Below, piece by piece: positions 1 through 64,000 of a stretch of 64,000 bases of DNA (positions within the stretch are counted from its first letter, which is position 1; every line of letters starts with the position of its first letter). The position numbers were made by a program, and so were the translations under genes. The stretch lies in the IMG/VR virus record IMGVR_UViG_3300036770_004723, positions 222,585-286,584 of that record, one strand, 5' to 3'. The notes below the pieces were generated by a model. That model was given only the letters and a program-made list of their open reading frames with translations, did not search any database and was not told the origin of the DNA.

Positions 1-2
1 TT

Positions 3-344
3 AACGGTACTTACGTTAATAAATACCTTAGATCTTTAGGTGTTGATCCAAGTGTTACCCTTCACAAATTCCGCCATGCCCGAGGATCTATTGTTGCTCA
101 AGCTCAATTAGATAAGGCTCCGTCATTCAAAAATGCTTCGGAAGCAGAAGTAAATAAATGGTTTATTGAAGCAATGAAGAAAGTCGGATCTGAGTTAGGT
201 CATGTTAGCGGCGATAAAGTCACTGCCACTACTGCAATCCAAAACTATATTGATCCGCAGTTAATTAAAGATTGGTTTGATAAAGTTGGTGTAAGACCAG
301 GCAGTGTTATTCAAAATGCACTTAATAAGGCAGGTAAGGATTAA
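3..344 (+). CDS. C-terminal part of type IB DNA topoisomerase / tyrosine-recombinase-fold enzyme (5'-truncated by window edge)
   Basis: Manual translation of frame 3: NGTYVNKYLRSLG..VTLHKFRHARGS..KKVGSELGHVSGDKVTATTAIQNYIDP..GKD*. Shows catalytic R, LGH and Tyr in NYIDP (TopIB-like NYLDP). Not in the ORF track because it lacks a start. Confidence 0.7.
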   Translation, partial: NGTYVNKYLRSLGVDPSVTLHKFRHARGSIVAQAQLDKAPSFKNASEAEVNKWFIEAMKKVGSELGHVSGDKVTATTAIQNYIDPQLIKDWFDKVGVRPGSVIQNALNKAGKD

Positions 345-364
345 TCCTTACCTGAGTATAAACT

Positions 365-631
365 ATGAAACTAACCTCTATTTCTTTTACAAAAAAATCC
401 ACTATTTCCTTAGATGCTAAAACATTAATGACGGAAATTGATCGCGCACTAGCACGAGTTGATAAGAATATAGCCGTAGAAAGAAGAAAAATGCAGATAT
501 TGAAATCAAAATCGGAAGTGAGCGATTCAGCTAATTTATCTTTGCATGAATTGCTTGGTAACAAACAAGTTCTTTTAAGTGTTAAACTGGCCATTGAGAA
601 AAATGATTTTAAAGATTTAAAATCTATATAA
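365..631 (+). CDS. hypothetical protein
   Basis: ORF co-oriented and packed with + strand block. Confidence 0.65.
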   Translation: MKLTSISFTKKSTISLDAKTLMTEIDRALARVDKNIAVERRKMQILKSKSEVSDSANLSLHELLGNKQVLLSVKLAIEKNDFKDLKSI

Positions 632-651
632 GGATCTTATAAGGTAAATCT

Positions 652-1143
652 ATGCACACTCTTGGAACTAATACTGTATCTTCTGCTGTTTCTATTGCAT
701 TAAGGACATCAAATAACATAACTGTGGCCACTAATAACGCAGTTCCTATAGTTTGGGGAGAGCGTGATGGTAAACCTGATTTAAAAAGATTCACACATTC
801 CTTGGGATCATTTACTGTAAGTGTTAATCGTAAAGGTAAATATAAAATAAGTGTGAAACTTAACGGCAGGCTTACAGGCAGTTCATTGAGTGTGCAGAAC
901 AGAACGGACAATGTTGTTGTTTTCTTAGCAATCAATAATCGGACATACAAACCTTCTTATCTATATGCAAGTCCTTACCAACAAAGTGGTGGATATTTTA
1001 CTGTGAACGGAGTCATTGATGAAATAAGTTTGAATGCCGGTGATTTCGTTGCACTTTATATATACCGTCTTGTAACAACAGGAACAATATCAATTGCAGC
1101 TTCTGAAGCTGTGATGTCAATAGAGCAGACTTCAGAGGAATAA
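652..1143 (+). CDS. putative virion/tail-fibre-associated beta-sandwich (C1q/TNF-like) protein
   Basis: Beta-rich; G.Y.ISV.L and ISLNAGDFVALYIY pattern typical of C1q/TNF-like folds; AAGGT RBS. Confidence 0.5.
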   Translation: MHTLGTNTVSSAVSIALRTSNNITVATNNAVPIVWGERDGKPDLKRFTHSLGSFTVSVNRKGKYKISVKLNGRLTGSSLSVQNRTDNVVVFLAINNRTYKPSYLYASPYQQSGGYFTVNGVIDEISLNAGDFVALYIYRLVTTGTISIAASEAVMSIEQTSEE

Positions 1144-1146
1144 GAA

Positions 1147-1839
1147 TTGATTTCAATAAAAAATAGCTTTACGCAAACTGTTAGATCTGTTCCTTTAAAT
1201 GTAGCTGTACCGAAACCTGAGGCAGACATCACAGTAGATGGCAGACCTGACTTACCTAACTACGTTGAAACAATAAATTGGAAATTTCCTAACCTTAATG
1301 TATACAGCACAGGCGATGAATATACTGATATTGTATTTCCACACAGTCAAATCATAAACAAAGCAGTGTTAGATCAGTACCGACTTCACTACGCAAAACT
1401 GCTTTATATTAAACGTAGTTTCGAGCAAGCTAATTTAATGCAGCAAGAAGCAACTGGCTACCATACAATTTCTGACACTACTACATTAATACAAAAAGAT
1501 GTTTACAGGATGAAGTATGATGATGCCATTGAATACGCAATTAGATACGAACAGGCACAAAGTGTAAATGGAGATGTAAGCGAGGTATATGTACCTGAAC
1601 TACTTGCTAACGAAAGTTCACTGGTAAATCAAGATCCTTACGAGTTAGCTATTTCAATTATTTCGAATTACAATGCCAGTGATAGTAGCCTAAGATCTTA
1701 TTTTGGTAAAATTGAGGGCATTAGACGTTTGTTGAAACGTAGAATCTTAGCTGCTGAAACTTTAGATCAGCTAAAAATCATTGAATGGGCGGATTGGCCT
1801 ATCTATGAACCTACAGCACTTGTAGATATGGAAGGTTAA
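1147..1839 (+). CDS. putative tail fibre assembly/chaperone-like protein
   Basis: C-terminal helical GKIEGIRRLLKRRILAAET..W resembles phage tail-fibre assembly proteins; follows beta-sandwich gene. Confidence 0.45.
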   Translation: MISIKNSFTQTVRSVPLNVAVPKPEADITVDGRPDLPNYVETINWKFPNLNVYSTGDEYTDIVFPHSQIINKAVLDQYRLHYAKLLYIKRSFEQANLMQQEATGYHTISDTTTLIQKDVYRMKYDDAIEYAIRYEQAQSVNGDVSEVYVPELLANESSLVNQDPYELAISIISNYNASDSSLRSYFGKIEGIRRLLKRRILAAETLDQLKIIEWADWPIYEPTALVDMEG

Positions 1840-1840
1840 A

Positions 1841-2188
1841 ATGAAAATCTTTGTTTCTACATCAAATAATGCACATGAACAAGCTGGTAAAAATGTCAAA
1901 GTAGCTGTTGCATTTGCTTATAACAAAACAAATAATAAAGAATTGGATATAGTAGTTAATTTACGTAATGAACTCACTATCTACGTTCAGTTTCTTACAA
2001 CAAACAAAAACATTCAGAGCAATCTTACTAATTACGTTCTTAAGAAAACAGTCGCTGATGAACTTAATGAAAAATTTGGTTCTGATTTTGATGAAGGCTT
2101 TATATCAAGTGGCGGTCCTGAAGGTGTGTCTGTTCAATACACAGCACGTACAACCTTAGGAAAGTTATTGAATAAGCAAGGACAATAG
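1841..2188 (+). CDS. hypothetical protein (possible virion protein)
   Basis: GAAGG RBS; N-terminal MKIFVSTS motif shared with neighbours. Confidence 0.7.
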   Translation: MKIFVSTSNNAHEQAGKNVKVAVAFAYNKTNNKELDIVVNLRNELTIYVQFLTTNKNIQSNLTNYVLKKTVADELNEKFGSDFDEGFISSGGPEGVSVQYTARTTLGKLLNKQGQ

Positions 2189-2191
2189 GTT

Positions 2192-2560
2192 ATGTATATT
2201 TGGATGTCTGCTATCTTAGCTTCTTTGTGTGTGCAAATACCGAATGTATTAGCTATATCAAAATACGGTAACGGTATAATATTAAAAGAGGCAATTACAT
2301 TATCTTTATTGTGCCTACCCTTTACTTTCGTAGCCTGTATATGCTACATGTATTTTTATTCGAATATCGCATTGAAGATCAGCTACCCTTCAGCTATTTT
2401 AATTCTGTACGCACTGAATTTATTGATAGCTACTTTAGTGCAAGGCTTTATACTAAAAACAAAATCTATGTATTTGGTGGATTACATATCAGTCAGTTTG
2501 ATTTTAGTGGGATTAGTTTTAACAGTATTAAGAGAGCAGATTAAAGGATACTTTTCATGA
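2192..2560 (+). CDS. small multi-pass membrane protein (about 4 TM, DMT/SMR-like size)
   Basis: Four hydrophobic segments in 122 aa. Confidence 0.65.
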   Translation: MYIWMSAILASLCVQIPNVLAISKYGNGIILKEAITLSLLCLPFTFVACICYMYFYSNIALKISYPSAILILYALNLLIATLVQGFILKTKSMYLVDYISVSLILVGLVLTVLREQIKGYFS

Positions 2561-4341
2561 AACGTATTAGAGTAAATTTGGAGAGTATAAGTGCTTTAAA
2601 GCCTTCTCAGTATAGACAATTTGTACGTGGTTGGAAGCCAAGTCAAGATTTTTTAACCATATTTAGAAGAGAATCCAAAGGCAAGTCTCCATTTCGTGTA
2701 CTAATAAGCCCAGAGCAAAACGCCATTAACTTAAAATCTATTATACCTAAAGAACTAATGGAATACTTGTTAAAAAATAACTATAATATGGACCTTATAG
2801 GTTACGTGACGGGCTATGTAAATGATAAATATGGACGAAAACAAAAGTTAGGTAAAGTAATAGCGGATCATCCGAATCTTTTAAATCCCTTTAACTCCGA
2901 CGAAAGCCGCAAAAAAGATTTGATGGAATTAAATAAAGAAAGTTTTGTCGTTGCCATAAGTCACCACCCCTATGACATAGCAGGTATGAGTACAGATCGC
3001 GGATGGACAAGTTGCACTAATCTATTAGGTGAGTATGAAAAATCTGCACCTATGAAAGTACAACCTGAAATAGATAACAAAAGTATAATAGCCTATTTAG
3101 TACGTAGATCAGATATTAATATAAATAAGCCTGTGGCCAGAGCTATAGCTAAAAAATTTGTAAGTGATGCAGGTTCCGAGAAATATGTAATTGACGCTGT
3201 TTATCCTGATAGAAACCCTTCTCTTATAAATACTTTCCAAAAATGGCTAGATAAAAACATAAATTCAGGTCTGAAAAAAGTCCCGAATGATTTTTCAATG
3301 TACACTTTGCCTTTCGGTATGTATTCTGACGGATTTTCTGACACCGAAATTGTTAACGGGTTTTCTGAAACAGCTGACGAAGAACAACTATTAAATTTGT
3401 TTCAGGGCATAGAATACTTACCTTCATACTCTAATATGTCAGCTTTTGTATCCGCCCATTACAATAATAAAAAAGCTTTGTCCAAGATAAAGAATGATGA
3501 TATGTATAGGTCTCAATTAATAACGTATTGTCTGAGATTTTTAGACTTATTTGACACAAACAAGCTTAACAAATTCATAGTAAATTTGTTAACAGATATG
3601 TACGATAATCGCTATCCATTTGAGGCCGCTGTATTAATAGCTAAATATTTACCTAGACGCAAAATTACAATACTGTCTCTAGATGAATCAAATAAATTAC
3701 TTGATAATATGTTTAAAAGTCGAGAAGCCAAAGATTCTATTAACTACGCAAAGCTGCATGGTGGATCTGCCATTAACCTATTTAAAATAGGACTTTTGGC
3801 CTTTTTATCTTATGAAACGAAGCCTTTGAATTGTTTTTCACGGTTATATGCAAACTGCCTTAACCCAGAAGATATTTTGACGCCAATGTTAGATAAAAGT
3901 TTTGAAATAACAAAAGAGTACGGAAGATTTTTAGCTGCGGCTATAATGGCACAATCTCCTTACGTAGATAAGAAAAAACTATATATTAAACTGTTTCAAG
4001 ATCCTAAAATAAACTTTAACTGGGCCGATGAATATTCAGTTGTTTTGTTACATAGATCACAGCCTAAAGAAAGCAAGCTAGGTGTAGAACTTACTATCAT
4101 GACAAATTTATTGAATGACGTGAATGTTAATGTATTAAATGTATACACGGATGTTTTGATAAAATGTATAAAAGAACTTGAGTCGCTTCTTTCGGATAAA
4201 ACTACAAACGTATTTAAGTACAATCAAAGGTATCTTCAAAATAATCTTAATAGGTTAGAGGTGCTTGGTGATATTGAAGGTTTGGCCTTTCTTAATCTTG
4301 TTATCAATCAATGCCCTAAGGTTGACTATTGGCTAAACTGA
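2557..4341 (+). CDS. large hypothetical phage protein
   Basis: 594-aa ORF with ATGA overlap; conserved-looking block ISHHPYDIAGMSTDRGWTSC. Confidence 0.8.
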   Translation: MKRIRVNLESISALKPSQYRQFVRGWKPSQDFLTIFRRESKGKSPFRVLISPEQNAINLKSIIPKELMEYLLKNNYNMDLIGYVTGYVNDKYGRKQKLGKVIADHPNLLNPFNSDESRKKDLMELNKESFVVAISHHPYDIAGMSTDRGWTSCTNLLGEYEKSAPMKVQPEIDNKSIIAYLVRRSDININKPVARAIAKKFVSDAGSEKYVIDAVYPDRNPSLINTFQKWLDKNINSGLKKVPNDFSMYTLPFGMYSDGFSDTEIVNGFSETADEEQLLNLFQGIEYLPSYSNMSAFVSAHYNNKKALSKIKNDDMYRSQLITYCLRFLDLFDTNKLNKFIVNLLTDMYDNRYPFEAAVLIAKYLPRRKITILSLDESNKLLDNMFKSREAKDSINYAKLHGGSAINLFKIGLLAFLSYETKPLNCFSRLYANCLNPEDILTPMLDKSFEITKEYGRFLAAAIMAQSPYVDKKKLYIKLFQDPKINFNWADEYSVVLLHRSQPKESKLGVELTIMTNLLNDVNVNVLNVYTDVLIKCIKELESLLSDKTTNVFKYNQRYLQNNLNRLEVLGDIEGLAFLNLVINQCPKVDYWLN

Positions 4342-4357
4342 ATTTATAGGCTAAAAT

Positions 4358-4873
4358 ATGCGAATATTTATATCACTTAGCTCAAGTATTTACTTTCGAG
4401 GTTTGACAGAAAAATTCTCTAAAGCATATCAAGACAAATCTCATATTATTTGGGTAACACCTGACAAAAGCTACGCACAGAACTACACAGAGGCCGAAGG
4501 AAGTTTGTTGACATACGATCTTAAACTAGGCACTGCGTTTAACTTTGGATTTAGATCGTTAGATACTAGCGTTAAAATACAAGAAGTTTTGTCCCGCGTA
4601 CAGCGTGGTATATTGTCTGCTTTCAGAGAAAAGATTATTGATCGTGATTTAGCAATGAAGCTAAATGATGAAGTAATAGATCTAATTGAGAAACATGAGA
4701 AAAGTAATAAATATATGAAGGTATGGGAATGGTACTCTAAGGAGAAGAACATTTCTAGCATTTTGTTACGTGCTAAATTTACTCACATAGATGCAATGGA
4801 AGGTATTGATAACAATATAAAAACTATTGGCATTCTTGATAGAAACATTATTAAGAAAATACAGATGATATAA
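4358..4873 (+). CDS. putative ADP-ribosyltransferase-fold protein
   Basis: YFRG followed by IWVT..KSYAQNY matches ART strand-1 and strand-2 motifs. Confidence 0.4.
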   Translation: MRIFISLSSSIYFRGLTEKFSKAYQDKSHIIWVTPDKSYAQNYTEAEGSLLTYDLKLGTAFNFGFRSLDTSVKIQEVLSRVQRGILSAFREKIIDRDLAMKLNDEVIDLIEKHEKSNKYMKVWEWYSKEKNISSILLRAKFTHIDAMEGIDNNIKTIGILDRNIIKKIQMI

Positions 4874-4910
4874 TAGAAAAAGCCGCTTAAATTGCGGCTT
4901 TTTCTATTAT
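4870..4910. terminator. bidirectional intrinsic terminator at strand switch
   Basis: Perfect inverted repeat ataatagaaaaagccgc-ttaaatt-gcggctttttctattat between convergent genes. Confidence 0.9.
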
Positions 4911-4950
4911 ACAACTGAGTAAACTATACTGTAACTTCTTTTAATGAACC

Positions 4951-5286
4951 TTACACTTTCTTACCTATCCACATTGAAGTAAAGCCTGGTAAATCTATTG
5001 AAAACTGTTTAGGTAAAAATTCCTTATTCAAAGAATTTTTAAAGTCTTCTCTTTTTTGTTCTGTATCTGCTTTCACAAAATCACCATAAAACAGAATAAG
5101 TGAAAGATCTTCAATTGACTGCCTATCTGTCACATAGTTCATATATGAATCATCTAGCATACGTTTTAAAACTAACTCAGGGTGATCTGATGAAAAAACA
5201 GTACGGTGGATATCCTTATAAGTTTCCATTAACTTCGGTAGGCGTAAGTGAGGTAGATTCGGCATTCCTACAAAATACATTTTCAT
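4951..5286 (-). CDS. hypothetical protein
   Basis: ATGA-coupled ORF, last of - strand run. Confidence 0.7.
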   Translation of the reverse strand: MKMYFVGMPNLPHLRLPKLMETYKDIHRTVFSSDHPELVLKRMLDDSYMNYVTDRQSIEDLSLILFYGDFVKADTEQKREDFKNSLNKEFLPKQFSIDLPGFTSMWIGKKV

Positions 5287-5534
5287 TTTCTATCCTTCCA
5301 TTTTGCGAAGTCGTCAATTTGTTTGAATATTTGGTCAGCACTAAAGTCAAATTCTTTGGAAGGTATTATGATAGTTCCCATTGATGTAGCTAAAGGATCT
5401 GCTTCATAGAAAGGTATGAAAAGTCGTGCCTCTTTCTCATACATAACTATCATAAAAACATTAGAACTTAATCTACCTTTAAACCTGCTTTCTATCAGGC
5501 TTTTAAGTTTGTTTAACTCTAATAATATACTCAT
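5283..5534 (-). CDS. hypothetical protein
   Basis: ATGA-coupled ORF. Confidence 0.7.
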   Translation of the reverse strand: MSILLELNKLKSLIESRFKGRLSSNVFMIVMYEKEARLFIPFYEADPLATSMGTIIIPSKEFDFSADQIFKQIDDFAKWKDRK

Positions 5535-6676
5535 GATTCGCCCTTGTTAATCAAGTCTACTCGATCCATTAGATCTTGGGCTATTTCTTCAGCATCGTTA
5601 TCATTTAACATTGAGTCCAGTGTCGAACAGAAATCATGAATTTCGTACACAAGGTCATCAAATTTATTATTTGTTTCGTCAAAATTAAAACATGAAATGT
5701 GTGCTTCAAATCCGGCAGCTTGTGGGTGGCCACCTCCGCCCATGTCAATTGCAATTGTATTAATTACAACATCATTCTTAGATCGTAAGCTTACTTTACA
5801 CATGCCTTCACTTAGTATGGTAATGGCTGCACCTATATGATTAGTTTCCGTGAATAGAATATTACAGGCTTCGGATCTAAATGATTGAGGTAAATTTACA
5901 CAAGGAATTGTGTAGGTATTTCCCGATGTTTTACCTTTGAATGTAAGTAAAAATTTATTTTCAAGTGCTTCATTTAAAAAGCTTTGACGTATTTCTCTGG
6001 AAATAGTGCCCCTATCGAATAATTTAACAAATTTCTGATCTAAACTATTCATGTTTACTGTGGCAGCAGCTTCTTCTATTGTGAAAATAGTTTCATAGAA
6101 GCCCAACATGATTTCATCTGTACCCAACATCTTTCTATGCCACAAATCTCTGTCTTGTGCGTGACGAATCATTCTAGGTAGGTGATCTAAATAATATTTT
6201 ATATTAAAATATCTTGTTGCTTTTTCTGAATTAGTGTAGGCATTGAAAAAAGCAAAAGCTAATGCACAGCCACTGTATTCGGTATCAAGAATTCCCCAAA
6301 TCTTTTTCTCTTGTATAAGATGATTTAATTCCAGAACTCTAGGTTCATGGTGATCAATCAAACAGATTTTAACACCTGTCTCTAGAAGTGACTCAATTGT
6401 TTGTAGGTCAAAAGAAAAATCAACAAGGATAAGTAAATCACCTTTACCTAATTTCTTAGGTATCATTCCATATTTGTACGCAACATACTCAATTGGAATA
6501 GTTGATATTAGTGTAGTATGCTTCTCAGCAATTAAATCACTTTTTCCTGAATGCCATAGGTAAACACATGCAGCTGAAAGTAAACCATCAGTACAATCGG
6601 CATGATAATAAACACTAATATCAGTAACATCGTTCAACATACCTGATTTAATATTAATATTGTTGTTGGTATTCAT
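5531..6676 (-). CDS. DHH/DHHA1 family phosphoesterase (NrnA/NrnB-like)
   Basis: YHADCTDG, VDFS, IDHH, QDRDLW, SLRS and GGGHPQAAGF motifs. Confidence 0.9.
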   Translation of the reverse strand: MNTNNNINIKSGMLNDVTDISVYYHADCTDGLLSAACVYLWHSGKSDLIAEKHTTLISTIPIEYVAYKYGMIPKKLGKGDLLILVDFSFDLQTIESLLETGVKICLIDHHEPRVLELNHLIQEKKIWGILDTEYSGCALAFAFFNAYTNSEKATRYFNIKYYLDHLPRMIRHAQDRDLWHRKMLGTDEIMLGFYETIFTIEEAAATVNMNSLDQKFVKLFDRGTISREIRQSFLNEALENKFLLTFKGKTSGNTYTIPCVNLPQSFRSEACNILFTETNHIGAAITILSEGMCKVSLRSKNDVVINTIAIDMGGGGHPQAAGFEAHISCFNFDETNNKFDDLVYEIHDFCSTLDSMLNDNDAEEIAQDLMDRVDLINKGES

Positions 6677-6677
6677 T

Positions 6678-7181
6678 CTATTTTCCTTTTCTCCGATTAT
6701 CCCTCAAACGATATAAATCATTTTCCAGACTTTTCTTTCTAGTTCTTAGGATCTTAATTTCAGATCTTAGTTCTTTCAAAGTTTTTTCATTAGCACTATT
6801 AAACAAATTGACTGTATCCTTCAACTTATTTAATTGTGCTAATGTACAAGCTCGATGATAAGAATCTGCATTATCATGAGCAAAAAGATCTAATGTGCAT
6901 AGTGCTGATCCTGATTCTTCTTTAATCAAAGAACAGTCTATAATAGACTTTAGTTGTTTATAAGATCCTCCTCTCCTTGCCTCAACTGAAAGCACATTAA
7001 GGTCCCCAAAATTGGAAAAGAATCTGTGGTATATATCATAAGCCGCCTTTATATTTTCGGTATCTAATTTGGCTTCATTAGAGACAACAGAATAACCTAA
7101 AAGGTTTAGAAATTTAGATATTAAACTTACAATAACTGCTTTCATTTTTATCCTCAAAGCATTTTTATTTAGGGTTTTCAT
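6678..7181 (-). CDS. hypothetical protein, C-terminal coiled coil
   Basis: ORF packed in - strand run. Confidence 0.7.
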   Translation of the reverse strand: MKTLNKNALRIKMKAVIVSLISKFLNLLGYSVVSNEAKLDTENIKAAYDIYHRFFSNFGDLNVLSVEARRGGSYKQLKSIIDCSLIKEESGSALCTLDLFAHDNADSYHRACTLAQLNKLKDTVNLFNSANEKTLKELRSEIKILRTRKKSLENDLYRLRDNRRKGK

Positions 7182-7314
7182 TTGTTGCTTGCCTAATGCG
7201 ATCTTGCATCTGCATTTGTATCTGAAAATCGAAACATGTCTTCAGTTCTTTGATCAGGCTATCTATAAGTTTCTGCCTGTAGTCTTTAAACTTATAAATG
7301 GTATGTGAATTCAC
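7165..7314 (-). CDS. small hypothetical protein (49 aa, GTG start)
   Basis: Manual translation MNSHTIYKFKDYRQKLIDSLIKELKTCFDFQ..NPK* fills the gap; below ORF-track cutoff. Confidence 0.45.
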   Translation of the reverse strand: MNSHTIYKFKDYRQKLIDSLIKELKTCFDFQIQMQMQDRIRQATNENPK

Positions 7315-7903
7315 CATTTAGAAAAGAATCAAAATCTTTCTGCACTTTTAACGCATTTAAACCATTTGCGAATGATGTATTTATTACTCCCAATATTTGG
7401 AAGATTTTTTCAAAGTCACAGTTACCTATTCCATACCGTCCATGCACATGGACAAAATTTAACTGAACATCATAGTAAGGCTTGTTCTTAAAGAATTTAT
7501 GATCTAAGTGATGTTGGCTATTATAGTAATCTCCGTCGTCAACTACACACCAATAAACTGGATTATGTTCGACAACATAATCTAGTATGGCTTTACATCG
7601 CCCTTTCCATCCTCCGGTATCGGTCACTACATCTTCGATCTTTAATCCTGTTTCCTTGAATATGCGATCAAATAGAACTGAGTTCTTTTCATGTCTGTGT
7701 GAACTGAACCAACTGCTACAGCCAACAACTTTAATAGGTGCGCCTTTATTATGTGCATTGCGTAGTGATCTAGCCAAGTATTTAACTACATCGACATCGA
7801 CAACATCACCAGGAATAATTCCAACATTAACATTAGTGGCCATTCCATATTGCTTATTAAATACACCATCTATGTCAATAAACAATAATCTTAAGTTTTT
7901 CAT
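7292..7903 (-). CDS. HAD-superfamily phosphatase (Swiss-Army-knife RNA-repair HAD type)
   Basis: LFIDIDGVFN, CSSW and VVDD motifs. Confidence 0.8.
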   Translation of the reverse strand: MKNLRLLFIDIDGVFNKQYGMATNVNVGIIPGDVVDVDVVKYLARSLRNAHNKGAPIKVVGCSSWFSSHRHEKNSVLFDRIFKETGLKIEDVVTDTGGWKGRCKAILDYVVEHNPVYWCVVDDGDYYNSQHHLDHKFFKNKPYYDVQLNFVHVHGRYGIGNCDFEKIFQILGVINTSFANGLNALKVQKDFDSFLNGEFTYHL

Positions 7904-8157
7904 TCAACTATCTCGGCTTTAATTGAAATATTATCTCCGAGTATAACGGTTTTGCCGTTATGGTGATGCGCTTCAACAGCCCTAGCACCATCAATATCAA
8001 AAACAATTTGAAGCCTATGTTTTCCAGTCATAAACTTTTCTATTTGTTCAGGCTTTAATATGGTACTCATTTCAATTTTTGTACGTACTCGGTTAATTAT
8101 TAAATGTCTAAATTCTTCTTCTACTTCTGTAATATAGTGAAAAGATTGCAATTCCAT
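7900..8157 (-). CDS. hypothetical protein
   Basis: AGGAG RBS, coupled ORF. Confidence 0.7.
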   Translation of the reverse strand: MELQSFHYITEVEEEFRHLIINRVRTKIEMSTILKPEQIEKFMTGKHRLQIVFDIDGARAVEAHHHNGKTVILGDNISIKAEIVE

Positions 8158-8166
8158 AATAATCTC

Positions 8167-8514
8167 CTAAGTCATTTGAGCAAGACCTGATATATTAGGT
8201 TGTACTTCTTTTTTCTGCTCTGCAATAACGTGCTGATTTCGTGCTTGAGTTTCTGTATATATTAAAGGTCTTTCTTGATTTTCATTGTAACGTGTAGCCA
8301 GTTCACGTAAGTCAAGACCGTAGTAATCTGCTACCAGCAAAGCATCCAGCTTTTCATTACCTACCAGTGCAATAAACTTATCACCGCCCGACCAAGCTAT
8401 ACGCACGGCAACTTTTTCAATTTGCGTCATACGAAAAAGCTGGTCTGTACGACGTTCAACTACTGTTGAGAAAACAATTTTTGGATCTAAGAAACTAAAC
8501 ATTTTGATTCTCAC
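8167..8514 (-). CDS. hypothetical protein
   Basis: ORF in - strand run. Confidence 0.7.
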   Translation of the reverse strand: MRIKMFSFLDPKIVFSTVVERRTDQLFRMTQIEKVAVRIAWSGGDKFIALVGNEKLDALLVADYYGLDLRELATRYNENQERPLIYTETQARNQHVIAEQKKEVQPNISGLAQMT

Positions 8515-8546
8515 TTATATTAGGTTATAGCATTCAAGTATAAACG

Positions 8547-9647
8547 CTATCTTTTAATCCAGTGCCAAACAGGTTCTACGAATATTCCGCTTTTATCACT
8601 TGCACTACCTACTCGTTTCGCCATTCTGTATCCAAAATGGTGGCCTTGCTTTGCACCTAATTTAATTAGGTATTCATTCATAGGATCGCACAATTTATTT
8701 ACGGTGTGTCCAGAATAAACGTCACTTATATTAACACATAAATGACCACCTACTTTAAGACTAGCATACGATTTTTCCACCAAAGGAATTAAAAACTTTT
8801 TTACCCAAGTACTGCAATCTTTATAGCGCAAATAACTTTGGTCCTCGTCTTTACTATAACGTTCAATATTGAAATACGGAGGACTAGTAAAGGCGATATC
8901 AAAATGATTGGAAGGAAGATCTGCTTTTTCAAAACCACTAAAATAAATATTAGCTTTTTGATCCTGCCGTATATATCTACGTATTTGTTTTCTGTAGTTT
9001 TCGTGTAGATGAATGTTAGGATCGAAACCTACGTATTCAACTGCACTACTCGCTAAAAATCCTTCAAGCCTGTCACCCCAACCACTACACATGTCTAAAA
9101 CAGAGCCTTCACGGGCATAGCGATCATATAGTGCTTTAGCCGCACTTGGCCTGAATTGACTAGCTATGTATTTACGCATGGCGATACAACTGGATAATAC
9201 TTTACTATCAACATGGCTGTTCTTAAGACTAAATATTGCTTTTAACATACTGGCACGAAATTTAGGTGTGTGCCAAACTCTCATAGGGCTTGGACTATTT
9301 ACACTATCACAAAACATTCGTGCCTGATGGTGGAAGTGGTTTGAAGCTGCATTGCCAACATTAGAGCTTTCTATATATCTGTCTGATAGTATAAACTTTT
9401 CACTTGGGTAGCGTGTAACAACTTGACCTAGTTTTAGAAGTTTTTTGGTATTCAAGTCCACTAATTGTTGGTGTGCATCATCTGCATCTTGAAGTGAGGG
9501 AGCTTTTAAAGGAAGTGCCAGATTATAACTATCAATTAAATCACTTATAAAAGTAATAGATCCTTCGACTCCGTACTTATCAACTAATCTAATTAAATTT
9601 TTGTGATCTATATTAAGTTCGCCGTCATTTATTTGATAATGCTTCAT
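8547..9647 (-). CDS. DNA amino-methyltransferase (N4-C/N6-A, SPPY type)
   Basis: SAM-binding VLDMCSGWGDRL and catalytic FTSPPYF motifs. Confidence 0.85.
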   Translation of the reverse strand: MKHYQINDGELNIDHKNLIRLVDKYGVEGSITFISDLIDSYNLALPLKAPSLQDADDAHQQLVDLNTKKLLKLGQVVTRYPSEKFILSDRYIESSNVGNAASNHFHHQARMFCDSVNSPSPMRVWHTPKFRASMLKAIFSLKNSHVDSKVLSSCIAMRKYIASQFRPSAAKALYDRYAREGSVLDMCSGWGDRLEGFLASSAVEYVGFDPNIHLHENYRKQIRRYIRQDQKANIYFSGFEKADLPSNHFDIAFTSPPYFNIERYSKDEDQSYLRYKDCSTWVKKFLIPLVEKSYASLKVGGHLCVNISDVYSGHTVNKLCDPMNEYLIKLGAKQGHHFGYRMAKRVGSASDKSGIFVEPVWHWIKR

Positions 9648-9678
9648 TATATTTTCTTATAGGATTCTCTTAACCTTA

Positions 9679-9686
9679 ATTTACAG
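9679..9686 (-). promoter_or_regulatory. CTGTAAAT late-promoter-like motif
   Basis: AAACTGTAAATT in gap upstream of MTase; recurs in six intergenic gaps. Confidence 0.5.
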
Positions 9687-9712
9687 TTTAATCTGCTTTA
9701 CCAATGGAAAAG

Positions 9713-10303
9713 CTACCTGCCTTTAAATAGGTTAGAACTGACTTTATTTGAAATTTCTTCTACATCGATCTTTATGTAACCCATTACAAGGTCTTCTTGG
9801 TAGTCGTTTGCGAATTTACCTCCTATAACACTGATATTTTTTGCTAAGTATCCAGATACAGGCTTCAAAATATATTTCTCTCCCCAAAGATCTGGTATAA
9901 AAAACAAATAATGGCCTCTATCTAATTCAGACAAGTGTTTTCTGTTTAACCACTTTACTTCTGTACCTAATTCTTTAATACTAGGTAATGTTTCAATGAT
10001 TACATCTATTTCTTTTATTTTACTGTACTGAATACATACTTTAACCGAATATAATGTATTTAGATTTTTATTTTTATGTATTACACTAACAAACTCACTT
10101 AATTCTGTGAACAGTGTTTTATTAAATTCATAAGTGGAGACAGATTCGTATATTTCAAGTACACGACTCTTTATTTTTTCTATTAAATCTGTTTCAGGCA
10201 TTTCTGAATAAATTTTACACAGTTGGCCGTTTTCTAAAATCTTACCTTCACCGGTTAAACACTTAGGGACTATATTCATTTTAAAGGATTCTACTCGATA
10301 CAT
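9713..10303 (-). CDS. hypothetical protein
   Basis: ORF in - strand run. Confidence 0.7.
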   Translation of the reverse strand: MYRVESFKMNIVPKCLTGEGKILENGQLCKIYSEMPETDLIEKIKSRVLEIYESVSTYEFNKTLFTELSEFVSVIHKNKNLNTLYSVKVCIQYSKIKEIDVIIETLPSIKELGTEVKWLNRKHLSELDRGHYLFFIPDLWGEKYILKPVSGYLAKNISVIGGKFANDYQEDLVMGYIKIDVEEISNKVSSNLFKGR

Positions 10304-10479
10304 TTTTCAAGATCCTTGATTGGTGTTGTGTGTCCGTAACATTTACGATAATTCTCTATTAAAAGAGCATCTAATTCTTTTCCCTTCTTTTCTTTTAGAA
10401 GAGTCGCGGCCTTACTCTCTGCCTGTAAAAAGATCTCACCTACTACACTATGGACATAACGGACAGTATTTTTATTCAT
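10291..10479 (-). CDS. small hypothetical protein
   Basis: GAGG RBS, abuts upstream stop. Confidence 0.6.
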   Translation of the reverse strand: MNKNTVRYVHSVVGEIFLQAESKAATLLKEKKGKELDALLIENYRKCYGHTTPIKDLEKCIE

Positions 10480-10896
10480 TTAAAGTACCTCGAACCATTT
10501 ACATTGATCATAAGAAGTATCAGACATCTTGACCCATGAATAACCTAAATCAGTTAATTCTGACTTGGTTTTAATACTATTGAATCTATTGTCAAGTATA
10601 TATGTACCTTTGTCCGTTTCTGTTGCTACCACACAATGCAATTCTTTTTCTTCGGTATGACAAATGATTAATCTAGAGGAATGTCCTTGATCGTGTATTA
10701 ATTTGCGTAAAGCAAGTGCAAAGTCTTCACAGTCTCCGCTGAAAGATTGAGTTCCATCATAATCATCATCTGGCAGTACCCACTTTTCTAATATTCCATA
10801 TTTTTCTACATCACATACATAAGTAAAGCCTTGTTTAACCTTACCGAACAGTTGAATTAACTCATGTTTAGCAATTGGCCTTTTTGTTTGTTCCAT
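10480..10896 (-). CDS. transglutaminase-like cysteine protease (BTLCP / peptidase C93, LapG-like)
   Basis: W..P..GDCEDFAL, LHCVV and YILDNR give a Cys-His-Asp triad signature. Confidence 0.85.
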   Translation of the reverse strand: MEQTKRPIAKHELIQLFGKVKQGFTYVCDVEKYGILEKWVLPDDDYDGTQSFSGDCEDFALALRKLIHDQGHSSRLIICHTEEKELHCVVATETDKGTYILDNRFNSIKTKSELTDLGYSWVKMSDTSYDQCKWFEVL

Positions 10897-11050
10897 TTTT
10901 CTTGTTCTCTATCTCTATTTGTTTTTTAAGTAAAGTACATCCAGCAGGTGAAACTACTTCTTTACCTGTTTTAAATTCATTATCGGGTGATGTACCTGAG
11001 GTTGTTGCACACCCACATAATAGTATACTAAATACAAATGTCTTCATCAA
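10868..11050 (-). CDS. small lipoprotein
   Basis: Signal peptide with lipobox LCGC; overlaps BTLCP start. Confidence 0.7.
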   Translation of the reverse strand: MMKTFVFSILLCGCATTSGTSPDNEFKTGKEVVSPAGCTLLKKQIEIENKKNGTNKKANC

Positions 11051-11177
11051 TTAGATTCCAATTTTTACGGATTTCAGTGAAAAAAGTTTTTAGTATCTTT
11101 AGCAAGACAAAGAACACTACAACACTTATTAAGATAATCACTATCTTACCTGTTGTTAATTCATTTAAATGGATCAT
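11028..11177 (-). CDS. small single-pass membrane protein (49 aa)
   Basis: Manual translation MIHLNELTTGKIVIILISVVVFFVLLKILKTFF..CI*; ATGA-coupled to upstream gene. Confidence 0.6.
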   Translation of the reverse strand: MIHLNELTTGKIVIILISVVVFFVLLKILKTFFTEIRKNWNLIDEDICI

Positions 11178-11428
11178 GTTAATTCTACCACTACATTATT
11201 TATATCAACGTTCAGTGCTTTGGCTATAGTTTCAACCATCAAAGTTTTTGCTGCCTCATAGACATAAGGATTTAAATCTAGTTCATTGTTTTCCTGAACT
11301 TTTTCACGATATCCATTATCGATCATTATGGATTTTACTCGTGATTTTTCAAAGCACACTTTTATTTTATGAGGTTCTGCTTCAATTTCTTCTGTTAAAA
11401 GAAGTTTTATACTAGCGTTATCTAACAT
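11174..11428 (-). CDS. hypothetical protein
   Basis: AAGG RBS. Confidence 0.7.
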   Translation of the reverse strand: MLDNASIKLLLTEEIEAEPHKIKVCFEKSRVKSIMIDNGYREKVQENNELDLNPYVYEAAKTLMVETIAKALNVDINNVVVELT

Positions 11429-11436
11429 ATTTTACC

Positions 11437-11646
11437 TTAAACTTTATTTAATACTGTTATATTGCTAAGGGCTAAGACTATTCCATTATCGAAGTCGTTA
11501 AACTCGCCAAAATCTTTAGCTTCACTTATTTTAGCTTGCAAAGATTCTATTGTTTCAGTTTTATCGTATAAAAGAGAAGTCATTGCGAAAGCAAAGCCAT
11601 TACGTTCGTGCCTTTTCTTTCTTTTCTCTCGCCATTTACCGAACAT
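11437..11646 (-). CDS. hypothetical protein
   Basis: AGGAG RBS. Confidence 0.7.
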   Translation of the reverse strand: MFGKWREKRKKRHERNGFAFAMTSLLYDKTETIESLQAKISEAKDFGEFNDFDNGIVLALSNITVLNKV

Positions 11647-12112
11647 TAATTTTCTCCTGATCTACATAAGATTGTTTAACATCTGACATTTTTACTCTTA
11701 GAGTTGGAGCATAACCTTTTATAAGTTCAGACATTTCATCTTCGCAATCTGGATCTAGTGTATACCAAAACTTATCGGCGCGTCCTTTGTTAGGATCTAG
11801 AACAACAAGCTTATCGTCTTTATCCAAATACATTATTACGCTGTGATTTCCTGCTACAGTATTTAATGAAGGCACTGTACATAAGTAAAAATATCCATCG
11901 TCAATATAATCAACTATTGGATTAAGTAGCTCATGCTCGATACCTAAAGATTTTAAAAAAGTATGCTCATTTACCTTATAGCAATTCTTTTTAAAATCTT
12001 GATGAAAGACTTCAGTTATTTTATCAATGTGAATGCCTGTAAGCATGGATAAACTGGCAGACACACAGTTATCACTTAAAGTTTGAATAACGTGTTTTAT
12101 ACGGAAGTCCAT
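11636..12112 (-). CDS. peptidase C39-like (papain-fold) protein
   Basis: Q....NCVSASLSML, NHSVIM and VLDPN motifs. Confidence 0.7.
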   Translation of the reverse strand: MDFRIKHVIQTLSDNCVSASLSMLTGIHIDKITEVFHQDFKKNCYKVNEHTFLKSLGIEHELLNPIVDYIDDGYFYLCTVPSLNTVAGNHSVIMYLDKDDKLVVLDPNKGRADKFWYTLDPDCEDEMSELIKGYAPTLRVKMSDVKQSYVDQEKINVR

Positions 12113-12116
12113 AAAA

Positions 12117-12563
12117 TTAAATCCATTTTTCTTCTGTTATAGAATAGGCGAGTACATTACTGCCTGTACAGATGTCTCGGGTTGCCGTATATTTTATGGC
12201 CTCAATGGCGTTCTTGCCGTGATCTAATGCAGCTAGTGCAAAATGTTCTCCTGAACCTAAAGTTACACTGCAAGCTAACTTACAGCCATACGGCTGATTT
12301 TTGTCTGATGTTCTATGGTAGACTTCTTTGGTTTTCTTATCAAAGTATAATGCAGCACATTCAATAGAGGATTCAACTTGTTCACCATTAAAAATCTGCA
12401 CCAACTTATTATAGTCAGCTAATTTACCACAAAAGAACCATATACCGTCTTGTGTTTCCACAAATTTGTCCACAGACTCGTCTGTTAGAATTACAGTTTC
12501 TAATAGTACTCTTTGATCCACTGCTAATATTTTTGATTTATGATCATACACAACAGTTGTCAT
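12117..12563 (-). CDS. Ntn-hydrolase, HslV/proteasome-beta-like protein
   Basis: N-terminal MTT, LAVD, CG.LAD, LGSG..FALAAL, D..TG motifs. Confidence 0.75.
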   Translation of the reverse strand: MTTVVYDHKSKILAVDQRVLLETVILTDESVDKFVETQDGIWFFCGKLADYNKLVQIFNGEQVESSIECAALYFDKKTKEVYHRTSDKNQPYGCKLACSVTLGSGEHFALAALDHGKNAIEAIKYTATRDICTGSNVLAYSITEEKWI

Positions 12564-12575
12564 CTTATTTACCTT

Positions 12576-13448
12576 TTAGTAGTTCTTTACAATTACTTCA
12601 ACAGTGTTATTGAGTTTGTTGTCTACAGCACGGTTAAGAGTGTAGGCTTCACCTTTTGTTCTGAATTCTGGATAAATAACTTTATATTGCTTCATCCACT
12701 TAGCCAGTTCTTTATTTTTGTGCCCACGGTGTTGAACACAATTACTTAGGATCCATCGAATACCTAAACCGTCTAGATAATCCAACATACTAAACAACTT
12801 TAGATCGTTATCTTTATTCCAATTGCCTTCATAGACATTATCGCCGCTAGCAGAATACGGAGGATCGAAATAAAAAACGTGATTTTTGTCAATTTTCTTA
12901 ATTGCCTTCTTAACATACTGAAGGTAACAAAGATTATGTAATTTTATATTCTGCAAACGATTCCATATCTCTGTAATATGGGCATCACGCGAATTAGATG
13001 GATTTGACGTCCTGAATCCGAAAGGTAAATTAAACTCACCTTCTGCATTAAATCTGATTAAACTGCTAAAGCTATGTTTACTTAATACCCAAAGTCGATC
13101 AGGTGTCATGTTTTTGTTACATCGTTGGCGGTAACGATAATAAGCATCTTCATCTTGTGCTTCACGACCTAGCTTGTTTCTCTTTATCTCTGTATTTAAA
13201 AGCTTAATAAGCTTGTCTGATTCAGATGTAGTTTTAATGAATTCCATTATACTAAATACATTTTTATCGTATTCATTGTAATGTACTTTCTTACCTTGAC
13301 CTAAAGCATTAAGTGCTATTACTCCAGAACCTCCAAACACATCATGCAAAACTTTATATTCACCTAATAGACTTTTAATCTGATCAACTAGCTTAAACTT
13401 GCTTCCTTGATATGCTATAGGTCCACGAATTATTTTAAAAGCGTCCAT
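12576..13448 (-). CDS. dam: Dam-family (D12 class) DNA adenine methyltransferase
   Basis: YQGSKFKL, DVFGGSG, RFN..G.FN.PFG and YFDPPY motifs, T4-Dam-like. Confidence 0.9.
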   Translation of the reverse strand: MDAFKIIRGPIAYQGSKFKLVDQIKSLLGEYKVLHDVFGGSGVIALNALGQGKKVHYNEYDKNVFSIMEFIKTTSESDKLIKLLNTEIKRNKLGREAQDEDAYYRYRQRCNKNMTPDRLWVLSKHSFSSLIRFNAEGEFNLPFGFRTSNPSNSRDAHITEIWNRLQNIKLHNLCYLQYVKKAIKKIDKNHVFYFDPPYSASGDNVYEGNWNKDNDLKLFSMLDYLDGLGIRWILSNCVQHRGHKNKELAKWMKQYKVIYPEFRTKGEAYTLNRAVDNKLNNTVEVIVKNY

Positions 13449-13549
13449 CGGTTAAAACCTTAAACAGTTATTTTATGTTCTTTTAAATTAGGTTTATTAG
13501 AACCTTACGGTACAATGTTTACTATTTAGTTTCTAATAAATTAAAATAT

Positions 13550-13639
13550 CTACACGGTCAAACCTAATACAATAAACATAATTCCTACAATTAGAATAGC
13601 TAAAACTTTAATATACGGATATTTAGATTGATTATCCAC
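13550..13639 (-). CDS. 29-aa single-TM micropeptide
   Basis: GAGG RBS 5 nt before GTG; MDNQSKYPYIKVLAILIVGIMFIVLGLTV*. Confidence 0.55.
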   Translation of the reverse strand: MDNQSKYPYIKVLAILIVGIMFIVLGLTV

Positions 13640-13714
13640 TGGAACCTCATATTGCTTTATATGAAAATTTAAGCATCTGGAGAACTGATACCTATTAATT
13701 TATTTTACTTCAGA

Positions 13715-14203
13715 TTATTTATTTCCAGACCAATCATCTAAGCCTACAGTAATTGTATTGCCTTTTAAGGAAAGGTGACTGTCGCTCAATGGTTGAAATT
13801 CAATTTCGTATTCTAGCAGGTCTGATTTTGTAACCTCATACTTTGCACCAATAGAAAAAGTTTTAAATTTACCGTGAACAATACTGTCCAATAAGGCAGA
13901 AGCTTGCAAAACATTTACACTAGGTAGCCAGAAAACTTGAATACGGTTTTTATCGACCTTACCAATCTTTACGAATACGCGACGCCAATATTGATCCATG
14001 TAACTTGATCTGTCTTTTCTCCATTTAGATTTACGTACAGAAATGCCGAATGTTCTGTAAACAAGAATTACAACCCTATCGTTAGTATCAAGTGCTTTCT
14101 TTAAAGCACTTGGATCAGGCAAACCACAAAATGATACGGTCTTTGGCATTGGTACAGAATCTAATTGATTCTTCCAATTGCGGATAGCAGTATTAATCGA
14201 CAT
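13715..14203 (-). CDS. hypothetical protein, paralog of 16773..17159
   Basis: Shared GLPDP..LVYR.FG.S.RKSKWRK..QYWRRVFVKIGKVDKNRI. Confidence 0.8.
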   Translation of the reverse strand: MSINTAIRNWKNQLDSVPMPKTVSFCGLPDPSALKKALDTNDRVVILVYRTFGISVRKSKWRKDRSSYMDQYWRRVFVKIGKVDKNRIQVFWLPSVNVLQASALLDSIVHGKFKTFSIGAKYEVTKSDLLEYEIEFQPLSDSHLSLKGNTITVGLDDWSGNK

Positions 14204-14617
14204 TTAGTTCTCCAAATAAAGTTTAACATTAAGGAGGTAGTGCATTTTATGTTTGATAGTTACCTGTGTAAATCGAACAGTTTTACGATTTAATTTGACT
14301 TGAAGTTTTAATTGTTTAGCTAGCTGTTTGCTTGCATGATCCAAACTTAAATGTTCAGCACTGGCCGTATAAACTTTTTTACCTTTAGGTGCTTTTACAT
14401 CTAACCCGCCATTTTTACAACCAAGCAAAATACACAGTGCATTAGTTAAATGTTGCACTGTCTTTTCTGAACTATGTACCAAGTTACTTGCGTTAAAAGT
14501 GCGTAGAGGATCTGCAAAGTTATTGAATACACTCTCAAATTCGTTTTCGTTTTTAACTTCAATAATGGCCTGAGACTCATTATCAATGGTTACAGGAATT
14601 TTATTAGATTTCTTCAT
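14204..14617 (-). CDS. hypothetical protein
   Basis: Coupled ORF. Confidence 0.7.
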   Translation of the reverse strand: MKKSNKIPVTIDNESQAIIEVKNENEFESVFNNFADPLRTFNASNLVHSSEKTVQHLTNALCILLGCKNGGLDVKAPKGKKVYTASAEHLSLDHASKQLAKQLKLQVKLNRKTVRFTQVTIKHKMHYLLNVKLYLEN

Positions 14618-15333
14618 TTAATTTTGATTCCATTCGATTTCCTACGTGACAATATGTTGTAAGCTGCTTGCGCGGCCTGTTCAATTTCTTTTGCTACAGT
14701 GTGTCCACCTACCGCAGTAGCATAAACATTTTGACCTGCATATACCAGTACGTCCAATACTTCTATAGGAACTAATTCGTATCCTTTTGGAATTAAACCA
14801 CTGGCACGTAAGGCTGAAGGACTGTAACCTATACTTCGCAGTGGATGATTGACGCTCTTGTAATCTGCACGTTCAACACGAGTAAACTTGTACTGTTTAC
14901 GTAAACGTTCTTCTTCATCTGCAATTCGTTTGCGTTGTGCCTGATCAGTAAGCTTTGCGTAAATTGATTCAAACTCAGCGGCCCTTCCATACACAAGACC
15001 TAGTACATCGCGTAAAGCACCTTCAGTAACATTCAAGTAAATTGAATCTTGAATTTGATCTATGTGACTGCAATTGAAATCCATAAATGGCATACGTAGT
15101 AAAGGAAATTCGTATGCGGCTTGCCTAAGTACATCAAACCAAATTTCTTCTATCTGCGCTTTTAGACTTACAGTTATAGCTTCGTGCATTAAAGAAGCAG
15201 TACGTTTGGTTATATTTGATGATACAAACATTACGATTGCCGATTGTTCTTTATACGCATTAATAACAACAAGATCGTCTTCGGTAGCCAGTTCAATATC
15301 TGAATTACATATTAACTTCGGTTTACTGAACAT
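14614..15333 (-). CDS. hypothetical protein
   Basis: GGAG RBS, coupled ORF. Confidence 0.75.
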   Translation of the reverse strand: MFSKPKLICNSDIELATEDDLVVINAYKEQSAIVMFVSSNITKRTASLMHEAITVSLKAQIEEIWFDVLRQAAYEFPLLRMPFMDFNCSHIDQIQDSIYLNVTEGALRDVLGLVYGRAAEFESIYAKLTDQAQRKRIADEEERLRKQYKFTRVERADYKSVNHPLRSIGYSPSALRASGLIPKGYELVPIEVLDVLVYAGQNVYATAVGGHTVAKEIEQAAQAAYNILSRRKSNGIKIK

Positions 15334-15335
15334 AC

Positions 15336-15644
15336 TTATTCTCCGCTAGTACAGTTACCTACTACAACTGTATAAGTTTCACTATATCCAGCTTGTGTTA
15401 TATGGAACTCTATATTTTCAATTTTTTGTAGTACATTGAATACAGCTACAAGTTTACCCTTTACACAAACTTCCGTTATTAACTCAGCACGATCTTTTAA
15501 AGAGGATTCTTTAATAGGTGGCTCAGGAAAACCAAGTAGATCCATAGTGAAATACGAAGCAGTAGCAATACCTAGTACGAAAAGAAGCATATAGAAAAAG
15601 CCACTAAACATACTCTTTATATCTTTAGTCGTGATTTGTGACAT
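15336..15644 (-). CDS. membrane-anchored hypothetical protein
   Basis: N-terminal TM segment. Confidence 0.7.
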   Translation of the reverse strand: MSQITTKDIKSMFSGFFYMLLFVLGIATASYFTMDLLGFPEPPIKESSLKDRAELITEVCVKGKLVAVFNVLQKIENIEFHITQAGYSETYTVVVGNCTSGE

Positions 15645-16197
15645 CTAAGCTTCTCCAATTACGTGACATTGGAATTAATTCATGTTCAATAATACTTTTA
15701 ATATTTGACAGAATTGCACCTAGACTATCAATGCCACCAACTTCGTGCGAGTGTAATCGAATCTTTTGCTTGCAAGATGCAAATTCGAAAACACAGATAG
15801 GTACTTTTGAAGGCGTTTCACCAATTTTATAATAAACACTACCTGAAAATGGTGTATCTTCATCATTTATCATTACGTATTTAGTTATAAAGCTTTCTGC
15901 TTTTACGCACGAGAAAAAATGCTCTATTGCGTTAACTACTCGCAGGCATTTTTCTTCAAACTTAGCTTGACCTGTTTCTCCATGTTCCCCATAACTATGA
16001 ATACCTATAACACAGCTACCCCAAGCAATTGTAAATTTTCCATAGAAATGGTGAGGTATTAAAAAGTGAGGATTGAATCTGTGTTCTACTTGCCAGCTAA
16101 TTGCATTGAGTGAAGGACTAGCCTGCAAAAAACTTCTATTTGAATATTGATTCATTTTGAAACCTCTATTTGAATATTGATAAATTTCGTTACTCAT
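15625..16197 (-). CDS. hypothetical protein (start may be 16154)
   Basis: ORF; N-terminus contains duplicated QYSNR and an AGAGG RBS before the second Met. Confidence 0.7.
   Translation of the reverse strand: MSNEIYQYSNRGFKMNQYSNRSFLQASPSLNAISWQVEHRFNPHFLIPHHFYGKFTIAWGSCVIGIHSYGEHGETGQAKFEEKCLRVVNAIEHFFSCVKAESFITKYVMINDEDTPFSGSVYYKIGETPSKVPICVFEFASCKQKIRLHSHEVGGIDSLGAILSNIKSIIEHELIPMSRNWRSLDVTNHD
16131..16181. repeat. 21-bp imperfect direct repeat, 30-bp period
   Basis: aacttctatttgaatattgat at 16131 and aacctctatttgaatattgat at 16161. Confidence 0.8.
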
Positions 16198-16795
16198 AAG
16201 GTGTTGTTTCCTTGTGTGGAGGCATTTTACGAATTCGTTCCGTTACTTTTTCACAGTGCCTACGTGCCGCTAAAAATCCTTTAGTGTAGTGCATTCCGTT
16301 ATTATAGCAAACATTGTCAATAAAGAATGTTCTACCTGGTCTCATAACTATGTTGTACAATAGATGTGAGTAGATGTGATCACGATGTACGTAATTGCTT
16401 TTCCACATACCTTGTGGAGTGTATCCAGATCTTCGTGTGTATAAATTTGGATAGACACCTACAGAAACATAGAAGTTTTGATCTGGTAAACGGAAACCAA
16501 ACTCTTCGTATAGCCGTTTTGCCATACGATCATTTAGTTCTTTGGCATTTGCTTTATTGTCAGCACAAACATCTTTGTAGATCTCAAGACAATTATCTCT
16601 AAATTCTTTTGACCAAGCAGGAACTATTGGCGTGGCCCATTTAACAAATAGAGTATGACGTTCATGTAATTTGCCTTTACTGTCTTTCCAGTCAACTAGG
16701 GTTACATAGCTAATGTTGTACGCTTTGTCTTCTTGTCGTTCAACGTATTTACGTACAACAGTATTCCCTGATCTAAATGGGATTGGTTGATACAT
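16190..16795 (-). CDS. hypothetical protein
   Basis: ORF track 16190..16846; AAGGA RBS favours start at 16795. Confidence 0.75.
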   Translation of the reverse strand: MYQPIPFRSGNTVVRKYVERQEDKAYNISYVTLVDWKDSKGKLHERHTLFVKWATPIVPAWSKEFRDNCLEIYKDVCADNKANAKELNDRMAKRLYEEFGFRLPDQNFYVSVGVYPNLYTRRSGYTPQGMWKSNYVHRDHIYSHLLYNIVMRPGRTFFIDNVCYNNGMHYTKGFLAARRHCEKVTERIRKMPPHKETTPYE

Positions 16796-17159
16796 CAATA
16801 TTTCCTTTATCAAAACCTGCTGTAGGACACCAAACATCTGGTACAAAAGACCTAGTGCCGTTATACTTTTGTTTATCTAGTTTCTGGACAGGTAAATAAA
16901 ATACTTTGATTCGATTTTTATCTACTTTACCGATCTTTACGAATACGCGACGCCAATACTGAACAAGATGGCTGCTTCGATTTTTTCTCCATTTGCTTTT
17001 GCGTCCGCTGGTGCCGAAATTACGATAAACCAAAATAAGTGCAGTACCGTTGTTTTCAAGTGCTTGACCTAGTTTGATTGGATCAGGCAAACCAAAGAAT
17101 GAAGTCACTTTAGGTACATTCTCTTTTTTACAATCCTCAATATATTTTTCAAAATTCAT
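16773..17159 (-). CDS. hypothetical protein, paralog of 13715..14203
   Basis: GGAG RBS; shared motif block. Confidence 0.8.
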   Translation of the reverse strand: MNFEKYIEDCKKENVPKVTSFFGLPDPIKLGQALENNGTALILVYRNFGTSGRKSKWRKNRSSHLVQYWRRVFVKIGKVDKNRIKVFYLPVQKLDKQKYNGTRSFVPDVWCPTAGFDKGNIDVSTNPI

Positions 17160-17181
17160 TTTTGTCTCCAGAATTAAAGTC

Positions 17182-17820
17182 TTATCTGATTATAAGATGT
17201 TTTTGGCACAAAGTATGGTCCTGTAGATATGGATGGTGCTTATCTATTGTAATGGCTGTGTTGTCACAAGCAGAACACTTTATTCCTTTATCTTTAGCAT
17301 GTTCTTTATAAATAATTTTGTAAGGCACATATTCATTTTCTAACATAACACAGTTAGATAAAATTCTAGTATAGCCGGATGTTTTAATAGAAAAAGGCTT
17401 TAATCTATCTTCTGATATATCAATACGTTTCATGAAATTTCGAAATTTATTTAAAGCCAGTTCGTCTTGCCTTGAACTGTATGAACCTACAAAAAGAGCT
17501 ACCACAGTATTTTTGTTTGTGGTGTAGTGTGCTATATGGTCATTAAGACATATAACATCCCCCTTAATTATGTTTACTGAACTATCCTCTGATATAAGTA
17601 ACCCATCAGAATGTAACGGTAGCACATATACAAAACCAGTATTATCTATGTGTTTACCTACATTAGGTTTCCAGCCATAGATTTCAACTATTTTACTGTT
17701 CTCTGTGCCTACTACAGGGCCTTTAACTCTGTTTAGTCTTTGACACATATAATGATATCTTAGGCTGGAATAAATTTTATCTGATACTTTAATGTTTCCG
17801 ACAATTTCCAAACTTAACAT
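17182..17820 (-). CDS. putative 2OG-Fe(II) oxygenase-like protein with C-terminal Zn finger
   Basis: KHIDN (HxD), GDVICLNDHIAHYT (distal His); CSAC..LCQKH; AGGTG RBS before 17820. Confidence 0.55.
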   Translation of the reverse strand: MLSLEIVGNIKVSDKIYSSLRYHYMCQRLNRVKGPVVGTENSKIVEIYGWKPNVGKHIDNTGFVYVLPLHSDGLLISEDSSVNIIKGDVICLNDHIAHYTTNKNTVVALFVGSYSSRQDELALNKFRNFMKRIDISEDRLKPFSIKTSGYTRILSNCVMLENEYVPYKIIYKEHAKDKGIKCSACDNTAITIDKHHPYLQDHTLCQKHLIIR

Positions 17821-17830
17821 AGAGACACCT

Positions 17831-17872
17831 AAAGAAAAAGGCAAGAGAATCTCTTGCCTTATATTTACAGTT
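17831..17872 (-). terminator. intrinsic terminator preceded by CTGTAAAT motif
   Basis: AACTGTAAATAT-AAGGCAAGAG-ATT-CTCTTGCCTT-TTTCTTT. Confidence 0.75.
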
Positions 17873-17884
17873 TAATCAAGTACA

Positions 17885-19015
17885 CTAAATTGAATAGTCT
17901 TTGATTAATTCTTCAAGTTTTTTATCAAACATTTTTAAGCAGTTTCGAATCTTTTTGGCTTTTGCCTTAGGTTCGTCTTTAGATGCGAGAATTTGACAAA
18001 CTCTTCGTTTCTTGGCCAAAAGTTTCTCAAGTTCTTCCATCTTGTATAAACTATTCAAAGCATTGAAATGACCTACAGTAGTGTTTTTTGGATCTAGTTC
18101 TCTATATCTGTAGGTTAACCTTAGGTCTTGCGTGTATCTGTTTACAGACATTTTATGTATTTTTACGCAATCGACTTTTAAATCCAATGAATTTGCGCGT
18201 ATTTGCATTGATTGTACAATAGAATTCAATAAACTTAAAAAGTATTTATCTGTGTGTAATTTGCTAAAATCAAACTCTGAATTCTCTAGACCTGAAGCGT
18301 AAACTTCTAGAACTATTTCTTTCGCCGTATTTATGGATGTACGGATAACATGACCTAAAATTGTTAGAATGTTAACCATATCCGTAACAGTATTTGTTGC
18401 GAATAGAGTTTGCGCAGGATCCCAATCTTTCCAATCCGATTTTTGAAGAAACCAGTTAATCACACCTAAATCTTTTACAGATAAAAGCCAACTATTTTCT
18501 ACGACTACCTTACATATTTCCAGTAAAACCTTATAAAATTTTCTAGCTCTGTCAATGAATGCTGCTGTAATAGGCTGTCCTTCATCAATTTTTAAAAAAA
18601 TTGCCATTTCAGCAATTGCCTTTTGTGTATGGCTATTAACGTCGATCAAGCGTTCAAGATCATGAACAAAAAGATTTAATGTGTATAATGCTGACCATGT
18701 TTGTTTTTGTTGTACGCTCGATAATTGCGTCACCAAAAGATTTTTGGACATTCCTTTGAAAAAGGAAACGTTGCTTCCTTCTAAGGTACTAACGACATTA
18801 TTATATAAATTTCCACGTAAACGATAAATACCTACATTCAAGTAATCATCATTTATTAGTGGAAAGCTTAAATCAGTATTTTTCACAGCATCTTCAGTCA
18901 AGTATTTACTATCATACTTGTTAGACATCTCTATAAACAATTTTGAGAAAGATTTAGTTTCGCCTGCACACTTAGCTTTATATGTTTCTTCAAAAACTTT
19001 CAGGAAGATATCCAT
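17885..19015 (-). CDS. hypothetical helical protein
   Basis: 376-aa ORF, GGAG RBS. Confidence 0.8.
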   Translation of the reverse strand: MDIFLKVFEETYKAKCAGETKSFSKLFIEMSNKYDSKYLTEDAVKNTDLSFPLINDDYLNVGIYRLRGNLYNNVVSTLEGSNVSFFKGMSKNLLVTQLSSVQQKQTWSALYTLNLFVHDLERLIDVNSHTQKAIAEMAIFLKIDEGQPITAAFIDRARKFYKVLLEICKVVVENSWLLSVKDLGVINWFLQKSDWKDWDPAQTLFATNTVTDMVNILTILGHVIRTSINTAKEIVLEVYASGLENSEFDFSKLHTDKYFLSLLNSIVQSMQIRANSLDLKVDCVKIHKMSVNRYTQDLRLTYRYRELDPKNTTVGHFNALNSLYKMEELEKLLAKKRRVCQILASKDEPKAKAKKIRNCLKMFDKKLEELIKDYSI

Positions 19016-19554
19016 TATTGGTCTCCGTTTGAACTATCTAAAGGATCTATATAATCTACACCATTAACATGATAAATCTCTTGATTACCAGAAAACCTAG
19101 ATCTATGTTCTGTCCAGCTGTTTATAAGATGTTGGTAATCTGCTCTTGTTCTTAAACGTTTAAATCGTGCCTGATCAATTCTTTGTAAAGCACATGATTT
19201 GTCAGGGAAAATCAAAAATCTTTCTTTAGAGTCTGTATGTTCAATTAAATATACTTTGTCAGTACCGCAAAAACGCTCACTAATTAAATTGAATCCATTA
19301 GGTTTGGCAAGAACATATTCTAATCTATGCGAAACCATATTAGACATTTTAGAATAATCTACGTTGCCGTCTGGTAAATTTAAAAATACATCTAAGGAGT
19401 GAGACTCGACGACGGCTAAGCGATACACAAAGTATGGTATATTATCACTTGTAAACTTCAGATCAAGTTTTGCATAGCCTGAAAATTCTGTTTGAAGAAA
19501 TTCGTAAATGTCTTCCTGTTCATTAAGTAAGGTAGATCTAAAATTAATTAACAT
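19015..19554 (-). CDS. hypothetical protein
   Basis: Coupled ORF. Confidence 0.75.
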   Translation of the reverse strand: MLINFRSTLLNEQEDIYEFLQTEFSGYAKLDLKFTSDNIPYFVYRLAVVESHSLDVFLNLPDGNVDYSKMSNMVSHRLEYVLAKPNGFNLISERFCGTDKVYLIEHTDSKERFLIFPDKSCALQRIDQARFKRLRTRADYQHLINSWTEHRSRFSGNQEIYHVNGVDYIDPLDSSNGDQ

Positions 19555-19555
19555 A

Positions 19556-20029
19556 CTACATTCCTTGTGGTGGAATACGGATTCGGATTTTCAAAGGACC
19601 TTGCATTAAATTGTGTTCATTACTACCAACTTCTTCTGCAAGAAATCCTCTACGTTTTATTTCTTCGATAGTTTGGCGAGGTAATAGAGCTTTACCTTTT
19701 ACTTTTATCACAGGGAAATTTAGCTCCACCCCTTTTTTAAGATCATGAATAAAAGCTTTTTCACGTAACCAAATATCTATTTCAGTCGGCTCAATTTTAA
19801 CTTTAACTTTACTATCTAAATAACTAGATACATCTGATAAAATTGGATCACCTTCATTTTCTTGGTATTCAGCTTTGGAAATCTTATCACCTACTGATTC
19901 AAGTGCCAAAACTATTTTATTGAAAAAGTCGCATTCTTTGCCTGAGATAATATCAGCGTACTCACGGCGATCAATGACGCCGTTTTCATGTAACGCAGAT
20001 GCCATGATTGATCTGTCGTATATTTTCAT
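19556..20029 (-). CDS. hypothetical protein
   Basis: AGGTG RBS. Confidence 0.75.
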   Translation of the reverse strand: MKIYDRSIMASALHENGVIDRREYADIISGKECDFFNKIVLALESVGDKISKAEYQENEGDPILSDVSSYLDSKVKVKIEPTEIDIWLREKAFIHDLKKGVELNFPVIKVKGKALLPRQTIEEIKRRGFLAEEVGSNEHNLMQGPLKIRIRIPPQGM

Positions 20030-20066
20030 ATTCTCACCTATTACATTAGTTAATGTTCACCAATAA

Positions 20067-20084
20067 GCTGGCATTTATGCCAGC
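20067..20084 (-). terminator. hairpin, possible terminator
   Basis: gctggcat-tt-atgccagc in intergenic gap, weak U-tract. Confidence 0.45.
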
Positions 20085-20134
20085 CTATGCTGTCAAAAAT
20101 CGAAGCAACACTGATCTATTTAAATGTTATTCCA

Positions 20135-20785
20135 TTAATCTTTAGAATATTCAGGCTCTACGAGATCTAATTGACCTTCACTAGTAAAGCTTGCTAGTTG
20201 TTCAACAGTTGCCAAGGAAATAGCGTATGATTTACTTGGAATAATAATGAATTGTTCGCCATTACTTTTACGTGCCCAAAGATCAATGTAGTTACCTACT
20301 ACATTCTTATAATCTAAGCCTTCAAAACCTTTTGGTTGTTCAATAGTTAGAACACGCTTAAACTTTACTTTGTCACCGTATTTAGCTAACAGTTGTCTGT
20401 ACTCCAATGATTCGTCATCTAAATCATATTGGTGCTGTACTTCACTATCGATCTCTAACACAAGTTTGTGTGCGCCGCGTTCATTGACAATTGTTTCCAG
20501 TTTTACGATAGGATGTTCAACAATTACAACAGCTAAACTCCAAACGTAAAGTGGTGATTTTGTACCGCGACCTAAGAAAAAAGAAGATAATATACTTGAA
20601 GGATCTTGCTGGTCCCAACCGACACCACTCTTGATCTCGCTTGCTTCAACACTGTCTACATGCAGCATGAAGTTATATAAAGCTTGGCGGTATTGTTGTT
20701 CGGTTTCGTCTTTTAAAGGTTGACGAAAATTACGGCCTGTTGCGCAATTACGCAAACTTTCAAATGTTGGAAAACTCATTGGCAT
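20135..20785 (-). CDS. hypothetical protein
   Basis: ORF track 20135..20866; GAGGG RBS favours MPMSF start at 20785. Confidence 0.75.
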   Translation of the reverse strand: MPMSFPTFESLRNCATGRNFRQPLKDETEQQYRQALYNFMLHVDSVEASEIKSGVGWDQQDPSSILSSFFLGRGTKSPLYVWSLAVVIVEHPIVKLETIVNERGAHKLVLEIDSEVQHQYDLDDESLEYRQLLAKYGDKVKFKRVLTIEQPKGFEGLDYKNVVGNYIDLWARKSNGEQFIIIPSKSYAISLATVEQLASFTSEGQLDLVEPEYSKD

Positions 20786-20795
20786 AATAATTCCC

Positions 20796-21086
20796 TCAGA
20801 TAATTGATTCTGGACTGTCATCAATCCAGATATTAAAATTGTAATCAAGTGATTGGCAGAAAGCACGTTTTTGTTTCATGCCACAATAGATTACACTAAT
20901 GTTTTTACGATCACATAGATCAGTAATATCACTGTTATCATCCGACCCTAAACAATCTTGACGATCATGACGGGCAGTAACTATTACAATGCTATGTCCT
21001 GCCAGTTTCACACTATCAATGAAATTGTCCCATACTTCAGGCATTGCAGTATATGTTTCATCGAAATCTAATGCGATCATTACCAT
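20796..21086 (-). CDS. small HAD-like phosphatase/nucleotidase
   Basis: IALDFDETYT, VTAR and IWIDDSP motifs. Confidence 0.75.
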   Translation of the reverse strand: MVMIALDFDETYTAMPEVWDNFIDSVKLAGHSIVIVTARHDRQDCLGSDDNSDITDLCDRKNISVIYCGMKQKRAFCQSLDYNFNIWIDDSPESII

Positions 21087-21097
21087 AAACTTTTTCC

Positions 21098-21841
21098 TTA
21101 ATTTCTTTTCATTCTACCAAATTGTTGTTGATAGTCACCCATTCTGCATTCGGTTGTATATTCTGTAGTTACACCTTGAACTTTTGGTTGTCCTGATTCA
21201 CCACACTCCACAGAATAATCTACTTCAGTTCTGAGCATTCTTAAATCTGTATTCTTGACTAATGGAACCTCTACACTTATATGCGCAGGAACGGAATTAA
21301 TTCGGTGCCAAGAAGCTAAAATTATTTCATCTTTTGCACAAACTGTTTCAGCTTCTATCCAAAATAACGTATCAATCTTACCCATTAAATAGGCAACTAG
21401 ATCGCATGTAAAAGACTTTTTGTTTTTAGTGTTCCAACCAACAGACATGAACGTAACACGCGACCAATTAATTGTTGTCTTGGATTCAACATACTTGCGT
21501 AATTGCTTCAAACTATTTGGTTTAGATGCTGAATATTTAGGAACTAATATAATCAGATCTTTAGTTCCATATAGTTTGTTAATGTCTAAGCGGTTGAGTA
21601 CACGCACTTCTTTGTTTTCAAAAGCAATAACTGAATCGAAATCAATAAAGTCTGCAATGTCGTCAGCTTGATCATTTTGAAGAGCAGTCCACTGACGTTG
21701 TAATTCATCGGCCATAGCACTAGAAAATGCCTTAGTCGATCTGTTCAGTTTAAGATTATTGGTAAATGTTTGATCAACTAGCCGTTTAATCTGGTTTAAT
21801 ATAAGGGTTTCAAGTTTGTTCATTAACCTACTCCAAGTCAA
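21098..21841 (-). CDS. hypothetical protein
   Basis: ORF in - strand run. Confidence 0.75.
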   Translation of the reverse strand: MTWSRLMNKLETLILNQIKRLVDQTFTNNLKLNRSTKAFSSAMADELQRQWTALQNDQADDIADFIDFDSVIAFENKEVRVLNRLDINKLYGTKDLIILVPKYSASKPNSLKQLRKYVESKTTINWSRVTFMSVGWNTKNKKSFTCDLVAYLMGKIDTLFWIEAETVCAKDEIILASWHRINSVPAHISVEVPLVKNTDLRMLRTEVDYSVECGESGQPKVQGVTTEYTTECRMGDYQQQFGRMKRN

Positions 21842-22037
21842 TACGGTTTGTTTTTTGATCTACAGGCAACGAATATTCAAAATAACCACTTTCATCACAA
21901 CGACCATAACCCGCAGTAGTTAGTTCGCAGATACCTTGACTAAAAGTTGGTTTTTTACCTTGCTTGTACCATTCAATTGCCTGTAATTTATTTTGTTGCC
22001 AAACCTCTTCAGGAATATCGCAGATTGAAAATGTCAT
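21828..22037 (-). CDS. hypothetical protein
   Basis: GAGG RBS. Confidence 0.7.
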   Translation of the reverse strand: MTFSICDIPEEVWQQNKLQAIEWYKQGKKPTFSQGICELTTAGYGRCDESGYFEYSLPVDQKTNRIDLE

Positions 22038-22044
22038 ACATGCC

Positions 22045-23280
22045 TCACAAATCTTTTACAGCCGACCTTGAAATATAAATCAATGCAACTGACGCAATGG
22101 CCTTAATTCTTTTCCATGTTTTAGATAACATCTGAAAAGTTAAAAAGTTTAGAACGTAAAAGGGCCAAGAAATAAAGAAGTTGCAGATAAACCATTTATT
22201 ATCTTTAGGCTTTAATGCCAATGAAGTTCTTAGATTTTCAACCAACGAATTAATTGCTTCTTCATCTGTAGATCTCTCTTTGTACGGAGTCAAGTAATCA
22301 ATACTTTCCCCCAACACAATGCAATAAATATTTAGCTTAAGTAGTTGCCGCCTTAAGTTATCGGCGGCTTCTAGGCCAAGAAATGTTTTCGTTCCAACAG
22401 CTTCAGGACTATAAAGAAGTTTAGACAGATCTATATTTGACTGCGAAAATACAATCATAGGAATTATAACTTCTGTTATATCATTTTCCATCTGACCTGC
22501 TCTGTCTTTAATGAACAGTACGTCAAAATTTAAATTTCTTGTAGAGTGTTCAGGCCATAAGCCAACAAACTTTTCATTTAGAAAGCAGCGAATTCTATAT
22601 TTATTGCCTGAGATAAAGTTTGCTATGTCCAATTCAAGACCATTATGTAGACCTAGATAATCGACGTATTTGTTTTTGTCACTATCTAAAACTTCTCTCA
22701 ATTGTAACTGCATTGCATTTTCTGAATCAAGATACGGATGGCAAGAACAAAACTTAGCAAATTCTGGCGTTAGTTTAGAATACAATTCGTTTAACATAAA
22801 GCGTATGGCAGTGACTAGCTTGACATCTACTTTTGTACGGGACTTAAAGAAACTATTTAATAGGTCAGAATAGCTTTTAGCGTAGTCCATATTTAAACGG
22901 AACCAATTAATTAAAGTGCTGGCAATCGCTACGCCAATACAAACAGATAAGACTGTAAAATCTGTTGCATTATACTTATGTAGTAGGGAGTAGACAAGTA
23001 AGTAGAATAAAGTGGCCCAAATTACAATAATTGGATGTACCCCCTCATTCAATGTCACACGAATCATAGGATATTTTAATTTTATTTTACCATAAAATAA
23101 CTTATCCTCTTCACTTACATTAATGATTTTATTTATGTGATCGCTAATATTACCTACAGTAAAGCAACCAAATAAAGTAATAATTCCAAGCAGTATCCAA
23201 GTTACTGAAAGTGACATTAGATCTGAGAAGGCTACAAGTAAGCCAATAAATGTTGTGTACGCTAAATTAAAAATTTCCAT
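22045..23280 (-). CDS. multi-pass membrane protein
   Basis: Several N-terminal TMs plus C-terminal hydrophobic segment; GGAG RBS. Confidence 0.75.
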   Translation of the reverse strand: MEIFNLAYTTFIGLLVAFSDLMSLSVTWILLGIITLFGCFTVGNISDHINKIINVSEEDKLFYGKIKLKYPMIRVTLNEGVHPIIVIWATLFYLLVYSLLHKYNATDFTVLSVCIGVAIASTLINWFRLNMDYAKSYSDLLNSFFKSRTKVDVKLVTAIRFMLNELYSKLTPEFAKFCSCHPYLDSENAMQLQLREVLDSDKNKYVDYLGLHNGLELDIANFISGNKYRIRCFLNEKFVGLWPEHSTRNLNFDVLFIKDRAGQMENDITEVIIPMIVFSQSNIDLSKLLYSPEAVGTKTFLGLEAADNLRRQLLKLNIYCIVLGESIDYLTPYKERSTDEEAINSLVENLRTSLALKPKDNKWFICNFFISWPFYVLNFLTFQMLSKTWKRIKAIASVALIYISRSAVKDL

Positions 23281-23282
23281 AT

Positions 23283-23573
23283 TTACTCCATTGATTTATG
23301 GTGTTCTATACACTGTTTTTCTGTATCAAAGATTAGATCACGGCCTTGCAGTTGCAAATCTACTTCTAAGCAACTTGCTAATCTTACATAAGCATTGTCC
23401 TTACCTTTAAGAAGCATGTGGCCTGCGCATTGTTTCTTATTCTTTCGGTGTTTATGGCAAACGAAAGAATCTTGTTCAAGAATCAAATCTATCGAGTTAT
23501 CTAGCCAACCACCTAAAGAATCTTTTCTAAAGGGGCAATTCGCACAAGGCGCTTTACAGTGAGTTGCTTTCAT
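23283..23573 (-). CDS. Cys/His-rich putative Zn-binding protein (DUF6283-like)
   Basis: PCANCPFRKDS, FVCH and QCAGH. Confidence 0.7.
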   Translation of the reverse strand: MKATHCKAPCANCPFRKDSLGGWLDNSIDLILEQDSFVCHKHRKNKKQCAGHMLLKGKDNAYVRLASCLEVDLQLQGRDLIFDTEKQCIEHHKSME

Positions 23574-23578
23574 TGTAA

Positions 23579-23932
23579 TTACTCCAGCAAAGATTTACAT
23601 ACAATCTCTTTTTGTTCCCACGTTATTTTAAATTTTTGATTGTATTCAGTATAGTCCATAGGATTTTCTACTTTAGTAGATCCGTCCCATAGCTGCCTAT
23701 TGAATTGATTGTGCCATCCTTGTGTTCTAGGTTTATTGTCACGATAAATGTGACGATATTTACCATCAACAAACTTATCTGGAGCACAAGCAGAACAAAG
23801 CGCCATTCCATTAGGAAATGGTTTGTTAGTAACTGGATTAACAGCTAGTCTATTATTTGTGTCACGTACCCACCAATTACCAAGTGCTGTATTTTCTACG
23901 CAACCACAATTTTCGCAAATATACATAGCCAT
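23579..23932 (-). CDS. Zn-binding hypothetical protein
   Basis: CENCGCVENTALG and LCSAC. Confidence 0.75.
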   Translation of the reverse strand: MAMYICENCGCVENTALGNWWVRDTNNRLAVNPVTNKPFPNGMALCSACAPDKFVDGKYRHIYRDNKPRTQGWHNQFNRQLWDGSTKVENPMDYTEYNQKFKITWEQKEIVCKSLLE

Positions 23933-24723
23933 CAGTAGTTATCCTGCAAACGTTGACGTTCAAAAGGTTCATAGTAGTCCGTAATAAACGTGCTAATATA
24001 ACGACTACGTGCCGCTTTAAGATCATTTACGTAATTGGCAGGACGTAGCTCTAACGCACTTACGTAAAATTCAGTATTGTATTTTCCTTCCGTTGTTTTT
24101 ATTTGTGTTATATCAAACTTTTTGAAAACACGTTGAAAGAATGTAGCAGTTTGCGTACTGTAACAATCGTTTGCAAAAGGAGTCAACTTTGTGTGATTTG
24201 TAATGGTATCAGATTTAGAGCCATGCGATCTAACACATTTAAAATAAAGAATTGGCCAACCGGTTATACGGTATGTAAGATCCAAGCAATAAGCTTCACG
24301 TAGTGCAGCAACAGTAACGTGTACGTCAATATCACCCAACACATACATCATCAATACAATACTTACGGCCGGACCGCAAACTGTATCAACACAATTAATT
24401 AAAAAAGTCTCATGCAGGTCTAGTTCGGCTTCACTTGATTTTGTATCAAGGAACTCGAAGATTTTAAACTCACGTTTCTTTCCAGTGCCATTTTGGCCAT
24501 AAGATTCTTTTAGACAAGGCTGAAGAACTTTAATGTTATCCAGCGTATAAAGAATAAGTGCGTTAATCTTAACAAGCAAAATGAATGAATCAATTTCATC
24601 AACTTTACTATCGCCGTATGATACTTGTACCTGTACATTACGAAGAGTATTTAATTCAGTTAAACACACATTTAATAAAGATTGTTTAGCGATTTCCAAC
24701 TTATTAACTGAGACTAACTTCAT
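23932..24723 (-). CDS. hypothetical protein, paralog of 25489..26235
   Basis: Shared LINCVDT..P..SIV....VLGDI..V.V.AL.EAY; AGGAG RBS. Confidence 0.8.
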   Translation of the reverse strand: MKLVSVNKLEIAKQSLLNVCLTELNTLRNVQVQVSYGDSKVDEIDSFILLVKINALILYTLDNIKVLQPCLKESYGQNGTGKKREFKIFEFLDTKSSEAELDLHETFLINCVDTVCGPAVSIVLMMYVLGDIDVHVTVAALREAYCLDLTYRITGWPILYFKCVRSHGSKSDTITNHTKLTPFANDCYSTQTATFFQRVFKKFDITQIKTTEGKYNTEFYVSALELRPANYVNDLKAARSRYISTFITDYYEPFERQRLQDNY

Positions 24724-24929
24724 GGCTGCTCCTGTATTGTTCTGCCTGTGTAACGTTCAAAATGACCTTGGTTCATTATTAAAATAACATGCTGATTATA
24801 TTTACGTATTAGCGGTAAGCTTTTGGTAAGCACCTCAAGTATCTGAATTACATCAAAATATGATTCAATTCCATGAACAGAATTCAACTGAAAGACATTC
24901 GGCCTTAGTTCTAATGATTTTACAAACAT
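24720..24929 (-). CDS. small hypothetical protein (start uncertain)
   Basis: Fills gap, but overlaps upstream gene by 65 nt. Confidence 0.4.
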   Translation of the reverse strand: MFVKSLELRPNVFQLNSVHGIESYFDVIQILEVLTKSLPLIRKYNQHVILIMNQGHFERYTGRTIQEQP

Positions 24930-25293
24930 TAGTCAGACGGACTTCCTGATTGTCGATAAGACCTTGTATTGTTAAACGACAAAACAACATAAATACATCA
25001 ATAGCCATTTTTTCATCGTGGCCTTTTGCTAAAAGATGTAAGAATATTTTCTGATCCATTTTCAAGATACCTACACGTCTTTTTCTTAAAGACGTTAGTA
25101 AGATTCCGCCAGAGTTTAAATACGATACATAACCTGACCGATAAGGCTTGTGTATGAATTCACCTAAATTCTCTACATATAAATCATCTTTGTTATCTTT
25201 TAGGTAATCCAATAAATCAGTAACTGCCTTAACTATTAAAGGTTTTGAATGTTTTGATTCACGTACAAGTGTTGAAATTAATTGCTTTTTCAT
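24865..25293 (-). CDS. HU/IHF-like DNA-binding protein (possibly tandem domains)
   Basis: MKKQLISTL..AVTDLLDYL..LYVENLGEF....RSG; second degenerate repeat ..QEVRLTNVCKI. Confidence 0.5.
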   Translation of the reverse strand: MKKQLISTLVRESKHSKPLIVKAVTDLLDYLKDNKDDLYVENLGEFIHKPYRSGYVSYLNSGGILLTSLRKRRVGILKMDQKIFLHLLAKGHDEKMAIDVFMLFCRLTIQGLIDNQEVRLTNVCKIIRTKAECLSVEFCSWN

Positions 25294-25487
25294 TTTTCAC
25301 CTTCTTTAATCTTAGGTAAAGATCCGTCAGCTGCAAGTAAGGCATGTAGATCCAGATAAAGTTTTTGCAGTAACGGCCTTAATGTAGGTGTCAAATTATT
25401 TTGAAAGGTTGCACTGTTCGTCTTTAATGCGTTGGATGTTTTTGCTTTGGTCAGCAAAAAAGTTTTCAACAAGTTATCTATAGCCAT
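25290..25487 (-). CDS. small hypothetical protein
   Basis: Coupled ORF. Confidence 0.6.
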   Translation of the reverse strand: MAIDNLLKTFLLTKAKTSNALKTNSATFQNNLTPTLRPLLQKLYLDLHALLAADGSLPKIKEGEK

Positions 25488-25488
25488 T

Positions 25489-26235
25489 TTAATCAGACCT
25501 TTTGGTTAATCGACTTAATGGGATATAATACTCGGATTCGAAGTTTTCCAAATATTCTTGTTTGCATTTTTTAAGCTTATGTTCATATACATAGCTATTC
25601 TCACTTTCCAAAACGCTTCTTAGATAGCTTTCGTAAGGTACACCTTGAAAAGCACCTGTACCCAGTAAATCAAGAAAGTCATTTGAAGGCGTCATGCAGT
25701 CAAATTCTTTAAAGCACTTTTGAAAAAACAAGGAAGTGATTATAGAGAACGTATCTGTTTCGAAACTTTTCAAAATGAATGGCTGCTTAGTATACTGAAT
25801 ATCAAAACCTTGTTCTCGGTAAATATTGTCGTAGAAGTAGGCTTCCGCCAGTGCATCTACTGCCACATCACTTTCTATGTCACCCAAAACAAATAAGATT
25901 ATTACAATACTTGCCATAGGGCTGTGCAAGGTATCAACACAATTTATCAAATGTATCTCAGCCAAATTAAGATCAGGCAAAGAGGCTTTTGATTTTGAGG
26001 CCAAAAGATTGCAGATTTTAGGTAAAGATTTGTTTGATATGAGATGATGTAACTCAGTTACCTTTTCCAGCGTATGAAATATAAGGCATTGTACTTTCAG
26101 TAATATTAACAGGTCTGAACCCGATATTGCCGGACTTTGATTATATTCTTTACGTGCTTGGTTGAACAGCATTTGAATATCCACAGATTTTAATTCATTT
26201 TTAAAATCTGCAAATACATTATTGATTACTTTCAT
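25489..26235 (-). CDS. hypothetical protein, paralog of 23932..24723
   Basis: Shared motif block; GAGG RBS. Confidence 0.8.
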   Translation of the reverse strand: MKVINNVFADFKNELKSVDIQMLFNQARKEYNQSPAISGSDLLILLKVQCLIFHTLEKVTELHHLISNKSLPKICNLLASKSKASLPDLNLAEIHLINCVDTLHSPMASIVIILFVLGDIESDVAVDALAEAYFYDNIYREQGFDIQYTKQPFILKSFETDTFSIITSLFFQKCFKEFDCMTPSNDFLDLLGTGAFQGVPYESYLRSVLESENSYVYEHKLKKCKQEYLENFESEYYIPLSRLTKRSD

Positions 26236-26831
26236 GGTCTACCTCTTTTTGATCTGTCTTTGAATCCAGTGTAATCGTGACACTGTAACCTGAGAAAATT
26301 GATAACTTTTAATCTTAGCCTGTTGTGGGTAAACTCTTTACCTACTTTACTGTAGAAATATCCGTGAAACCAACTTACCTTTGCATCAACGTTAAAGAAA
26401 ATTTCAGCAAAGGTTCTTTTTTCGAAGAATAGTACTTTGTCGCGTTTTTCAAAAGTGTCTTCAATTTGAGTAGTACGGCTAAAACAATTTATTAGATTTA
26501 TTTGGTAGCTATTACTATCTGTCTGAAAGAAATCAATGCCTTCACAAATGAATTCAATAAAAGGCAAAACTATACCACTAGAGCTTAGATGTAAACAAGT
26601 TCTTTTCCAGACATCGAAAAATTCCACAACACCCAGTTCAGTTTGAATTGAAGCAAACTCTAACCTTTTTTCGCTTTTCAAACCACAAAAATATTTACTA
26701 TGGTTTTTACTTTCAATGTGTCCATCCACATTGAATTCGAAATCATTTATGGCAACAACACCTATAAATGAATCGCCGTCAAAAAGTTTGATTGAATAAC
26801 CTAGATCGGTTTTTTCTATGTTAACGTGCAT
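26232..26831 (-). CDS. hypothetical protein
   Basis: GAGG RBS. Confidence 0.75.
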   Translation of the reverse strand: MHVNIEKTDLGYSIKLFDGDSFIGVVAINDFEFNVDGHIESKNHSKYFCGLKSEKRLEFASIQTELGVVEFFDVWKRTCLHLSSSGIVLPFIEFICEGIDFFQTDSNSYQINLINCFSRTTQIEDTFEKRDKVLFFEKRTFAEIFFNVDAKVSWFHGYFYSKVGKEFTHNRLRLKVINFLRLQCHDYTGFKDRSKRGRP

Positions 26832-26838
26832 ACTTACC

Positions 26839-27489
26839 TCAAAAACTTACCTTGAATCCAGCTAAATACCTTGATAGGTATTTTTCAGAAAGAAACATAC
26901 CAATATCCTCTTTTATCATGTTATGTATATCGAATATAGGGATAGTTAATTCAGATTTTCGCAAAGAATCTGAATTTAAACATTCATTAATATGAATCCA
27001 TTCACCTGGGATAATACAGTCTAAATGTATTGCCAGTAAGTTTACTTCTTCCAAGTTATTACAGTTGTCTACCATAGTAGCAAAAGTTTTACGTGCTACA
27101 TAAAGTTCATCTTCATATAGGACAGACAAACTGTTAGCTAAAGCAGGTAAGAACGTTTTATTATTGATGATTGAATCGATCAATTCAGCCAATGAAAGCA
27201 CTCGCATAAATAACTCAGCAGCAAGCACTAAAACTTTTTTGGCTATTTTTAGATCGGTTTCAGGAGAAAACAGCTCTAAATTTTTTGGTTCATCTAAATT
27301 TTTTGGGTGATTTTTTTGGTCTACAGGTGAAGAAGCTTCACCTGTAATTGCATCTACTGGGACTTTACAATAGAAGCCGCTGACCAAGTAAGGCGGGTAT
27401 TCTGAAGAAAATGTGATATCAACTTCAGAAAGATCGATTGATTTAATGTGATCGGCGATGCCGCCGTCAAAGACGTGATTTGTATTCAT
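26839..27489 (-). CDS. hypothetical protein
   Basis: GAGGA RBS. Confidence 0.75.
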   Translation of the reverse strand: MNTNHVFDGGIADHIKSIDLSEVDITFSSEYPPYLVSGFYCKVPVDAITGEASSPVDQKNHPKNLDEPKNLELFSPETDLKIAKKVLVLAAELFMRVLSLAELIDSIINNKTFLPALANSLSVLYEDELYVARKTFATMVDNCNNLEEVNLLAIHLDCIIPGEWIHINECLNSDSLRKSELTIPIFDIHNMIKEDIGMFLSEKYLSRYLAGFKVSF

Positions 27490-27531
27490 AGAATCCTCTG
27501 CTTTATATGCAATGTCTTGGTGTCAAGCACC

Positions 27532-28107
27532 TTAATTTAATACACTAACAGTTTCTATAGGAATCAATTCAAGTGTCTGACTGATACCTACTTCTTTATC
27601 TAATTTTGATTTACCTTTCTGGCTTATCAAAATTTCTCTGCCTAACACCCCAGCAAAAGTTGTTCTTACCTTTAAACCGTTTTCCTCTAACTCCACCAAT
27701 TCATAGGCTTCGAAAACTTTAACGATTAAAATCTGCCTTACTTCACTACTTGAGTCATTGACTAAAGCTTGTCTTCCTTCAGCAGGCTTTAGATCAGTTA
27801 AACATCCTAACACCCCAATTGAGTGTGTTGTTGTTTCGTGGTCTGAAAGTGCGTAATTATAAAAACTTTTTAAATCGCAGGCTTTAACATTAAAGTTCTT
27901 GCAAATTTCATTTATTGTTTTCGCAATTTTTAGAATGTCTTCTGCAAATGAAGACTCTTCTTCATTCATAGACCTATCATCTAGACCTATATCAATTTGC
28001 GTAGGTAAATTCAGTTTCTTTAGCTTTTCTAAAATTTCCGCTTTTTTGATTTCGGCGGCGTCCATGCTTAATGGAACAATACTTTTTAATTTATACAGGC
28101 TTTTCAT
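27532..28107 (-). CDS. hypothetical protein
   Basis: AAGGA RBS, downstream of CTGTAAAT motif. Confidence 0.75.
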   Translation of the reverse strand: MKSLYKLKSIVPLSMDAAEIKKAEILEKLKKLNLPTQIDIGLDDRSMNEEESSFAEDILKIAKTINEICKNFNVKACDLKSFYNYALSDHETTTHSIGVLGCLTDLKPAEGRQALVNDSSSEVRQILIVKVFEAYELVELEENGLKVRTTFAGVLGREILISQKGKSKLDKEVGISQTLELIPIETVSVLN

Positions 28108-28151
28108 AGTAATATCCTTAATTTGAGAAAGTAACGTATTCGATTGTTAAT

Positions 28152-28159
28152 ATTTACAG
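28152..28159 (-). promoter_or_regulatory. CTGTAAAT late-promoter-like motif
   Basis: AAACTGTAAATA in intergenic gap. Confidence 0.5.
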
Positions 28160-28160
28160 T

Positions 28161-28487
28161 TTAGATTTCAATAGCTTGACCTAACTCAATTAAACTAGTC
28201 CAAGCTGTCATTGGTTCACCTACATACGCTTCACCTGTGTTATCATCGTTGGCAGGTGCGCCCATGATACAAATCGTTTCATCGGCTAAGGATAAAAACA
28301 AATTGCCTTCAAAGTTTGTGTTAAAACAGTTGTTAGCACGATCAAAGCGCAGTGTACAGATCCAAGATCCTTGATCAAAAGGTAGGACAAAGTAAAGATC
28401 TTTTTTCGGCACTTCACCTGAAATACGGATGATGTAGTTATTACCTGTGGAGGACGAAGTTAATTTAAACTGTTTGAATTTTGCCAT
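28161..28487 (-). CDS. hypothetical protein
   Basis: ORF in - strand run. Confidence 0.7.
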   Translation of the reverse strand: MAKFKQFKLTSSSTGNNYIIRISGEVPKKDLYFVLPFDQGSWICTLRFDRANNCFNTNFEGNLFLSLADETICIMGAPANDDNTGEAYVGEPMTAWTSLIELGQAIEI

Positions 28488-28500
28488 TTTAATTTACCTA

Positions 28501-28734
28501 TTAAAAGTATGAAATATGTTCAGGTGCAATAAAACCTAATACGAACACTATGATTAAAACGTACACACCGAATTTATTTAAAAAATAATCAGCTGCCTTA
28601 TAACGCTTAGCTAAGTTTGATAACACACAAATGGTTAAAACGAGTAAAGCAAAGCCGCAAACTAAATTTGGCAGTGCTTGCCATACAGCATAACCTACAG
28701 GACTTGTTACTACTACAATATTAGGATCTTGCAT
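28501..28734 (-). CDS. small two-TM membrane protein
   Basis: Two hydrophobic helices. Confidence 0.7.
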   Translation of the reverse strand: MQDPNIVVVTSPVGYAVWQALPNLVCGFALLVLTICVLSNLAKRYKAADYFLNKFGVYVLIIVFVLGFIAPEHISYF

Positions 28735-28756
28735 AATAAAACCTACCTTAAAAAGT

Positions 28757-28960
28757 TTAACCTACTAATTGCCAACGTTGATGAATAACACAACGTTCCC
28801 AGTTACCGTAAATTCCTATTTTACGTGCTGCCTGTATTACTTCTTCGTAATCAATTTCTTGATTAATACCATTAGAAATACGCTCTGCGTAAACATTGTT
28901 TTTGCACTGAACAAACTCTATACCGTTTTGCTCATAAATTACTTTACGTTGTGTCTGCAT
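28757..28960 (-). CDS. hypothetical protein
   Basis: AAGGG RBS. Confidence 0.65.
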   Translation of the reverse strand: MQTQRKVIYEQNGIEFVQCKNNVYAERISNGINQEIDYEEVIQAARKIGIYGNWERCVIHQRWQLVG

Positions 28961-28968
28961 GTCTTCCC

Positions 28969-29190
28969 TTACTTTCTTAGTTTCTTACGTGCTTGCTTTT
29001 GACATAAGCGTTTTTTACGGATAGCATTCAATTTTTTCTTTGACTTTGTTAAACGTGTCCGTTCTGCTTGGTCTGAATAATCTGAATCCTTGTCCTGACA
29101 GACATCTGAGGAATAATGGTCGGAAGACCTGCTCTTGTAATCCAGATAATCTGATTTAATATCGTCACAAGTTGAACTATTTCGCATCAT
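28969..29190 (-). CDS. small protein with acidic N-half and basic C-half
   Basis: ATGA-coupled ORF. Confidence 0.65.
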   Translation of the reverse strand: MMRNSSTCDDIKSDYLDYKSRSSDHYSSDVCQDKDSDYSDQAERTRLTKSKKKLNAIRKKRLCQKQARKKLRK

Positions 29191-29651
29191 TCACCTACAC
29201 AATTGCTGAAAAATTTTTCACTACCTTTACTTCCTGTAGTCCATGAAATTTTCGTTCCAAATTCTTTTTTAACTTCATTAATTAAAATTCTACCGTAACC
29301 CTTTCTCCTGTAGTCAGGCTTAATAAAAATTGATACATCGCAGCAAACAGGATCTGTTTTTCTATTCCTAAACTGCGAGCGAAATTTACGAACAAAAATA
29401 ATTCCAATCGGAGTCGTATCACGGAACATAATGTGAAGAGTTAAAAGTTTTGATACTCGGTTTTCCAGAATATCTTTCATGAATTTACTAAGCATCCAAC
29501 CGCGCACATAAAGATGGTACTTTAAACAAAGGGCGGCACCTTCTTTTAATGTGCTTCCTTTTTCCGCAGACCCTGTAAACTTTTTGATGGTGTAAACAGA
29601 TTCCTTAGGCCATATAATTGGCATACGTGTGTATTTTGTATCATAACCCAT
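29187..29651 (-). CDS. GNAT family acetyltransferase
   Basis: SIFIKPDYRRKGYGRILI acetyl-CoA motif A; first gene after a boxed promoter. Confidence 0.75.
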   Translation of the reverse strand: MGYDTKYTRMPIIWPKESVYTIKKFTGSAEKGSTLKEGAALCLKYHLYVRGWMLSKFMKDILENRVSKLLTLHIMFRDTTPIGIIFVRKFRSQFRNRKTDPVCCDVSIFIKPDYRRKGYGRILINEVKKEFGTKISWTTGSKGSEKFFSNCVGE

Positions 29652-29679
29652 AACACAATTCCCTTAACTAATTAAACGT

Positions 29680-29737
29680 ATTATACCAAATTTTGGTAAG
29701 CCAGTAAACACCTAATATTGACACACCTCGTTTAGTT
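29680..29737 (-). promoter_or_regulatory. boxed sigma70-like early promoter (variant box without GATC)
   Basis: AACTAAACGAGGTGTGTCAA-9-TTTACT-17-TATAAT. Confidence 0.8.
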
Positions 29738-29741
29738 GGCT

Positions 29742-30281
29742 TTAGTTAAGAGGAAAATTTATCTCTATTTGAGGTATGATCTTCAACGAATTTTTATCAA
29801 TACGGATTGTAATAGGTGTATTGTTTGATAATAAAGTAGCAATAGCATTATCCTTATAAAATTCTATCCGATCAGAACAATCAAGATCTAATGTTGCATC
29901 ATTCCAATGTGCAGCACCACATACTTTTAAATGACTAATAGAAGTTTCAGATTCTTCAATTTTTGAAGGGATTAAAAGTAAATTCTCGCCTTTCATAACA
30001 GCAATAGTTACCAAATGCAGAATCTTGTCGTAATCATTGTATTCGTGTATGAACAAAGATGTAATTGCTTTAGCTATTTTGGGTTCGATTGGATCTTTCG
30101 TGGCCTGTACAATAACTTTTTCAACTACTGTAACTTTGTTAGGTGTATCTATGTTGTTTTTATGTGCGTAAATGTTTAAAAGTGAGTCACCATATTTATC
30201 TAGCAAACTATAAATTGAGGCACCTAAAATAACACATATCAAAGCGACAGTTGAAATAATTTTAACTATTCTATTAACCAT
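29742..30281 (-). CDS. membrane-anchored/exported hypothetical protein
   Basis: N-terminal TM or signal sequence. Confidence 0.75.
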   Translation of the reverse strand: MVNRIVKIISTVALICVILGASIYSLLDKYGDSLLNIYAHKNNIDTPNKVTVVEKVIVQATKDPIEPKIAKAITSLFIHEYNDYDKILHLVTIAVMKGENLLLIPSKIEESETSISHLKVCGAAHWNDATLDLDCSDRIEFYKDNAIATLLSNNTPITIRIDKNSLKIIPQIEINFPLN

Positions 30282-30339
30282 AAGTTTCCTAAATCTTTAG
30301 CAAGTTAATAATAAGTAAGTCAAGTTTGATTTATTGACT

Positions 30340-31377
30340 TTATTTAAAATCTCTTTTAAGAACCAATAAAATATTAGGATCTAATTTAAGTCCTTGAGGC
30401 ACTAAAATATTTTTATAGCAAATCCCTACATGTAGTCTGCAATCGTTGGTTTCGATGTTAAAAATATTATCAAGCAAAAGTGCTGTGTGATCAGGTGCCA
30501 TACTCAACGCAATCTGGTTGAGTAAAATTTCGCGATCTAAATTTTTTAGGTTATGGATTTTGTACGATTTTCCAAGAACACCTGCAATACTTAACAGCAT
30601 ATAACGGAAAGCAGCAATAAAGTCCACATCCAATGTAATGCAGTGACTATTAAACAACTTCTTAAAATCGTAAACTATTAAATTTTCTTCTTTAGCATAA
30701 GAATCTAGCTTTAGATTAAAGCTGTCTTGTATACGTTCAATGTTAGCTACGCTATAAATTTGACTGTAAAATTCTTCACGTCTATACGCATAGAATGGAT
30801 TTTCGTCATCATCAGGTAAATGAGCCTCAGCAATCAAAACTTTAGTGAGTTCTTTTTGTAAGTAACTTGAAATCAAACTTCCTTTGACGCTGTTAATGTT
30901 TCGTATTAAATCAAAACACTGTCTTTCATTTACTTGATCTACTCCGATGCCGTTCTGCCTTAAATAATCCAAAGCAGATTGATCGCGGTAATCATCGACA
31001 TAAATTACATCCGTGATACTTCCAAAATTTACAATTCGTTTAGCACAGTTAGGGCAGGGACTACTCATTACAAAGATAACGAGTTTTTTATAAACACTTA
31101 AATCAAGTGCCTTAAGTTCTGTAAGATTCTTTAACTTATTTAAAGCGTTTTCTTCGGCATGAATAACTGTAGATAATGTTTCACCATTTTTTTCAAATAC
31201 GTGATCTTCCCCACTGGCAACTCCATTACATCCGTCACTTAATATTTGCCAAACTCTCCCTTTTAAATGGCCTACTATAATACTGCCCATTTTCTTTCTT
31301 GTTACTCTAGATCTTTGAGCAGCTGCATACATATCCGGTAAATACGTCAACAACTCTTTATGTTTCTTTAATATCAT
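30340..31377 (-). CDS. dCMP deaminase-like protein with long C-terminal extension
   Basis: GCNG, HAEENA and SPCPNCA Zn motifs, DDYRD; extra ~190 aa. Confidence 0.8.
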   Translation of the reverse strand: MILKKHKELLTYLPDMYAAAQRSRVTRKKMGSIIVGHLKGRVWQILSDGCNGVASGEDHVFEKNGETLSTVIHAEENALNKLKNLTELKALDLSVYKKLVIFVMSSPCPNCAKRIVNFGSITDVIYVDDYRDQSALDYLRQNGIGVDQVNERQCFDLIRNINSVKGSLISSYLQKELTKVLIAEAHLPDDDENPFYAYRREEFYSQIYSVANIERIQDSFNLKLDSYAKEENLIVYDFKKLFNSHCITLDVDFIAAFRYMLLSIAGVLGKSYKIHNLKNLDREILLNQIALSMAPDHTALLLDNIFNIETNDCRLHVGICYKNILVPQGLKLDPNILLVLKRDFK

Positions 31378-31400
31378 TGATAGTTCTCCAGTTAATATCT

Positions 31401-31751
31401 TTAGGCTATGATTTTAAAATACAAAGGCTTTGTATAGGTTAAAAACCTGAACTTGAAGTAGAGTTCAGTATTTACAGGTAAAGCCTCCGGTTTTTTGGAT
31501 CTAGCTAATTGGGAAATTTCATTTGAGATGGTTAAGGTATCTTTACCTAATAAATCTAATAATGACAACTTAGTGGCCACGTCAAAAGGACTTTTAGTTG
31601 GAGATCCTACAATTCTGTGGAACTCTTGATCTAGGTAATGGTTGTGTAGGGTTTCAACAAGTTTCCCGTGCTGATCTAAAAAACGCAATCTAGCGTCGGA
31701 GTCACCTAAAGTAGGTAGGTCAAATGATAGTTTAAAATTTAACTTTTCCAT
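31401..31751 (-). CDS. hypothetical protein
   Basis: GAGGA RBS. Confidence 0.7.
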   Translation of the reverse strand: MEKLNFKLSFDLPTLGDSDARLRFLDQHGKLVETLHNHYLDQEFHRIVGSPTKSPFDVATKLSLLDLLGKDTLTISNEISQLARSKKPEALPVNTELYFKFRFLTYTKPLYFKIIA

Positions 31752-31762
31752 TTAATATTCCT

Positions 31763-32479
31763 CTATATGAAGGATCTTGATCTATCATGCAACCACTTTT
31801 TATGTACTGCCTTACCTAGTTCAGTATTAAATTCTACATTTAAAAAGAAATCATACTGAGACTTTCTTGCCGCATCACAGTCCTGTGACGTTACAATTTT
31901 TCTTCCCGTAAATTCAAAATTAAGTCGATTTAAAATTTTATTAGAGACTTCAGAATTTGAATGCAGTGCGTAAAGTAAATCTGCTTCACGTAAACAAATT
32001 TTTTCTAGTGTATCCGGCACTTTATGTGAATAAGGATATTGAGTTACCTTGATTAATTCTTTAATTTTTTCACAGAAAGCTTTTTCTGATTTTTTAATAA
32101 AAAATTCATCCACTACAGAGCAAGCTGCTTGAATATTTTTGTCATCAGTTTCTGCCCCTAAGCTGTGCAAGGCATCGTGACAAATAGCCGCACAAATAAG
32201 TTCATAAGAACGTTTGCCTTCGAAATAGAGGTTATACAATCTATCAGCTAAGATCATTACCATGATGGAATGTTGATGATTGTGATAGTGATCAATTGAA
32301 TTTCTCAATTTACTTGTCACAACATGCTTGATAAATCTTAAGGATTTCTTATCACCAAATTTTAGACTTTGGTAAAACTTTTCGTATTCTTTATACTCAC
32401 CATTAAAATAAATTTCACACTCACGCCATTCGTTAAATAATCTAATTAGATTTCTTTCGGTTTCAGTTAACGTTAACAC
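31763..32479 (-). CDS. HD-domain phosphohydrolase/phosphodiesterase
   Basis: YHNHQH, AAICHDALH and READL motifs. Confidence 0.8.
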   Translation of the reverse strand: MLTLTETERNLIRLFNEWRECEIYFNGEYKEYEKFYQSLKFGDKKSLRFIKHVVTSKLRNSIDHYHNHQHSIMVMILADRLYNLYFEGKRSYELICAAICHDALHSLGAETDDKNIQAACSVVDEFFIKKSEKAFCEKIKELIKVTQYPYSHKVPDTLEKICLREADLLYALHSNSEVSNKILNRLNFEFTGRKIVTSQDCDAARKSQYDFFLNVEFNTELGKAVHKKWLHDRSRSFI

Positions 32480-32489
32480 AATGTTTTCC

Positions 32490-32819
32490 TTACTTAAATT
32501 TTAGAGCTAATGATCCGAAGTTCTTATAATTAAGTTCGCTAGTATCTTTCGACTTAATGGCACTAGCTAACTGTTTAATGTTTTGAACAGCTGCATCACA
32601 CGATGCAATTTTTACAAGAACATGATCACGTAATTTTGCAACTGCTTCCACAAACTCTATGTTTTCAGTTGCTCTAGCCGTGCAAGGCAAATCTGTCATA
32701 GTATTTGACAGAGCATATATAAATCTCAAATGTTTCAGTTTTTTCAATTCTATCTTTCGTACAGCAAAAAACAACTTTAAATAAGCTTGAGTTTCTTGTT
32801 TATTATGAAAATGATTCAT
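32490..32819 (-). CDS. hypothetical protein
   Basis: ORF in - strand run. Confidence 0.7.
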   Translation of the reverse strand: MNHFHNKQETQAYLKLFFAVRKIELKKLKHLRFIYALSNTMTDLPCTARATENIEFVEAVAKLRDHVLVKIASCDAAVQNIKQLASAIKSKDTSELNYKNFGSLALKFK

Positions 32820-32820
32820 A

Positions 32821-33411
32821 CTACACCTGTTGGTCTAAACATGAAATATAGCCGTGCTTTATTTCAGCACCTAAGTCAGTGAACATAGTTAAGTTACGTA
32901 TATCAATGTCAGTAAAGTATGTTTTATCTGAACCTATCCGCATATCGTATACGGCCAAAGCGTCGGCCAAACATTTCTTTTCTAAAGTATCTACGTTCTC
33001 TCTAGATAGAACACAGTTTATGCAATCGAGAATTTCCTTGATAAAAGATCTCTTAACACTATGCAGAGCAACTTTAGTATAATAATGAAACAGCCTACTA
33101 TTAATATCAGATAAATCAAAATTTTTAGTTGGCACACAAGAAGATACGATAGTAGCTGAAATTATTAGGCAAGTACTTGCTTTATAAGAAGGGGAATACT
33201 CGTCATATAGTCTATCTGCTATCATTAAAACTTCTTTCATTCGCATTTCAGTAAACGTCAGGTCGAAAACACTTTTACTCTTAAGGTACTCGACGCAATC
33301 CGTTGTATACCTATTAGATCGGCTACTTAGGTTCTGCAAAAAGATTTCGAATCGTTCTGGATTAGCTAAGGTCTTGCGCCAATTCAGATACATTTTGATT
33401 GTGTCCGTCAT
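32821..33411 (-). CDS. degenerate HD-domain paralog lacking metal ligands
   Basis: Shares ADRLY, DTLEK.CL..A and T.LG with 31763..32479 but has no HD or YHN motif. Confidence 0.65.
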   Translation of the reverse strand: MTDTIKMYLNWRKTLANPERFEIFLQNLSSRSNRYTTDCVEYLKSKSVFDLTFTEMRMKEVLMIADRLYDEYSPSYKASTCLIISATIVSSCVPTKNFDLSDINSRLFHYYTKVALHSVKRSFIKEILDCINCVLSRENVDTLEKKCLADALAVYDMRIGSDKTYFTDIDIRNLTMFTDLGAEIKHGYISCLDQQV

Positions 33412-33622
33412 TTATTTTCCTTAAGATCAGGGTAAAGCCTGTTAAAGATTTGAATAGATTCTCTTCTTTTTTCTTAAACCAGAATCTTCGCATCAAACCA
33501 TGCCTGTCAAGATCTTTGTAAATCTTTTTAATTATTTGCCGTTGTTCATCGACCACTGTACTGATCGTAGAAGATACTATTACACTGCCTTTTGGATCTT
33601 TTAGTGTGTATTCGTAAATCAT
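33362..33622 (-). CDS. hypothetical protein
   Basis: ATGA-coupled ORF. Confidence 0.6.
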   Translation of the reverse strand: MIYEYTLKDPKGSVIVSSTISTVVDEQRQIIKKIYKDLDRHGLMRRFWFKKKEENLFKSLTGFTLILRKINDGHNQNVSELAQDLS

Positions 33623-34041
33623 TTAGGATTGCCTTCAAATAGAAGTTTTCTAGCCTTTTGATCAAGGCCATCATTATCAATATGTAATAAGATACCAGGT
33701 CCAGGAATCCAACGCGAATAATGATCACAAACAGGACAGTTACAAATAGAGGAACCGTCGTCGAGATTTTTGAATTTCCAACCTTCTGTTTGCCAATCCT
33801 CTATATTGCAGTTAGGGCACCGTGTCCAACTAATTTGTTTATTTATTTCAGCATGGAGACACTTGTATAGATGTACCAACTTTTGTTCTTTTCTACTAAC
33901 AAAACTTTTTGGTGCAGGTAAGGTTTTCTTATAATTACGTAGAAACTTAAGAATATGGTAAAATTTGCTTTGACGAAATAAGCTAAAGGCAAAGATACAG
34001 ATTGTAACAGCTAACAATAGATTAAAAAAATCGTTCATCAT
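33619..34041 (-). CDS. membrane-anchored Zn-ribbon protein
   Basis: N-terminal TM; CPNC..CPVC. Confidence 0.7.
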   Translation of the reverse strand: MMNDFFNLLLAVTICIFAFSLFRQSKFYHILKFLRNYKKTLPAPKSFVSRKEQKLVHLYKCLHAEINKQISWTRCPNCNIEDWQTEGWKFKNLDDGSSICNCPVCDHYSRWIPGPGILLHIDNDGLDQKARKLLFEGNPK

Positions 34042-34601
34042 TCACCTCCAATAACAAAAGTCAGATATTCACCTTCATGTTCAACAACTTCAACAGATCT
34101 ATTAGAATATCTTTCTTTTTCTTCTTCAGTCAGCAATCTGTTAAATGTTAGAGTTTCTGGAGAATTAACACGAAGTGCTTGATTTACCATAATACCTACA
34201 AGCTCAAGATCGTGACCAAAACGCAACATTTGACTTTCATGTACGATCAAAGTTTTGACCTGTATTTCAGTATAAGGTAAATCCACCTCACCATCCAGAA
34301 CCAAATCATATCTAGCTAATTCATTGCCGTAATAAGAAATATTAAAATCCGAGTAACGTTCCAGACAGTTTTCAGGGGCTTCATGTTGCCCTTCAATGTC
34401 GTACAACTTGTTATCAAGGAACAATGAACAGTGACCGTGTATTTCTACCACGGTGCCTCCGTACATCTTTCTCAATAAATCTGCTAGTTTAAAGCAGCTT
34501 CCATTTTTATATACATGAACTGATCCATAAAAACTCTCACGTAAATCTTTAATGAAATCTAAGATTTCCATACTCACCTCAGTTAATTGGTACATCTTCA
34601 A
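34038..34601 (-). CDS. hypothetical protein, possible papain/transglutaminase-like fold
   Basis: NGSCFKLA, HGHC and LYDIEG give a Cys-His-Asp spacing. Confidence 0.5.
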   Translation of the reverse strand: MKMYQLTEVSMEILDFIKDLRESFYGSVHVYKNGSCFKLADLLRKMYGGTVVEIHGHCSLFLDNKLYDIEGQHEAPENCLERYSDFNISYYGNELARYDLVLDGEVDLPYTEIQVKTLIVHESQMLRFGHDLELVGIMVNQALRVNSPETLTFNRLLTEEEKERYSNRSVEVVEHEGEYLTFVIGGE

Positions 34602-34890
34602 AAAGAATTGTTACTTGTTTGGAAAAATAATCTACTAATTGCTTGTAGTTGTGAAACTTTTCAAGTGAAATAACTTGCAGTCGGTACATTAAATAATTCC
34701 TAAAATCAAGTAACGTACCGTTCTCTGCATAGCAATCGTTTGTGCTGCTGTTCCAAACTTCTGTATCAAAACATTTTACTGAATAATCGTGTATTGACTT
34801 TAAAGTCAATTCGAAGGGTGTTTGTTCTGTTTTAGCACAAACACTGCTATTCAATTCATCTACTATATGCTGGGCTTTCTCTAAATTCAT
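34579..34890 (-). CDS. hypothetical protein
   Basis: AAGGA RBS. Confidence 0.7.
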   Translation of the reverse strand: MNLEKAQHIVDELNSSVCAKTEQTPFELTLKSIHDYSVKCFDTEVWNSSTNDCYAENGTLLDFRNYLMYRLQVISLEKFHNYKQLVDYFSKQVTILFEDVPIN

Positions 34891-35206
34891 TTATATTCCT
34901 TAACCAAAATCTTAAAATATCCAGAGCAGACAACAATTCAACAAAATCACCAGCATAAAGATCCAAATTTTCTACTACTTCGACAATCTTTAGTTCTTGG
35001 TGTTGTTTTTGTATAGGATACAGACATGCTCTTAATCTTTCTTGCATTAAACTAATCTCTTCGGCATTTCGAAAAAAACTAGAGAGACTAGCTATCTCAG
35101 CATCTAAACATTTTAATGCCGTATTTAAATAAGAAAGTTCATCAAGTTTAGTGTACTGATCTTTTACATAGACCAAAGATAATAAAACTAGTAACAGTAT
35201 TTCCAT
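34856..35206 (-). CDS. hypothetical protein with N-terminal hydrophobic segment
   Basis: ORF in - strand run. Confidence 0.65.
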   Translation of the reverse strand: MEILLLVLLSLVYVKDQYTKLDELSYLNTALKCLDAEIASLSSFFRNAEEISLMQERLRACLYPIQKQHQELKIVEVVENLDLYAGDFVELLSALDILRFWLRNINEFRESPAYSR

Positions 35207-35210
35207 AAGA

Positions 35211-35960
35211 TCATCCTTGAGAAAAGTATTTCTTATCCATTAAATTTGATTCTACTAGCAGACGGTAAGTTTTACCTAAAGAAGGATCGTTTCTTTTTCC
35301 GCCTGAATTCCAATGCTTATTTATGTCCAGTACAAGTTCTTGATTATCTAATTTCTTGAGAAAAGAATTCAAGTCCATTAATTCTAGTTTCGGGTTCAGA
35401 CTACGATTAAGATTTTGTATCCTATAAGAGTCTGCTTCACTTAATTTAAAAGTACCTAGTCTAAGAAAATGCCATACTTGAGAATTTTTCGGAAAATTAA
35501 CGCTTTCACTTATACAGTAGTAAGCAACAGGCATTCCAACAGAAGGATCTGGATTTGCATTTGCTTTATTCAGCATACTAAGTCCATGACAGGTACAAAA
35601 ATCTTTTACATCAGATTTTGCTTTTGGTGCGTCAAAGAAAGTGTCAGGTATGGACTTAAAAGCGTTTTCAAAGTTTTTTGCGGATTCACCTGAAAAATAA
35701 ATCGACTCACCTAAAGAAACTAATTCAGTTTTATCCAGTAAGGATCTTTCTGTGGATCTAAACTTAGGATCGTCATTTAGTACAAAAACTTTTTGGCATA
35801 TAACAGTACTCAAAGGCAGTACATCTGGAATTTTTACACGTAAGCTAGATCCATCCTTTAGGTGAAAGAAAGCAGTGTTGTAGGACAGTGAAGCAAAAGG
35901 TATGATAACACTTTTGTTGAGATATGCAGGTGTGCTTCTATAAGACATGTTACGATACAT
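35211..35960 (-). CDS. hypothetical protein
   Basis: GGAG RBS. Confidence 0.75.
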   Translation of the reverse strand: MYRNMSYRSTPAYLNKSVIIPFASLSYNTAFFHLKDGSSLRVKIPDVLPLSTVICQKVFVLNDDPKFRSTERSLLDKTELVSLGESIYFSGESAKNFENAFKSIPDTFFDAPKAKSDVKDFCTCHGLSMLNKANANPDPSVGMPVAYYCISESVNFPKNSQVWHFLRLGTFKLSEADSYRIQNLNRSLNPKLELMDLNSFLKKLDNQELVLDINKHWNSGGKRNDPSLGKTYRLLVESNLMDKKYFSQG

Positions 35961-35973
35961 GATACGTACTCCG

Positions 35974-36030
35974 AAAACAAGAAAAGGCTAGGAGAAGATA
36001 CTTCTTCTTACTCTAGCCTTGATTTACAGT
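35974..36030 (-). terminator. intrinsic terminator preceded by CTGTAAAT motif
   Basis: ACTGTAAATC-AAGGCTAG..CTAGCCTT-TTCTTGTTTT. Confidence 0.65.
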
Positions 36031-36031
36031 A

Positions 36032-36211
36032 TTAAATGTCATAAGTTTCCACGATCAGATTACCAATTTTCTTAACAACTGAGTAGAAACTTTTCTTCTT
36101 TTTACCTCGACGCAAGGCTTTAGTTCGTGCATCGTTTATACTATTTACTTCGCATATTTCCACAGACTTATGGTTGTGTACTGAAATTAATACTAAGGTA
36201 TGCTGTTTCAT
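36032..36211 (-). CDS. small basic hypothetical protein (59 aa)
   Basis: Manual translation MKQHTLVLISVHNHKSVEICEVNSINDARTKALRRGKKKKSFYS..YDI*. Confidence 0.6.
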   Translation of the reverse strand: MKQHTLVLISVHNHKSVEICEVNSINDARTKALRRGKKKKSFYSVVKKIGNLIVETYDI

Positions 36212-36239
36212 AAAATTTCTCGATGCCTTTAAATAATGT

Positions 36240-36521
36240 TTAGCGTCTTTCTTTTCTTTTTCCTTTTTCCTTTGGTGGAGGCAGGCCGTTTGCTATCCGT
36301 AAAAAATTTTGAATAGCTTCATACCTTTGTTCAGTTGTACAGCGTAACATCATTACGGCTGTTTCTTTTGCCTTAAGTCCAAAATCTGAAGACCTCAGTA
36401 TATTATTTGAGATATCTATCACAGTTTTATCGAAATTCTCACCGTACTTAATGCCGATTAAATAACCAAGTGCATAGGTAAATGGTAATTCTTTTCTGTC
36501 GTCATACTTTAACATAGCCAA
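36240..36521 (-). CDS. hypothetical protein
   Basis: ORF in - strand run. Confidence 0.65.
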   Translation of the reverse strand: MAMLKYDDRKELPFTYALGYLIGIKYGENFDKTVIDISNNILRSSDFGLKAKETAVMMLRCTTEQRYEAIQNFLRIANGLPPPKEKGKRKERR

Positions 36522-37146
36522 TATCTTTGTATGAAGTGCATTGCTTTGTTTTGCGATCTATACGCACGATTGCTTTAGCTGAAAAACGCTTAAGCTTGTT
36601 CTCGAACATTACACCTAAATCAAACTTTGATTTATCACTGAACTCAAAAATATTGACAGGTAAATAAATTTGATAGTCGTATGCTGACGGACTATCAAAT
36701 TTAACTTGCAGTATCCTGTAGCAAATTTCATCTGTAGGCTGTGAAGGCAATAGATCTCCAAGATACAGCATTGATCCATCAGGTAAATCGAACATGTTTT
36801 CGACTTCTTGTACTGACAATACTTGGTATTGAATACCTGTAACAACATGTTCAAACCAACGCATTTCACTGAACGGTTGTTTCTCCACGTATTCATTTAA
36901 GGCGGGTAATTCAAAAGTTTTACAATATTTTACTGCATGTGTCTTGGACTGCAAAACATTCAATAAATTACGGATACCTGTTTCAGTTTTCAGAAAAAAC
37001 TTTAACATTTTTTCTTGATGTTTCATAGAAAGAGTCATTGCCTCTTGACTCCATTCACTTGTGCCACAACCGCAACTAGCAAATGGCTCAAAAATTTCAT
37101 GGACAATAAGTTGGTTGCATTTAGGGCAATCGCTTGGAATACTCAT
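36502..37146 (-). CDS. hypothetical protein with N-terminal Zn ribbon
   Basis: CPKC..CGC. Confidence 0.75.
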   Translation of the reverse strand: MSIPSDCPKCNQLIVHEIFEPFASCGCGTSEWSQEAMTLSMKHQEKMLKFFLKTETGIRNLLNVLQSKTHAVKYCKTFELPALNEYVEKQPFSEMRWFEHVVTGIQYQVLSVQEVENMFDLPDGSMLYLGDLLPSQPTDEICYRILQVKFDSPSAYDYQIYLPVNIFEFSDKSKFDLGVMFENKLKRFSAKAIVRIDRKTKQCTSYKDIGYVKV

Positions 37147-37526
37147 TTTATTTCCTTATAATAAATTTTCAACAAGCCATCTAAGACTTCATTGGTTACA
37201 GTATAGCTGTTACGTAAAAGCAATTCACCTAATCTAGGTGCAATAACATTTTCAAACAAAATACCTTCAACTTCTGGAAGTTTGGCCACAATTGACTCTA
37301 ACTCTTGCATAAGAGATCTAAAGTGGCCTTGACTAACCGCGTCTGGATTTTCTGAATTAGTTACGTTTGAAACAGTAACCACTAATTTTATTTCTTTATC
37401 TACACGTTGTTTACCTATTCTAAGATAAACATCTATACCTGTAGGATAGAACCATTGACTACGTGGCAACAAACTGTTTTTGTTGTCGATAATAAACTTT
37501 TCTATAGCGTTATACATTTTGTCCAT
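37143..37526 (-). CDS. putative GNAT-fold protein
   Basis: VTVSNV..QGHFRSLMQELE..ILFENV..RL...L.RNSY pattern. Confidence 0.5.
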   Translation of the reverse strand: MDKMYNAIEKFIIDNKNSLLPRSQWFYPTGIDVYLRIGKQRVDKEIKLVVTVSNVTNSENPDAVSQGHFRSLMQELESIVAKLPEVEGILFENVIAPRLGELLLRNSYTVTNEVLDGLLKIYYKEIK

Positions 37527-37533
37527 AACTACC

Positions 37534-38232
37534 TCAATTTCTGACAGTTTTTAAATCTGATTCGAATTCTTTTATAAGATCCTTATTTTTCTCAGTATCA
37601 TCTTTTAGGTAGGCAATAAACTTTTTCAACATACTTTCTTTTTTATTTTTAAGTAAGTCAGATAAATCTAAATGATCTAAAAAATTCATGAGAATGATTT
37701 TTCTGGCATCTAAATTCTTCATGTACACAAAAACTCTTACTTTTTCCGAAGAAAGATCGTTTAGGTGATCTTTATATTGAAGTAATTCAACATGTTCTGC
37801 CAATTCTGTATGTTTCTCGCAAACAGCCACAACAGAATACCACTCAACTGAGTCAAAGTTTAATATGATACCAGTACTGGGTTCCTTAAACCCAAATAAC
37901 TGCGGATACGTTTGCAGTATGTAACTTACATACCCACTTTCACTCATTTTTAATGTATCTAGTTCTATATCCGGCGATTTAGACTTGCCAGGTTTAAATT
38001 GAACGACAGTTGTTTTGATGCTTCTATTAATTAAATAGTTAGATTGTGCCTGATCTTGACTTGCCTTGATTTGCAAAATACGCTTGTGTACCTTACGCAA
38101 GGTTTTAATGTATTTGTCGTGCGCTTCTTTTGCAGACTGCACTAGATCGTCCACTTCACCAGTAGGCTTTAGTGCAACGGCATCTATAACTGCCTTTAAT
38201 TCAGGCCATGAACTAATTTTGAATTCTGACAT
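37534..38232 (-). CDS. hypothetical protein
   Basis: GAGG RBS. Confidence 0.75.
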   Translation of the reverse strand: MSEFKISSWPELKAVIDAVALKPTGEVDDLVQSAKEAHDKYIKTLRKVHKRILQIKASQDQAQSNYLINRSIKTTVVQFKPGKSKSPDIELDTLKMSESGYVSYILQTYPQLFGFKEPSTGIILNFDSVEWYSVVAVCEKHTELAEHVELLQYKDHLNDLSSEKVRVFVYMKNLDARKIILMNFLDHLDLSDLLKNKKESMLKKFIAYLKDDTEKNKDLIKEFESDLKTVRN

Positions 38233-38239
38233 AAATACC

Positions 38240-38926
38240 TCAAGTGTTAGTTGGTTCTGGTAAACCTAATGCAATACGGTGAATGTTACTGCGGCGAAAT
38301 GCAGTTAAGATTTCTGCTACTTCTTGGGCGTATTCACGATTACCTTTATGTCCGCCGTTGTAACTGGCAACAACTTTACGCCAAACACCTTTATGTCGTT
38401 TTTCCCAAAATTCAATTTCTAAAATAGCGTGTTTAATAGAAAAATCAAGTTCATGGATCAAACGCGCACACACTAGATTGCGATTAAATTTTGAGTCCTC
38501 AATTTTTTCACGCTGCATAACATTCACAATTTTATTATGAAAAGGGCCGCAGCTAGGATCGTTTAAATTAACTGGCCAACTACTTGCACGGCTTTCTTTC
38601 CATGCAATTGCAGTTAGTGTAAGCTGGTGTCCTGTGTGTGCAGTTGCATCATAGATCTCAAGAATTTTATCCATTTTTTCTTCCGATAAATCATTAAGAC
38701 CATATTTCTTTGCATAAGCAGTGTCACGGAAAACAAGTTCTTGCCTTACCGTATCATTAAGTTCCCCTACGTCAACCATGATTTCTGTACTATTATCCCG
38801 GATGGTTGTTAAAGTTTCGGCCATTTCAGTTACCGTATTTTGAATTGTCCAGTATTGGTAACTCATAACCATCAATAGCAAAGTTGATACAGTGGCCCAA
38901 ACTTTAACGATCATAAATTTCTTCAT
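38240..38926 (-). CDS. membrane-anchored lytic transglycosylase (SLT/lysozyme-like)
   Basis: N-terminal TM; AIAWKESR catalytic Glu, SCGPFH and VASYNGG..Y. Confidence 0.75.
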   Translation of the reverse strand: MKKFMIVKVWATVSTLLLMVMSYQYWTIQNTVTEMAETLTTIRDNSTEIMVDVGELNDTVRQELVFRDTAYAKKYGLNDLSEEKMDKILEIYDATAHTGHQLTLTAIAWKESRASSWPVNLNDPSCGPFHNKIVNVMQREKIEDSKFNRNLVCARLIHELDFSIKHAILEIEFWEKRHKGVWRKVVASYNGGHKGNREYAQEVAEILTAFRRSNIHRIALGLPEPTNT

Positions 38927-38944
38927 AAGATTCTCACATATTAT

Positions 38945-39424
38945 CTAAACAAATGGAAAGGCTTTACGTAAATCTTCTGCGTTCCAAGATACTTCACGTA
39001 AAGCAAATTCAGGTACACATAAACCTGAATCATGATAAACATAATTACCTACACACCTGAGATTTTTATTATGGTGTTTTTGCCAATACCAAATCTCTCC
39101 AACTTCTTTAAACTTCTCAATAGCTAACAATGCTACTTCTTTACTGCAAATACAATAACGATCATCATATCCATAGTCGCGTGTTGGATTCACATAAATT
39201 GCTACACGGTAAGCTAATCGCTTTACGATCAAACGTGTGTCACCAACAGTAACATCAAACAGTAGATCACCAAATGCTTTTGTAAGATCTTCTTTTTCGC
39301 TGTCAGCATTAAGTAAGGTAACTGTTTGATCAATTAAAGTTTGAGGTACAGTTAAAATAACTTCACTGCCTTTTCTTTCAAAAGGACAAGAAATTAAATC
39401 ACCTAGCAGTTTAATGTGCGTCAT
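38945..39424 (-). CDS. hypothetical protein
   Basis: ORF in - strand run. Confidence 0.75.
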   Translation of the reverse strand: MTHIKLLGDLISCPFERKGSEVILTVPQTLIDQTVTLLNADSEKEDLTKAFGDLLFDVTVGDTRLIVKRLAYRVAIYVNPTRDYGYDDRYCICSKEVALLAIEKFKEVGEIWYWQKHHNKNLRCVGNYVYHDSGLCVPEFALREVSWNAEDLRKAFPFV

Positions 39425-39433
39425 AGCTTATAC

Positions 39434-39874
39434 TCACTTTACAAGAGTTAGATTAGGTCTTTTAACTTCAGGCTGTGTTTCAGTTTCTTCGGTAGCTACC
39501 ATAATGAAAGGATTAAAAATTTCAGAATTCTGGTCAGTTAGATCTTTAATTGCTAGAATAGCTCCGATTGGTATACTAAAGTTACACTGCATTTGATCCA
39601 CACTGACAGATCCGGAGATAGATCCATCTTTAATAACGAAAACCGGACAAGCTTTTTGGCTGACATTCAACGTTAGCCTTCCTGAATCAGGATCTATTCT
39701 TGAAGCTAAAGGTCCTGAAATATTTAGGCCGTGTACATCTGCTTTTTTCGCCTGACCTTCATTCTCTATCATTACATGACAAAGAACGTCAATAAATACA
39801 CGATGTTTTGCCTTACGCAGTTCATTTAGGATATGAGTTACTGCAATGTACCTAGCTTCTTTAAAGATGTCCAT
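39434..39874 (-). CDS. sspB: SspB-like ClpXP adaptor (stringent starvation protein B homolog)
   Basis: G.LTLNVS..AC, IPIGAILAI, acidic linker and C-terminal RPNLTLVK resembling the SspB ClpX-binding tail RPALRVVK. Confidence 0.75.
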   Translation of the reverse strand: MDIFKEARYIAVTHILNELRKAKHRVFIDVLCHVMIENEGQAKKADVHGLNISGPLASRIDPDSGRLTLNVSQKACPVFVIKDGSISGSVSVDQMQCNFSIPIGAILAIKDLTDQNSEIFNPFIMVATEETETQPEVKRPNLTLVK

Positions 39875-39889
39875 GAATTACTCCAAATT

Positions 39890-39910
39890 AAAAGCCGGAA
39901 ACTAACCGGC
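39890..39910 (-). terminator. possible intrinsic terminator
   Basis: GCCGG-loop-CCGGC followed by TTTT on - strand. Confidence 0.5.
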
Positions 39911-39953
39911 GTCTTTATTAAATGATTTCAACTTATTGATTTGAGTCAAAAAC

Positions 39954-40589
39954 TTACTCTACCTGAAGTAAGAAATATTTTGAGCTAGGTAAAAAGTTGA
40001 ACCGATATACATCTGATTCTTTTTCTTTTGAGACATAGCAGCCAAGTAAAGTACTTACATAAGTATAAATACTTTTTAGGTCCAGCCCTGTTTCAGCACA
40101 AAAATCTAACCAGTCTTGAATTAAAGGTAGTGCGTACTTACCTAAGAAGTGAAGATTGTCAACGCTTTTTACAAAAATTTCTTCACGGATTGACCTGTTA
40201 ACGCTGTACAAAATATTTTCTTTTAGAGCCTTGTGTTGTTCATTAAAATCAATCAACAAAAACACGTTACCTATATCCAGCACATACATACCGCTATGTG
40301 CTTTGTTATTAGAGTAAAAGAATTTAACGCCGTAACGTTCACGGATTATGTCAGATATTTGCACATGGTCAACAACGCCGTTAACAGAACAATAGCCTAA
40401 AAGGCGATGTACAAAGTTTGTAATTGCTTGTGTAGATTCAACGTATTGTTCTGGATATGATAAACACTGCAAAATATTGTGTTTTGTTTTCCAGCCACTT
40501 ACCATTGTGTTAAGTTGTGTTAGGTCATTGCGTAATGGTTTCGGATTCGTTAAATCCAATAACTGTTTTAATGATAAACGTGTGTCCAT
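39954..40589 (-). CDS. hypothetical protein
   Basis: AGGAG RBS. Confidence 0.75.
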   Translation of the reverse strand: MDTRLSLKQLLDLTNPKPLRNDLTQLNTMVSGWKTKHNILQCLSYPEQYVESTQAITNFVHRLLGYCSVNGVVDHVQISDIIRERYGVKFFYSNNKAHSGMYVLDIGNVFLLIDFNEQHKALKENILYSVNRSIREEIFVKSVDNLHFLGKYALPLIQDWLDFCAETGLDLKSIYTYVSTLLGCYVSKEKESDVYRFNFLPSSKYFLLQVE

Positions 40590-40592
40590 ATC

Positions 40593-40907
40593 TTACTCCT
40601 TATTAAATTCTTTGGTAATAATTTCTTGTAGTTTGTACGATAAATCTAAAGCTGTTGGAAAACTTTGCTCGTTACGTTCTGCTTCCAGTTCTTCCATAAG
40701 CTTGTAGTAACTAACTTGATTATCGTATTGCTTAAGCGTTTTATCCAAAACGTTTTTAATTTCTTCGATAAAACGTTTGTTACAGGTTGATTCATATAAA
40801 ATTTCACGTTCTCTTTCACGGAATTTTCGTTCAATCTTTTCAAGACGTAAGTTAAAGTACAAATTTGATAATACAAAACAAATTAAGGCTACGGCAATAT
40901 AAATCAT
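40593..40907 (-). CDS. membrane-anchored coiled-coil protein
   Basis: N-terminal TM; AAGGAG RBS. Confidence 0.75.
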   Translation of the reverse strand: MIYIAVALICFVLSNLYFNLRLEKIERKFREREREILYESTCNKRFIEEIKNVLDKTLKQYDNQVSYYKLMEELEAERNEQSFPTALDLSYKLQEIITKEFNKE

Positions 40908-40923
40908 GAGATTCTCCTTAAGT

Positions 40924-40931
40924 ATTTACAG
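40924..40931 (-). promoter_or_regulatory. CTGTAAAT late-promoter-like motif
   Basis: AACTGTAAATAC directly upstream of RBS. Confidence 0.5.
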
Positions 40932-40997
40932 TTACCTAGATTATTTAAACAATTACCTGTATTGTGTATGCTACAAAGAACATACACTAACAAATAA

Positions 40998-42026
40998 CTA
41001 CTCTTGATAAATGCCATTTACAAATACAGCACTATCAAGCTTTTCGATTACACTGCGACGGTACTCAGTGGTCAAAACATTAAGATCCGTAAAACCGTAG
41101 GACTTAAATGTATTAGCAGAATCGAATAGTGCGATCATAACCTCTATGCTTGCACTCAAGTTAGTTTCAACTTCCGTTTTATCCTCTGCTGTAATTCGGA
41201 ATATAATACGACTATTTTTTTCAACAGAGCCGTAAAGTGCCACGTTTTTATTTTTAACGTGTTCCATGTTTTTAGCATTGGTAAAAGAGTATGAATTACG
41301 CAACTTCGACTCAATCATCCGGAGATCAAATAAGTCAAGTACGGTATCTTCAAACTTTTTACCGTTGAATTCCATTAATGTTAAACCTTTTAACTTCAAA
41401 CAGGTTTCCAGTAATGTGCAAAGTGTATCGAATTCGCTTTCGTTCAAAGTGTTATATGTGATCACATTACTTTTGGTTTCAATAGAGGCCAAAGTAGATA
41501 CATCTGACATATTTTCAAACAGCAAATTGATAAATCCAGAAGCATCAGTTAAAATATTACTATTTCTATGACTTCCATCTAAAGCGTTTGTTATGGATTC
41601 CAAAACTTCGTTACGTTGGATATTAATGCTTGCGTACAAGCTGTCTTGCATTTCATAAAGTAATGCAGCCCAAACTTCTAATACAGGATCATCGGCACCT
41701 ACCGCCAAAAATTCAGAAAAAGAATTGTCATTTTGGTCTAGCTCAGGAATTCGACCTGAGTGTAGTAAGTGTTGAGATCTTGAACAACATTCTTCAATAA
41801 AGAAGTAGGCTAAGGCTTTACATCTCCGATAAAGCAGTGGAGTATTTGCAACTACCATTGCATCATATCCAACTTCAGTTGAAAGAAGCTGCGCCATAAC
41901 ATACGCAAGATCGTTCTCTAGTTTACGAAAGTCGTCTTTAGCCAAAAGATTTTCTTCTGAGGCAGAAACAACTGGAACAAACATATTCCAAGCACGTTGC
42001 ATAATATTACTTGCTGTTAATCGCAT
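40998..42026 (-). CDS. hypothetical protein
   Basis: 342-aa ORF, AAGGA RBS. Confidence 0.8.
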   Translation of the reverse strand: MRLTASNIMQRAWNMFVPVVSASEENLLAKDDFRKLENDLAYVMAQLLSTEVGYDAMVVANTPLLYRRCKALAYFFIEECCSRSQHLLHSGRIPELDQNDNSFSEFLAVGADDPVLEVWAALLYEMQDSLYASINIQRNEVLESITNALDGSHRNSNILTDASGFINLLFENMSDVSTLASIETKSNVITYNTLNESEFDTLCTLLETCLKLKGLTLMEFNGKKFEDTVLDLFDLRMIESKLRNSYSFTNAKNMEHVKNKNVALYGSVEKNSRIIFRITAEDKTEVETNLSASIEVMIALFDSANTFKSYGFTDLNVLTTEYRRSVIEKLDSAVFVNGIYQE

Positions 42027-42057
42027 AAAAGCTGTCCTTAAAGTTTATCGGATAAAT

Positions 42058-42855
42058 TTATTCTATTTTATTCAATAGAACACAGATTTCATTAAACTGA
42101 TCTGATTGATCTCGGCGAATCTGCATGTCCACCAATAGCTGTCTAATCTGATCGACGTTTTCTTTATTCTTATTAATGGATTCACTGCTTTTGCTTTTGG
42201 TAATAGGTGTCTTATGAACAGCATCTTTAAACAGTATATCAATTTCAGGCTGCTTGAGTTTCTGGATAAGCATAATTCTACTACTATCAATACCTAAATC
42301 AAGTAACTGTTGTTTTGTATAGATTTTTGTTTTAGCCTCGACAGTAAAATCGTCAATAGCATAATCCAATCCAAGATCCACACTTCTAACAAAAGAAAGT
42401 TTGTGTGCCCACATAACTGTACGTTCCTTTAGATCTATATAAAGATCTTTAGTGAAAGTACTCATGTATGAACCTAATCTAGTTTCATTCACACAGTATA
42501 GTGTGGAGTTAAAGCAAAAGTAAAGACTTTCTTCAGGCATGGGTTTGCCGTTTTTAAACGCAATAAAAGTTCCGGCATCCGTTTTCACAGCAAATTCATT
42601 CACTAAAAATAAATCCGTACTTTTTGCTACAGAATCACAATATTCTGTGCCTTCAGCGAAATAAGGTTTGGCTATACGAAAACGATTTAACTCAGGTGAC
42701 TTCAAACGTTTACGTTCATAAAGACTTGCATTAAGATGCGTAGAATCTTTGACTTCACTTACTACCGCGATAAAGTTCTTATCGCGTGTAACAATAAGAT
42801 ACTTATTTGACAAAGCTTTTTCGCGATCAAATTCCATAAGATGTGTAATAAACAT
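42058..42855 (-). CDS. hypothetical protein with shared C-terminal DQI..DQS motif
   Basis: ORF track 42058..42918; AAGGA RBS favours start 42855. Confidence 0.75.
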   Translation of the reverse strand: MFITHLMEFDREKALSNKYLIVTRDKNFIAVVSEVKDSTHLNASLYERKRLKSPELNRFRIAKPYFAEGTEYCDSVAKSTDLFLVNEFAVKTDAGTFIAFKNGKPMPEESLYFCFNSTLYCVNETRLGSYMSTFTKDLYIDLKERTVMWAHKLSFVRSVDLGLDYAIDDFTVEAKTKIYTKQQLLDLGIDSSRIMLIQKLKQPEIDILFKDAVHKTPITKSKSSESINKNKENVDQIRQLLVDMQIRRDQSDQFNEICVLLNKIE

Positions 42856-42856
42856 T

Positions 42857-43198
42857 TTAATTTCCTTTGCAGATAAAGGCAGGAACAGAATAAATTTGAC
42901 CATCAACCCGTACAACATCTTTGTGTCCAGATGCAGGCGCTACCAAATCTTTTCTATCAGGTAATGCGTCCAATACAATTGCACTTACAATCAAAAGCGT
43001 TTCAGGTTCTGGATCAGGCAAACCAGTTACAGTACCATACTTGATTGTATGCAATGGAATACCTAAAACCTCGCCGTGGTATAAATGGTCAGAAGTAACA
43101 CGGGCAATTCCAGAAGATTTAAATTCCAAGATCTGGATTTGACCGGCATTAAGTAATTGAATACGTACAGTATGCGGAGTAAAATTCAGGATTTTCAT
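42857..43198 (-). CDS. conserved-type phage hypothetical protein
   Basis: NFTPH..SG.ARV..GLP.P..IVS..R.DL..P motif pattern common in phages. Confidence 0.8.
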   Translation of the reverse strand: MKILNFTPHTVRIQLLNAGQIQILEFKSSGIARVTSDHLYHGEVLGIPLHTIKYGTVTGLPDPEPETLLIVSAIVLDALPDRKDLVAPASGHKDVVRVDGQIYSVPAFICKGN

Positions 43199-44094
43199 AG
43201 GTGTTCCTTTGAATGTTTCTGTTCTTGATCTTTGTAATAAGGCACTACAACTTCCAACAACTTTTTATAGTTTACTGTACTGTTGATGACTAACGGGTTG
43301 ATAAATTTTGTTAAAGCATTTGGATTTTTCAGACCTTGAATTTGTCGGATCAACTCGTGATAATTTGCTTCCTCTACCGTATGACTTATAAGTGTCCAAC
43401 TTCGGATAAGTCCCTCAAGGTAGTCAAGTTCACGATAATTATGAACTTTAATTACTTCTTTTTCGTAATCTTCAAAACCTTCTAAAGTCCATTTATCTAT
43501 CAATGCGCAGAATTGCGTTTTTACTAAAGATTCTTCAAACTTTTGATCCGCGTACCTGCCTTCAAAAGCCTTAAAGTCTTTGGAAAAGACTGACGTTGCT
43601 TGTAACACAAATTCATGAGCATGTTGGTAATATGAGCGCATGATCTCACCCGGTGTTGCAATAGCTGTTACTATAGCATTGGCAGCGTGAAAAGGTGCAA
43701 GATAATAGCACATTAAAGGACTTTTTTCTTCTTCCAGTTTTTTAATCTCAAGTCTTGCTATACTGGCTTTAAGAATAAGATCGCGATCTTTTTTGCCTGA
43801 TCTGTAATTGGCAATCAATTCACGAAAAATACTAAACTGCGGGTAATAATGTTCTACTATAGGTAAAACACGCTCGGCTAAATTCACAGATAACTCACGC
43901 AACTGATCTTCCATGAATGAAGGAAAACAATCTTGTGAAGTTATGTAATACAACGGAATTGCAATTCTGTCATACGACTTACACCACACAGCTAAAGGCA
44001 CGTTAGCACTCGCACCAAACAAGTGTATAAAATGTTGCTGTTCTTTATTATCCAGTTTTGCATTTAAAATACTTTTAAGAGTAACTGTTTTCAT
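43195..44094 (-). CDS. hypothetical protein, possible Imm5-like helical domain
   Basis: LAERVLPIVE..YP; start moved to 44094 (AAGGA RBS after terminator). Confidence 0.7.
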   Translation of the reverse strand: MKTVTLKSILNAKLDNKEQQHFIHLFGASANVPLAVWCKSYDRIAIPLYYITSQDCFPSFMEDQLRELSVNLAERVLPIVEHYYPQFSIFRELIANYRSGKKDRDLILKASIARLEIKKLEEEKSPLMCYYLAPFHAANAIVTAIATPGEIMRSYYQHAHEFVLQATSVFSKDFKAFEGRYADQKFEESLVKTQFCALIDKWTLEGFEDYEKEVIKVHNYRELDYLEGLIRSWTLISHTVEEANYHELIRQIQGLKNPNALTKFINPLVINSTVNYKKLLEVVVPYYKDQEQKHSKEHL

Positions 44095-44107
44095 AAGATT
44101 TTCCTTT

Positions 44108-44137
44108 AAAAAGAAGGTACGTAAATACGTACCTTCT
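44108..44137 (-). terminator. intrinsic terminator
   Basis: AGAAGGTACGTA-TT-TACGTACCTTCT followed by T-run. Confidence 0.75.
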
Positions 44138-44143
44138 ACCAAT

Positions 44144-44263
44144 TTATTTTTTACCTTTAGATTTTTCACGTTCAACTTGCTTACGGCCATCGCGTATTGT
44201 CAGTGCTATACCTACCACACATACCATAGCAAGAACTATAACCACTATTTCAAATGTACTCAT
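44144..44263 (-). CDS. 39-aa single-TM membrane protein
   Basis: AAGGAG RBS; MSTFEIVVIVLAMVCVVGIALTIRDGRKQVEREKSKGKK*. Confidence 0.75.
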   Translation of the reverse strand: MSTFEIVVIVLAMVCVVGIALTIRDGRKQVEREKSKGKK

Positions 44264-44287
44264 AACAATCTCCTTTAAATTGAGATC

Positions 44288-44345
44288 ATTATACTAAAAA
44301 TTTAGGTAGCTGTAAATGGATGTTCTTGACACACCTAGATCAGTT
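44288..44345 (-). promoter_or_regulatory. boxed sigma70-like early promoter
   Basis: AACTGATCTAGGTGTGTCAA-9-TTTACA-17-TATAAT. Confidence 0.85.
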
Positions 44346-44358
44346 CGTTTAATGGTAA

Positions 44359-44393
44359 TAATTATAGGTACTGATTATAAGTACCTATAATTA
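44359..44393. repeat. 14-bp perfect inverted repeat (hairpin)
   Basis: taattataggtact-gattata-agtacctataatta upstream of the promoter box. Confidence 0.75.
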
Positions 44394-44499
44394 AATCACT
44401 AATTCTTTTCTTTAACAGGCTTTACTTGTTTTTTAACAACAAACACTGCGGATAAAGGGATTACTTTTTTAGATAACTGCAAAACAATATTTCCTGATC

Positions 44500-45132
44500 T
44501 CAAAATTGTCTGGATTTTAAACTGGTTATAAACTTATCGAATAGAGCATAAAGGCTGTTATCATGATCCGGCTTTTTTCTATTTGTAACAAAGCGCAGTT
44601 CAATAGATTCTGTACCTTCTTCGATTTCTTCTTTCAGTTCGAAATTGGATACAAAGGTAGGCACTTCATTATCAATTTTTTGAGATACGCAGTAATCACC
44701 TAATACATTAGCCAAAAAGATTGTATTGTAGTTGGCGTAGTGTATTTTATTCAAAACAAACTCTTTTAAATCTGGCTTATCTGTCAGTATTTCCAAAGTA
44801 CGGACAAAACAACCAAAATAATAAAGGGCTTCAGACCTGTTATATGTATCGAACTCAATGGAAATTTCTTTTTCTTTTCTAAAAGCAAGGTCCCCATTAA
44901 GTTCGATCTTCAATAAGTCTTTTACTTGATGTACATCTAATCGCGTAAATGCAGATCCATCAGGCGTCATTGAGTATGACGCCACCACTACCTGCTGCAT
45001 CATTAATAAAATATTAATGTATTGTTGTCTTTCATTCGAAATAACTTTCAGATCTAACATACTATAATCCTCGTTAAAAGTTTTCCACAAATTTAAGTTC
45101 TTTTCGTTCTTTTCTTTTAGGTTTGGTATCAA
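44500..45132 (-). CDS. hypothetical protein
   Basis: ORF in - strand run; start uncertain. Confidence 0.7.
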   Translation of the reverse strand: MIPNLKEKNEKNLNLWKTFNEDYSMLDLKVISNERQQYINILLMMQQVVVASYSMTPDGSAFTRLDVHQVKDLLKIELNGDLAFRKEKEISIEFDTYNRSEALYYFGCFVRTLEILTDKPDLKEFVLNKIHYANYNTIFLANVLGDYCVSQKIDNEVPTFVSNFELKEEIEEGTESIELRFVTNRKKPDHDNSLYALFDKFITSLKSRQF

Positions 45133-45727
45133 ATACGTAGAACATTACCCAAGTACAGACAAACGGTACACTACCGTAAACCGAAATATCTAGTGACATC
45201 ATAATGAAAGTTATGGCTACCAGAAAAGCTAATGGGATACGTGATTCAGATTTCAAATGAATTGTTTGCATCAAAAAATTTATAGCATTATCCACACTAC
45301 AATTGTTTACATTAGTCAGTATAGCTGAAACCGCAAACGTGGCAGTAAATACAAAACTTAAAGCAATATTTAACAGATTACTCATTGAATCAACGGCTAG
45401 CACCGCATAAGGTGATATATTATATTCTCTATCAGGTAAATAAAGTGATATACCATAAACGATTAATAATATAACCATCAGTAACACAATTACAGGGCCA
45501 ATTAAGCCTAATGTATAGAATAATAATGTCTTAAAGCTCTCTTTATCAAACGAGTTAAAAAACATTAATTGAAAGCAAAGGCATGGCACTAAATAGTAAA
45601 ATATTAAAGTCAGATCTTCATGGCCTGCCACTATTAAAAGCAATATTAATAGTGACCGCTTAAAACTTTTAAAAACGTTCTTGAAGGTACATCGAATAAG
45701 ATCCCAAATTTCTCGTAGGTTTTCCAT
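45074..45727 (-). CDS. multi-pass membrane protein
   Basis: Five to six hydrophobic segments. Confidence 0.75.
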   Translation of the reverse strand: MENLREIWDLIRCTFKNVFKSFKRSLLILLLIVAGHEDLTLIFYYLVPCLCFQLMFFNSFDKESFKTLLFYTLGLIGPVIVLLMVILLIVYGISLYLPDREYNISPYAVLAVDSMSNLLNIALSFVFTATFAVSAILTNVNNCSVDNAINFLMQTIHLKSESRIPLAFLVAITFIMMSLDISVYGSVPFVCTWVMFYVFDTKPKRKERKELKFVENF

Positions 45728-45741
45728 TTTTCATTTTTCCC

Positions 45742-45960
45742 TCAAACAGGTCTCAGGTAAGTAAACGTTGGATGTTCTCCGGCTCTGTCACCAACGGCTT
45801 TAGTTGGCTCAAGATTACTTAACTTACTTAAAGTTTTAAGGTACTCACGATCATTATATTCACAATGCACAAGCAAGTCACCTTGAATTAAGGTCTCAGT
45901 ACTTTCTACAAAACGTACCTTCTTTTTAAGGCCGTTGATTTTCATTTTAAATTCTGACAT
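45742..45960 (-). CDS. hypothetical protein
   Basis: GAGGA RBS. Confidence 0.7.
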   Translation of the reverse strand: MSEFKMKINGLKKKVRFVESTETLIQGDLLVHCEYNDREYLKTLSKLSNLEPTKAVGDRAGEHPTFTYLRPV

Positions 45961-45963
45961 AGC

Positions 45964-46152
45964 TTAATCCTCTACTTTAGTCAAAAACATTATTTTTGTT
46001 TGCCCTACTGTCAAGGATTTACCTTGCTGTAATTTAGATAGTTCTCGTTTCGCTGCATCACTTAATCGAAACTTTTTAATCACTTCGCTGCGCGTCATTG
46101 TTGTTGAAGTGTAAGGAGTACAGATTTTAAACACATCGTTAAGTACTGTCAT
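45964..46152 (-). CDS. small hypothetical protein (family with 56385..56603)
   Basis: ELSKLQQGKSLTV resembles QISDLQVGQTLSL. Confidence 0.65.
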   Translation of the reverse strand: MTVLNDVFKICTPYTSTTMTRSEVIKKFRLSDAAKRELSKLQQGKSLTVGQTKIMFLTKVED

Positions 46153-46433
46153 TTACGGTATTCCTTTGCCAGATCTGCAATAAGTTTTTCAATTTGGGCA
46201 TTTAACGCATTTATCTTTGTTGTGGTTGAGGCCAGAGAATTTGAAATCGAGTCAATACGTTTTGAATCAAGATCCAGATCTAATTGATCTGAACGGGCTT
46301 TGATTCTTTGATTTAATTGCTTTTTCAATTCTCGGGCACTTATTCCTTTAGCGCCCTTTTCTGTACTGACTAAGTTATTAACAAAGTAAATATCTTCCAG
46401 TGCAAGTACGTGAGTGTAATCTTTTGCTTTCAT
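46149..46433 (-). CDS. coiled-coil hypothetical protein
   Basis: ATGA-coupled. Confidence 0.7.
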   Translation of the reverse strand: MKAKDYTHVLALEDIYFVNNLVSTEKGAKGISARELKKQLNQRIKARSDQLDLDLDSKRIDSISNSLASTTTKINALNAQIEKLIADLAKEYRK

Positions 46434-46642
46434 TGCGGTTTTCCTTGATCTTTTAATCGACGTTTTGCGACATTGATCTCAATCATAATCTTTTCGTTTA
46501 CAGGACGTTTAGGGTAATCCATTATAAAAATACCTTGATCTGAGATCGTCGCGTGCTGAGATTTAGTACCTAGTGAAACTGTTACCGGAAATTTTTTACA
46601 GTGTTCACGTATTTCAGTATAAAGTTTATCGATCTTACTCAT
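46430..46642 (-). CDS. hypothetical protein
   Basis: ATGA-coupled. Confidence 0.7.
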   Translation of the reverse strand: MSKIDKLYTEIREHCKKFPVTVSLGTKSQHATISDQGIFIMDYPKRPVNEKIMIEINVAKRRLKDQGKPQ

Positions 46643-46971
46643 TTGGTTTCTTCCTCTGCGTTTTCAACCAATTTCAAACAACTAGGTTCATACTCAAACA
46701 GCATACCTAATGCAGAATGTTCTGTACGTGTATCTACTGTGATACGTACCTTGTAAGGATAACGGCCTCCATTATAGATACCGCGATCTGCTTCATTTAA
46801 TTTTTCAAGAACTCCGTACATATTCGTTCCGGCAATTTGAACTGTTTTTCCTTTGTTTTGCTCAAACCAGTTTCGATGTTCGTCTGTTGGCCCACCTTCA
46901 TACCGGATAAATTGTTCTTGTACTGCACGAGGCATACCAAGGATCAAACTGGCTGTAGTAGAATCAATCAT
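46639..46971 (-). CDS. hypothetical protein (SH3-like pattern)
   Basis: ATGA-coupled; GKTV.I..G..YPYKV..YEP..L. Confidence 0.7.
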   Translation of the reverse strand: MIDSTTASLILGMPRAVQEQFIRYEGGPTDEHRNWFEQNKGKTVQIAGTNMYGVLEKLNEADRGIYNGGRYPYKVRITVDTRTEHSALGMLFEYEPSCLKLVENAEEETK

Positions 46972-47462
46972 TTGTTTATTCCTTCTATTGCGGTCAAAAG
47001 TTCACGGATTTGACTTAATTCGGTAGATTGGTCTGTTGGTACTTGCAAAATTTGAAGTTTATTTTCGATTTGGTCTGTTAGTTCTGCTGTTACCTCAGAC
47101 CGTTCTTTGCCGTAACTTTCCAGTAATTCAAGGCCGTAGTATTTACCTACTGTAAAAAATAGTTCTTCTTCTTTAATGTCCCGTACAACATTTTTACGTA
47201 CATCTTTTAAGATCTTGTACGTACACTGTTCTTCTATATGTGAAAGTACAAGATCTGCCTGATACATAAGTTTTGGATTTTCAAAACTTTTTACATCTGA
47301 ACATTTAGTGGTTACTATTACTACTTCAATGTCGGTTGATACAGTACTAAAGTCAGAACGTTCCAAAAATCTAACAGAATAAATCTTTGCAAGTTTTTGA
47401 CTTAAAGCCGCAATATTATCATTTGCTGCTGGCGATTCGGGAAAAATTAAAAGAATTTTCAT
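46968..47462 (-). CDS. hypothetical protein with shared C-terminal DQI..DQS motif
   Basis: ORF track 46968..47552; AGGAG RBS favours start 47462. Confidence 0.7.
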   Translation of the reverse strand: MKILLIFPESPAANDNIAALSQKLAKIYSVRFLERSDFSTVSTDIEVVIVTTKCSDVKSFENPKLMYQADLVLSHIEEQCTYKILKDVRKNVVRDIKEEELFFTVGKYYGLELLESYGKERSEVTAELTDQIENKLQILQVPTDQSTELSQIRELLTAIEGINK

Positions 47463-47472
47463 TTGCTTACTC

Positions 47473-47955
47473 CTAGTCTTCGAATACCCAATTTTCAGAA
47501 CATAAATCACATAAGAGCATAAATCTAGGTAAGCTGTGAATACTTGGATCATCAGGTAACTGGTTCCATAAAGTTTCCATTAATTTTGCAGCTTGCTGGC
47601 CAGCTTTCATGGATCTTTCTGTGAACGGCACTGTTGAAATGTTTTTATTAAAATTTTCAATTTCTTCGATTATTTCACTTAAGTAACTGTGTTTATTTTG
47701 GTATTCAGGTAAGTTTGAGGATACCACAATCAAGGCATACCACCAACTTAATGGATTTTGAATTTTGATTGTACCACGTACCATGTCACGGATTAATTTT
47801 CTACCTGCATAAGCAAAAACAATTTCAGTCATTGGAAGAAAAGTTTCTTCTCCCGCTTTATCTACACTGTACCCAGTTACACCGTTATAAGTGATTGGTT
47901 CATTGCCTAAAGCACGGAAAAATTTGTTACCTTTGGCAAAAATATAAAGTGACAT
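47473..47955 (-). CDS. hypothetical protein
   Basis: AAGGA RBS. Confidence 0.75.
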   Translation of the reverse strand: MSLYIFAKGNKFFRALGNEPITYNGVTGYSVDKAGEETFLPMTEIVFAYAGRKLIRDMVRGTIKIQNPLSWWYALIVVSSNLPEYQNKHSYLSEIIEEIENFNKNISTVPFTERSMKAGQQAAKLMETLWNQLPDDPSIHSLPRFMLLCDLCSENWVFED

Positions 47956-47970
47956 ATTAAAATCCTTTAA

Positions 47971-48456
47971 TTAGTTTGGTAATACGTAAACATAAACTTT
48001 TTTAACAGAGTCTTCCATAAATTCTTTATAAAATGTATTTATGTACCCACAAGCATTTAGTGTGGCAAGAAAGCTATTTAGATAAGTAACATTGTGTGTT
48101 TGGTCAAAAACATCTGTTTGCTTAAGGTAGATATAATTGCCATCCTCTAGCATTAATCCGGCTAAACACTTAATGTAATTAGATACGACCAGAATAAAGC
48201 AATCTTCATCCTGATTATTTAAATCAGATGCCAATTGCGTATAACCTGAAGGCTCACGTACATAAAGATTTAAAATTTCTCTACCATTATCCACAGATCT
48301 CGATATTGCAAACTTAATAGAAAAGTATTGCAGATTAATTTTTATCTCCATGAGATAATTTTCAGTAGCTAAAAGGTAGTTTACGCTATCACAGTTTAAA
48401 TAGCGGAGGCAAATATGCTCAATAAGAGACATTTTAATCTCCTTGGCTTTCAGCAA
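47971..48456 (-). CDS. hypothetical protein
   Basis: ORF; likely start at MSLIEH after AAGGAG. Confidence 0.7.
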   Translation of the reverse strand: MLKAKEIKMSLIEHICLRYLNCDSVNYLLATENYLMEIKINLQYFSIKFAISRSVDNGREILNLYVREPSGYTQLASDLNNQDEDCFILVVSNYIKCLAGLMLEDGNYIYLKQTDVFDQTHNVTYLNSFLATLNACGYINTFYKEFMEDSVKKVYVYVLPN

Positions 48457-48952
48457 ATTTCAACAGTGCTAACTTAGCCAGTTCTTCTGGAAATCTCAAA
48501 CTAATTTTTACGATCTCACCTTCGATAATAGTTGTATCTTCATCTAATTTTAAAGCAAGTGCTAGTGTGAACTTACCGAAAAATTCTACTATGGCACGAT
48601 AAGACCAGTTTGGTTTTTTACGGGCTTCGATAATACACTGCATAACTATTTCATTTAGAAAAGTATAGCAGTTTGGAGTTTCACCTATAATAGTTTTATA
48701 GATAAAATCTTTTTCGGCCGTTGACCCAGTAGATTCTTTACAATAAAGAACACGGACATGTTTAGCAAACACATTTTTTATCTGATTTGTTGAACTGTCC
48801 TTTTTGCAGCTTTTAAACAGATCGTTTGCTATCTCACTGCAAAGTTTGTCGTCAAGTTTTCCGTCCTTACTGTACAACGATAAAAATACACTGTTAGCAA
48901 ATAAGGTAAATGTTTTTTGTGCGCAAGCAAAAGCCTTAGATTGATGTTGCAT
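48434..48952 (-). CDS. hypothetical protein
   Basis: AGGAG RBS. Confidence 0.75.
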   Translation of the reverse strand: MQHQSKAFACAQKTFTLFANSVFLSLYSKDGKLDDKLCSEIANDLFKSCKKDSSTNQIKNVFAKHVRVLYCKESTGSTAEKDFIYKTIIGETPNCYTFLNEIVMQCIIEARKKPNWSYRAIVEFFGKFTLALALKLDEDTTIIEGEIVKISLRFPEELAKLALLKFAESQGD

Positions 48953-48953
48953 G

Positions 48954-49403
48954 TTAATCTCCTAATTTTTTAATTAAACTGTTTAACGTTTGCTTACAAG
49001 AAGATAAACCTTGATATGTAGGCAAACCTTGATCGTAACAAAAGCTATCAAGTTCTTTATCACTTAAAGAGTTAAAGTCTTTTGCTGTTTCTGAGTAAGG
49101 CTGCAACAAGAATCTTACGGCACTATTGACATCGCTGTTAGTTACAGCCATAGTTTTCTTGATCTGTTGTTCCAGATTTTTCAAAGCAAAGTAAATGCCC
49201 AAATCAACTTCAGGGACACCTAACGTAACTGGCTTACACAGGCTTTGGAAAGTATGGCCTGTAGGATAAAGTTCTTGAAAGTACTGATGAAATTGTTCAG
49301 CATTATCACAGAACACACTTTCAACTTCATGCAAACTTTCATCCATAAAGCCGAGACTGTTTTGAAAGTCATGAATTTTGTAAATCATAAAAAATATTTT
49401 CAT
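48954..49403 (-). CDS. hypothetical protein
   Basis: Coupled ORF. Confidence 0.75.
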   Translation of the reverse strand: MKIFFMIYKIHDFQNSLGFMDESLHEVESVFCDNAEQFHQYFQELYPTGHTFQSLCKPVTLGVPEVDLGIYFALKNLEQQIKKTMAVTNSDVNSAVRFLLQPYSETAKDFNSLSDKELDSFCYDQGLPTYQGLSSCKQTLNSLIKKLGD

Positions 49404-49603
49404 TAGTGTGTTTCCTTATTAGCTTGAGCTACAGCCGCAGAAAGTTTGTCAGTAAACACTAGCCAATCTAACCAATCGTTGAATGGCATCATACGGCCGT
49501 AGTCACTGAATTCGAAATTTAACCGATCATACATTTCTCTAAGTGTTTCACCTTGAGCATTTTTGAAGATTTTGTTTGAGTTACTTTCTGTAGACGTATT
49601 CAT
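49403..49603 (-). CDS. small hypothetical protein, first gene after boxed promoter
   Basis: GAGG RBS. Confidence 0.7.
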   Translation of the reverse strand: MNTSTESNSNKIFKNAQGETLREMYDRLNFEFSDYGRMMPFNDWLDWLVFTDKLSAAVAQANKETH

Positions 49604-49632
49604 GATATTTACCTCTTTGTTAAGATGTGTAT

Positions 49633-49690
49633 ATTATAACAAAAATCTGTAGGTCAGTAAATCACTGTTTTTGACACACCTAGATCAGTT
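49633..49690 (-). promoter_or_regulatory. boxed sigma70-like early promoter
   Basis: AACTGATCTAGGTGTGTCAA-9-TTTACT-17-TATAAT. Confidence 0.85.
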
Positions 49691-49900
49691 ATAGGTAAAA
49701 CAAGTAACGAACTTCTCAATGGTTCCGTACCCAAATTCTCTATAAAGATCTTGCACAGTATAGCCAAACTTTTCTATTTTTATTTGTTTAATTTGCTTAC
49801 TGTTTTCCAACATATATAGAAGTGAAGACAAACACTTTAAATCATCTATAAGGCAGTGGTTAATTTCATCACCATTTGTAAGCCATAGTACCTTTAACAT
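49685..49900 (-). CDS. hypothetical protein (stop codon lies in promoter box)
   Basis: GAGG RBS; ends AAC TGA within box. Confidence 0.7.
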   Translation of the reverse strand: MLKVLWLTNGDEINHCLIDDLKCLSSLLYMLENSKQIKQIKIEKFGYTVQDLYREFGYGTIEKFVTCFTYN

Positions 49901-49925
49901 ATTGACCTCAAAAACTTTTCAGCTG

Positions 49926-50165
49926 TTATAATGTTGTACTACATTCGTGACACACAATTTGTTTATTGTGTTGTATACTAAGTTGATTCAATTGATCTTC
50001 AGTGTAAGGAATTGATGACACCTCTACTACGTTAAAAACTTCTTTTTCTTTTCCTTCCGTGTTAACGTATTCATCTAAATAGCCTGCTCTATATTCAATG
50101 GTTAATTCAGGCAGTAGGTTAATATTTTTAATTTTTGTGTTTGTCATAGTATGTTTCCAAAACAA
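49926..50165 (-). CDS. hypothetical protein (likely start 50147)
   Basis: ORF in - strand run. Confidence 0.6.
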   Translation of the reverse strand: MFWKHTMTNTKIKNINLLPELTIEYRAGYLDEYVNTEGKEKEVFNVVEVSSIPYTEDQLNQLSIQHNKQIVCHECSTTL

Positions 50166-50200
50166 AAAGGCGGAATATTCCGCCTTTAATGTATTTACAG
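50161..50200 (-). terminator. intrinsic terminator preceded by CTGTAAAT motif
   Basis: CTGTAAATACATT-AAAGGCGGAA-TA-TTCCGCCTTT-TTGTT. Confidence 0.7.
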
Positions 50201-50202
50201 AT

Positions 50203-51153
50203 TTAACTAGACTTAGTTAAATTAATTCCTACGGCACCGCTACGCTCACCATCTTCTTCGCTTGTGCTAATAGTTGCTTTTGCCCAACCTGCCGTCAAAA
50301 ACTTTTGTTCAAGTTCTTTACGGTAAACAAGAATACCTTCATAAATTGCTTCATCATCAGCACGAAGGAATGTAGTATAAATTCTATCCTTATGCCATTG
50401 TGTATACCAACCGTTTTCAACTAACTTGTCGAAAGCATCATTTAAGCGATTTAAAACTTCTTCAAATGATAAATGAGATTTGGCGGGCTTCAGATTTTTA
50501 GGTGCAAAAACTTTCATAGTATTTCCTTCTGTTATAGACCAAGAACGTATTTTAACGTTCGGACATTTTGGCAGCGAATGTGTGTAAGGTTCAAGACTCT
50601 TACCTGTTTGCTTGTAGAATTCTGATAAAATTTTGTTTTGTATTTCCATCTTTAGATGCCACAGAGGATCGTCTGCCTTATTGACGTTATTAAGTGAATC
50701 TAATAGACCTCCAGACCAATCGTTCATAAAATGAATTAAATCTTGTTGAACTGGCACTATATTATAGTGATCGATAAATTTTTGTTTCCACTCCTCGTCA
50801 CTAAGATGTATTTTGTTACTTATCCCTTGACCTATTATGTGACACATAAGAGGCGTGACAAATATACTATCAGAATCCTCACCACTAATGTATTTTGCTT
50901 TTGGGTATTGATTATGCCAAACAATATTTTTACAATCTTTTAGTATAAATCCGTCATACTCCTTTTCTCCTCTAGTCCATTCACCAGGAACTCTATGATG
51001 CTCTACCACAGTTAATTCATTGAAGAAAATGTTTGTGATATCAAAAAGTTCAGGTAAAGGTCTTAAAAAATATGAGGATGTGGCAACTTTATTTTCTTTA
51101 TCTACCAGTGTTAAACCTAGTGTCCAAACTTTTTGACCGATTTCATATCTCAC
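50203..51153 (-). CDS. hypothetical protein, paralog of 51165..51809 with fused C-terminal domain
   Basis: High identity over N-terminal 100 aa; extra ~104 aa. Confidence 0.8.
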   Translation of the reverse strand: MRYEIGQKVWTLGLTLVDKENKVATSSYFLRPLPELFDITNIFFNELTVVEHHRVPGEWTRGEKEYDGFILKDCKNIVWHNQYPKAKYISGEDSDSIFVTPLMCHIIGQGISNKIHLSDEEWKQKFIDHYNIVPVQQDLIHFMNDWSGGLLDSLNNVNKADDPLWHLKMEIQNKILSEFYKQTGKSLEPYTHSLPKCPNVKIRSWSITEGNTMKVFAPKNLKPAKSHLSFEEVLNRLNDAFDKLVENGWYTQWHKDRIYTTFLRADDEAIYEGILVYRKELEQKFLTAGWAKATISTSEEDGERSGAVGINLTKSS

Positions 51154-51164
51154 GTCAGGTTTCC

Positions 51165-51809
51165 TTATTCAACTACACGCCAACGACGGAAACGAATTGT
51201 GTCGCCTTCTACACCAAAATGTTCAATATAATGTTCGAGGGTTTTACCTGTTGTTTCTTTAAAAGTTTGTATAACACGTTTTTGAATCTCTTCAATTTTC
51301 GGCCAGATTTCGTGACATTCAACTTTAGTTGTATCGTCATCTACTATGCCACCATTTAAATCTTCCATAAATCGTGTCAGTGAAAACTGGTTAATTGTTG
51401 ATTTATATTGATCCATGAATTTAGTGCAAGCAGTATTCCAATCTAAATCATTATCCAGTGCCTTTGTCTCTTCAAAAAGTTTTTCAAACAAAGGTGTTGT
51501 AAATAAGCCGTCATTAGAATCTGAAAGCTGGCCGTAGCTTGCGCGTGGGTATTGATTGTGCCAAACACGATCTTGTGTATCCTTAAGTATGAAACCGTCA
51601 TATTGTTTTTCGTCGCTCCACTCACCAGAAACTTTGTGGTGTTCGGTAACAGTCAATTCATTGAAGAAAATGTTTGTGATATCAAACTGATTTGGATAAG
51701 GACGTAAGAAACCGTAAGGGTAAACTGGTTTATTACTTTCTTTGTTTACCAGTGTTAAGCCGATTGTCCAAATTTTTTGATTCAGTTTATAACGCATAAT
51801 GATTCTCAC
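51165..51809 (-). CDS. hypothetical protein, tandem paralog
   Basis: FDITNIFFNELTV.EHH.V.GEW..YDGFILKD..WHNQYP shared. Confidence 0.8.
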   Translation of the reverse strand: MRIIMRYKLNQKIWTIGLTLVNKESNKPVYPYGFLRPYPNQFDITNIFFNELTVTEHHKVSGEWSDEKQYDGFILKDTQDRVWHNQYPRASYGQLSDSNDGLFTTPLFEKLFEETKALDNDLDWNTACTKFMDQYKSTINQFSLTRFMEDLNGGIVDDDTTKVECHEIWPKIEEIQKRVIQTFKETTGKTLEHYIEHFGVEGDTIRFRRWRVVE

Positions 51810-51828
51810 TTATCAGTTAGTTTAATTG

Positions 51829-52317
51829 TTAGTTGCCGTTTTTAATGAATTCAAGATCTTCTTTCGCAACTGCCACAGGATTTTCTACACGGTCATAATA
51901 ACCGGCTAAAATATTGTTAATGATGTTTCGTTCTTTACGGCACTCGACTTTGTTTAGTAAAGTACGTAAACGAAAAGCTTCTTCAATGGTTAATACTTCT
52001 GTTTGATTAATAATTTGCGTATTCTTTGATGCCGTTAGATAAGTATCTAACGGCAGAGATAAAAATAAAGCGGTATCAACTTGGTTACGTGAAGTCAATT
52101 TTAACGTTAAACTTTCACCATAACAACTGCCATCTTGTGAAATAAAACCTGCCGCAATTGGCGTTCTGTGTACTCGATGCCAATCACCATGCGTTTTATT
52201 TTTAATACGCATCAACGATTCTGCCATGCAATCGTGATTGACTGCATTAGGAAATACAAAAATCTCTTCAATACTTCCTTCGCTCAAAGTAACAATATAT
52301 TTTAAATGATTACTCAT
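51829..52317 (-). CDS. conserved-type phage hypothetical protein
   Basis: KYIV..IFVFP..H..PIAAGF..CYGES.TL...SR pattern. Confidence 0.75.
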   Translation of the reverse strand: MSNHLKYIVTLSEGSIEEIFVFPNAVNHDCMAESLMRIKNKTHGDWHRVHRTPIAAGFISQDGSCYGESLTLKLTSRNQVDTALFLSLPLDTYLTASKNTQIINQTEVLTIEEAFRLRTLLNKVECRKERNIINNILAGYYDRVENPVAVAKEDLEFIKNGN

Positions 52318-52525
52318 TTTTCTTCTCTGTAAAACAAGTCAAAGGTTTATCTAAATTTGATTCAACACAGCTTTTTAGATTTGTGTGTTGATCGTGTGTT
52401 TCTTTTTTAACATAACCAACCGCCGCTACGGAAATCCAAATGATCTGAATGACAGCAGTAATAGTTAGGGCCAAACTTTTGTCAATTGGTTTAGACATCA
52501 AGTGATACTCCAATGTTTGATGCAA
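52310..52525 (-). CDS. small membrane protein
   Basis: Single TM; likely start MSKPID after GGAG. Confidence 0.65.
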   Translation of the reverse strand: MHQTLEYHLMSKPIDKSLALTITAVIQIIWISVAAVGYVKKETHDQHTNLKSCVESNLDKPLTCFTEKKNE

Positions 52526-52853
52526 TGCGACGCATTATATCGTGATCAATAGGCCAATCTCTTACCAGACGGAAATGGTGCCTATAAAATAAATAAATGA
52601 TAAAGAGTATAATGCCTTGATCGTAGAATGGTAAATTTTTTCTGTTTTCTTTAATCGTGTACACAAATTCTGGAATTTTCTCCAACATTTTCCTGATTTT
52701 CATTTCAAGATTTTCGTCGCAAACAGAAATAAACTCAGATAGTAAACAAGTACCAAGTTTATCTAAAGGTTCTGGCGTACAGCCAATAAATTCAACGTAA
52801 AGACGGTTGAACATATTTAGTTCTTTTGAATTATCTAATAAAGATACCACCAT
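52491..52853 (-). CDS. hypothetical protein
   Basis: GAGGA RBS (duplicated). Confidence 0.7.
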   Translation of the reverse strand: MVVSLLDNSKELNMFNRLYVEFIGCTPEPLDKLGTCLLSEFISVCDENLEMKIRKMLEKIPEFVYTIKENRKNLPFYDQGIILFIIYLFYRHHFRLVRDWPIDHDIMRRIASNIGVSLDV

Positions 52854-52893
52854 GTCAAATTCCTCAGCAAGTCAAATTCCTCAGCAAGTCAAA
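52854..52893. repeat. 17-bp tandem duplication containing the RBS
   Basis: gtcaaattcctcagcaa x2 plus gtcaaa. Confidence 0.9.
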
Positions 52894-52943
52894 ATCGTAA
52901 TCAAGTAACATCGGTTTATGATCAAGGCATTAGAAATATTACG

Positions 52944-52989
52944 AAACAAACGGAAGCCTTAATCTGTGAATAAGTTTTTCCGTTTGTTT
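52944..52989. repeat. 12-bp inverted repeat hairpin
   Basis: aaacaaacggaa ... ttccgtttgttt. Confidence 0.75.
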
Positions 52990-53018
52990 ACTATTTGTAT
53001 TTTCAATCAGTTACATAT

Positions 53019-53741
53019 TTATTCGAACAAGAATAAATAACTCACCTTAATATTAACTGGTATACATTGTGATATCTGAAAAGCAAGAGCTTGTTTGAAC
53101 TTATCAAAGTTTTCAATTAACTCTTGCTTTTCTTGTTCTGTTTTTACATCAAAGAAATCGATCATAGGTTTGCTAAAAATATCTTCAGCTGTCCCTTCAT
53201 TCGACATAATTCGTTCACCGTAATAAATCTCAGTAAATGATTTTACTGTTTCTGCTTTATTGAGATTCCTTAGTTCTACAGCATAAAGTGACTCGAATTC
53301 TTCATAGCCATCCGTACCACGCAAATAAGCATAAACACAAAGCAAGTTTACTTTTTTCTTAAAAACAGGTAAATGTTTAAAGCTGGCGAGTTCTGGATCG
53401 TTAATCGTATCACCTGATTGATTTTCAAAATACAGAATTCCCAAAAGACTGTCGCCAAATATTTCTACAAGTGATCTGAAAGTTAGATGATTTAAAGCAC
53501 CATCCGACAAATTCATGCAGTTACGTGGTATACAGAGATTAAGTGTTGTAGCACTGATATGTTCATCTGTCAGTTTAAGTAATACTTTAAATCTTACAGC
53601 CGTGACGTCACCTGTGATCAAATGATCGAAGTGATACATACTAGGTAAATCTTCAACCCACTGATCTTTTACTTTTTCAGCATTTTCACCTGTATAAAAC
53701 AGAGCATCTTTACGGATCGATTCTAAATTAAATGTTTTCAT
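53019..53741 (-). CDS. hypothetical protein
   Basis: AAGGTG RBS. Confidence 0.8.
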   Translation of the reverse strand: MKTFNLESIRKDALFYTGENAEKVKDQWVEDLPSMYHFDHLITGDVTAVRFKVLLKLTDEHISATTLNLCIPRNCMNLSDGALNHLTFRSLVEIFGDSLLGILYFENQSGDTINDPELASFKHLPVFKKKVNLLCVYAYLRGTDGYEEFESLYAVELRNLNKAETVKSFTEIYYGERIMSNEGTAEDIFSKPMIDFFDVKTEQEKQELIENFDKFKQALAFQISQCIPVNIKVSYLFLFE

Positions 53742-53776
53742 ATTACATCACCTTTTTATTACAATGTTTTTATCCC

Positions 53777-53815
53777 AATCGACAATAGACACTTACCAAA
53801 ATGTCTATTAGCAAT
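53777..53815. repeat. 39-bp direct repeat copy 1 containing conserved hairpin
   Basis: aatcgacaatagacacttaccaaaatgtctattagcaat, identical to 54199..54237. Confidence 0.9.
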
Positions 53816-53863
53816 ATCAAGAAACAAACGGAAAAGCTTTTGGTCAATATGCCTTATCAAGGT

Positions 53864-54178
53864 TTAACGCTTTAAATCGTATTCAGCAAAGCGGTCATAC
53901 CACGCAGAACTTGCATTTTGTTGACTGCCCATACATTCATCGAATACTAACCTTGTAATTTCTTCTTCTAAGTTGTTGCATTTTTCCAAATCTAATTCAC
54001 CAGTTTTATCATAACGCGCTTCCCATTTCAATTTGTTATTTACAGGATAAGCGTGAATGTACAAATGACTTTTTGCCATTGTTTCCATGTCATAAACAAC
54101 TGTCCCATTAAAGCTTCGGATAGTAATTGTATGACCTTTAGCCGCTAATTCATTCATTGCTTTTACAATACGTAACAT
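53864..54178 (-). CDS. hypothetical protein
   Basis: GAGGA RBS; flanked by 39-bp direct repeats. Confidence 0.75.
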   Translation of the reverse strand: MLRIVKAMNELAAKGHTITIRSFNGTVVYDMETMAKSHLYIHAYPVNNKLKWEARYDKTGELDLEKCNNLEEEITRLVFDECMGSQQNASSAWYDRFAEYDLKR

Positions 54179-54198
54179 AAAAAATTCCTCGTCGGTTT

Positions 54199-54237
54199 AA
54201 TCGACAATAGACACTTACCAAAATGTCTATTAGCAAT
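54199..54237. repeat. 39-bp direct repeat copy 2 containing conserved hairpin
   Basis: Identical to 53777..53815. Confidence 0.9.
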
Positions 54238-54246
54238 TTTAAAGTT

Positions 54247-54642
54247 TTACTTGGATCTAGTGCGTTTAGTTTTAGGTAACGTCTGACCTACATCAAGCAA
54301 CACAGTATTGTCAATTACGTCATGGAAAAATTCACGTATAACCGATACTTTATCTAAGGTCAAAGAATCGTGTAGCAAATGGTAAGCTAAAGAAGATTCT
54401 GTATCTTCGTTAGGGTTATATCTTACATTTTTAAGATATTGATTTACAATATCTAAGGGTATTGTGGGTGTCCTGACATCTGAATTTAAAACTTTTTCTA
54501 CGGTATTTGCATTTATTAGTTCGCTATTCCCAGTAGTTTCATTTAATACATGGAAGTAGGTTGTATCTGAAGCCAACAGAACAACAAAAGTTTCTTTACG
54601 GCCAGCGACAGTAACACGCATCATAGCTTTTAATTCTTTCAT
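54247..54642 (-). CDS. hypothetical protein
   Basis: AGGA RBS. Confidence 0.75.
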   Translation of the reverse strand: MKELKAMMRVTVAGRKETFVVLLASDTTYFHVLNETTGNSELINANTVEKVLNSDVRTPTIPLDIVNQYLKNVRYNPNEDTESSLAYHLLHDSLTLDKVSVIREFFHDVIDNTVLLDVGQTLPKTKRTRSK

Positions 54643-54671
54643 GACGTTTTCCTAAATAAGATTAAACTTTA

Positions 54672-55184
54672 TTACAAAAATAAGTTGGGGTATTTTGACG
54701 TTATACCTAAATTTTTAGCCAGCTCAGCCAAAGCAGAAAACATATCTTCAACGTTTTCTGAGTCAACGTACTCTCTTGTGCACAGTTTTGTAAATTCTAT
54801 AGCAGCTTGTTCACTGCTGGCTACACCAAGCATAATATTTAAAGTATGCCGTAGTTCCTTCGTGCTAGCCGAAAGCTGCATTGATTTATGTTTTATGCAG
54901 TTATTGACAACTTTTTCAGTCAAACCTGCTGTAACAGCCCTTTTATATTTTTCGATATTTACCTTCATCTGTGCCTGAGTCTCAATTAAAGCATTTTGTA
55001 AGGTAACAGCAGCAGACATTTGAAAAATTCTTAGACCTAACGGATAAGGCGCGTTCTGCTCCTCCATGAGTTTGTTATCTTTTAACCGATGGTTGTAAAA
55101 AGATGCCAGACTTTCATGAAGCTCACTTACACTTTGTAAGTCAGGTGTCAAACGAAAATCTTTATCAGGAAACATTACAAACAT
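54672..55184 (-). CDS. hypothetical protein
   Basis: GAGGTG RBS. Confidence 0.75.
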   Translation of the reverse strand: MFVMFPDKDFRLTPDLQSVSELHESLASFYNHRLKDNKLMEEQNAPYPLGLRIFQMSAAVTLQNALIETQAQMKVNIEKYKRAVTAGLTEKVVNNCIKHKSMQLSASTKELRHTLNIMLGVASSEQAAIEFTKLCTREYVDSENVEDMFSALAELAKNLGITSKYPNLFL

Positions 55185-55202
55185 AATTCACCTCGTTAAA
55201 TT

Positions 55203-55231
55203 AATTTATTGTGTTAAGAAATACATGTCAA
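55203..55231 (-). promoter_or_regulatory. possible sigma70 promoter
   Basis: TTGACA-17-TAAATT upstream of 54672..55184. Confidence 0.4.
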
Positions 55232-55325
55232 GACACACTGATCTGATCAAATTTACTTTTACCGATTACAGTGAACAAAATAAACATAAGCAAATCAGGC
55301 GCTCTAGTAATATACATCAATGTTT

Positions 55326-56354
55326 TTAATAACCACACGAAGATCCGCCAACGTAGCCACATCTAACACCGTGAACTTTTTTAACAGATAATCTTTCCGT
55401 ACTGTCACGCATTCTGTTAGCAGGCACTTTATACTGTTTGGTGTAGTCAGTGAAATTGAATAACTCTTTTCGTGACCAATCAGAATAAGCGATTCCATCT
55501 TGGTGGAAAACAACTTCTGTTATTTTCTTTAAAATTGCATTTGGCTCGTAAGCACTTGCCTTTAAGTAAGCTCTGTTTTTATTAGAAAGTTTGACACTCT
55601 TTGTAAAGCATGAAGGACAATAATCCATTTCAGGCGCTTTACTATCTACGTCTCCCTGTTGCGCAAATACCTTATCAAACATCTTTAAAAGTTGCGGCTT
55701 CGCCACTTTACCTTTTTTACTTGAAGCATACGCATGTAATGACTTAAAGATTTTCTTTTGATTATAGTCTACACGAAATACAACATTGATATGCGGATTA
55801 GATAACATTAATTCAAGCGCTTGTCCCATTTCCCATTCGATGTTATGAATATTCTGCTCACAAACAACAAAGTTTATGTGGAACGATCTTACACCCAAAA
55901 TCTTACGGAACTGAGTAAGCTTGTTTATGTCGTACATTGAACTGATACCCATGATTTTCATATTTGTATCCGCATCAAAAGAATGCAGTGATACATTCAT
56001 AAAATCCAACTTGCACTTCAATGTAGTTGGATCAATTAACGTATTTAAAACTGCCATAGTTTTATTTGCTGATTCTAAAAACTGGCCATTGGTTGTAATG
56101 CCTACACGCTTAATCGGCGTAAGTTTCAGAATGTTATCGACCGTGGAATGTAAAAGCTTAAGGTTTAGGGTAGGTTCACCTCCTGACAATGAAACGTGGT
56201 CAATTACATGCGAAACCTTTTTAATTGAAGTAACTAAGTTAGATAACCAACTTTGCTTACTCGCTTTCTTTTCCATTTCTTTTTCAGGACAAAAGACACA
56301 ATTTGCGTTACACGTAACAGGCAGTATTGCCGTAAAGTTTCTTAACTGCTCCAT
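55326..56354 (-). CDS. radical SAM protein
   Basis: CNANCVFC (CxxxCxxC), LSGGEPT, ITTNG and NVSLH motifs. Confidence 0.9.
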   Translation of the reverse strand: MEQLRNFTAILPVTCNANCVFCPEKEMEKKASKQSWLSNLVTSIKKVSHVIDHVSLSGGEPTLNLKLLHSTVDNILKLTPIKRVGITTNGQFLESANKTMAVLNTLIDPTTLKCKLDFMNVSLHSFDADTNMKIMGISSMYDINKLTQFRKILGVRSFHINFVVCEQNIHNIEWEMGQALELMLSNPHINVVFRVDYNQKKIFKSLHAYASSKKGKVAKPQLLKMFDKVFAQQGDVDSKAPEMDYCPSCFTKSVKLSNKNRAYLKASAYEPNAILKKITEVVFHQDGIAYSDWSRKELFNFTDYTKQYKVPANRMRDSTERLSVKKVHGVRCGYVGGSSCGY

Positions 56355-56384
56355 AATTCACCTTAGCCATATTAATTTATTGTA

Positions 56385-56603
56385 TTAAGAAATACGTGTA
56401 ACAGTCAAGAAACCTTTATCCAGAGATAAAGTTTGACCTACCTGTAGATCACTGATCTGGTCAAACTCTTGGTCTTCCCAGTCAGTGACTTCTGCTAAAC
56501 CAAGCAATGTAAAATTACCTTTAGTATATACCATATCCCTTTCAGCTTCTATATTTACGTAAAGACTGAAAAGTTTTTTAATCTTTTTCTTAGATTGTTT
56601 CAT
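56385..56603 (-). CDS. small hypothetical protein
   Basis: AAGGTG RBS. Confidence 0.7.
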   Translation of the reverse strand: MKQSKKKIKKLFSLYVNIEAERDMVYTKGNFTLLGLAEVTDWEDQEFDQISDLQVGQTLSLDKGFLTVTRIS

Positions 56604-56621
56604 CGAATCACCTTCAATAGG

Positions 56622-56951
56622 TTAACTTAAAAAAGTACCAAAGACTCTAGGCCAGTAAAGTGTTTCACCATCGACATCTTCACCACTAGCTAAAAGTTCT
56701 AGTATTTTAGCGTTGTCGTCCTCCACTACAAAAAATAATGGAATCCACTCTTCTGTTTCACGTAAATATTTGAAACGAAGTTCTGACCATTCAGCAAAGT
56801 TACTCAGATCTTCATTGCTATGGGAAGTTTGAACAACTTTTTTCTCACCATCTGAGTTAAAGAAGTAGAGAAAAGGCGAATCACGCAAAGCAAGTTCAGT
56901 ATCAATTTGTTTCAGCGTGTAAACTTTACCGCTGACTGGAGACAGATTCAT
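56622..56951 (-). CDS. hypothetical protein
   Basis: AAGGA RBS. Confidence 0.75.
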   Translation of the reverse strand: MNLSPVSGKVYTLKQIDTELALRDSPFLYFFNSDGEKKVVQTSHSNEDLSNFAEWSELRFKYLRETEEWIPLFFVVEDDNAKILELLASGEDVDGETLYWPRVFGTFLS

Positions 56952-56987
56952 AAATAATTCCTTTATTACTATAATTAAAGATTAATT

Positions 56988-57020
56988 TATTGCGTACACT
57001 ATTAAGAATGTACGCTAATA
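56988..57020 (-). promoter_or_regulatory. conserved 5'-UTR hairpin (ACAUU..AGUGU family)
   Basis: GCGTACATT-CTTAAT-AGTGTACGC. Confidence 0.6.
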
Positions 57021-57029
57021 TTAAACTCG

Positions 57030-57485
57030 TTACGCTACACGCTTAACTACCCAATCTTCTTCATGGTCTAAAGAAAATTCTTCCCCTAAATACATAAATT
57101 TCAAACGTGCTTTGTCACTGTCTTTGTAGCACAGGCCATCTGTATCTTCAATAGCATCCGCGAAAGTCAAAGGATCTGAACTTTCATTGTTGTGGATAAA
57201 TACCCAACGCATTGATTCGGATTTTGCTTGATCAATAACGCTATAAAAATCCGGTACAACAGGGGCAATAAAAGTTATTGCCGCCGTGTCAATTAAAACA
57301 CATTTATGACTGTCTGCATGTGCATCGCCAACATTGAACAAAACATTCAGATTAAATGAACGTTTCATGTTACGCGAAAATGCGTGTTGCCCTGCGAAGT
57401 CTAATTCAATTACAATACCGCACAAAACGGTATCTTCTAAAGTTGCTTCAACAATAGAGCCAATTTTTAAAGTAGAATAATCCAT
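57030..57485 (-). CDS. two-domain hypothetical protein (SH3/KOW-like N-domain)
   Basis: N-domain similar to 63550..63855, C-domain similar to 56385..56603; GGAG RBS. Confidence 0.75.
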   Translation of the reverse strand: MDYSTLKIGSIVEATLEDTVLCGIVIELDFAGQHAFSRNMKRSFNLNVLFNVGDAHADSHKCVLIDTAAITFIAPVVPDFYSVIDQAKSESMRWVFIHNNESSDPLTFADAIEDTDGLCYKDSDKARLKFMYLGEEFSLDHEEDWVVKRVA

Positions 57486-57496
57486 ACTTATCTCCG

Positions 57497-57790
57497 TTAT
57501 TTAAGCATAAAACGATTTGCGGCCTTTACCAACTCTTCTGCATACTCAGTAGAGTGGCATTCTGCAAGTGTAACGTTGTTGGCATCTACCAAGATCCACT
57601 GCTTGTTGTATAGAGGCAATGCCAATTCAGCAGGGTCATTGAATAAATGATCGCACATTTTTTGAAGTTCTTGATTTTGTTGAACAGCAATCTTTAATTG
57701 TTCTGTTCGTGACTTAAGACAAAACATTAACCAAATTAAAGTGATGACCACTAAAATGTTTAACAACGAATTAAGTGTATTAATATCCAT
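57497..57790 (-). CDS. membrane-anchored hypothetical protein
   Basis: N-terminal TM. Confidence 0.7.
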   Translation of the reverse strand: MDINTLNSLLNILVVITLIWLMFCLKSRTEQLKIAVQQNQELQKMCDHLFNDPAELALPLYNKQWILVDANNVTLAECHSTEYAEELVKAANRFMLK

Positions 57791-57800
57791 AAGTTTATCC

Positions 57801-58121
57801 TTAGTATAATTGAACTTTTTTATTGCGATTATATGAACGATATTCGTAATGCTGAATTTCGCCGTTAGTAAAGTGGGATGGAACTAATTGGCGTTTTGTT
57901 TGCCACCCACTATACGCATTTACATCAAACAACAGATCTTCAAGTTGCGTATACAAACCGTCAAGTAAACCAAGGTAGTAATCCACAGACTTTAGTTGAT
58001 ATGAGTCTGGTAAACAAGTACATTGATTTTCTAGTCTCCAGATGATTAATGCAAGTTCTGGAATTTTTTCATCGGTAATTAATGAAATACGTTTTTTATT
58101 TGTTTCCGATACTTTCGACAT
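57801..58121 (-). CDS. hypothetical protein, first gene after boxed promoter
   Basis: ORF downstream of 58183 promoter. Confidence 0.7.
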   Translation of the reverse strand: MSKVSETNKKRISLITDEKIPELALIIWRLENQCTCLPDSYQLKSVDYYLGLLDGLYTQLEDLLFDVNAYSGWQTKRQLVPSHFTNGEIQHYEYRSYNRNKKVQLY

Positions 58122-58182
58122 TTTCTGACTCTCGCTGTTAACAGCAAACTTTTAACAGGCTGTTTGCCTTACCTATGAGATC

Positions 58183-58240
58183 ATTATATCAAAATAAACC
58201 ATATAGGTATATGCTTATTATTGACACACTTAGATCAGTT
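58183..58240 (-). promoter_or_regulatory. boxed sigma70-like early promoter
   Basis: AACTGATCTAAGTGTGTCAA-9-TATACC-17-TATAAT. Confidence 0.85.
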
Positions 58241-58579
58241 AGAGTTAAATACCTTACGTAAATAAATCTTTGTCCGGATTTCATCGCGCTCTAGCTTATT
58301 AAAATCCTTGTTAATAAATTTGAGCAATTCAAGTGTTACATGTGTACCTGCTTTAGTCAGGCAGTCGAAAACAAAAATGTTATCTAGCCGGTAAACGGCA
58401 CTGTTCTTGAGCGTATATACTGTAAAGCCTACTCGTATGTTATAATCAGGATAAATATCACAAGCAACTGCTTTGATCGACACCGTAAAATAAGTGTATA
58501 TTAAAATCAATACAATTGCAGCAATCACGCCAGTTAATATAAAGGCAAGAGTTTCATTTTGCATAAGTACCTCAAACAA
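58235..58579 (-). CDS. membrane-anchored hypothetical protein (stop codon lies in promoter box)
   Basis: N-terminal TM; ends AAC TGA within box. Confidence 0.7.
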   Translation of the reverse strand: MFEVLMQNETLAFILTGVIAAIVLILIYTYFTVSIKAVACDIYPDYNIRVGFTVYTLKNSAVYRLDNIFVFDCLTKAGTHVTLELLKFINKDFNKLERDEIRTKIYLRKVFNSN

Positions 58580-58587
58580 GAAAAATT

Positions 58588-59040
58588 TTAAATAACGTAG
58601 ACAGTAGTTATTGTTGTGGTTCCAACCATGTGGTCTACATGGTTTATTTCTATATAACTAGCTGCATGTAACATATCTAAAAAGTCGTCATAATAAAGTG
58701 TTTTATACGTATTATGAACATCTTTTGAAGTTTGTCTAAGAGTCACTACATCATACATTATCAACTTATTTTTGGCTAAGCGCGTAATATATTTTGATAA
58801 GACCGCAATTATGAACTGATCACTACTGACCGAGAAGTTTACTCGGCCTTGACCTAAATTGTTAAACTTATTTTTCGCGTACAGCATGAATTCCGTGTCT
58901 ACGAAAAAATCAAGTGTCTGGCCTTGTAAACAAATTTGAATAGATATCAATATATGCTCAGCCGGAAAAAGTTTGTAGCTAACGTTCGATGCGTTTAAAT
59001 ATGTTGCAACATCCTTTAAATCTTCAAGATTTAATTCCAT
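58588..59040 (-). CDS. hypothetical protein
   Basis: GAGG RBS. Confidence 0.75.
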   Translation of the reverse strand: MELNLEDLKDVATYLNASNVSYKLFPAEHILISIQICLQGQTLDFFVDTEFMLYAKNKFNNLGQGRVNFSVSSDQFIIAVLSKYITRLAKNKLIMYDVVTLRQTSKDVHNTYKTLYYDDFLDMLHAASYIEINHVDHMVGTTTITTVYVI

Positions 59041-59049
59041 ATTTACCTC

Positions 59050-59077
59050 AAAGAGAAAAGGCCAAATTAATGGCCTT
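59050..59077 (-). terminator. intrinsic terminator
   Basis: AAGGCCA-TTAATT-TGGCCTT-TTCTCTTT. Confidence 0.7.
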
Positions 59078-59085
59078 GATCTTAA

Positions 59086-59283
59086 TTAAGCTCGAACTTC
59101 AAGACGGCCATAGGCATAAATAGCCTCTTTACGTTCTTGAGTAAAATCACCTGACACCATTTTCAAATGCGGCGGCGAAGTTTCATAAACTTCTTTGACT
59201 ACAACAGATGAACCATCGTTAAAACTGTAACGCCATTCATTTGGTTCACCAGTTAAAATATCGTCAACAACTCTTAGTAGCAT
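59086..59283 (-). CDS. small hypothetical protein
   Basis: AAGGAG RBS. Confidence 0.7.
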   Translation of the reverse strand: MLLRVVDDILTGEPNEWRYSFNDGSSVVVKEVYETSPPHLKMVSGDFTQERKEAIYAYGRLEVRA

Positions 59284-59295
59284 GTGTAGCTCCTT

Positions 59296-59628
59296 TTATT
59301 TAGTTAGTAAAATTTCAACAGTTAAATTAAATTCAGGTGAATCATCAATGAAAGAATTATTACCTTTGATAGTATCATCGAAGAAGTCTTTTTCTTCTTG
59401 AATAAGAGTCAGCATGTAAGAAGATTTTGTGCCTGGAAACGCTTTTGCGTATTCTCTCAAGGCTTTTAAGATGATCTGCCAATGGCGTCGGCCAGTTAAG
59501 TGCAATCTTCTTTGATCTTCGCCTTCATTAAGAGTCAGACCAAAAAAGTTTGCCAGTTGGCTACTGCCCGTGAAATACTCATAAACTACATTAGATGTTT
59601 TGATTTTGATTTCTGTAGATTGTGCCAT
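59296..59628 (-). CDS. hypothetical protein, first gene after boxed promoter
   Basis: AGGA RBS. Confidence 0.75.
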   Translation of the reverse strand: MAQSTEIKIKTSNVVYEYFTGSSQLANFFGLTLNEGEDQRRLHLTGRRHWQIILKALREYAKAFPGTKSSYMLTLIQEEKDFFDDTIKGNNSFIDDSPEFNLTVEILLTK

Positions 59629-59664
59629 GTTTATTTTCCTATATAAATACTTAAGTAGTTTCCA

Positions 59665-59690
59665 TGGAGTACACTAAAAAATGTACTCTA
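59665..59690 (-). promoter_or_regulatory. conserved 5'-UTR hairpin (ACAUU..AGUGU family)
   Basis: TAGAGTACATT-TTTT-AGTGTACTCCA. Confidence 0.6.
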
Positions 59691-59720
59691 GTAAACAACT
59701 TTTTGATTTAAACTGTGTAC

Positions 59721-59778
59721 ATTATACCAAAATAAGCTATATATGTATATGCGTATTTTTGACACACTTCGATCAGTT
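59721..59778 (-). promoter_or_regulatory. boxed sigma70-like early promoter
   Basis: AACTGATCGAAGTGTGTCAA-9-TATACA-17-TATAAT. Confidence 0.85.
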
Positions 59779-59780
59779 GG

Positions 59781-60017
59781 CTATTTAACGTCAATGCGTT
59801 TTTGATGTAGTGCCAACTGTATACTTAAATACTGTAGATCTTCGGCAGTTAAAAACATTGTGCCGTCAATACCAAGGTAAGCCTTACCTGCATTTTCTGT
59901 AAGATTCACTACAGCTTCATCAGTTTGTGTATCGTCATCACCTTCGAAAAAACCAACTGTCACATTAAACTTTACTGTATTTGTTAAACACATTTTAGAT
60001 TCCTTAATCTGAAGCAC
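59781..60017 (-). CDS. hypothetical protein
   Basis: Likely start MCLTN after AAGGA. Confidence 0.65.
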   Translation of the reverse strand: MLQIKESKMCLTNTVKFNVTVGFFEGDDDTQTDEAVVNLTENAGKAYLGIDGTMFLTAEDLQYLSIQLALHQKRIDVK

Positions 60018-60249
60018 GAATGCCCAAAGTTAAATTTACATAGTTCAGCGACGAATGCTCAACGTTTTTATGTGTAGAGATCATTAAATCTGAACCGTCT
60101 TTAAACGTATATTGAATAGTGTTACCGTCAAAATGTTGGTCTGCACTAATAGATTCGGCAAGACTGGTCTTTAATAAAGCAAGTAAATCATTATGTGATT
60201 CGTGTTGCGGATTTTGATAAGCCGCCAAAAGAGTTTGAGCTGTGTTCAT
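60004..60249 (-). CDS. hypothetical protein
   Basis: GAGGA RBS. Confidence 0.7.
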   Translation of the reverse strand: MNTAQTLLAAYQNPQHESHNDLLALLKTSLAESISADQHFDGNTIQYTFKDGSDLMISTHKNVEHSSLNYVNLTLGIRASD

Positions 60250-60263
60250 TCAAAGTTTTTCCT

Positions 60264-60812
60264 CTAATCAAAAAGATTGTTATGCAGGTGCAACATTTCA
60301 TCGAAAAATTGCTTAGATAAATTTAAATCTACAGAACCATTCTCTGCTACAGTAGAAAAACACGTTGCGAACTTAGCTATAAGCGTTTGAGCTAATCTTG
60401 CTTTTAACTCAGCATAAGTCATATAGTAAATACCTTCACCTACTTTTCCAGTTTTATCAACTAGCTTAAACTCAACTCCATATTCAAAAATTTCTGTTAT
60501 GATACCAGAAAATTGCTCAGACATAAAAAATTTAAAGTCTACACTAACATTTAACTTTAAAGAAGGTTGAGCAACATCAGGCTTTTCTTGACGTTCAACA
60601 ATTTGAATTCGTCTTTTTAAGGACTCCAAGATTTTCTCTCTTAAGAAATACTTACCTACTTTAGCATAAGCCTTCTCTCCAACTTTTACCAAAGTAATTT
60701 CAACCCCTTTATTTAAAGGTTCTTGGTTTTCGTCGAAACCTATAATTAAACATGTAGTAGATTTAACCAAAATTTGCATTTTATATTCCTTAGTGAATAA
60801 CAAAACAGACAA
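60264..60812 (-). CDS. hypothetical protein
   Basis: Likely start MQILV after AAGGA. Confidence 0.7.
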   Translation of the reverse strand: MSVLLFTKEYKMQILVKSTTCLIIGFDENQEPLNKGVEITLVKVGEKAYAKVGKYFLREKILESLKRRIQIVERQEKPDVAQPSLKLNVSVDFKFFMSEQFSGIITEIFEYGVEFKLVDKTGKVGEGIYYMTYAELKARLAQTLIAKFATCFSTVAENGSVDLNLSKQFFDEMLHLHNNLFD

Positions 60813-61149
60813 CTAAGGTAAATGTGGACATACGATCAAGATTTTGAATTGCTTGATGTCCACGTACTGCTGTCCTATCAATATCGTCAGATAAGGAATT
60901 CAACACTGTATGAAATTCCGCGATTTCAACATCAACTTTACTTTGACCTACATCAAAGTAATCTGGAACAAGGGCTTCAAGTTGTACTTGAAGCCATCCC
61001 TTACCTTTCAGTGGAAAAGTAAGTGGTATAGTTACAGCCGCGATGTTTGAAGTAACGTCCATCATGTTGTTATCAAGACGGAACTTAATTTGAGTCAGAA
61101 TATTTAATGGATACTCTTCATCATCCACGATAATGATCTTCTTATTCAT
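60790..61149 (-). CDS. hypothetical protein
   Basis: GGAG RBS. Confidence 0.7.
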   Translation of the reverse strand: MNKKIIIVDDEEYPLNILTQIKFRLDNNMMDVTSNIAAVTIPLTFPLKGKGWLQVQLEALVPDYFDVGQSKVDVEIAEFHTVLNSLSDDIDRTAVRGHQAIQNLDRMSTFTLVVCFVIH

Positions 61150-61162
61150 ACTACTCTCCGAT

Positions 61163-61798
61163 TTAGTTGTTTTTAGCTAAATAATTTAATCTACTTAAAT
61201 CCGATATTACTTCAGATGAAGATAAAGATTTAAGTTCTTTTCTGACGATATTAGTTATGTTACGTAACGCAAGTTTATCTCGTTTGGTCTTGATTTTCTC
61301 AACTTCTTCCCAATCTTCTTTAGACAAGCATGAACGTTTAGATAAGTATGGAGTTAAGGATTCTGTGAGTTTTACCACATCAGGAAATGCAATTTCAGCA
61401 CCTTCAAGATCAAACAATTTATGTTTCTCTACACTCAGAAAATAATCTAAGCAAGTTATTTGATTAAAATGCTTCAACAGTATAAACTGTTTGGCACATA
61501 CACGACATTCAAGAATCATACGGCTTAAAGCATTTTCTTTAGTGTCGTCACTTGTTAAAGTAGTGAAACCAAAATCAACTTGTTCCAATCTGAAGGCTTT
61601 ACCCATTGATATAAAATCAACAGCATGTGCAATATCATGAAACAGATCAAATACATTTAATCCTGTAGTGCCTTCTTGCTTATACTGAAACCTATAATGG
61701 CCGAAGTAAGATGTTTTATATCCACCACGGAACCATAAATTTCGGATATTCTTTTCCGCAAATTTTTTAGCTATGTTTAGCCGATTTATTTTTGACAT
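61163..61798 (-). CDS. hypothetical protein with zincin-like HDxxH motif
   Basis: LFHDIAHA with downstream LECRV; AAGG RBS. Confidence 0.6.
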   Translation of the reverse strand: MSKINRLNIAKKFAEKNIRNLWFRGGYKTSYFGHYRFQYKQEGTTGLNVFDLFHDIAHAVDFISMGKAFRLEQVDFGFTTLTSDDTKENALSRMILECRVCAKQFILLKHFNQITCLDYFLSVEKHKLFDLEGAEIAFPDVVKLTESLTPYLSKRSCLSKEDWEEVEKIKTKRDKLALRNITNIVRKELKSLSSSEVISDLSRLNYLAKNN

Positions 61799-61825
61799 AA
61801 ACTACCTTTTAACGAAGATTGCTTG

Positions 61826-62065
61826 TCATTGCATTTCGACAATTTGAACACTGAACATTTCTGTTTTAAATTCAGGAAACTGACGGCAGAAGTTTCTGAT
61901 ATGTGACTCTGCTTCAGACCTCAAGTAATGATCCATGTTATCAATAGCTTTATCTTTCGATTCTTGGATAACAGCAGACACAAAAGTCTCTGTAGTCAAC
62001 TTACGTAGTACGACCGCACACTTAGCCATCTTGATTCTCCACGGGAATATCCCAACCGTTTTCAA
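61826..62065 (-). CDS. small hypothetical protein
   Basis: Likely start MAKCA after GGAG. Confidence 0.65.
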   Translation of the reverse strand: MKTVGIFPWRIKMAKCAVVLRKLTTETFVSAVIQESKDKAIDNMDHYLRSEAESHIRNFCRQFPEFKTEMFSVQIVEMQ

Positions 62066-62483
62066 TAAACTTTTTCAAGTTTTCTGTGCGATAGATCTTA
62101 AATGTGAATAAATAAAAGCGAACATCAAGCTTGCCGATTAGGTCTAAATGATCCCAATTAAACATGCTGAGCGGTTTCTTTGCAAAACTCCAGAACAAAA
62201 CAAACGGCCATGTTTTAGGATGTCTTTGTCTGAAACTTAATTTAACAAACTCTTCTTGAGTGCCATCAAACTTTTTATCCATGTGCGCTTGATGGTAAAC
62301 AATGATTCCCCAATAAACGAAGACCTTAACAAAATACTGAAAGAAAATTGACCACACTATGGCAATCAAAGGCCAGCCAATTACAAATCCGATTAAAATC
62401 TTGCCAAACGTATGATTAACGTATTCACCAAGATAAAACACAAAATGCCAAACAGCATTAACTACGCTGATAAAAGTTTCCAT
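62022..62483 (-). CDS. membrane protein
   Basis: Hydrophobic Trp/Phe-rich segments; GAGG RBS. Confidence 0.75.
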   Translation of the reverse strand: METFISVVNAVWHFVFYLGEYVNHTFGKILIGFVIGWPLIAIVWSIFFQYFVKVFVYWGIIVYHQAHMDKKFDGTQEEFVKLSFRQRHPKTWPFVLFWSFAKKPLSMFNWDHLDLIGKLDVRFYLFTFKIYRTENLKKFIENGWDIPVENQDG

Positions 62484-62554
62484 TTAGTATTACCTCATAG
62501 GTTTTAACCATTAAACTGTTTCGCACTCACCGCCTTCATATCCTTGAATTAAGT

Positions 62555-63289
62555 TCAAGGCCAATTAACGAGATGAATTTTACCTTCCTTCAATTTTTTC
62601 TCGAATTCAGTAAAGCTAATGCGGTTACGTAGCCGAACATTTTCTTCTTCGACCAAATCAAAGATTTTCTCGATTAAATAATCAAGTTCTCGGTAATCTT
62701 TAAAGTTCACAGAACCTACAAAGTTTAAATCCAAGGCACCATTCATAACAGCACTTCGTTTAAAATCTTCATCACTTAAATCAACAGCGGATAAAATGAT
62801 ATCAAACGCATCAGGATCTTGTAATTCATTATTTTGGTCAGTTTGATCAGGTGGCGTTAATTTGACTTCTATGTCGGACAGCGCAACCTGCAATCTATCC
62901 TGTAGACACGCAGTAAGTACATCGTCCAACTTTTTCACAGAATGTTTAATAGACATAGCTGAAAGTTTTACTATTTCAGTCTTATCCACTTCAATTTTTA
63001 AATCAGGCATATTCAAATTCAAAAGCTTTATGAAAAATGAATAACCTGTTTTAGATTGACGTACTTCACCTAGACTATTTGTAGACAGTGAAAACTGCGC
63101 TTTAATATAATCTTCAGGTTCTTCTATTGAAACAGGAAGCCAAATTTTGTTAGGATCATCACCTAATTTTACTTGTACAAAAAGAGCATCCTGCAAGCAA
63201 GAAGAATCGACATATAAATAAACGTACATAAGTCCCCCGATTAAATCTCGTTTTGTTCCACAAGTTAAAACATAGAGTTTAACTTGCAT
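62555..63289 (-). CDS. hypothetical protein
   Basis: 244-aa ORF. Confidence 0.75.
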   Translation of the reverse strand: MQVKLYVLTCGTKRDLIGGLMYVYLYVDSSCLQDALFVQVKLGDDPNKIWLPVSIEEPEDYIKAQFSLSTNSLGEVRQSKTGYSFFIKLLNLNMPDLKIEVDKTEIVKLSAMSIKHSVKKLDDVLTACLQDRLQVALSDIEVKLTPPDQTDQNNELQDPDAFDIILSAVDLSDEDFKRSAVMNGALDLNFVGSVNFKDYRELDYLIEKIFDLVEEENVRLRNRISFTEFEKKLKEGKIHLVNWP

Positions 63290-63540
63290 TCATACTCATT
63301 ACTTCTTATACGGTGAAACGCATAAAGTTTAAACTGGACAACTTGATCTTCGCTTAAGCCAACTTTTGAATTAAGTAGATCACGAATTTGTTTTGTAAGA
63401 CCTTCATTACGTATAAGGTCTACGTCTGTAGCGCCAGAATTGTTGCCTGTCATAAAAGGCTGTACTAATTTAACTACCTGATTTAAAAATGTCACGATAC
63501 CCACCAATTGATTAAGTAGGTGCAGACAAAAAATCTGCAC
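63265..63540 (-). CDS. hypothetical protein
   Basis: ORF in - strand run. Confidence 0.6.
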   Translation of the reverse strand: MQIFCLHLLNQLVGIVTFLNQVVKLVQPFMTGNNSGATDVDLIRNEGLTKQIRDLLNSKVGLSEDQVVQFKLYAFHRIRSNEYECKLNSMF

Positions 63541-63549
63541 CTGACATGT

Positions 63550-63855
63550 TTACATTAAGCAACTGAAGTCCACGTTATTAGTGGACACAGATACAATCTG
63601 GTCAAAGTTAATTGTATCCATCTTATAAGATGAATCGGTTAAAGAATCATCCAACTGCTTGCTAAGTAAAGTCTTTTTGATTTGAACTAATACTGATAAC
63701 GTGAATCCACCTAAGCCTGATTCTACAAACTTTTTACGTGACAGATAATCGATCTCAGTGACTACACCGAATAAATGTTCAGGAATATCGTTGAATTTGA
63801 TTTCTACGATAACACCAACTTTAATTTGATTAGGTTTAACTGTTGCTTGGTTCAT
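63550..63855 (-). CDS. SH3/KOW-like hypothetical protein, first gene after boxed promoter
   Basis: GAGG RBS; similar to N-domain of 57030..57485. Confidence 0.75.
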   Translation of the reverse strand: MNQATVKPNQIKVGVIVEIKFNDIPEHLFGVVTEIDYLSRKKFVESGLGGFTLSVLVQIKKTLLSKQLDDSLTDSSYKMDTINFDQIVSVSTNNVDFSCLM

Positions 63856-63897
63856 AGCTTACCTCTCTTTGTTTAATCTTCTACTTAAGAAGTGACT

Positions 63898-63955
63898 ATT
63901 ATATCAAAAAATAGCAGGCTAGTAAACCATTGTTTTTGACACAGCTCGATCAGTT
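63898..63955 (-). promoter_or_regulatory. boxed sigma70-like early promoter
   Basis: AACTGATCGAGCTGTGTCAA-9-TTTACT-17-TATAAT. Confidence 0.85.
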
Positions 63956-64000
63956 GGCTTTAATCGCAAGTTTAAATGAAAAAAGGCTGGTCAATCTTTT

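What the first reader, a model, noticed from the sequence alone, without database searches (positions are those of the whole stretch)
17818..50200. Promoter-inside-terminator switch: CTGTAAAT placed so transcription would start within the hairpin 5' arm
Seen three times (17831-17872, 35974-36030, 50161-50200): motif, then 1-5 nt, then a GC-rich stem beginning AAGGC, U-tract, RBS and ATG. Inference: read-through early RNA forms the full hairpin and terminates, whereas RNA started from the motif lacks part of the left arm and escapes, so one compact element both insulates and times the downstream gene. Established analogy: T4 genes e, soc, 49 and I-TevI use late promoters inside RBS-occluding hairpins. 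A terminator version repeated across a genome is less familiar. The alternative is that the motif drives tiny terminated RNAs or is an RNA antitermination signal.
Basis: partly seen in the sequence, partly recalled or inferred. Interest (0 to 1): 0.65.

Follow-up and report, generated by a model that had tools for sequence, protein, structure and literature searches.

The report
Phage promoter fused onto terminator hairpins
In an uncultured 287-kb jumbo phage, the clade's own promoter box CTGTAAATA sits directly against ordinary terminator hairpins, so that at two of the three named sites RNA started there should begin inside the stem and escape termination; the layout recurs in related phages but no RNA data exist to prove it.

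Summary
All three sites read, on the minus strand: stop codon, CTGTAAAT, 1-5 nt, AAGGC-stem hairpin, U-tract, RBS, ATG. A weak fourth copy lies at 31440-31477.

CTGTAAAT(A) is a genuine promoter-like signal:
- 50 copies in the 286,584-bp genome, 19 of them in the 4.6% that is intergenic.
- One-base variants are almost never intergenic.
- It usually lies 37-53 nt before a start codon.
- It is enriched 4-29-fold in seven related jumbo phages.
- GenBank annotates it in phage Lu11 as a 'putative middle/late promoter'.

It precedes replication genes and a sigma-factor gene, so I class it as middle, not late.

Across 145 sites in 8 genomes the 7th/8th nt after the motif are pyrimidine/purine. This predicts the start at the 8th nt.
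- Sites 1 and 2: the start falls 6-7 nt into the left arm. Folding energy drops from -15/-16 to -3.3/-5.9 kcal/mol, with no stem left at the U-tract.
- Site 3: the start falls at the stem base, leaving a -11.4 kcal/mol hairpin plus U-tract.

Relatives carry at least 12 modules in the 0-3 nt register. At least 8 others have fully transcribed terminators.

The parts
17863..17870 (-). Site 1: CTGTAAAT promoter box (the consensus A follows it). It lies 14 nt after the stop of the 376-aa gene 17885-19015.
17855..17855 (-). Site 1: predicted transcription start (8th nt after the motif, C|A). It is the 6th base of the 10-nt left arm.
   Evidence: inferred, not measured
17831..17860 (-). Site 1: intrinsic terminator. 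The 10-bp stem with 3-nt loop is at 17838-17860 (-13.4 kcal/mol) and the T-tract at 17831-17837. RNA from the predicted start folds at only -3.3 kcal/mol.
17818..17830 (-). Site 1: RBS AGGTG and ATG of the 212-aa gene 17182-17820 (phrog_28827, function unknown).
36022..36029 (-). Site 2: CTGTAAAT promoter box, 2 nt after the stop of the 59-aa ORF 36032-36211.
36014..36014 (-). Site 2: predicted start (T|A), the 7th base of the left arm.
   Evidence: inferred
35974..36020 (-). Site 2: imperfect 37-nt terminator hairpin at 35984-36020 plus T-tract at 35974-35983. The full-length RNA folds at -16.1 kcal/mol; from the predicted start no stem abuts the U-tract.
35958..35972 (-). Site 2: RBS GGAG and ATG of the 249-aa gene 35211-35960 (no family match).
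50193..50200 (-). Site 3: CTGTAAAT promoter box, 2 nt after the stop of the 316-aa gene 50203-51153.
50157..50187 (-). Site 3: terminator AAAGGCGG-AATATT-CCGCCTTT at 50166-50187 plus T-tract. The predicted start (50185, A|A) is the third stem base, so promoter-born RNA keeps a -11.4 kcal/mol hairpin and the U-tract.
49685..50147 (-). Site 3: two small genes (73 aa and 71 aa). They lie between this terminator and the next early promoter (about 49610-49680) and have no other recognisable promoter.
31440..31477 (-). Weak fourth copy: motif 31470-31477, then a 7-bp AT-rich stem at 31447-31468 and GTTTTT. It lies inside the 3' end of ORF 31401-31751, upstream of the deaminase-like gene 30340-31377.
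   Evidence: fold no better than shuffles
28152..28159 (-). CTGTAAAT promoter without a hairpin, 52 nt before the ATG of gene 27532-28107. Similar copies lie at 9679-9686 (39 nt before the ATG at 9647) and 40924-40931 (24 nt before the ATG at 40907).
58122..58234 (-). Early sigma70-type promoter: GTGTCAA upstream element, a -35-like box, then TGATATAAT. It probably feeds the transcription unit that ends at the site 3 terminator. Sister copies lie in intergenic regions 29652-29741, 44264-44499, 49604-49684 and 59629-59780, and near 63890-63950.

Best explanation
Each site is a compact transcription-unit boundary. An ordinary intrinsic terminator stops host-RNA-polymerase transcription arriving from upstream early promoters. 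The phage clade's own second-class (middle) promoter, a -10-like box AAA-CTGTAAAT-A with no -35 element, is butted directly against the 5' side of the stem.

Transcription from this promoter is predicted to begin at the 8th nt after CTGTAAAT.
- At sites 1 and 2 (and the weak fourth copy) that start lies 6-7 nt into the left arm. Promoter-born RNA lacks the GC-rich base of the stem, cannot form a hairpin next to the U-tract, and runs on into the downstream gene. RNA from upstream forms the whole hairpin and terminates.
- At site 3 the start falls at the base of the stem. The hairpin is then a complete 5'-terminal terminator, and escape by truncation is not predicted. Those transcripts must get through by leakiness or by a polymerase state that ignores the terminator, or they largely end as RNAs of about 25 nt.

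Shown: the anatomy, the non-random motif, its conservation across the clade, the recurrence of the layout, and the folding energies.

Inferred: that the motif is a promoter, the position of the start, the time class, and termination in vivo.
For: Motif as promoter:
- 19 of 50 copies are intergenic, where 4.6% of the genome is intergenic. Three of the one-base variants tested have no intergenic copy and the rest have 1-8.
- The motif lies 37-53 nt before start codons of RNase H, an exonuclease, portal, SSB, a sigma factor, clamp loader and DNA polymerase.
- It is enriched in related phages: Y3 41 copies against 7 in the control, Lu11 48/6, HRDY3 31/7, JA11 33/5, Yen9-02 32/5, Alexandra 29/1, Yoloswag 40/8.
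- Lu11's GenBank record annotates CTGTAAATGGTGAGTA upstream of its SSB gene as a 'putative middle/late promoter'.

Predicted start:
- Among 122 hairpin-free sites, the 8th nt is a purine in 99 (P = 2.6e-7) and the 7th nt a pyrimidine in 73 (P = 1.3e-5).
- Among 23 sites with a hairpin 0-3 nt after the motif, the 8th nt is a purine in 21 and the 7th nt is T in 15.
- Hairpins without a T-tract cluster at gaps 0-3 and again at 7-9, that is, exactly at the predicted 5' end.

Escape from the terminator:
- Site 1 folds at -15.0 kcal/mol full length and -3.3 from the predicted start. Site 2 folds at -16.1 and -5.9, with no stem left at the U-tract.
- The same holds for JA11 14448, 23748 and 29740 and for HRDY3 151560.

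Recurrence:
- T-tract hairpins after the motif have gaps 0,0,0,0,1,2,2,2,3,5,11,14,17,20,21. Nine of 15 are at most 3 (binomial P = 3.7e-4 against a uniform distribution over 0-21).
- Three further uncultured clade members carry 0-3 nt modules (L128, L136, L139).
- JA29 keeps two modules 100% identical within flanks that are 89-92% identical.

Host polymerase: group 2.2 jumbo phages lack their own RNA polymerase and encode sigma factors (PMC7824862). Host-type intrinsic terminators are therefore relevant.

Context: at site 3 the two genes after the terminator have no other promoter before the next early promoter.
Against: - No RNA data exist. The genome comes from a subsurface metagenome, and only DNA runs hold it.
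- Site 3 keeps a -11.4 kcal/mol hairpin plus U-tract from the predicted start.
- Clade members also have complete terminators after the motif: the L151/L152 family (gap 6), Yen9-02 31559 (gap 5), Y3 34954 and 209409 (gaps 12 and 14), and five at gaps 11-21. Some other way past a terminator must therefore exist and could apply everywhere.
- The skew towards small gaps could reflect genome compaction and sharing of the A-tract rather than selection for a start inside the arm.
- The opposite order, terminator then motif 4-26 nt later, is about equally common in the strict count of five genomes (11 against 8). It achieves the same insulation without any trick.
- The factor that reads the motif is unidentified. 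No gp55 homologue was found.
- In this genome the sigma-factor gene itself sits behind a terminator plus this motif.
Confidence: 0.5

Rival explanations
1. Promoter-proximal terminator with phase-specific read-through. The hairpin is (or might as well be) fully transcribed, and motif-born transcripts pass because the polymerase in the middle phase is termination-resistant. That resistance could come from a phage antiterminator, a sigma or co-activator still bound at +25 to +30, or simply leaky terminators. Terminators then matter only for early, unmodified polymerase, and the order of promoter and terminator is neutral.
For: - Complete terminators lie between the motif and the next gene at site 3, in the L151/L152 family, at Y3 34954 and 209409, and at gaps 11-21. 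Those genes have no other promoter.
- In the window, early promoter 44264-44499 is followed by a 39-aa ORF, then a terminator, then a 299-aa gene with no promoter of its own. Read-through of terminators is therefore needed elsewhere too.
Against: - No antiterminator was identified, and none was searched for systematically.
- It does not explain why 60% of T-tract hairpins begin within 3 nt of the motif while the pyrimidine/purine start pair is preserved inside the stem.
Confidence: 0.25
2. Compaction by-product with no switch. Promoter and terminator are independent boundary elements squeezed together in a gene-dense accessory region. The promoter's A-rich 3' edge doubles as the terminator's A-tract, and its complement (TATTTACAG) gives a T-rich tail that makes the terminator bidirectional. 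Any escape from termination is incidental.
For: - Terminators in this genome are typically symmetric AAAGGC...GCCTTT and are called on both strands.
- Intergenic lengths are 55-71 nt at the three sites, against at least 100 nt where the terminator precedes the motif.
- Both orders occur.
Against: - If motif-born RNA terminated efficiently, the downstream genes at these sites would have no expression route.
- The layout arose repeatedly with unrelated stem sequences in phages of different hosts. It is perfectly conserved between JA11 and JA29.
Confidence: 0.15
3. The motif acts in RNA. It could be a binding site for an antiterminator protein next to the terminator's left arm (like RAT sites of BglG/SacY-type systems), or a processing site, rather than a promoter.
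For: The motif abuts the left arm at several terminators.
Against: - Most functional copies (122 of 145) have no adjacent hairpin.
- They sit at a fixed distance from start codons and carry a pyrimidine/purine start signature.
- In several places the terminator lies upstream of the motif.
- No Rfam family matches the window.
Confidence: 0.04

Closest known systems
T4 late promoters inside RBS-occluding hairpins (genes e, soc, 49, I-TevI); recalled from my own knowledge, not retrieved here
   Same: A phage-specific, -10-only promoter (TATAAATA in T4; TGTAAATA here, one base different) is placed so that its transcripts start inside a hairpin that longer, earlier transcripts form in full. RNA structure therefore depends on which promoter was used.
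   Different: - In T4 the hairpin hides the ribosome-binding site (translational control). Here the RBS lies outside the stem, beyond the U-tract, and the hairpin is a transcription terminator.
- No gp55 homologue was found.
- The genes served are replication and accessory genes, not late genes.
'Putative middle/late promoter' annotated in Pseudomonas phage Lu11 (GenBank NC_017972)
   Same: The same core CTGTAAAT lies upstream of the SSB gene. Lu11 carries the same clade-specific sigma70-like factor, at 40% identity.
   Different: The annotation is a motif prediction only. No start site, factor or relation to terminators was found in the papers I could read. The Lu11 genome note itself was not held.
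Lambda PR'-tR' with Q antitermination (promoter followed by a terminator); recalled from my own knowledge
   Same: A promoter is followed closely by an intrinsic terminator, with the genes beyond it. This is the layout at site 3 and in the clade modules with gaps of 5-21 nt.
   Different: - Lambda's terminator lies about 190 nt downstream and yields a stable short RNA.
- Passage in lambda needs Q loaded at the promoter, and no Q-like protein or binding element was identified here.
- At sites 1 and 2 the terminator overlaps the start itself.
5'-terminal stabilising stem-loops (the ompA type); recalled from my own knowledge
   Same: In relatives, hairpins without U-tracts begin exactly at the predicted 5' end (gaps 7-9). 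The site 3 hairpin would be 5'-terminal.
   Different: - Sites 1-3 carry U-tracts and are canonical terminators.
- At sites 1 and 2 the promoter-born RNA keeps no stable 5' stem.

Membership tests
Intrinsic (Rho-independent) terminator | GC-rich stem, short loop, then a U-tract directly 3' of the stem | tested here: met
   - Site 1: 10 bp, 3-nt loop, then TTTTTCTTT.
- Site 2: 37-nt imperfect hairpin, then TTTTCTTGTTTT.
- Site 3: 9 bp, 4-nt loop, then TTTTTGTTTT.

Intrinsic (Rho-independent) terminator | RNA 3' ends at the U-tract in vivo or in vitro | not testable with these tools
   No RNA runs hold this genome.
Sigma-dependent, -10-only phage promoter (T4-late-like) | Conserved box, oriented with the genes, enriched in intergenic DNA, at a fixed distance from start codons | tested here: met
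Sigma-dependent, -10-only phage promoter (T4-late-like) | Conserved across related genomes upstream of orthologous genes | tested here: met
   - The motif lies upstream of the sigma-factor and SSB genes in Y3, and of SSB in Lu11.
- In JA11 a copy at 187408 lies 41 nt before the sigma-factor gene start at 187449.
- It is enriched in 7 relatives.
- PaBG and NCTB are exceptions: 3 and 14 copies, little above their controls.
Sigma-dependent, -10-only phage promoter (T4-late-like) | Mapped primary 5' ends a fixed distance downstream | not testable with these tools
   There is only a sequence signature: pyrimidine/purine at the 7th/8th nt.
Sigma-dependent, -10-only phage promoter (T4-late-like) | Cognate factor (gp55-type or other sigma) encoded by the phage | tested here: inconclusive
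   - No match to T4 gp55, phrog_234 or phrog_12791.
- One sigma70-like protein of 342 aa is present.
- A homologue of PaBG gp112, a doubtful second sigma, is also present. It has no Pfam or PDB match.
T4-type late-promoter-in-hairpin translational switch | The hairpin sequesters the Shine-Dalgarno sequence or start codon of the downstream gene | tested here: not met
   The RBS and ATG lie 3' of the U-tract, outside the stems, at all three sites.
T4-type late-promoter-in-hairpin translational switch | The promoter start lies inside the hairpin's 5' arm | tested here: inconclusive
   By the predicted start this is met at sites 1 and 2 and not at site 3. The start itself is inferred.
Promoter-proximal terminator with dedicated antitermination (lambda Q type) | A complete terminator is transcribed from the promoter, and a dedicated antiterminator is encoded | not tested
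   A complete terminator is predicted only at site 3. No search for antiterminator proteins was made.
Known structured RNA families (Rfam) | Covariance-model match at gathering score | tested here: not met
   No matches in the 64-kb window.

The most novel reading that the evidence does not exclude
A clade of jumbo phages that use host RNA polymerase has evolved a modular 'terminator with an internal start'. This is a 35-45-nt element in which the phage-specific promoter box abuts the stem, so that the start lies in the left arm. It ends every transcript from upstream while launching a terminator-blind transcript of its own. The element is used repeatedly, with unrelated stem sequences, as the standard boundary between early accessory genes and middle-phase genes.
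Probability: 0.4. Interest if true: 0.65.

Novelty: new variant of a known kind. Interest (0 to 1): 0.55.

Why it matters
If confirmed, this would be a transcriptional counterpart of the classic T4 'late promoter inside a hairpin' translational switches. One 40-nt element would insulate a gene from upstream transcription and restart it under a different temporal programme.

- It would explain how very gene-dense accessory regions of jumbo phages are divided into timed units.
- It would give the first functional handle on the CTGTAAATA promoter class, which is shared by Lu11-, Y3-, JA11- and HRDY3-like phages and whose recognition factor is unknown.
- It would supply a compact insulating-promoter part for synthetic biology.

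The analysis also yields a three-class promoter map for an uncultured phage: early sigma70-type, CTGTAAATA, and ATAATTTATA.

Tried and rejected
- Megablast of 12 kb of the window against the phage collection: no match.
- Searches for relatives of the ORFan genes flanking the three sites, in IMG/VR and in JGI metagenomes: none found. Orthologous-site conservation and covariation could not be tested for this genome.
- Sequencing-run search: only DNA contig runs of one subsurface study hold the sequence, and none is RNA. Read laying was therefore not used, since contigs cannot show RNA ends.
- Literature: no paper held describes CTGTAAAT(A) in jumbo phages, or a start site inside a terminator.
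  - The PA5oct paper reports only sigma70-like promoters.
  - The Lu11 genome note was not held.
- T4 gp55 by BLAST and two PHROG profiles: no hit in the genome.
- The idea that CTGTAAAT is an upstream element with a -10 box beginning at the conserved T-A 7-8 nt downstream: rejected, because there is no T enrichment where position -7 would fall.
- The + strand copy at 44310: not a promoter of this class. Its complement TTTACA is the -35 box of an early minus-strand promoter.
- IMG/VR pattern hits with gaps of 4-5 and 10-13 nt, and several with 6-9 nt: they lie in contigs without motif enrichment, so I treat them as chance neighbours of ordinary terminators.
- JA11 against JA29: the modules are identical, so there is no covariation information.
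- The search for homologous proteins, structure prediction and complex prediction were not used. They would not bear on the claim.

Full report
**What the window is.** The window is the last 64 kb of a single-contig virus record of 286,584 bp and 34.6% G+C. It is rated complete and was assembled from a subsurface metagenome.
- From 4,951 to the end, essentially all genes are on the minus strand. They are small and mostly without family matches.
- A 342-aa sigma70-like protein (phrog_17569) places the phage in the jumbo-phage group of Pseudomonas phages Lu11, PaBG and HRDY3, Erwinia phages Y3, Alexandra and Yoloswag, Dickeya phage JA11 and Yersinia phage fHe-Yen9-02, at 39-45% identity.
- According to PMC7824862, Lu11, PaBG and phage NCTB belong to subgroup 2.2 of group 2. 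Group 2 phages have no RNA polymerase of their own but encode sigma factors. Host-type intrinsic terminators are therefore relevant signals.

Read on the minus strand, each of the three places is: stop codon of the upstream gene, CTGTAAAT, 1-5 nt, a hairpin beginning AAGGC, a T-tract, an RBS and an ATG. Exact coordinates are in the parts list.
- The full-length RNAs fold far better than shuffles (z = -3.3, -3.3 and -4.5).
- A fourth, weak copy lies at 31440-31477.
- 'AAGGC' is not special to these sites. Most terminators of this genome are symmetric AAAGGC...GCCTTT hairpins.

**The motif is a real, clade-wide promoter-like signal.**
- In the genome, 19 of 50 CTGTAAAT copies are intergenic, although only 4.6% of the DNA is intergenic.
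- Three of the one-base variants tested have no intergenic copy, and the others have 1-8.
- The extended consensus is A-(A/T)-A-CTGTAAAT-A, with no -35 element. The motif usually starts 37-53 nt before a start codon.
- Downstream genes include RNase H, an exonuclease, the portal protein, SSB, the sigma-like factor, clamp loader, DNA polymerase and an endonuclease VII-like protein.
- The same 8-mer is 4-29 times more frequent than its reversed control in Y3, Lu11, HRDY3, JA11, Yen9-02, Alexandra and Yoloswag.
- It sits before the sigma-factor and SSB genes of Y3.
- In Lu11's GenBank record, CTGTAAATGGTGAGTA before the SSB gene is annotated 'putative middle/late promoter'.

**The genome has two other promoter classes.**
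- Fourteen near-identical sigma70-type promoters lie in front of minus-strand gene arrays, six of them in the window. Each has a -35-like box, 17 nt, then TGnTATAAT, preceded by a conserved AACTGATC...GTGTGTCAA element.
- An ATAATTTATA motif precedes the tail sheath, a PAAR protein, a head protein and other large plus-strand genes.
- I therefore read CTGTAAATA as the middle class, not late.
- Which factor reads it is open. No gp55 homologue was found. The sigma-like gene itself lies behind a terminator plus this motif.

**Where transcription should start.** I collected 145 motif copies in eight genomes that are followed by an RBS and an open frame.
- In the 122 copies without an adjacent hairpin, the 8th nt after the motif is a purine in 99 (background 59%, P = 2.6e-7). 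The 7th nt is a pyrimidine in 73 (P = 1.3e-5).
- There is no T where a -7 position would fall if this T-A pair were the beginning of a -10 box.
- This is the usual pyrimidine(-1)/purine(+1) start signature. It puts TAAATA at -12 to -7.
- Independent support: hairpins without T-tracts that follow the motif cluster at gaps of 7-9 nt, exactly at the predicted 5' end.
- In the 23 sites with a hairpin 0-3 nt after the motif, the signature is kept inside the stem. The 8th nt is a purine in 21 and the 7th nt is T in 15.

**Consequence for the three sites.**
- Site 1: the start is the sixth base of the ten-base left arm. The fold falls from -15.0 to -3.3 kcal/mol.
- Site 2: the start is the seventh base of the arm. 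The fold falls from -16.1 to -5.9 kcal/mol, with no stem next to the U-tract.
- Site 3: the extra 3-4 nt of spacing put the start on the third stem base. The RNA keeps a -11.4 kcal/mol hairpin directly followed by the U-tract. The two small genes behind it (73 and 71 aa) have no other promoter before the next early promoter, so those transcripts must pass a complete terminator in some other way.

**Recurrence in relatives.** The layout is not peculiar to this genome.
- JA11 has at least four terminator modules with a gap of 0-3 nt (14448, 23748, 29740, 195948), plus hairpins without good T-tracts at 7477, 20753 and 243551.
- HRDY3 has two (145123, 151560). Lu11 has candidates at 114217 and 154406.
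- The stems are unrelated in sequence.
- T-tract hairpins between the motif and the next start codon have gaps 0,0,0,0,1,2,2,2,3,5,11,14,17,20,21. Nine of 15 are at most 3 (P = 3.7e-4 against a uniform spread).
- With a strict terminator caller, a start 0-3 nt after a random intergenic position is expected at 0.5-1% of positions.
- Pattern scans of IMG/VR found three more motif-rich jumbo contigs with 0-3 nt modules (L128, L136, L139).
- Hits at 4-5 and 10-13 nt lay in contigs without motif enrichment and are probably chance.
- JA29 keeps two JA11 modules unchanged in flanks that differ by 8-11%.

**What limits the claim.**
- The L151/L152 family is a clear clade member, with 9 and 7 motif copies per locus. 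It has the stem starting 6 nt after the motif, which is a complete 5'-terminal terminator.
- Yen9-02 31559 has a gap of 5. Y3 34954 and 209409 have gaps of 12 and 14. Five cases have gaps of 11-21.
- Complete terminators between this promoter and its gene are thus tolerated. Leakiness or a termination-resistant polymerase must therefore exist, and it could make the truncation trick unnecessary.
- The opposite order, terminator then motif 4-26 nt later, is about as common in the strict count of five genomes (11 against 8). It achieves the same insulation.
- The skew to small gaps may partly reflect compaction. Intergenic regions are 55-71 nt at these sites, against at least 100 nt where the order is reversed.
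- Nothing here measures RNA.

**Comparison with known systems.**
- The closest functional precedent is the T4 set of late promoters inside hairpins (e, soc, 49, I-TevI; from my own knowledge). The motif differs from T4's TATAAATA by one base.
- The defining feature of those T4 switches, occlusion of the RBS, is not met here. The hairpin is a terminator.
- Site 3 and the wider-gap modules resemble promoter-proximal terminators of the lambda PR'-tR' kind.
- No Rfam family matches the window.
- I found no description of a start site placed inside a terminator in the papers searched.

**Verdict.**
It is geometrically sound for two of three sites and for a dozen modules in relatives. It is not general, the time class was mislabelled, and it is untested by RNA data.
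- It is a new variant of a known kind, of moderate interest.

Noticed in passing
window 29652-29741, 44264-44499, 49604-49684, 58122-58234, 59629-59780 and about 63890-63950; also genome positions 104, 81822, 95919, 96089, 96802, 105412 and 107415: Fourteen copies of a roughly 70-nt early-promoter cassette on the minus strand: AACTGATCnnnGTGTGTCAAA, then about 15 nt, a -35-like box, 17 nt, and TGnTATAAT. The conserved element at about -45 to -65 has no obvious counterpart. It may be an UP-like element or a factor-binding site.
   Followed up: partly
window 44310-44317 (+): The only plus-strand CTGTAAAT in the window is not a promoter of this class. Its complement supplies TTTACA, the -35 box of an early minus-strand promoter (TTTACA, 17 nt, TATAAT).
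   Followed up: yes
window 44095-44300 (-): An early promoter drives only a 39-aa ORF and then meets a strong terminator (44112-44137). Directly behind that lies a 299-aa gene that has no promoter of its own. This looks like an attenuator or leader-peptide layout.
   Followed up: no
genome 22000, 138875, 162625, 191820, 198978 and 213348 (outside the window; loci L002, L007, L009-L011): A third intergenic motif, (T)ATAATTTATA, lies upstream of the tail sheath, a PAAR protein, a head protein and other large genes. It is a candidate late promoter. At 15078/15092 and 120547/120218 it sits back-to-back with CTGTAAATA in divergent regions.
   Followed up: partly
relatives: Y3 202080 and 226508; Lu11 240983 and 271829; HRDY3 48953: Hairpins without U-tracts begin exactly at the predicted transcription start (7-9 nt after the motif). 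This fits 5'-terminal stabilising stem-loops.
   Followed up: partly
window 53742-53863 and 54179-54246 (-): A 38-nt repeat, TTGCTAATAGACATTTTGGTAAGTGTCTATTGTCGATT, lies in two neighbouring intergenic regions. It contains a small hairpin.
   Followed up: no
window 52854-53018 (-): A direct repeat, GACTTGCTGAGGAATTT (two full copies, then GAC), lies immediately before the start codon of the gene ending at 52853.
   Followed up: no
window 30340-31377, 55326-56354, 5531-6676 and 8547-9647 (-): Accessory enzymes in the early array: a deaminase-like protein (dCMP/APOBEC-type zinc motif), a radical SAM protein, a DHH/DHHA1 phosphoesterase, and a protein with a weak DNA-methylase match.
   Followed up: no
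genome 53-168 against 286469-286584: The two ends of the contig share a stretch of about 116 nt that matches imperfectly (roughly 80% identity, estimated from the alignment score). It is another copy of the early-promoter cassette, not an exact terminal repeat.
   Followed up: partly
window 17864-17891 (+) and 50193-50225 (+): On the opposite strand, the complement of the motif gives TTTACA followed 16-18 nt later by TAAATT. These are sigma70-like antisense promoters on paper. In this AT-rich DNA they are probably chance.
   Followed up: no

What the first reader, a model, noticed from the sequence alone, without database searches (positions are those of the whole stretch)
29680..63955. Six promoter cassettes with an invariantly spaced 20-bp upstream box (AACTGATCNAGGTGTGTCAA-9-[-35]-17-TATAAT)
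Seen: boxes at 29718-29737, 44326-44345, 49671-49690, 58221-58240, 59759-59778 and 63936-63955 (- strand consensus AACTGATC[TG]A[GA]GTGTGTCAA). Each lies exactly 9 nt upstream of a weak -35 (TTTACA, TTTACT, TATACA or TATACC) and a perfect TATAAT 17 nt further on. The spacers differ freely while the box and distances do not, so this is selection on geometry rather than recent duplication. Established: ordinary UP elements are AT-tracts, not 20-bp sequence-specific boxes. Inference: the box (about -45 to -64) binds a dedicated activator, possibly virion-delivered or a hijacked host factor, or a modified RNA polymerase, defining a phage-specific early regulon. It includes an inverted TTGACA that could bind sigma region 4 or a mimic.
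Basis: partly seen in the sequence, partly recalled or inferred. Interest (0 to 1): 0.8.

Follow-up and report, generated by a model that had tools for sequence, protein, structure and literature searches.

The report
Jumbo-phage early promoter cassettes, upstream block
The six repeats are real early-type promoters of an uncultured jumbo phage. Each carries a strictly conserved, non-AT-rich block at about -64 to -47 that related phages keep at the same position with their own sequence, which points to an unidentified, probably phage-specified, protein that reads it.

Summary
Six boxes lie on the - strand (0.06 expected by chance), each followed by 9 nt, a weak -35, 17 nt and TATAAT. All six sit in gene gaps ahead of small orphan genes.

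The window is part of a 286.6-kb uncultured jumbo phage contig. By topoisomerase similarity its nearest isolates are Phage NCTB and the Dickeya and Erwinia jumbo phages, a group reported to lack its own RNA polymerase.

The core is a T4-type early promoter: R-TTKAC at -36..-31, A-tract at -46..-42, TTTTGn plus TATAAT, and C-1/A+1. The spacers are therefore not fully free.

The new part is the block at -64..-47 (AACTGATCnARGTGTGTC). It is about 85% identical between genomes whose shared proteins are only 27-58% identical. Ten of its positions never vary, while -56 and -54 vary freely.

NCTB, Dickeya phage JA11 and Dickeya phage AD1 keep the same layout (block, AAAA, 33 nt, -10) with different block sequences. 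JA11 and AD1 infect the same host species. This favours a phage-specified reader over a fixed host factor.

The cassettes also resemble PeSL cassettes. The upstream gene's stop codon often lies in the block, some copies carry terminator hairpins, and mosaic junctions occur at cassettes.

No binding or transcript data exist. It is a new variant of a known kind, of moderate interest.

The parts
29680..29737 (-). Cassette 1. Block/box 29718-29737 (AACTAAACGAGGTGTGTCAA), -35 TTTACT 29703-29708, TGG+TATAAT 29680-29688, predicted start near 29673. It drives a GNAT-family ORF at 29187-29651.
   Evidence: GNAT assignment by Pfam. The upstream ORF stops 4 nt before the box.
44288..44345 (-). Cassette 2. 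Box 44326-44345, -35 TTTACA 44311-44316, TATAAT 44288-44293 (no TGn), predicted start near 44281. It drives a 39-codon hydrophobic ORF (44144-44263), followed by ORF 43195-44190.
44359..44393 (-). Strong AT-rich stem-loop (14-bp stem) just upstream of cassette 2. It is a candidate terminator or attenuator for upstream transcription.
   Evidence: -19.0 kcal/mol, z = -4.86, and none of 200 shuffles folds as well.
49633..49690 (-). Cassette 3. Box 49671-49690, A-tract AAACA, -35 TTTACT 49656-49661, TTTTGT+TATAAT 49633-49644, predicted start near 49626. It drives ORF 49403-49603. The TGA inside the box (49685-49687) is the stop codon of upstream ORF 49685-49900.
58183..58240 (-). Cassette 4. Box 58221-58240, -35 TATACC 58206-58211, TTTTGA+TATAAT 58183-58194, predicted start near 58176, 55-nt leader, ORF 57801-58121. 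The TGA in the box (58235-58237) is the stop of upstream ORF 58235-58579. A weak AT hairpin spans the -35.
   Evidence: Hairpin z = -1.95.
59721..59778 (-). Cassette 5. Box 59759-59778, A-tract AAATA, -35 TATACA 59744-59749, TTTTGG+TATAAT 59721-59732, predicted start near 59714, 86-nt structured leader, ORF 59296-59628.
   Evidence: Leader fold (z = -1.88). A second copy, identical over 127 bp, lies elsewhere in the same contig (L011).
63898..63955 (-). Cassette 6. Box 63936-63955 (AACTGATCGAGCTGTGTCAA), A-tract AAACA, -35 TTTACT 63921-63926, TTTTGA+TATAAT 63898-63909, predicted start near 63891, ORF 63550-63855.

Best explanation
Each site is a composite early-gene cassette of a jumbo phage that relies on the host RNA polymerase. 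The core is a T4-type sigma-70 early promoter with a weak -35 (R-TTKAC), a T-run plus TGn extended -10, a perfect TATAAT, and an A-tract at -46..-42 that matches the proximal UP subsite for the alpha C-terminal domain. Fused to it is an 18-bp, asymmetric, non-AT-rich block at -64..-47 that is read base by base by a protein. Sitting where class I activators and alpha-CTD sit, it would raise or time transcription of the early regulon. Secondarily, the cassette is a portable gene boundary. It often supplies the stop codon of the upstream gene, sometimes holds a terminator hairpin around the -35, and carries its own leader and ribosome site. In this it behaves like the PeSL cassettes of T4-like phages. 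What is shown: the sequence anatomy, the conservation, the clade distribution and the mosaic junctions.
For: Six of six boxes have a fixed promoter layout in gene gaps. In the window, every intergenic TGnTATAAT with a T-run has the box and none lacks it. In related contigs, all 22 evaluable exact box matches have TATAAT 32-33 nt downstream. The logo from 25 non-redundant copies in genomes A, B and C shows -64 AACTGATCnARGTGTGTCAAAAAtAg -39, an invariant T at -35, TTTTG at -18..-14, TATAAT, and C-1/A+1. Mean pairwise identity between A and B/C is 0.85 for the box, 0.34 for the spacer interior and 0.28 for the upstream flank, while shared proteins are only 27-58% identical. Variation along the block is very uneven, with an index of dispersion of 7.3 and P<1e-4: ten positions are invariant and -56 carries all four bases. 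The same architecture at the same distance occurs with lineage-specific blocks. NCTB has AACTTTTTTATCnTGGTAC|AAAA-33-TATAAT, JA11 has AACTCTGCAAAWnnGTGTCC|AAAA-33-(-10), and AD1 has GCATAAAWCTGGAC|AAAA-33-TGnTAYAAT. JA11 and AD1 have the same host species. No cellular genome among 185,579 species carries the cassette. The clade is reported to have no RNA polymerase of its own but to encode sigma factors and gp33, a T4-like strategy (PMC7824862, PMC7412058). Published T4-like early promoters have GTTTAC with T/G at -33 and an A-rich -40..-44 (PMC1524935). PeSL-like traits: the upstream stop codon is at box positions 4-6 in 11 cassettes and within 7 nt upstream in 10 more; 13 of 31 spacers fold significantly, some with G-U pairs; mosaic copy L011 exists; B/C identity shifts across a cassette; and the downstream genes are almost all orphans.
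Against: There are no transcript ends, binding data or expression data, because the source is a subsurface metagenome with no RNA run. No candidate reader protein was identified; Pfam finds nothing DNA-binding in the ORFs I searched, which were the larger ORFs of 29-64 kb. The block has no dyad or direct-repeat symmetry that would point to a known regulator family. With TGnTATAAT and an A-tract, the promoters should already be strong with host polymerase alone, so the block may not be needed for activation. Within-genome similarity could be inflated by recombination between cassettes. The variable positions do show genome-specific flavours, for example GATCCAAG only in B/C. PaBG, a clade member, lacks this layout.
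Confidence: 0.5

Rival explanations
1. The block is read by the host machinery alone. It would be an unusual distal UP-like or bendable element for the native alpha-CTD, or the site of a host transcription factor that the phage exploits.
For: Its position at -64..-47 is where alpha-CTD and class I activators bind. The adjoining A-tract is a near-consensus proximal UP subsite. NCTB's block contains a T6-AT tract, which is UP-like. TG/CA steps next to an A-tract are flexible. This last point rests on general knowledge and was not tested.
Against: The block is GC-containing and invariant at single-base level, which is not typical of UP elements. JA11 and AD1 infect the same host species but have different blocks, GTGTCC versus CTGGAC. 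No cellular genome shows the cassette. No known host-factor consensus (CRP, FNR, Fis, IHF, PhoB) fitted on inspection; this was done by eye, not with a tool.
Confidence: 0.15
2. The block is an operator for a phage-encoded shut-off repressor. The repressor would silence the early regulon at the early-to-middle switch by blocking the alpha-CTD/UP contact on which these weak -35 promoters depend.
For: The same conservation and clade-specificity evidence as for the best explanation. The block abuts the A-tract. The core promoter already looks strong without help.
Against: There is no direct evidence either way. Operators more often overlap -35, -10 or +1.
Confidence: 0.12
3. The block has no role in transcription. 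It is a homology patch, or a selfish part of the cassette, that promotes recombinational shuffling of orphan genes as proposed for PeSLs, and it is kept similar by gene conversion.
For: Mosaic copy L011 has a flank like cassette 6 and a body identical to cassette 5 over 127 bp. B/C identity changes across a cassette, 95.8% versus 85.8%. The GNAT gene lies on different sides of a cassette in A and C. The leader is shared between cassette 3 and L003 although the downstream ORFs are unrelated. Assembly contigs break at the boxes. The PeSL precedent is in PMC2839356 and PMC4122927.
Against: Neutral homology would vary evenly, but here ten positions never vary while two vary freely. The block always keeps one orientation and one distance to the -10, and it is never found alone. 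The layout persists in lineages where the sequence has changed.
Confidence: 0.1
4. The block works in RNA. It would be a 3'-end element of the upstream transcript, next to the terminator hairpin, that controls termination, read-through or stability.
For: All genes are co-directional, so the block is transcribed from upstream. In about 40% of copies a hairpin with a U-run follows directly, some with G-U pairs that only work in the sense RNA.
Against: Most of the window's six copies have no convincing hairpin. Terminators without the block exist at 50166-50187 and 59058-59077. The block never occurs without a -10 at 32-33 nt. Rfam finds nothing.
Confidence: 0.06
5. The inverted TTGACA in the box is a -35 for a divergent promoter, or a decoy for sigma region 4.
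For: TTGACA is present on the + strand in all six copies.
Against: No conserved -10 lies 16-18 nt beyond it on the + strand (inspection). There are no + strand genes there. The hexamer is not conserved in NCTB, JA11 or AD1.
Confidence: 0.02

Closest known systems
PeSL (promoter-early stem-loop) cassettes of T4-like phages RB49/phi1, T4/PST and KVP40/nt-1 (Arbiol 2010, PMC2839356; Comeau 2014, PMC4122927)
   Same: Both are composite intergenic units in orphan-rich early regions. Both combine the stop codon of the upstream gene, a sigma-70-type early promoter, a stem-loop (with G-T pairs) that may sit between or over the -35 and -10, a Shine-Dalgarno sequence and a start codon. Both are repeated many times per genome and are found at mosaic junctions between related phages. 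The nt-1 stem type (A3-4 G3 ... C3 T3-4) and its -35 (TTGYVH) look like the B/C copies here.
   Different: In PeSLs the region upstream of -35 is simply AT-rich. Here it is an 18-bp sequence-specific block with invariant G/C positions. The stem-loop is optional here, significant in 13 of 31 copies and weak in most of the window's six. The phage belongs to a different clade (NCTB/Dickeya/Erwinia jumbo phages), not the T4-like myoviruses. Mini-circle formation was not tested.
T4-type early promoters and their Alt-modified polymerase (Nolan 2006, PMC1524935, and references cited there)
   Same: Both have GTTTAC-like -35 at -36..-31 with T or G at -33, an A-rich UP-like stretch at -40..-44, GT-rich bases before -12, a strong TATAAT, and C near -1. 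The precedent that an injected phage enzyme (Alt) changes the alpha subunit and favours phage early promoters is the nearest known analogue of a phage-specified reader.
   Different: T4-like logos are described as A-rich upstream, with no 18-bp specific block. No Alt homologue was looked for or found here.
UP element / alpha-CTD contact, with consensus positions -59..-38 as I recall them from Estrem 1998/1999 (papers cited in PMC1524935 but not read here)
   Same: AAAAA(T/C)AG at -46..-39 fits the proximal subsite AAAAAARNR. The element occupies the same upstream window.
   Different: The distal half (-57..-47) is GTGTGTC-containing, not A/T-rich, and it is conserved base by base.
Class I activator sites and the T4 MotA box
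   Same: Both are sequence-specific sites at a fixed distance from the -10, combined with a weak -35. MotA shows that a phage factor can read an asymmetric box.
   Different: The MotA box sits at -30 and needs AsiA. Class I sites are usually dyads centred near -61.5 or further upstream. This block is asymmetric, is centred near -55 and has no identified reader.

Membership tests
Sigma-70-type (T4-type early) promoter | -10 hexamer close to TATAAT | tested here: met
   Perfect TATAAT in 6 of 6. Near-invariant in 25 non-redundant relatives.
Sigma-70-type (T4-type early) promoter | -35 element 16-18 bp upstream (TTGACA, or GTTTAC in T4-likes) | tested here: met
   The spacer is 17 nt in 6 of 6. 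The hexamers are TTTACT/TTTACA/TATACA/TATACC preceded by R. The clade logo shows T-35 invariant, G/T at -33, A at -32 and C at -31. This matches the published T4-like description.
Sigma-70-type (T4-type early) promoter | Transcripts start about 7 nt after the -10, early in infection, made by host holoenzyme | not testable with these tools
   No RNA run holds the sequence. Only the conserved C-1/A+1 (23 and 24 of 25 copies) hints at the start.
PeSL composite cassette | Early promoter joined to a stem-loop able to terminate upstream transcription | tested here: inconclusive
   13 of 31 spacers fold better than interior shuffles (z < -1.64), down to -17.5 kcal/mol. Among the window's six, only 58221 (z = -1.95) and 59759 (z = -1.37) have weak internal hairpins, and 44326 has a strong separate one upstream.
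PeSL composite cassette | Upstream gene's stop codon at the 5' edge; Shine-Dalgarno and start codon at the 3' edge | tested here: met
   The stop codon lies inside the box (positions 4-6) in 11 cassettes and 2-7 nt before it in 10. A Shine-Dalgarno sequence and ATG lie 18-86 nt after the predicted start in the window.
PeSL composite cassette | Located in orphan-rich plastic regions and at indel or mosaic junctions between close relatives | tested here: met
   Nearly all ORFs searched in 29-64 kb have no Pfam family. Mosaic copy L011 exists. There is an identity step across a cassette between B and C. Gene order differs around cassette 1. Only fragments of the relatives were available.
PeSL composite cassette | AT-rich, non-specific region upstream of -35; host phage is a T4-like myovirus | tested here: not met
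   The upstream region is a specific block with invariant G/C positions. The nearest isolates are NCTB, Dickeya JA/AD1 and Erwinia jumbo phages.
UP element | A/T-rich proximal subsite at about -46..-38 | tested here: met
   AAAAA(T/C)AG is the clade logo. In the window it is clear in 49671, 59759 and 63936 and weaker in the other three.
UP element | A/T-rich distal subsite at about -57..-47 | tested here: not met
   Positions -53..-47 are GTGTGTC and are invariant.
Class I activator-dependent promoter | Identified activator and its site; activity depends on it and on helical phase | not testable with these tools
   No reader was identified. The distance is fixed at 32 nt, with 33 nt in the topoisomerase-gene cassette of A, B and C. 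There is no dyad symmetry.

The most novel reading that the evidence does not exclude
The -64..-47 block is the operator of a clade-specific, phage-encoded (possibly virion-delivered) factor, or of a phage-modified alpha subunit, that co-evolves with its site across a whole lineage of jumbo phages (this phage, NCTB, Dickeya JA11 and AD1). That would define a previously undescribed way of commanding the early regulon through a class I-like upstream contact.
Probability: 0.3. Interest if true: 0.7.

Novelty: new variant of a known kind. Interest (0 to 1): 0.5.

Why it matters
Early promoters decide how a lytic phage seizes the host polymerase in the first minutes of infection. For T4-like phages the known upstream help is an AT-rich UP-like stretch and alpha-subunit modification.

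A base-specific 18-bp block at the same place, kept in geometry but changed in sequence between lineages, even between two phages of one host species, would mean this jumbo-phage group uses its own reader for early genes.

The block is also a precise marker for annotating early regulons and module boundaries in uncultured jumbo phages. It may be a compact, strong and possibly phage-gated promoter part.

Tried and rejected
- Isolate phage searches: megablast of 8 kb of the window against isolate phages found nothing. Blastn of one cassette found only chance hits.
- Literature search for the box sequence returned only primers and unrelated text. Searches for descriptions of promoters in this phage clade found none.
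- Divergent promoter from the inverted TTGACA: rejected, because there is no conserved -10 and the hexamer is not conserved in relatives.
- Known host-factor consensus sequences (CRP, FNR, Fis, IHF, DnaA, LexA, PhoB) were compared by eye. None fits, and this was not a formal test.
- Dam control via the GATC in the box: GATC is absent from the NCTB, JA11 and AD1 blocks and from cassette 1, so it is not a defining feature. GATC is over-represented in the window (observed/expected 1.32).
- A fixed-register hairpin could not be scored on an alignment because the register shifts by 1 nt between copies. I folded each copy separately instead.
- AAAGTTTGT, seen in several leaders of relatives, was too common in the window to evaluate.
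- Reads: only assembled contigs of two DNA runs were available. They break at the boxes and give no usable joint; the single joint has a 29-nt side and is probably another cassette.
- PaBG was checked for the layout and lacks it.
- Rfam found no family and ARAGORN found no tRNA.

Full report
**Observation**

The pattern AACTGATCKARGTGTGTCAA, allowing up to 3 mismatches, occurs six times in the window. All copies are on the - strand, at 29718, 44326, 49671, 58221, 59759 and 63936. Shuffles give 0.06 matches on average and none of 100 reaches six. The composite pattern GTGTGTCAA-9-TWTAC-18-TATAAT recovers exactly the same six sites.

Each copy has the layout box, 9 nt, hexamer, 17 nt, TATAAT. 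Each lies in a gap between co-directional - strand ORFs. A Shine-Dalgarno sequence and ATG follow 18-86 nt after the predicted start. Four boxes are exact, 63936 differs at one base and 29718 at two.

**Where the window comes from**

- The three boxes of locus L038 have the same spacing as those at 58221, 59759 and 63936, and L038 and L005 are 100% identical to the window. The window is therefore part of IMGVR_UViG_3300036770_004723, a 286.6-kb viral contig.
- The best-holding public run is a subsurface metagenome. A hot-spring metagenome holds a roughly 97% identical strain. No RNA run holds the sequence.
- No isolate phage matches at DNA level.
- A 594-aa protein and the topoisomerase II large subunit of the relatives find Phage NCTB (49.8% identity), Dickeya phages JA11/JA29/AD1, Yersinia phage fHe-Yen9-02 and Erwinia jumbo phages as nearest isolates.
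- Most of these isolates (NCTB and the Dickeya and Erwinia phages) belong to the 'Lupandier' group of PMC7412058. PMC7824862 places NCTB, Lu11 and PaBG of that group in jumbo subgroup 2.2, and its group 2 is described as lacking its own RNA polymerase but encoding sigma factors and a gp33 homologue. That is a T4-like strategy in which early genes depend on the host enzyme.
- Nearly all ORFs I searched in 29-64 kb are orphans. The exceptions are a GNAT, an HD domain protein, a deaminase-like protein, a radical SAM protein and a YunG-like protein.

**The family of cassettes**

Scans of IMG/VR with two patterns found the box many times in only three or four related jumbo contigs:
- the window's own contig, here called A;
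- 3300033997_000243, 319 kb, here called B;
- two contigs of 3300024308, 214 kb and 81 kb, here called C, which are 96-100% identical to B.

A metagenome scan added one more relative, L111. All 22 evaluable exact box matches in A, B and C have TATAAT 32 or 33 nt downstream. The other 26 matches, in unrelated contigs, have none.

I collected 35 cassettes, 25 of them non-redundant. Their logo is:
- -64 AACTGATCnARGTGTGTCAAAAAtAg -39;
- an invariant T at -35, followed by t, G/T, a, c;
- a variable stretch;
- TTTTG at -18..-14, then TATAAT;
- C at -1 and A at +1.

In the window, every intergenic TGnTATAAT with a T-run has the box and none lacks it.

**What the core is**

The part from -46 to +1 is a T4-type early promoter. 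The published description for five T4-like phages is GTTTAC at -36..-31 with T or G at -33, an A-rich UP-like stretch at -40..-44, GT-rich bases before -12 and C near -1 (PMC1524935). That fits position by position.

The A-run at -46..-42 followed by (T/C)AG matches the proximal UP subsite. Its 20-bp box is the upstream part of one continuous conserved block that reaches the -35.

**What is new: the block at -64..-47**

This part is not AT-rich and is conserved base by base.
- Mean pairwise identity between cassettes of A and of B/C is 0.85 for the box, 0.77 for the next five bases, 0.34 for the spacer interior, 0.80 for the last six bases and 0.28 for the upstream flank.
- The few proteins shared by the window and the fetched B/C fragments are only 27-58% identical.
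- Variation along -64..-42 is very uneven. Ten positions never vary, -56 carries all four bases and -54 is A or G. The index of dispersion is 7.3, and no one of 10,000 even redistributions exceeds 2.8.

This is the pattern of a site read base by base, not of a young or neutrally drifting repeat.

**Clade-wide comparison**

| Phage | Block and layout | Copies found |
|---|---|---|
| This phage (A, with B/C and L111) | GTGTGTC, AAAAA, with the C 34 nt before TATAAT | 35 collected (25 non-redundant) |
| Phage NCTB | AACTTTTTTATCnTGGTAC, AAAA, 33 nt, TATAAT or TATACT | about nine in 100 kb |
| Dickeya phage JA11 | AACTCTGCAAAWnnGTGTCC, AAAA, 33 nt, a -10-like hexamer | nine in 50 kb |
| Dickeya phage AD1 | GCATAAAWCTGGAC, AAAA, 33 nt, TGnTAYAAT | four or five in 28 kb |

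In A, B, C, NCTB, JA11 and AD1 one such cassette precedes a topoisomerase gene.

The geometry and the A-tract are thus shared, while the block is lineage-specific. JA11 and AD1 were both isolated on Dickeya solani yet differ in the block. This is hard to reconcile with a single host factor of fixed specificity and is what a phage-specified reader predicts.

Pseudomonas phage PaBG, a more distant member, lacks this layout. It has a different repeated promoter-like motif, TAGACK followed by ACTGATYGCAGTTATG. No cellular genome among 185,579 species carries the cassette. The few hits are single conserved loci or chance.

**Cassette as a module (PeSL-like traits)**

The PeSL cassettes of T4-like phages are defined as follows: the stop codon of the upstream gene in an AT-rich region; a sigma-70-type early promoter; a stem-loop (with G-T pairs) in variable position, most often between -35 and -10; then a Shine-Dalgarno sequence and start codon. 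They occur in orphan-rich plastic regions and at recombination junctions (PMC2839356, PMC4122927).

The cassettes here show the following:
- The upstream ORF ends at the TGA or TAA at box positions 4-6 in 11 cassettes, including 49671 and 58221 in the window. It ends 2-7 nt before the box in 10 more.
- The substitutions TGA to TAA in variant boxes (AACTAAAC, AACTAATC) keep a stop codon there.
- 13 of 31 spacers fold significantly better than controls in which only the interior is shuffled. The stems are of the type AAAAGGCGG...CCGCCTTTT or GGGGTGGC-TTCG-GCTGCCCC, and the latter has G-U pairs. They enclose the -35 and end in the T-run before the -10.
- In the window the internal hairpins are weak (58221 and 59759), but cassette 2 has a strong separate stem-loop just upstream.
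- Locus L011 of the same contig is a third copy. It is identical to 59656-59782 over 127 bp, and its upstream flank is 97% identical to that of cassette 6.
- Between B and C, identity is 95.8% on one side of a cassette and 85.8% on the other.
- The GNAT gene lies downstream of cassette 1 in A but upstream of the corresponding cassette in C.
- Cassette 3 and L003 share the leader (CACATCTTAACAARGAG) although their downstream ORFs are not detectably related.

These traits make the cassettes work like PeSLs. They are not members in the strict sense. The upstream region is a specific block rather than AT-rich, the stem-loop is optional and the phage is not a T4-like myovirus.

**Mechanism**

Shown:
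- the anatomy and its conservation;
- the exclusive association of the block with a -10 at a fixed distance;
- the clade distribution;
- the module-boundary features.

Inferred:
- these are early promoters used by host holoenzyme, starting at the conserved CA;
- alpha-CTD contacts the A-tract;
- a protein reads the block.

The block occupies the position of distal alpha-CTD contacts and class I activators, is asymmetric and differs between phages of one host. I therefore favour a phage-specified reader. This could be a phage-encoded (possibly injected) factor, or alpha modified by a phage enzyme as with T4 Alt. It would boost or time the early regulon. I put this at about 0.5, including uncertainty on the sign of regulation.

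Rivals, with my estimates:
- native host alpha-CTD or a host factor (0.15);
- a shut-off operator (0.12);
- a pure recombination or selfish homology patch (0.10), argued against by the uneven variation and the fixed orientation and distance;
- an RNA 3'-end element (0.06), argued against by box-free terminators and hairpin-free cassettes;
- a divergent promoter or sigma region 4 decoy (0.02), argued against by the lack of conservation of the inverted TTGACA and the absence of a matching -10.

**Novelty**

In the held literature I found no description of this block or of promoters in this clade. It is best classed as a new variant of a known kind: T4-type early promoter or PeSL-like cassettes carrying a lineage-specific, sequence-specific upstream module.

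Interest is moderate.

Noticed in passing
window - strand: 9679-9686, 17863-17870, 28152-28159, 36022-36029, 40924-40931, 50193-50200 (intergenic); also 31470-31477, 54038-54045: A second motif, (TTAA)A/T-CTGTAAAT(A), stands ahead of many - strand genes. It often follows a TAA and is followed by a hairpin. Of 14 CTGTAAAY matches, 11 are on the - strand (7.5 expected). The same motif (CTGTAAAT/C), often in tandem, fills intergenic regions of JA11, AD1 and PaBG. It resembles T4-like late promoters (TATAAATA; CTAAATA in Aeh1) and may be the promoter class of the clade's own sigma factor. In some places it lies too close to the ATG to serve that gene.
   Followed up: partly
window 55203-55250 (- strand), gap 55185-55325: A possible degenerate relative of the cassette: GATCAGATCAGTGTGTC abuts directly on TTGACA-17-TAAATT. 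The GTGTGTC motif is thus about 11 bp (one helical turn) closer to the -10 than in the six cassettes. It is a single case and could be chance.
   Followed up: no
L011:1-168 (same contig as the window), compared with window 59656-59782 and 63933-64000: A further cassette copy is a mosaic. It is 127 bp identical to cassette 5 (box, promoter and leader start), joined to an upstream flank 97% identical to that of cassette 6. The locus is cut 103 bp from the box, so the 127-bp identity might also mark a contig end at an assembly repeat.
   Followed up: partly
window 52854-52906; 53777-53815 and 54199-54237: There is a 17-bp tandem repeat (about 3 copies, unit GTCAAATTCCTCAGCAA on the + strand) at the start of a gene gap. 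A 39-bp exact repeat containing a hairpin (AATAGACA...TGTCTATT) occurs in two neighbouring gaps. These gaps also share CCGTTTGTTTC.
   Followed up: no
window 50902-51045 vs 51546-51686: Neighbouring ORFs 50203-51153 and 51165-51809 share a 144-bp stretch at 78% identity. They are probably tandem paralogues.
   Followed up: no
leaders after the -10 in several cassettes (window 58122-58176; L017, L019, L021, L022, L050, L053): A subset of cassettes shares a leader that begins CAT(T/A)GGT(T)AAGGCAA and folds into a 5'-terminal stem-loop. Another subset shares CACAT(C/T)NNAACAARGAG running straight into the ribosome site. There seem to be at least two leader classes.
   Followed up: partly
window 59761 (box of cassette 5) in run X2: The roughly 97% identical strain from a hot-spring metagenome has G>T on the + strand. 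This is C>A at the otherwise invariant -47 of the block (TGTGTC to TGTGTA).
   Followed up: no
whole window: GATC is over-represented (326 observed, 247 expected, ratio 1.32), while CCGG is low (0.65). A methyltransferase-like ORF lies at 8547-9647. Five of the six boxes contain GATC.
   Followed up: partly
window 4874-4950: At the switch from + strand genes (1-4873) to - strand genes there is a perfect bidirectional terminator-like hairpin (AAAAAGCCGC...GCGGCTTTTT).
   Followed up: no
L016:2-2929 (- strand, genome A) compared with L027:8949-10592 (genome C): The topoisomerase II medium-subunit gene of genome A is 976 codons against 547 in B/C, and it has HNH endonuclease matches near residues 246-277. 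This suggests an inserted endonuclease or intein-like element.
   Followed up: no
L119 (PaBG 1-50000), gaps at 4376-4492, 4955-5230, 12714-12832, 20509-20764: PaBG has its own repeated promoter-like unit: TAGAC(K), then a conserved spacer ACTGATYGCAGTTATG, then a -10-like hexamer. Two copies are followed by TAAACTGG(A/T)NGTGCGAGAGC.
   Followed up: no

What the first reader, a model, noticed from the sequence alone, without database searches (positions are those of the whole stretch)
39434..39874. Phage-encoded SspB-like adaptor with intact ClpX-docking tail but diverged substrate domain
Seen: SspB-like core (LTLNVS..AC, IPIGAILAI), acidic linker and C-terminal KRPNLTLVK. Established: E. coli SspB ends RPALRVVK, which binds the ClpX N-domain and delivers ssrA-tagged proteins and the RseA fragment. 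The N-terminal half is poorly SspB-like. Inference: the phage redirects host ClpXP to new substrates such as defence proteins, sigma factors or antitoxins, or blocks the native adaptor.
Basis: partly seen in the sequence, partly recalled or inferred. Interest (0 to 1): 0.65.

Follow-up and report, generated by a model that had tools for sequence, protein, structure and literature searches.

The report
Jumbo-phage SspB-like ClpXP adaptor
An uncultured 287-kb phage carries a small, very diverged copy of the bacterial SspB adaptor that keeps the short tail used to dock on the host ClpX unfoldase, but most residues that mark the cargo groove and dimer interface of bacterial SspB are replaced; similar genes are already annotated in other jumbo phages, and none has been tested.

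Summary

**What it is.** It is a remote but secure member of the SspB superfamily.
- Pfam's SspB model misses it.
- A 13-member family profile hits solved SspB chains at E 2.9e-9.
- hhalign against 32 non-redundant bacterial SspBs gives 98.9 %, E 3.5e-17.
- The AlphaFold model superposes on SspB over the whole domain, N-terminal half included (Z 14.4, rmsd 2.1 Å, 107 of 111 residues).

**The tail.** KRPNLTLVK aligns with natural SspB tails such as RPALRVVK and Shewanella-type HLTLVK. It is conserved in 12 of 13 family members although the linker varies freely.

**What differs.** Only 11 of 48 positions strongly conserved in bacterial SspB are kept. The clade has its own conserved residues, an extra β-hairpin and a short linker.

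**Most likely function (inferred).** A tethering adaptor that docks on host ClpX and presents a cargo other than, or in addition to, the canonical ssrA tag. Rivals are ordinary ssrA delivery or a ClpX N-domain decoy. Binding was not shown; the complex prediction gave no answer.

**Novelty.** SspB-like genes are already annotated in many jumbo phages (phiKZ, RAY, pf16). This is a new, unusually diverged member of a known but functionally untested kind.

The parts
39434..39874 (-). CDS of the SspB-like adaptor (146 aa, P0001; stop codon at 39434-39436)
   Evidence: It is single copy in the genome.
39503..39874 (-). SspB-type folded domain, residues 1-124: helix 3-21 followed by a β-sandwich
   Evidence: AF2 model with pLDDT 83. 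Foldseek's top 19 PDB hits are all SspB. VIA-align gives Z 14.4, rmsd 2.1 Å, 107/111 aligned to 1ou9_B.
39503..39688 (-). Sequence-conserved SspB core, residues 63-124, equivalent to E. coli SspB 47-108; holds LTLNVS..ACP and IPIGAILAI
   Evidence: hhalign Prob 98.9, E 3.5e-17. PDB profile hits at E 2.9e-9. PHROG 8945 'SspB-like' at E 9.5e-6.
39725..39778 (-). Clade-specific insertion, about residues 33-50, modelled as an extra β-hairpin; absent from bacterial SspB
   Evidence: Global hhalign shows an 11-residue gap in SspB at this place. Model strands E33-38 and E41-47.
39464..39502 (-). Short, acidic, low-confidence linker, residues 125-137
   Evidence: pLDDT is 52-60 over this stretch and below 50 at residues 128-135. 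The linker is variable in the family. There are 26 residues after the F104 equivalent, against 33-69 in 32 bacterial SspBs.
39437..39463 (-). XB-type C-terminal tail KRPNLTLVK, residues 138-146; putative ClpX N-domain docking peptide
   Evidence: It aligns with RPALRVVK in the global hhalign. L142 and V145 are each kept in 12 of 13 members. It matches natural tails in 77 bacterial SspBs. It is unique among 834 genome ORFs.
39881..39884 (-). Ribosome-binding site GGAG, 6 nt upstream of the ATG
   Evidence: TGGAG is invariant upstream of the orthologues in L003, L011 and L002.
39894..39910 (-). GC hairpin followed by a T-run between the upstream gene and the adaptor gene (terminator-like)
   Evidence: A different-sequence hairpin plus T-run sits at the same place in L011.
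38945..39424 (-). Downstream gene (159 aa, P0030), 9 nt after the adaptor's stop; a possible functional partner, function unknown
   Evidence: It is adjacent in the window, L003 and L011/L012, and in the distant L002, where it is 60 % identical while the adaptor is 34 %. It is not adjacent in five more distant loci. No fold match was found.

Best explanation
The gene encodes a diverged SspB-superfamily tethering adaptor of an uncultured jumbo phage (about 287 kb) from a subsurface metagenome.

Shown by computation:
- a complete SspB-type domain (N-terminal helix plus β-sandwich, with one extra β-hairpin)
- a short acidic disordered linker
- a C-terminal peptide, KRPNLTLVK, of the same type as the XB tail of bacterial SspB
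- that peptide is conserved across the phage clade while the linker drifts

Inferred:
- the protein dimerises through the N-terminal helix as SspB does
- its tails dock on the zinc-binding N-domains of the host ClpX hexamer; the phage has no ClpX zinc-finger or ClpP match of its own
- its peptide-binding groove holds a cargo close to the ClpX pore so that ClpXP degrades it

Most residues that are conserved in bacterial SspB are replaced here by a different, clade-conserved set (ACP at 75-77, G88, F99). In bacterial SspB, conservation marks the ssrA groove and the dimer interface. The cargo is therefore most likely not recognised in the canonical ssrA-tag manner: either a different peptide signal on a host or phage protein, or a divergent tag. 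The cargo is unknown.
For: Homology:
- The family profile against PDB sequences gives E 2.9e-9 to 1.2e-6 for ten distinct SspB chain sequences (H. influenzae and E. coli SspB constructs) and nothing else significant.
- hhalign against 32 non-redundant gammaproteobacterial SspBs gives Prob 98.9, E 3.5e-17. In global mode the N-terminal helix and the tail align as well.

Fold:
- AF2 model pLDDT 83, pTM 0.73.
- The Foldseek top 19 are all SspB, at probability 1.00.
- VIA-align gives Z 12-14.4 for SspBs against 6.2 for the next unrelated chain.
- The ESM Atlas structural neighbour is 'ClpXP protease specificity-enhancing factor'.

Tail:
- 12 of 13 family members, plus P0038, end in [KR]..L[TSR][VLI]V[KQEH].
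- 77 bacterial SspBs end the same way, with lineage variants that include HLTLVK in Shewanella.
- It is the only such ORF end in the genome.
- Tail-mediated tethering to the ClpX N-domain is the established SspB mechanism, and an XB peptide alone binds ClpX at about 65 nM (PMC9963277 and PMC12373786).

Changed groove:
- Only 11 of 48 positions that are at least 80 % conserved in bacterial SspB are retained.
- Clade-specific conserved residues are C76, P77, G88 and F99.
- PMC9963277 states that only the dimer interface and the ssrA groove are highly conserved in SspB.

Other:
- The genome has no ClpX zinc-finger or ClpP match.
- All loci carrying family members look phage-like: dense same-strand small ORFs with almost no Pfam hits (one, Phage_YunG-like, in L011/L012).
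Against: - No binding or degradation data exist. The complex prediction of the tail with two E. coli ClpX N-domains scored 0.16, which the tool reports as no answer.
- The host, and therefore the relevant ClpX and ssrA tag, is unknown.
- Sequence divergence alone does not prove altered specificity. Caulobacter SspB is also very diverged from E. coli SspB yet serves ssrA-tagged proteins (my recollection of Chien et al. 2007; that paper is not held).
- The residue-level ssrA contacts could not be mapped here, because no coordinates were available.
- The linker is shorter than in any of the 32 sampled bacterial SspBs (26 against at least 33 residues after the F104 equivalent), which might limit delivery geometry.
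- The curated family models are not met: no Pfam hit, and NCBIfam 17 bits against cut-offs of 162 and above.
Confidence: 0.6

Rival explanations
1. It is an ordinary ssrA-tag adaptor. The phage brings its own SspB to speed ClpXP clearance of tmRNA-tagged fragments of its particular host during infection, for example in a host that lacks SspB or has a divergent tag, and the groove differences merely track that host's tag.
For: - The architecture is identical to SspB.
- The strand that carries L-N-(I/V)-(S/A)..A is retained.
- Other phage homologues such as pf16 gp18 keep nearly all canonical residues and presumably bind ssrA (PMC5587285).
- Diverged SspB orthologues can still serve ssrA (recollection of the Caulobacter SspB work).
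Against: - 37 of 48 canonically conserved positions are replaced. These include the RPYLLRA..EW helix motif, F72, A74-R75-F76 and the YARENG loop.
- The tail resembles gammaproteobacterial tails. Hosts of that kind have the canonical tag and their own SspB, which would make a duplicate of unchanged specificity less useful.
Confidence: 0.2
2. It is a decoy or inhibitor. The protein occupies ClpX N-domains through its tail without delivering anything. This blocks host SspB, RssB-type adaptors and N-domain-dependent substrates, and so protects phage proteins from ClpXP or perturbs host stress signalling.
For: - The tail is the most strongly conserved non-core element.
- The linker is unusually short.
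- XB peptides alone bind ClpX tightly (PMC12373786).
- PMC5587285 proposed competitive inhibition for pf16 SspB, from docking only.
Against: - A pure decoy would not need a conserved folded SspB domain with clade-specific conserved residues on the groove strands (ACP, G88, F99).
- Substrate-free SspB binds ClpX only weakly in the native system (PMC9963277).
Confidence: 0.15
3. The SspB fold has been reused for something unrelated to ClpX, and the tail similarity is coincidental or serves another partner.
For: - No experimental link to ClpX exists, and the complex prediction gave no answer.
- One family member, P0017, lacks the tail.
Against: - The tail is conserved in 12 of 13 members and matches natural XB tails residue class by residue class.
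- It is unique in the genome.
- Cultured-phage SspB homologues carry the same tail.
Confidence: 0.05

Closest known systems
Bacterial SspB (ClpXP protease specificity-enhancing factor; Pfam PF04386; PDB 1OU9, 1OX9, 8ET3)
   Same: - The same predicted fold over the whole domain (Z 14.4).
- The same three-part layout: domain, disordered linker, C-terminal XB tail.
- The same tail consensus, basic-x-x-L-x-Φ-V-K.
   Different: - It is not detected by the Pfam model, and NCBIfam scores lie far below the cut-offs.
- About 18-21 % identity.
- Only 11 of 48 conserved positions are kept.
- An extra β-hairpin of about 11 residues.
- A shorter linker.
- It is phage-encoded and not next to sspA.
SspB-like proteins of cultured jumbo phages (PHROG 8945): Erwinia phage RAY gp039, phiKZ PHIKZ232, Pseudomonas phage pf16 gp18, Ralstonia phage FLC4-3B gp94
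   Same: - Phage-borne SspB-fold proteins whose tails end in TLTVVK, TLRVVK or LTVIK.
- Shortened linkers (pf16, PMC5587285).
- No tested function. RAY gp039 localises to the cytoplasm (PMC10299810).
   Different: - P0001's clade gives no tblastn hit in 50,697 phage records.
- It is about as far from RAY gp039 (hhalign E 2e-6) as from E. coli SspB (E 4e-8).
- pf16 and FLC4-3B keep the canonical groove and helix motifs, and RAY keeps part of them. This clade keeps almost none.
Engineered XB-peptide degraders (CLIPPERs, split-SspB systems)
   Same: The concept is the same: an XB tail fused to a target-binding module tethers a chosen protein to ClpXP (PMC12373786).
   Different: Those are synthetic. 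Here a natural phage protein might do the same, but no target is known.

Membership tests
SspB (Pfam PF04386 / NCBIfam ClpXP protease specificity-enhancing factor) | Score above the curated family threshold | tested here: not met
   - Pfam gives no hit even at E 10.
- The genome-wide PF04386 search finds none.
- The best NCBIfam score is 17.2 bits against a cut-off of 162.
- Kin reach at most 20.1 bits against a cut-off of 27.
SspB superfamily (remote homology) | Significant profile-level similarity to SspB and to nothing else | tested here: met
   - The PDB profile search finds ten SspB chains at E 2.9e-9 to 1.2e-6, and the next hit is at E 0.4.
- hhalign gives 98.9 %, E 3.5e-17.
SspB superfamily | SspB fold: N-terminal helix packed on a small β-sandwich | tested here: met
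   - On a predicted model (pLDDT 83), VIA-align gives Z 14.4, rmsd 2.1 Å and 107/111 residues, spanning model residues 1-127.
- All twelve entries scoring Z 11.9 or more are SspB or SspB orthologues, and the next is at 6.2.
SspB-type tethering adaptor | C-terminal XB peptide (L-x-Φ-V-K preceded by basic residues and Pro) at the end of a flexible linker | tested here: met
   - KRPNLTLVK aligns to GRPALRVVK.
- The tail is conserved in 12 of 13 kin.
- The pattern is the same in 77 bacterial SspBs.
- The linker is disordered and variable.
SspB-type tethering adaptor | Physical binding of the tail to the ClpX N-domain | tested here: inconclusive
   Complex prediction with two E. coli ClpX residues 1-62 plus tail residues 112-146 scored 0.16, which the tool reports as 'no answer'. 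This needs a bench test.
SspB-type tethering adaptor | Homodimer through the N-terminal helix | not tested
   A helix at residues 3-21 is present in the model. The canonical interface residues are not conserved. No oligomer prediction was run.
Canonical SspB (ssrA-tag adaptor) | Conserved ssrA-binding groove residues | tested here: not met
   - This was tested by proxy. Only 11 of 48 positions that are at least 80 % conserved in 32 non-redundant SspBs are retained, and two of the 11 lie in the tail.
- PMC9963277 says conservation in SspB marks the groove and the dimer interface.
- Residue-level contacts were not mapped.
Canonical SspB | Stimulation of ClpXP degradation of a bound substrate | not testable with these tools
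   This requires a biochemical assay.
PHROG 8945 (phage 'stringent starvation protein SspB-like') | Match to the PHROG profile | tested here: met
   E 9.5e-6, 26.4 bits. The match is partial: residues 51-120 against profile positions 38-107 of 149.

The most novel reading that the evidence does not exclude
This clade is a natural viral 'degrader'. It would be an SspB scaffold whose groove has been re-specified to seize a particular host protein (for example a defence or stress-response factor) or a phage protein (the conserved neighbour P0030 is one candidate) and feed it to host ClpXP through the retained XB tail. That would be the first demonstrated phage-encoded retargeting adaptor for ClpXP.
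Probability: 0.3. Interest if true: 0.75.

Novelty: new member of a known kind. Interest (0 to 1): 0.42.

Why it matters
Phages are known to inhibit or exploit host AAA+ proteases. I found no phage-encoded SspB-type adaptor with a demonstrated cargo (literature searches).

SspB-fold genes with ClpX-docking tails recur in many jumbo phages. This clade is the extreme case: the docking tail is kept while the conserved SspB surface is almost completely rewritten.

That makes it a clean test case for whether phages retarget ClpXP rather than merely copy a host gene. [quoted passage not shown]

If the protein simply binds ssrA tags or acts as a decoy, it is an ordinary auxiliary gene.

Tried and rejected
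- **Single-sequence searches.** Pfam gave no hit. PDB phmmer gave only weak, spurious MTA/SAH nucleosidase matches at E 0.12. tblastn of P0001 and of P0019 against 50,697 phage records gave nothing. A pattern scan of IMG/VR gave nothing: alignment A3 was too diverse to search with, and A1 found no relative.
- **Complex prediction.** The tail (residues 112-146) with two copies of E. coli ClpX 1-62 scored 0.16, 'no answer'. This is not evidence either way.
- **Long hits in the exhaustive profile search** (P0006, P0007 and others, 500-2,450 aa, many stretches). The three examined (P0007, P0021, P0026) are LVIVD-repeat β-propeller proteins that match a short β-hairpin segment repeatedly. They were rejected as relatives.
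- **Neighbour P0030 as a clue to the cargo.** Its model (pLDDT 70) has no PDB or Atlas match. Adjacency holds only in the close clade plus L002, and not in five more distant loci. It is kept as a lead only.
- **Neighbouring ORFs from 36.5 to 44.2 kb.** None has a Pfam hit. PHROG gives only an unnamed family, phrog_600, for the 228-aa protein, plus a weak match (phrog_8090, E 0.0065) for the 159-aa neighbour.
- **Relatives of a virus record** cannot be drawn by the genome search.
- **Primary SspB structure papers** are not held, so ssrA contact residues could not be taken from the literature. A conservation proxy was used instead.
- **Expression.** The only run holding the DNA is a subsurface metagenome that is probably its source, and there is no RNA run.
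- **dN/dS** was not computed, because the orthologues are 59-66 % identical and synonymous sites would be saturated.

Full report
**Observation.**
The window holds an ORF at 39434..39874 on the minus strand that encodes a 146-aa protein, P0001.
- LTLNVSQKAC at residues 67-76
- IPIGAILAI at residues 101-109
- an acidic stretch at residues 127-137
- the C-terminal KRPNLTLVK at residues 138-146

A GGAG ribosome-binding site lies 6 nt before the ATG, and TGGAG is invariant in front of the orthologues in three other loci. A GC hairpin with a T-run (39894-39910) separates the gene from the one upstream. A hairpin of different sequence sits at the same place in L011.

The window is the last 64 kb of a 286,584-bp IMG/VR virus record with 34.6 % G+C. 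The only run holding this DNA is a subsurface metagenome, and no RNA run is on record. A 594-aa protein elsewhere in the window has its nearest cultured relatives, at 35-40 % identity, in Erwinia and Dickeya jumbo phages.

**Is it SspB-like? Sequence.**
Single-sequence evidence is weak:
- Pfam gives no hit at E 10.
- NCBIfam 'ClpXP protease specificity-enhancing factor' models give at most 17 bits against cut-offs of 162 and above.
- PHROG 8945 'SspB-like' gives E 9.5e-6 over residues 51-120.
- BLASTP against E. coli SspB gives 21 % identity over 58 residues.
- PDB phmmer finds only chance matches.

The word-index search found two close kin. The exhaustive HMMER search with their profile found about ten more small proteins of 140-165 aa that match end to end. 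The long multi-stretch hits in that search are not relatives: the three examined are LVIVD-repeat propeller proteins.

A 13-member alignment (A3) changes the picture:
- Its profile hits ten distinct SspB chain sequences in the PDB at E 2.9e-9 to 1.2e-6, and nothing else below 0.4.
- I collected 80 gammaproteobacterial sspB loci. From these I made a non-redundant alignment of 32 sequences.
- hhalign of A3 against that alignment gives Prob 98.9 %, E 3.5e-17 for residues 63-124 against SspB 47-108.
- In global mode the N-terminal helix and the C-terminal tail align as well, with an 11-residue insertion in the phage clade.

**Is it SspB-like? Fold.**
- The AlphaFold2 model built on A3 has mean pLDDT 83 and pTM 0.73. 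Helix 3-21 is followed by β-strands, and confidence is low only in the linker.
- Foldseek against the PDB returns SspB chains (H. influenzae, E. coli, Caulobacter, Agrobacterium) as all 19 significant hits, at probability 1.00.
- VIA-align gives Z 14.4, rmsd 2.1 Å and 107 of 111 residues for 1ou9_B, spanning model residues 1-127. All SspBs score Z 11.9-14.4, and the next unrelated chain scores 6.2.
- The ESM Atlas structural neighbour is a 'ClpXP protease specificity-enhancing factor' cluster.

So the N-terminal half is poorly SspB-like in sequence but is predicted to be a complete SspB N-terminal helix and strands. It carries one additional β-hairpin at about residues 33-47.

**The tail.**
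Twelve of the 13 family members end in a basic patch followed by L-[TSR]-[VLI]-V-[KQEH]. L142 and V145 are each conserved in 12 of 13 members, while the preceding linker has no conserved column. A further orthologue found by synteny, P0038, ends in HLTLVQ.

The 77 complete bacterial SspBs I extracted end the same way, with lineage-specific variants:
- RPALRVVK or RPSLRVVK in Enterobacterales
- HLTLVK or HLTVVK in Shewanella
- PTLTVVK in Salinivibrio and Paraglaciecola
- PNLKVIK in Idiomarina

P0001's NLTLVK falls within this natural range and is closest to the Shewanella type. That is a weak hint about the host and nothing more.

Among 834 six-frame ORFs of at least 60 aa in the phage genome, only this one ends in such a motif. 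It is established that this tail tethers SspB to the ClpX N-domain and that tail-less SspB binds ClpX very weakly (PMC9963277). An XB peptide alone binds ClpX at about 65 nM (PMC12373786).

I tried to test binding in silico, using the tail with two E. coli ClpX N-domains. The result was 'no answer' and counts neither way.

The phage has no ClpX zinc-finger and no ClpP match. It has only a sub-threshold AAA_2 match elsewhere in the genome. Any ClpXP involved would therefore be the host's.

**What differs from bacterial SspB.**
- **Conserved positions.** Of 48 alignment positions that are at least 80 % conserved in the 32 bacterial SspBs, the phage clade keeps 11. These are G49, L53, N54, A59, L63, P80, P86, I93 and F104, plus L161 and K165 of the tail (E. 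coli numbering).
- **Lost motifs.** The clade lacks the RPYLLRA..EW..DN..TP motif of the N-terminal helix region. It also lacks Q50, F72, A74, R75, F76, G78 and the YARENG loop.
- **Clade-specific residues.** The clade has its own near-invariant residues instead: C76, P77, G88 and F99, and often C97.
- **What this implies.** PMC9963277 reports that only the dimer interface and the ssrA-binding groove are highly conserved in SspB. The replaced positions are therefore largely those surfaces. This is a proxy. I could not map the crystallographic contacts, because the primary structure papers are not held and no coordinates were available.
- **Linker.** It is short: 26 residues follow the F104 equivalent, against 33-69 in the bacterial sample.

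**Context.**
- **Dense ORFans.** The gene lies in a run of same-strand ORFs with no Pfam hits.
- **Conserved trio in related phages.** The trio is the adaptor, a 159-aa protein (P0030) that starts 9 nt after the adaptor's stop, and a 228-aa protein with an N-terminal hydrophobic segment and a phrog_600/SLT-like domain. It is conserved in related phage contigs: L003 at 66, 77.5 and 87 % identity, and L011/L012.
- **A distant locus keeps the pair.** In L002 the adaptor is only 34 % identical, while the ORF 260 nt downstream is 60 % identical to P0030's C-terminal 114 residues.
- **Where the link fails.** Five more distant family loci have unrelated downstream genes. Short P0030 relatives also occur elsewhere without an adaptor.
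- **P0030 itself.** It has no recognisable fold. I keep it as a candidate partner only.
- **Copy number.** The adaptor is single copy in the genome.

**Comparison with what is known.**
Phage SspB homologues are not new.
- tblastn of E. coli SspB finds 78 phage records. They include phiKZ-like phages (PHIKZ232), Erwinia Agricanvirus phages (RAY gp039, annotated 'SspB-like'), pf16 gp18, Ralstonia FLC4-3B and Xanthomonas LucasX.
- BFVD holds at least 17 viral SspB-fold models (E ≤ 0.001) that match my model.
- The nearest ESM Atlas feature clusters are largely viral, with 71-227 members.
- Their tails are of the same type: RAY ends in KKPTLTVVK, pf16 in KKPTLRVVK, and phiKZ has PKLTVIK followed by GGKK.
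- The literature offers only modelling for pf16 (PMC5587285) and cytoplasmic localisation for RAY gp039 (PMC10299810). I found no functional study.

P0001's clade is separate from these. It gives no tblastn hit in cultured phages. It is about as far from RAY gp039 (hhalign E 2e-6) as from E. coli SspB (E 4e-8). It is also the most stripped of canonical residues.

**Mechanism and rivals.**
- **Best explanation, confidence 0.6.** A dimeric SspB-type tethering adaptor docks on host ClpX N-domains through its XB tail and presents a cargo to ClpXP. Its groove no longer looks like the canonical ssrA groove.
  - Shown: homology, predicted fold, tail conservation, and loss of canonical conserved residues.
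  - Inferred: dimerisation, ClpX binding, delivery, and altered specificity.
- **Rival 1, 0.2.** It still serves the host's ssrA tag.
- **Rival 2, 0.15.** It is a ClpX N-domain decoy. The clade-specific conservation of the folded domain argues against this.
- **Rival 3, 0.05.** It has nothing to do with ClpX.

**Verdict.**
I file this as a new, unusually diverged member of a known but experimentally untested kind, the jumbo-phage SspB-like adaptors.

Interest is moderate, and rests on its value as a clean test case for ClpXP retargeting by phages. 

Noticed in passing
window 38945-39424 (-), P0030: A 159-aa protein starts 9 nt after the adaptor's stop. It is more conserved than the adaptor: 60 % against 34 % in the distant locus L002. 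Its conserved motifs (for example YDDRYCI.S and WQKHHNK.LR) lie in or beside a C-terminal stretch, residues 114-149, that is highly conserved yet modelled with pLDDT below 50. It has no Pfam, PDB or Atlas match.
   Followed up: partly
window 38240-38926 (-): A 228-aa protein with an N-terminal hydrophobic segment and a phrog_600 domain. tblastn finds the domain in 331 phage records (Ackermannviridae-like, Aeromonas and Vibrio phages). They annotate it inconsistently as 'SLT transglycosylase', 'RegB endoribonuclease' or hypothetical. At 87 % identity it is the most conserved gene of the local trio.
   Followed up: partly
L100:3652-4215 and L010:2886-3047 compared with window 38945-39424: The genes downstream of two distant family members are otherwise unrelated to P0030. 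They begin with NGSEVILTEP, which resembles P0030's KGSEVILTVP at residues 18-27. This may be a shared short N-terminal element or chance (tblastn E 0.5).
   Followed up: no
loci L016-L095 (bacterial sspB genes): Natural SspB tails vary by lineage: RPALRVVK in Enterobacterales, HLTLVK or HLTVVK in Shewanella, SHLRIVD in Haemophilus, and PNLKVIK in Idiomarina. The tails of the phage clade fall closest to the Shewanella and other marine gammaproteobacterial types, which is a weak clue to the host.
   Followed up: partly
proteins P0006, P0007, P0021, P0026 and others: Long proteins, of which the three examined are LVIVD-repeat β-propellers, score down to 1e-14 against the small family profile, because many repeats each match a β-hairpin segment of about 30 residues. 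This is a trap for profile searches with short β-rich queries.
   Followed up: yes
genome G000:C1:109683-109991 and 129165-129419 (outside the window): The phage carries two tRNA genes (Gly-tcc and Met-cat) and no tmRNA. A 390-aa ORF gives a sub-threshold AAA_2 match (21 bits against a cut-off of 27). No ClpX zinc-finger or ClpP match was found.
   Followed up: partly
window 5531-6676 (-), 8547-9647 (-), 30340-31377 (-), 55326-56354 (-): Other recognisable genes in the window are a DHH phosphoesterase/RecJ-like protein, a DNA-methyltransferase-like protein, a dCMP-deaminase-like protein and a radical-SAM protein. The rest of the window is mostly same-strand ORFans.
   Followed up: no
BFVD hits: Aeromonas phage phiA8-29 has two separate SspB-fold proteins (A0A1W6DXU6 and A0A1W6DY71). 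Several phiKZ-like phages carry SspB domains fused to long C-terminal extensions of 238-373 aa. This suggests that the scaffold has diversified repeatedly in jumbo phages.
   Followed up: no
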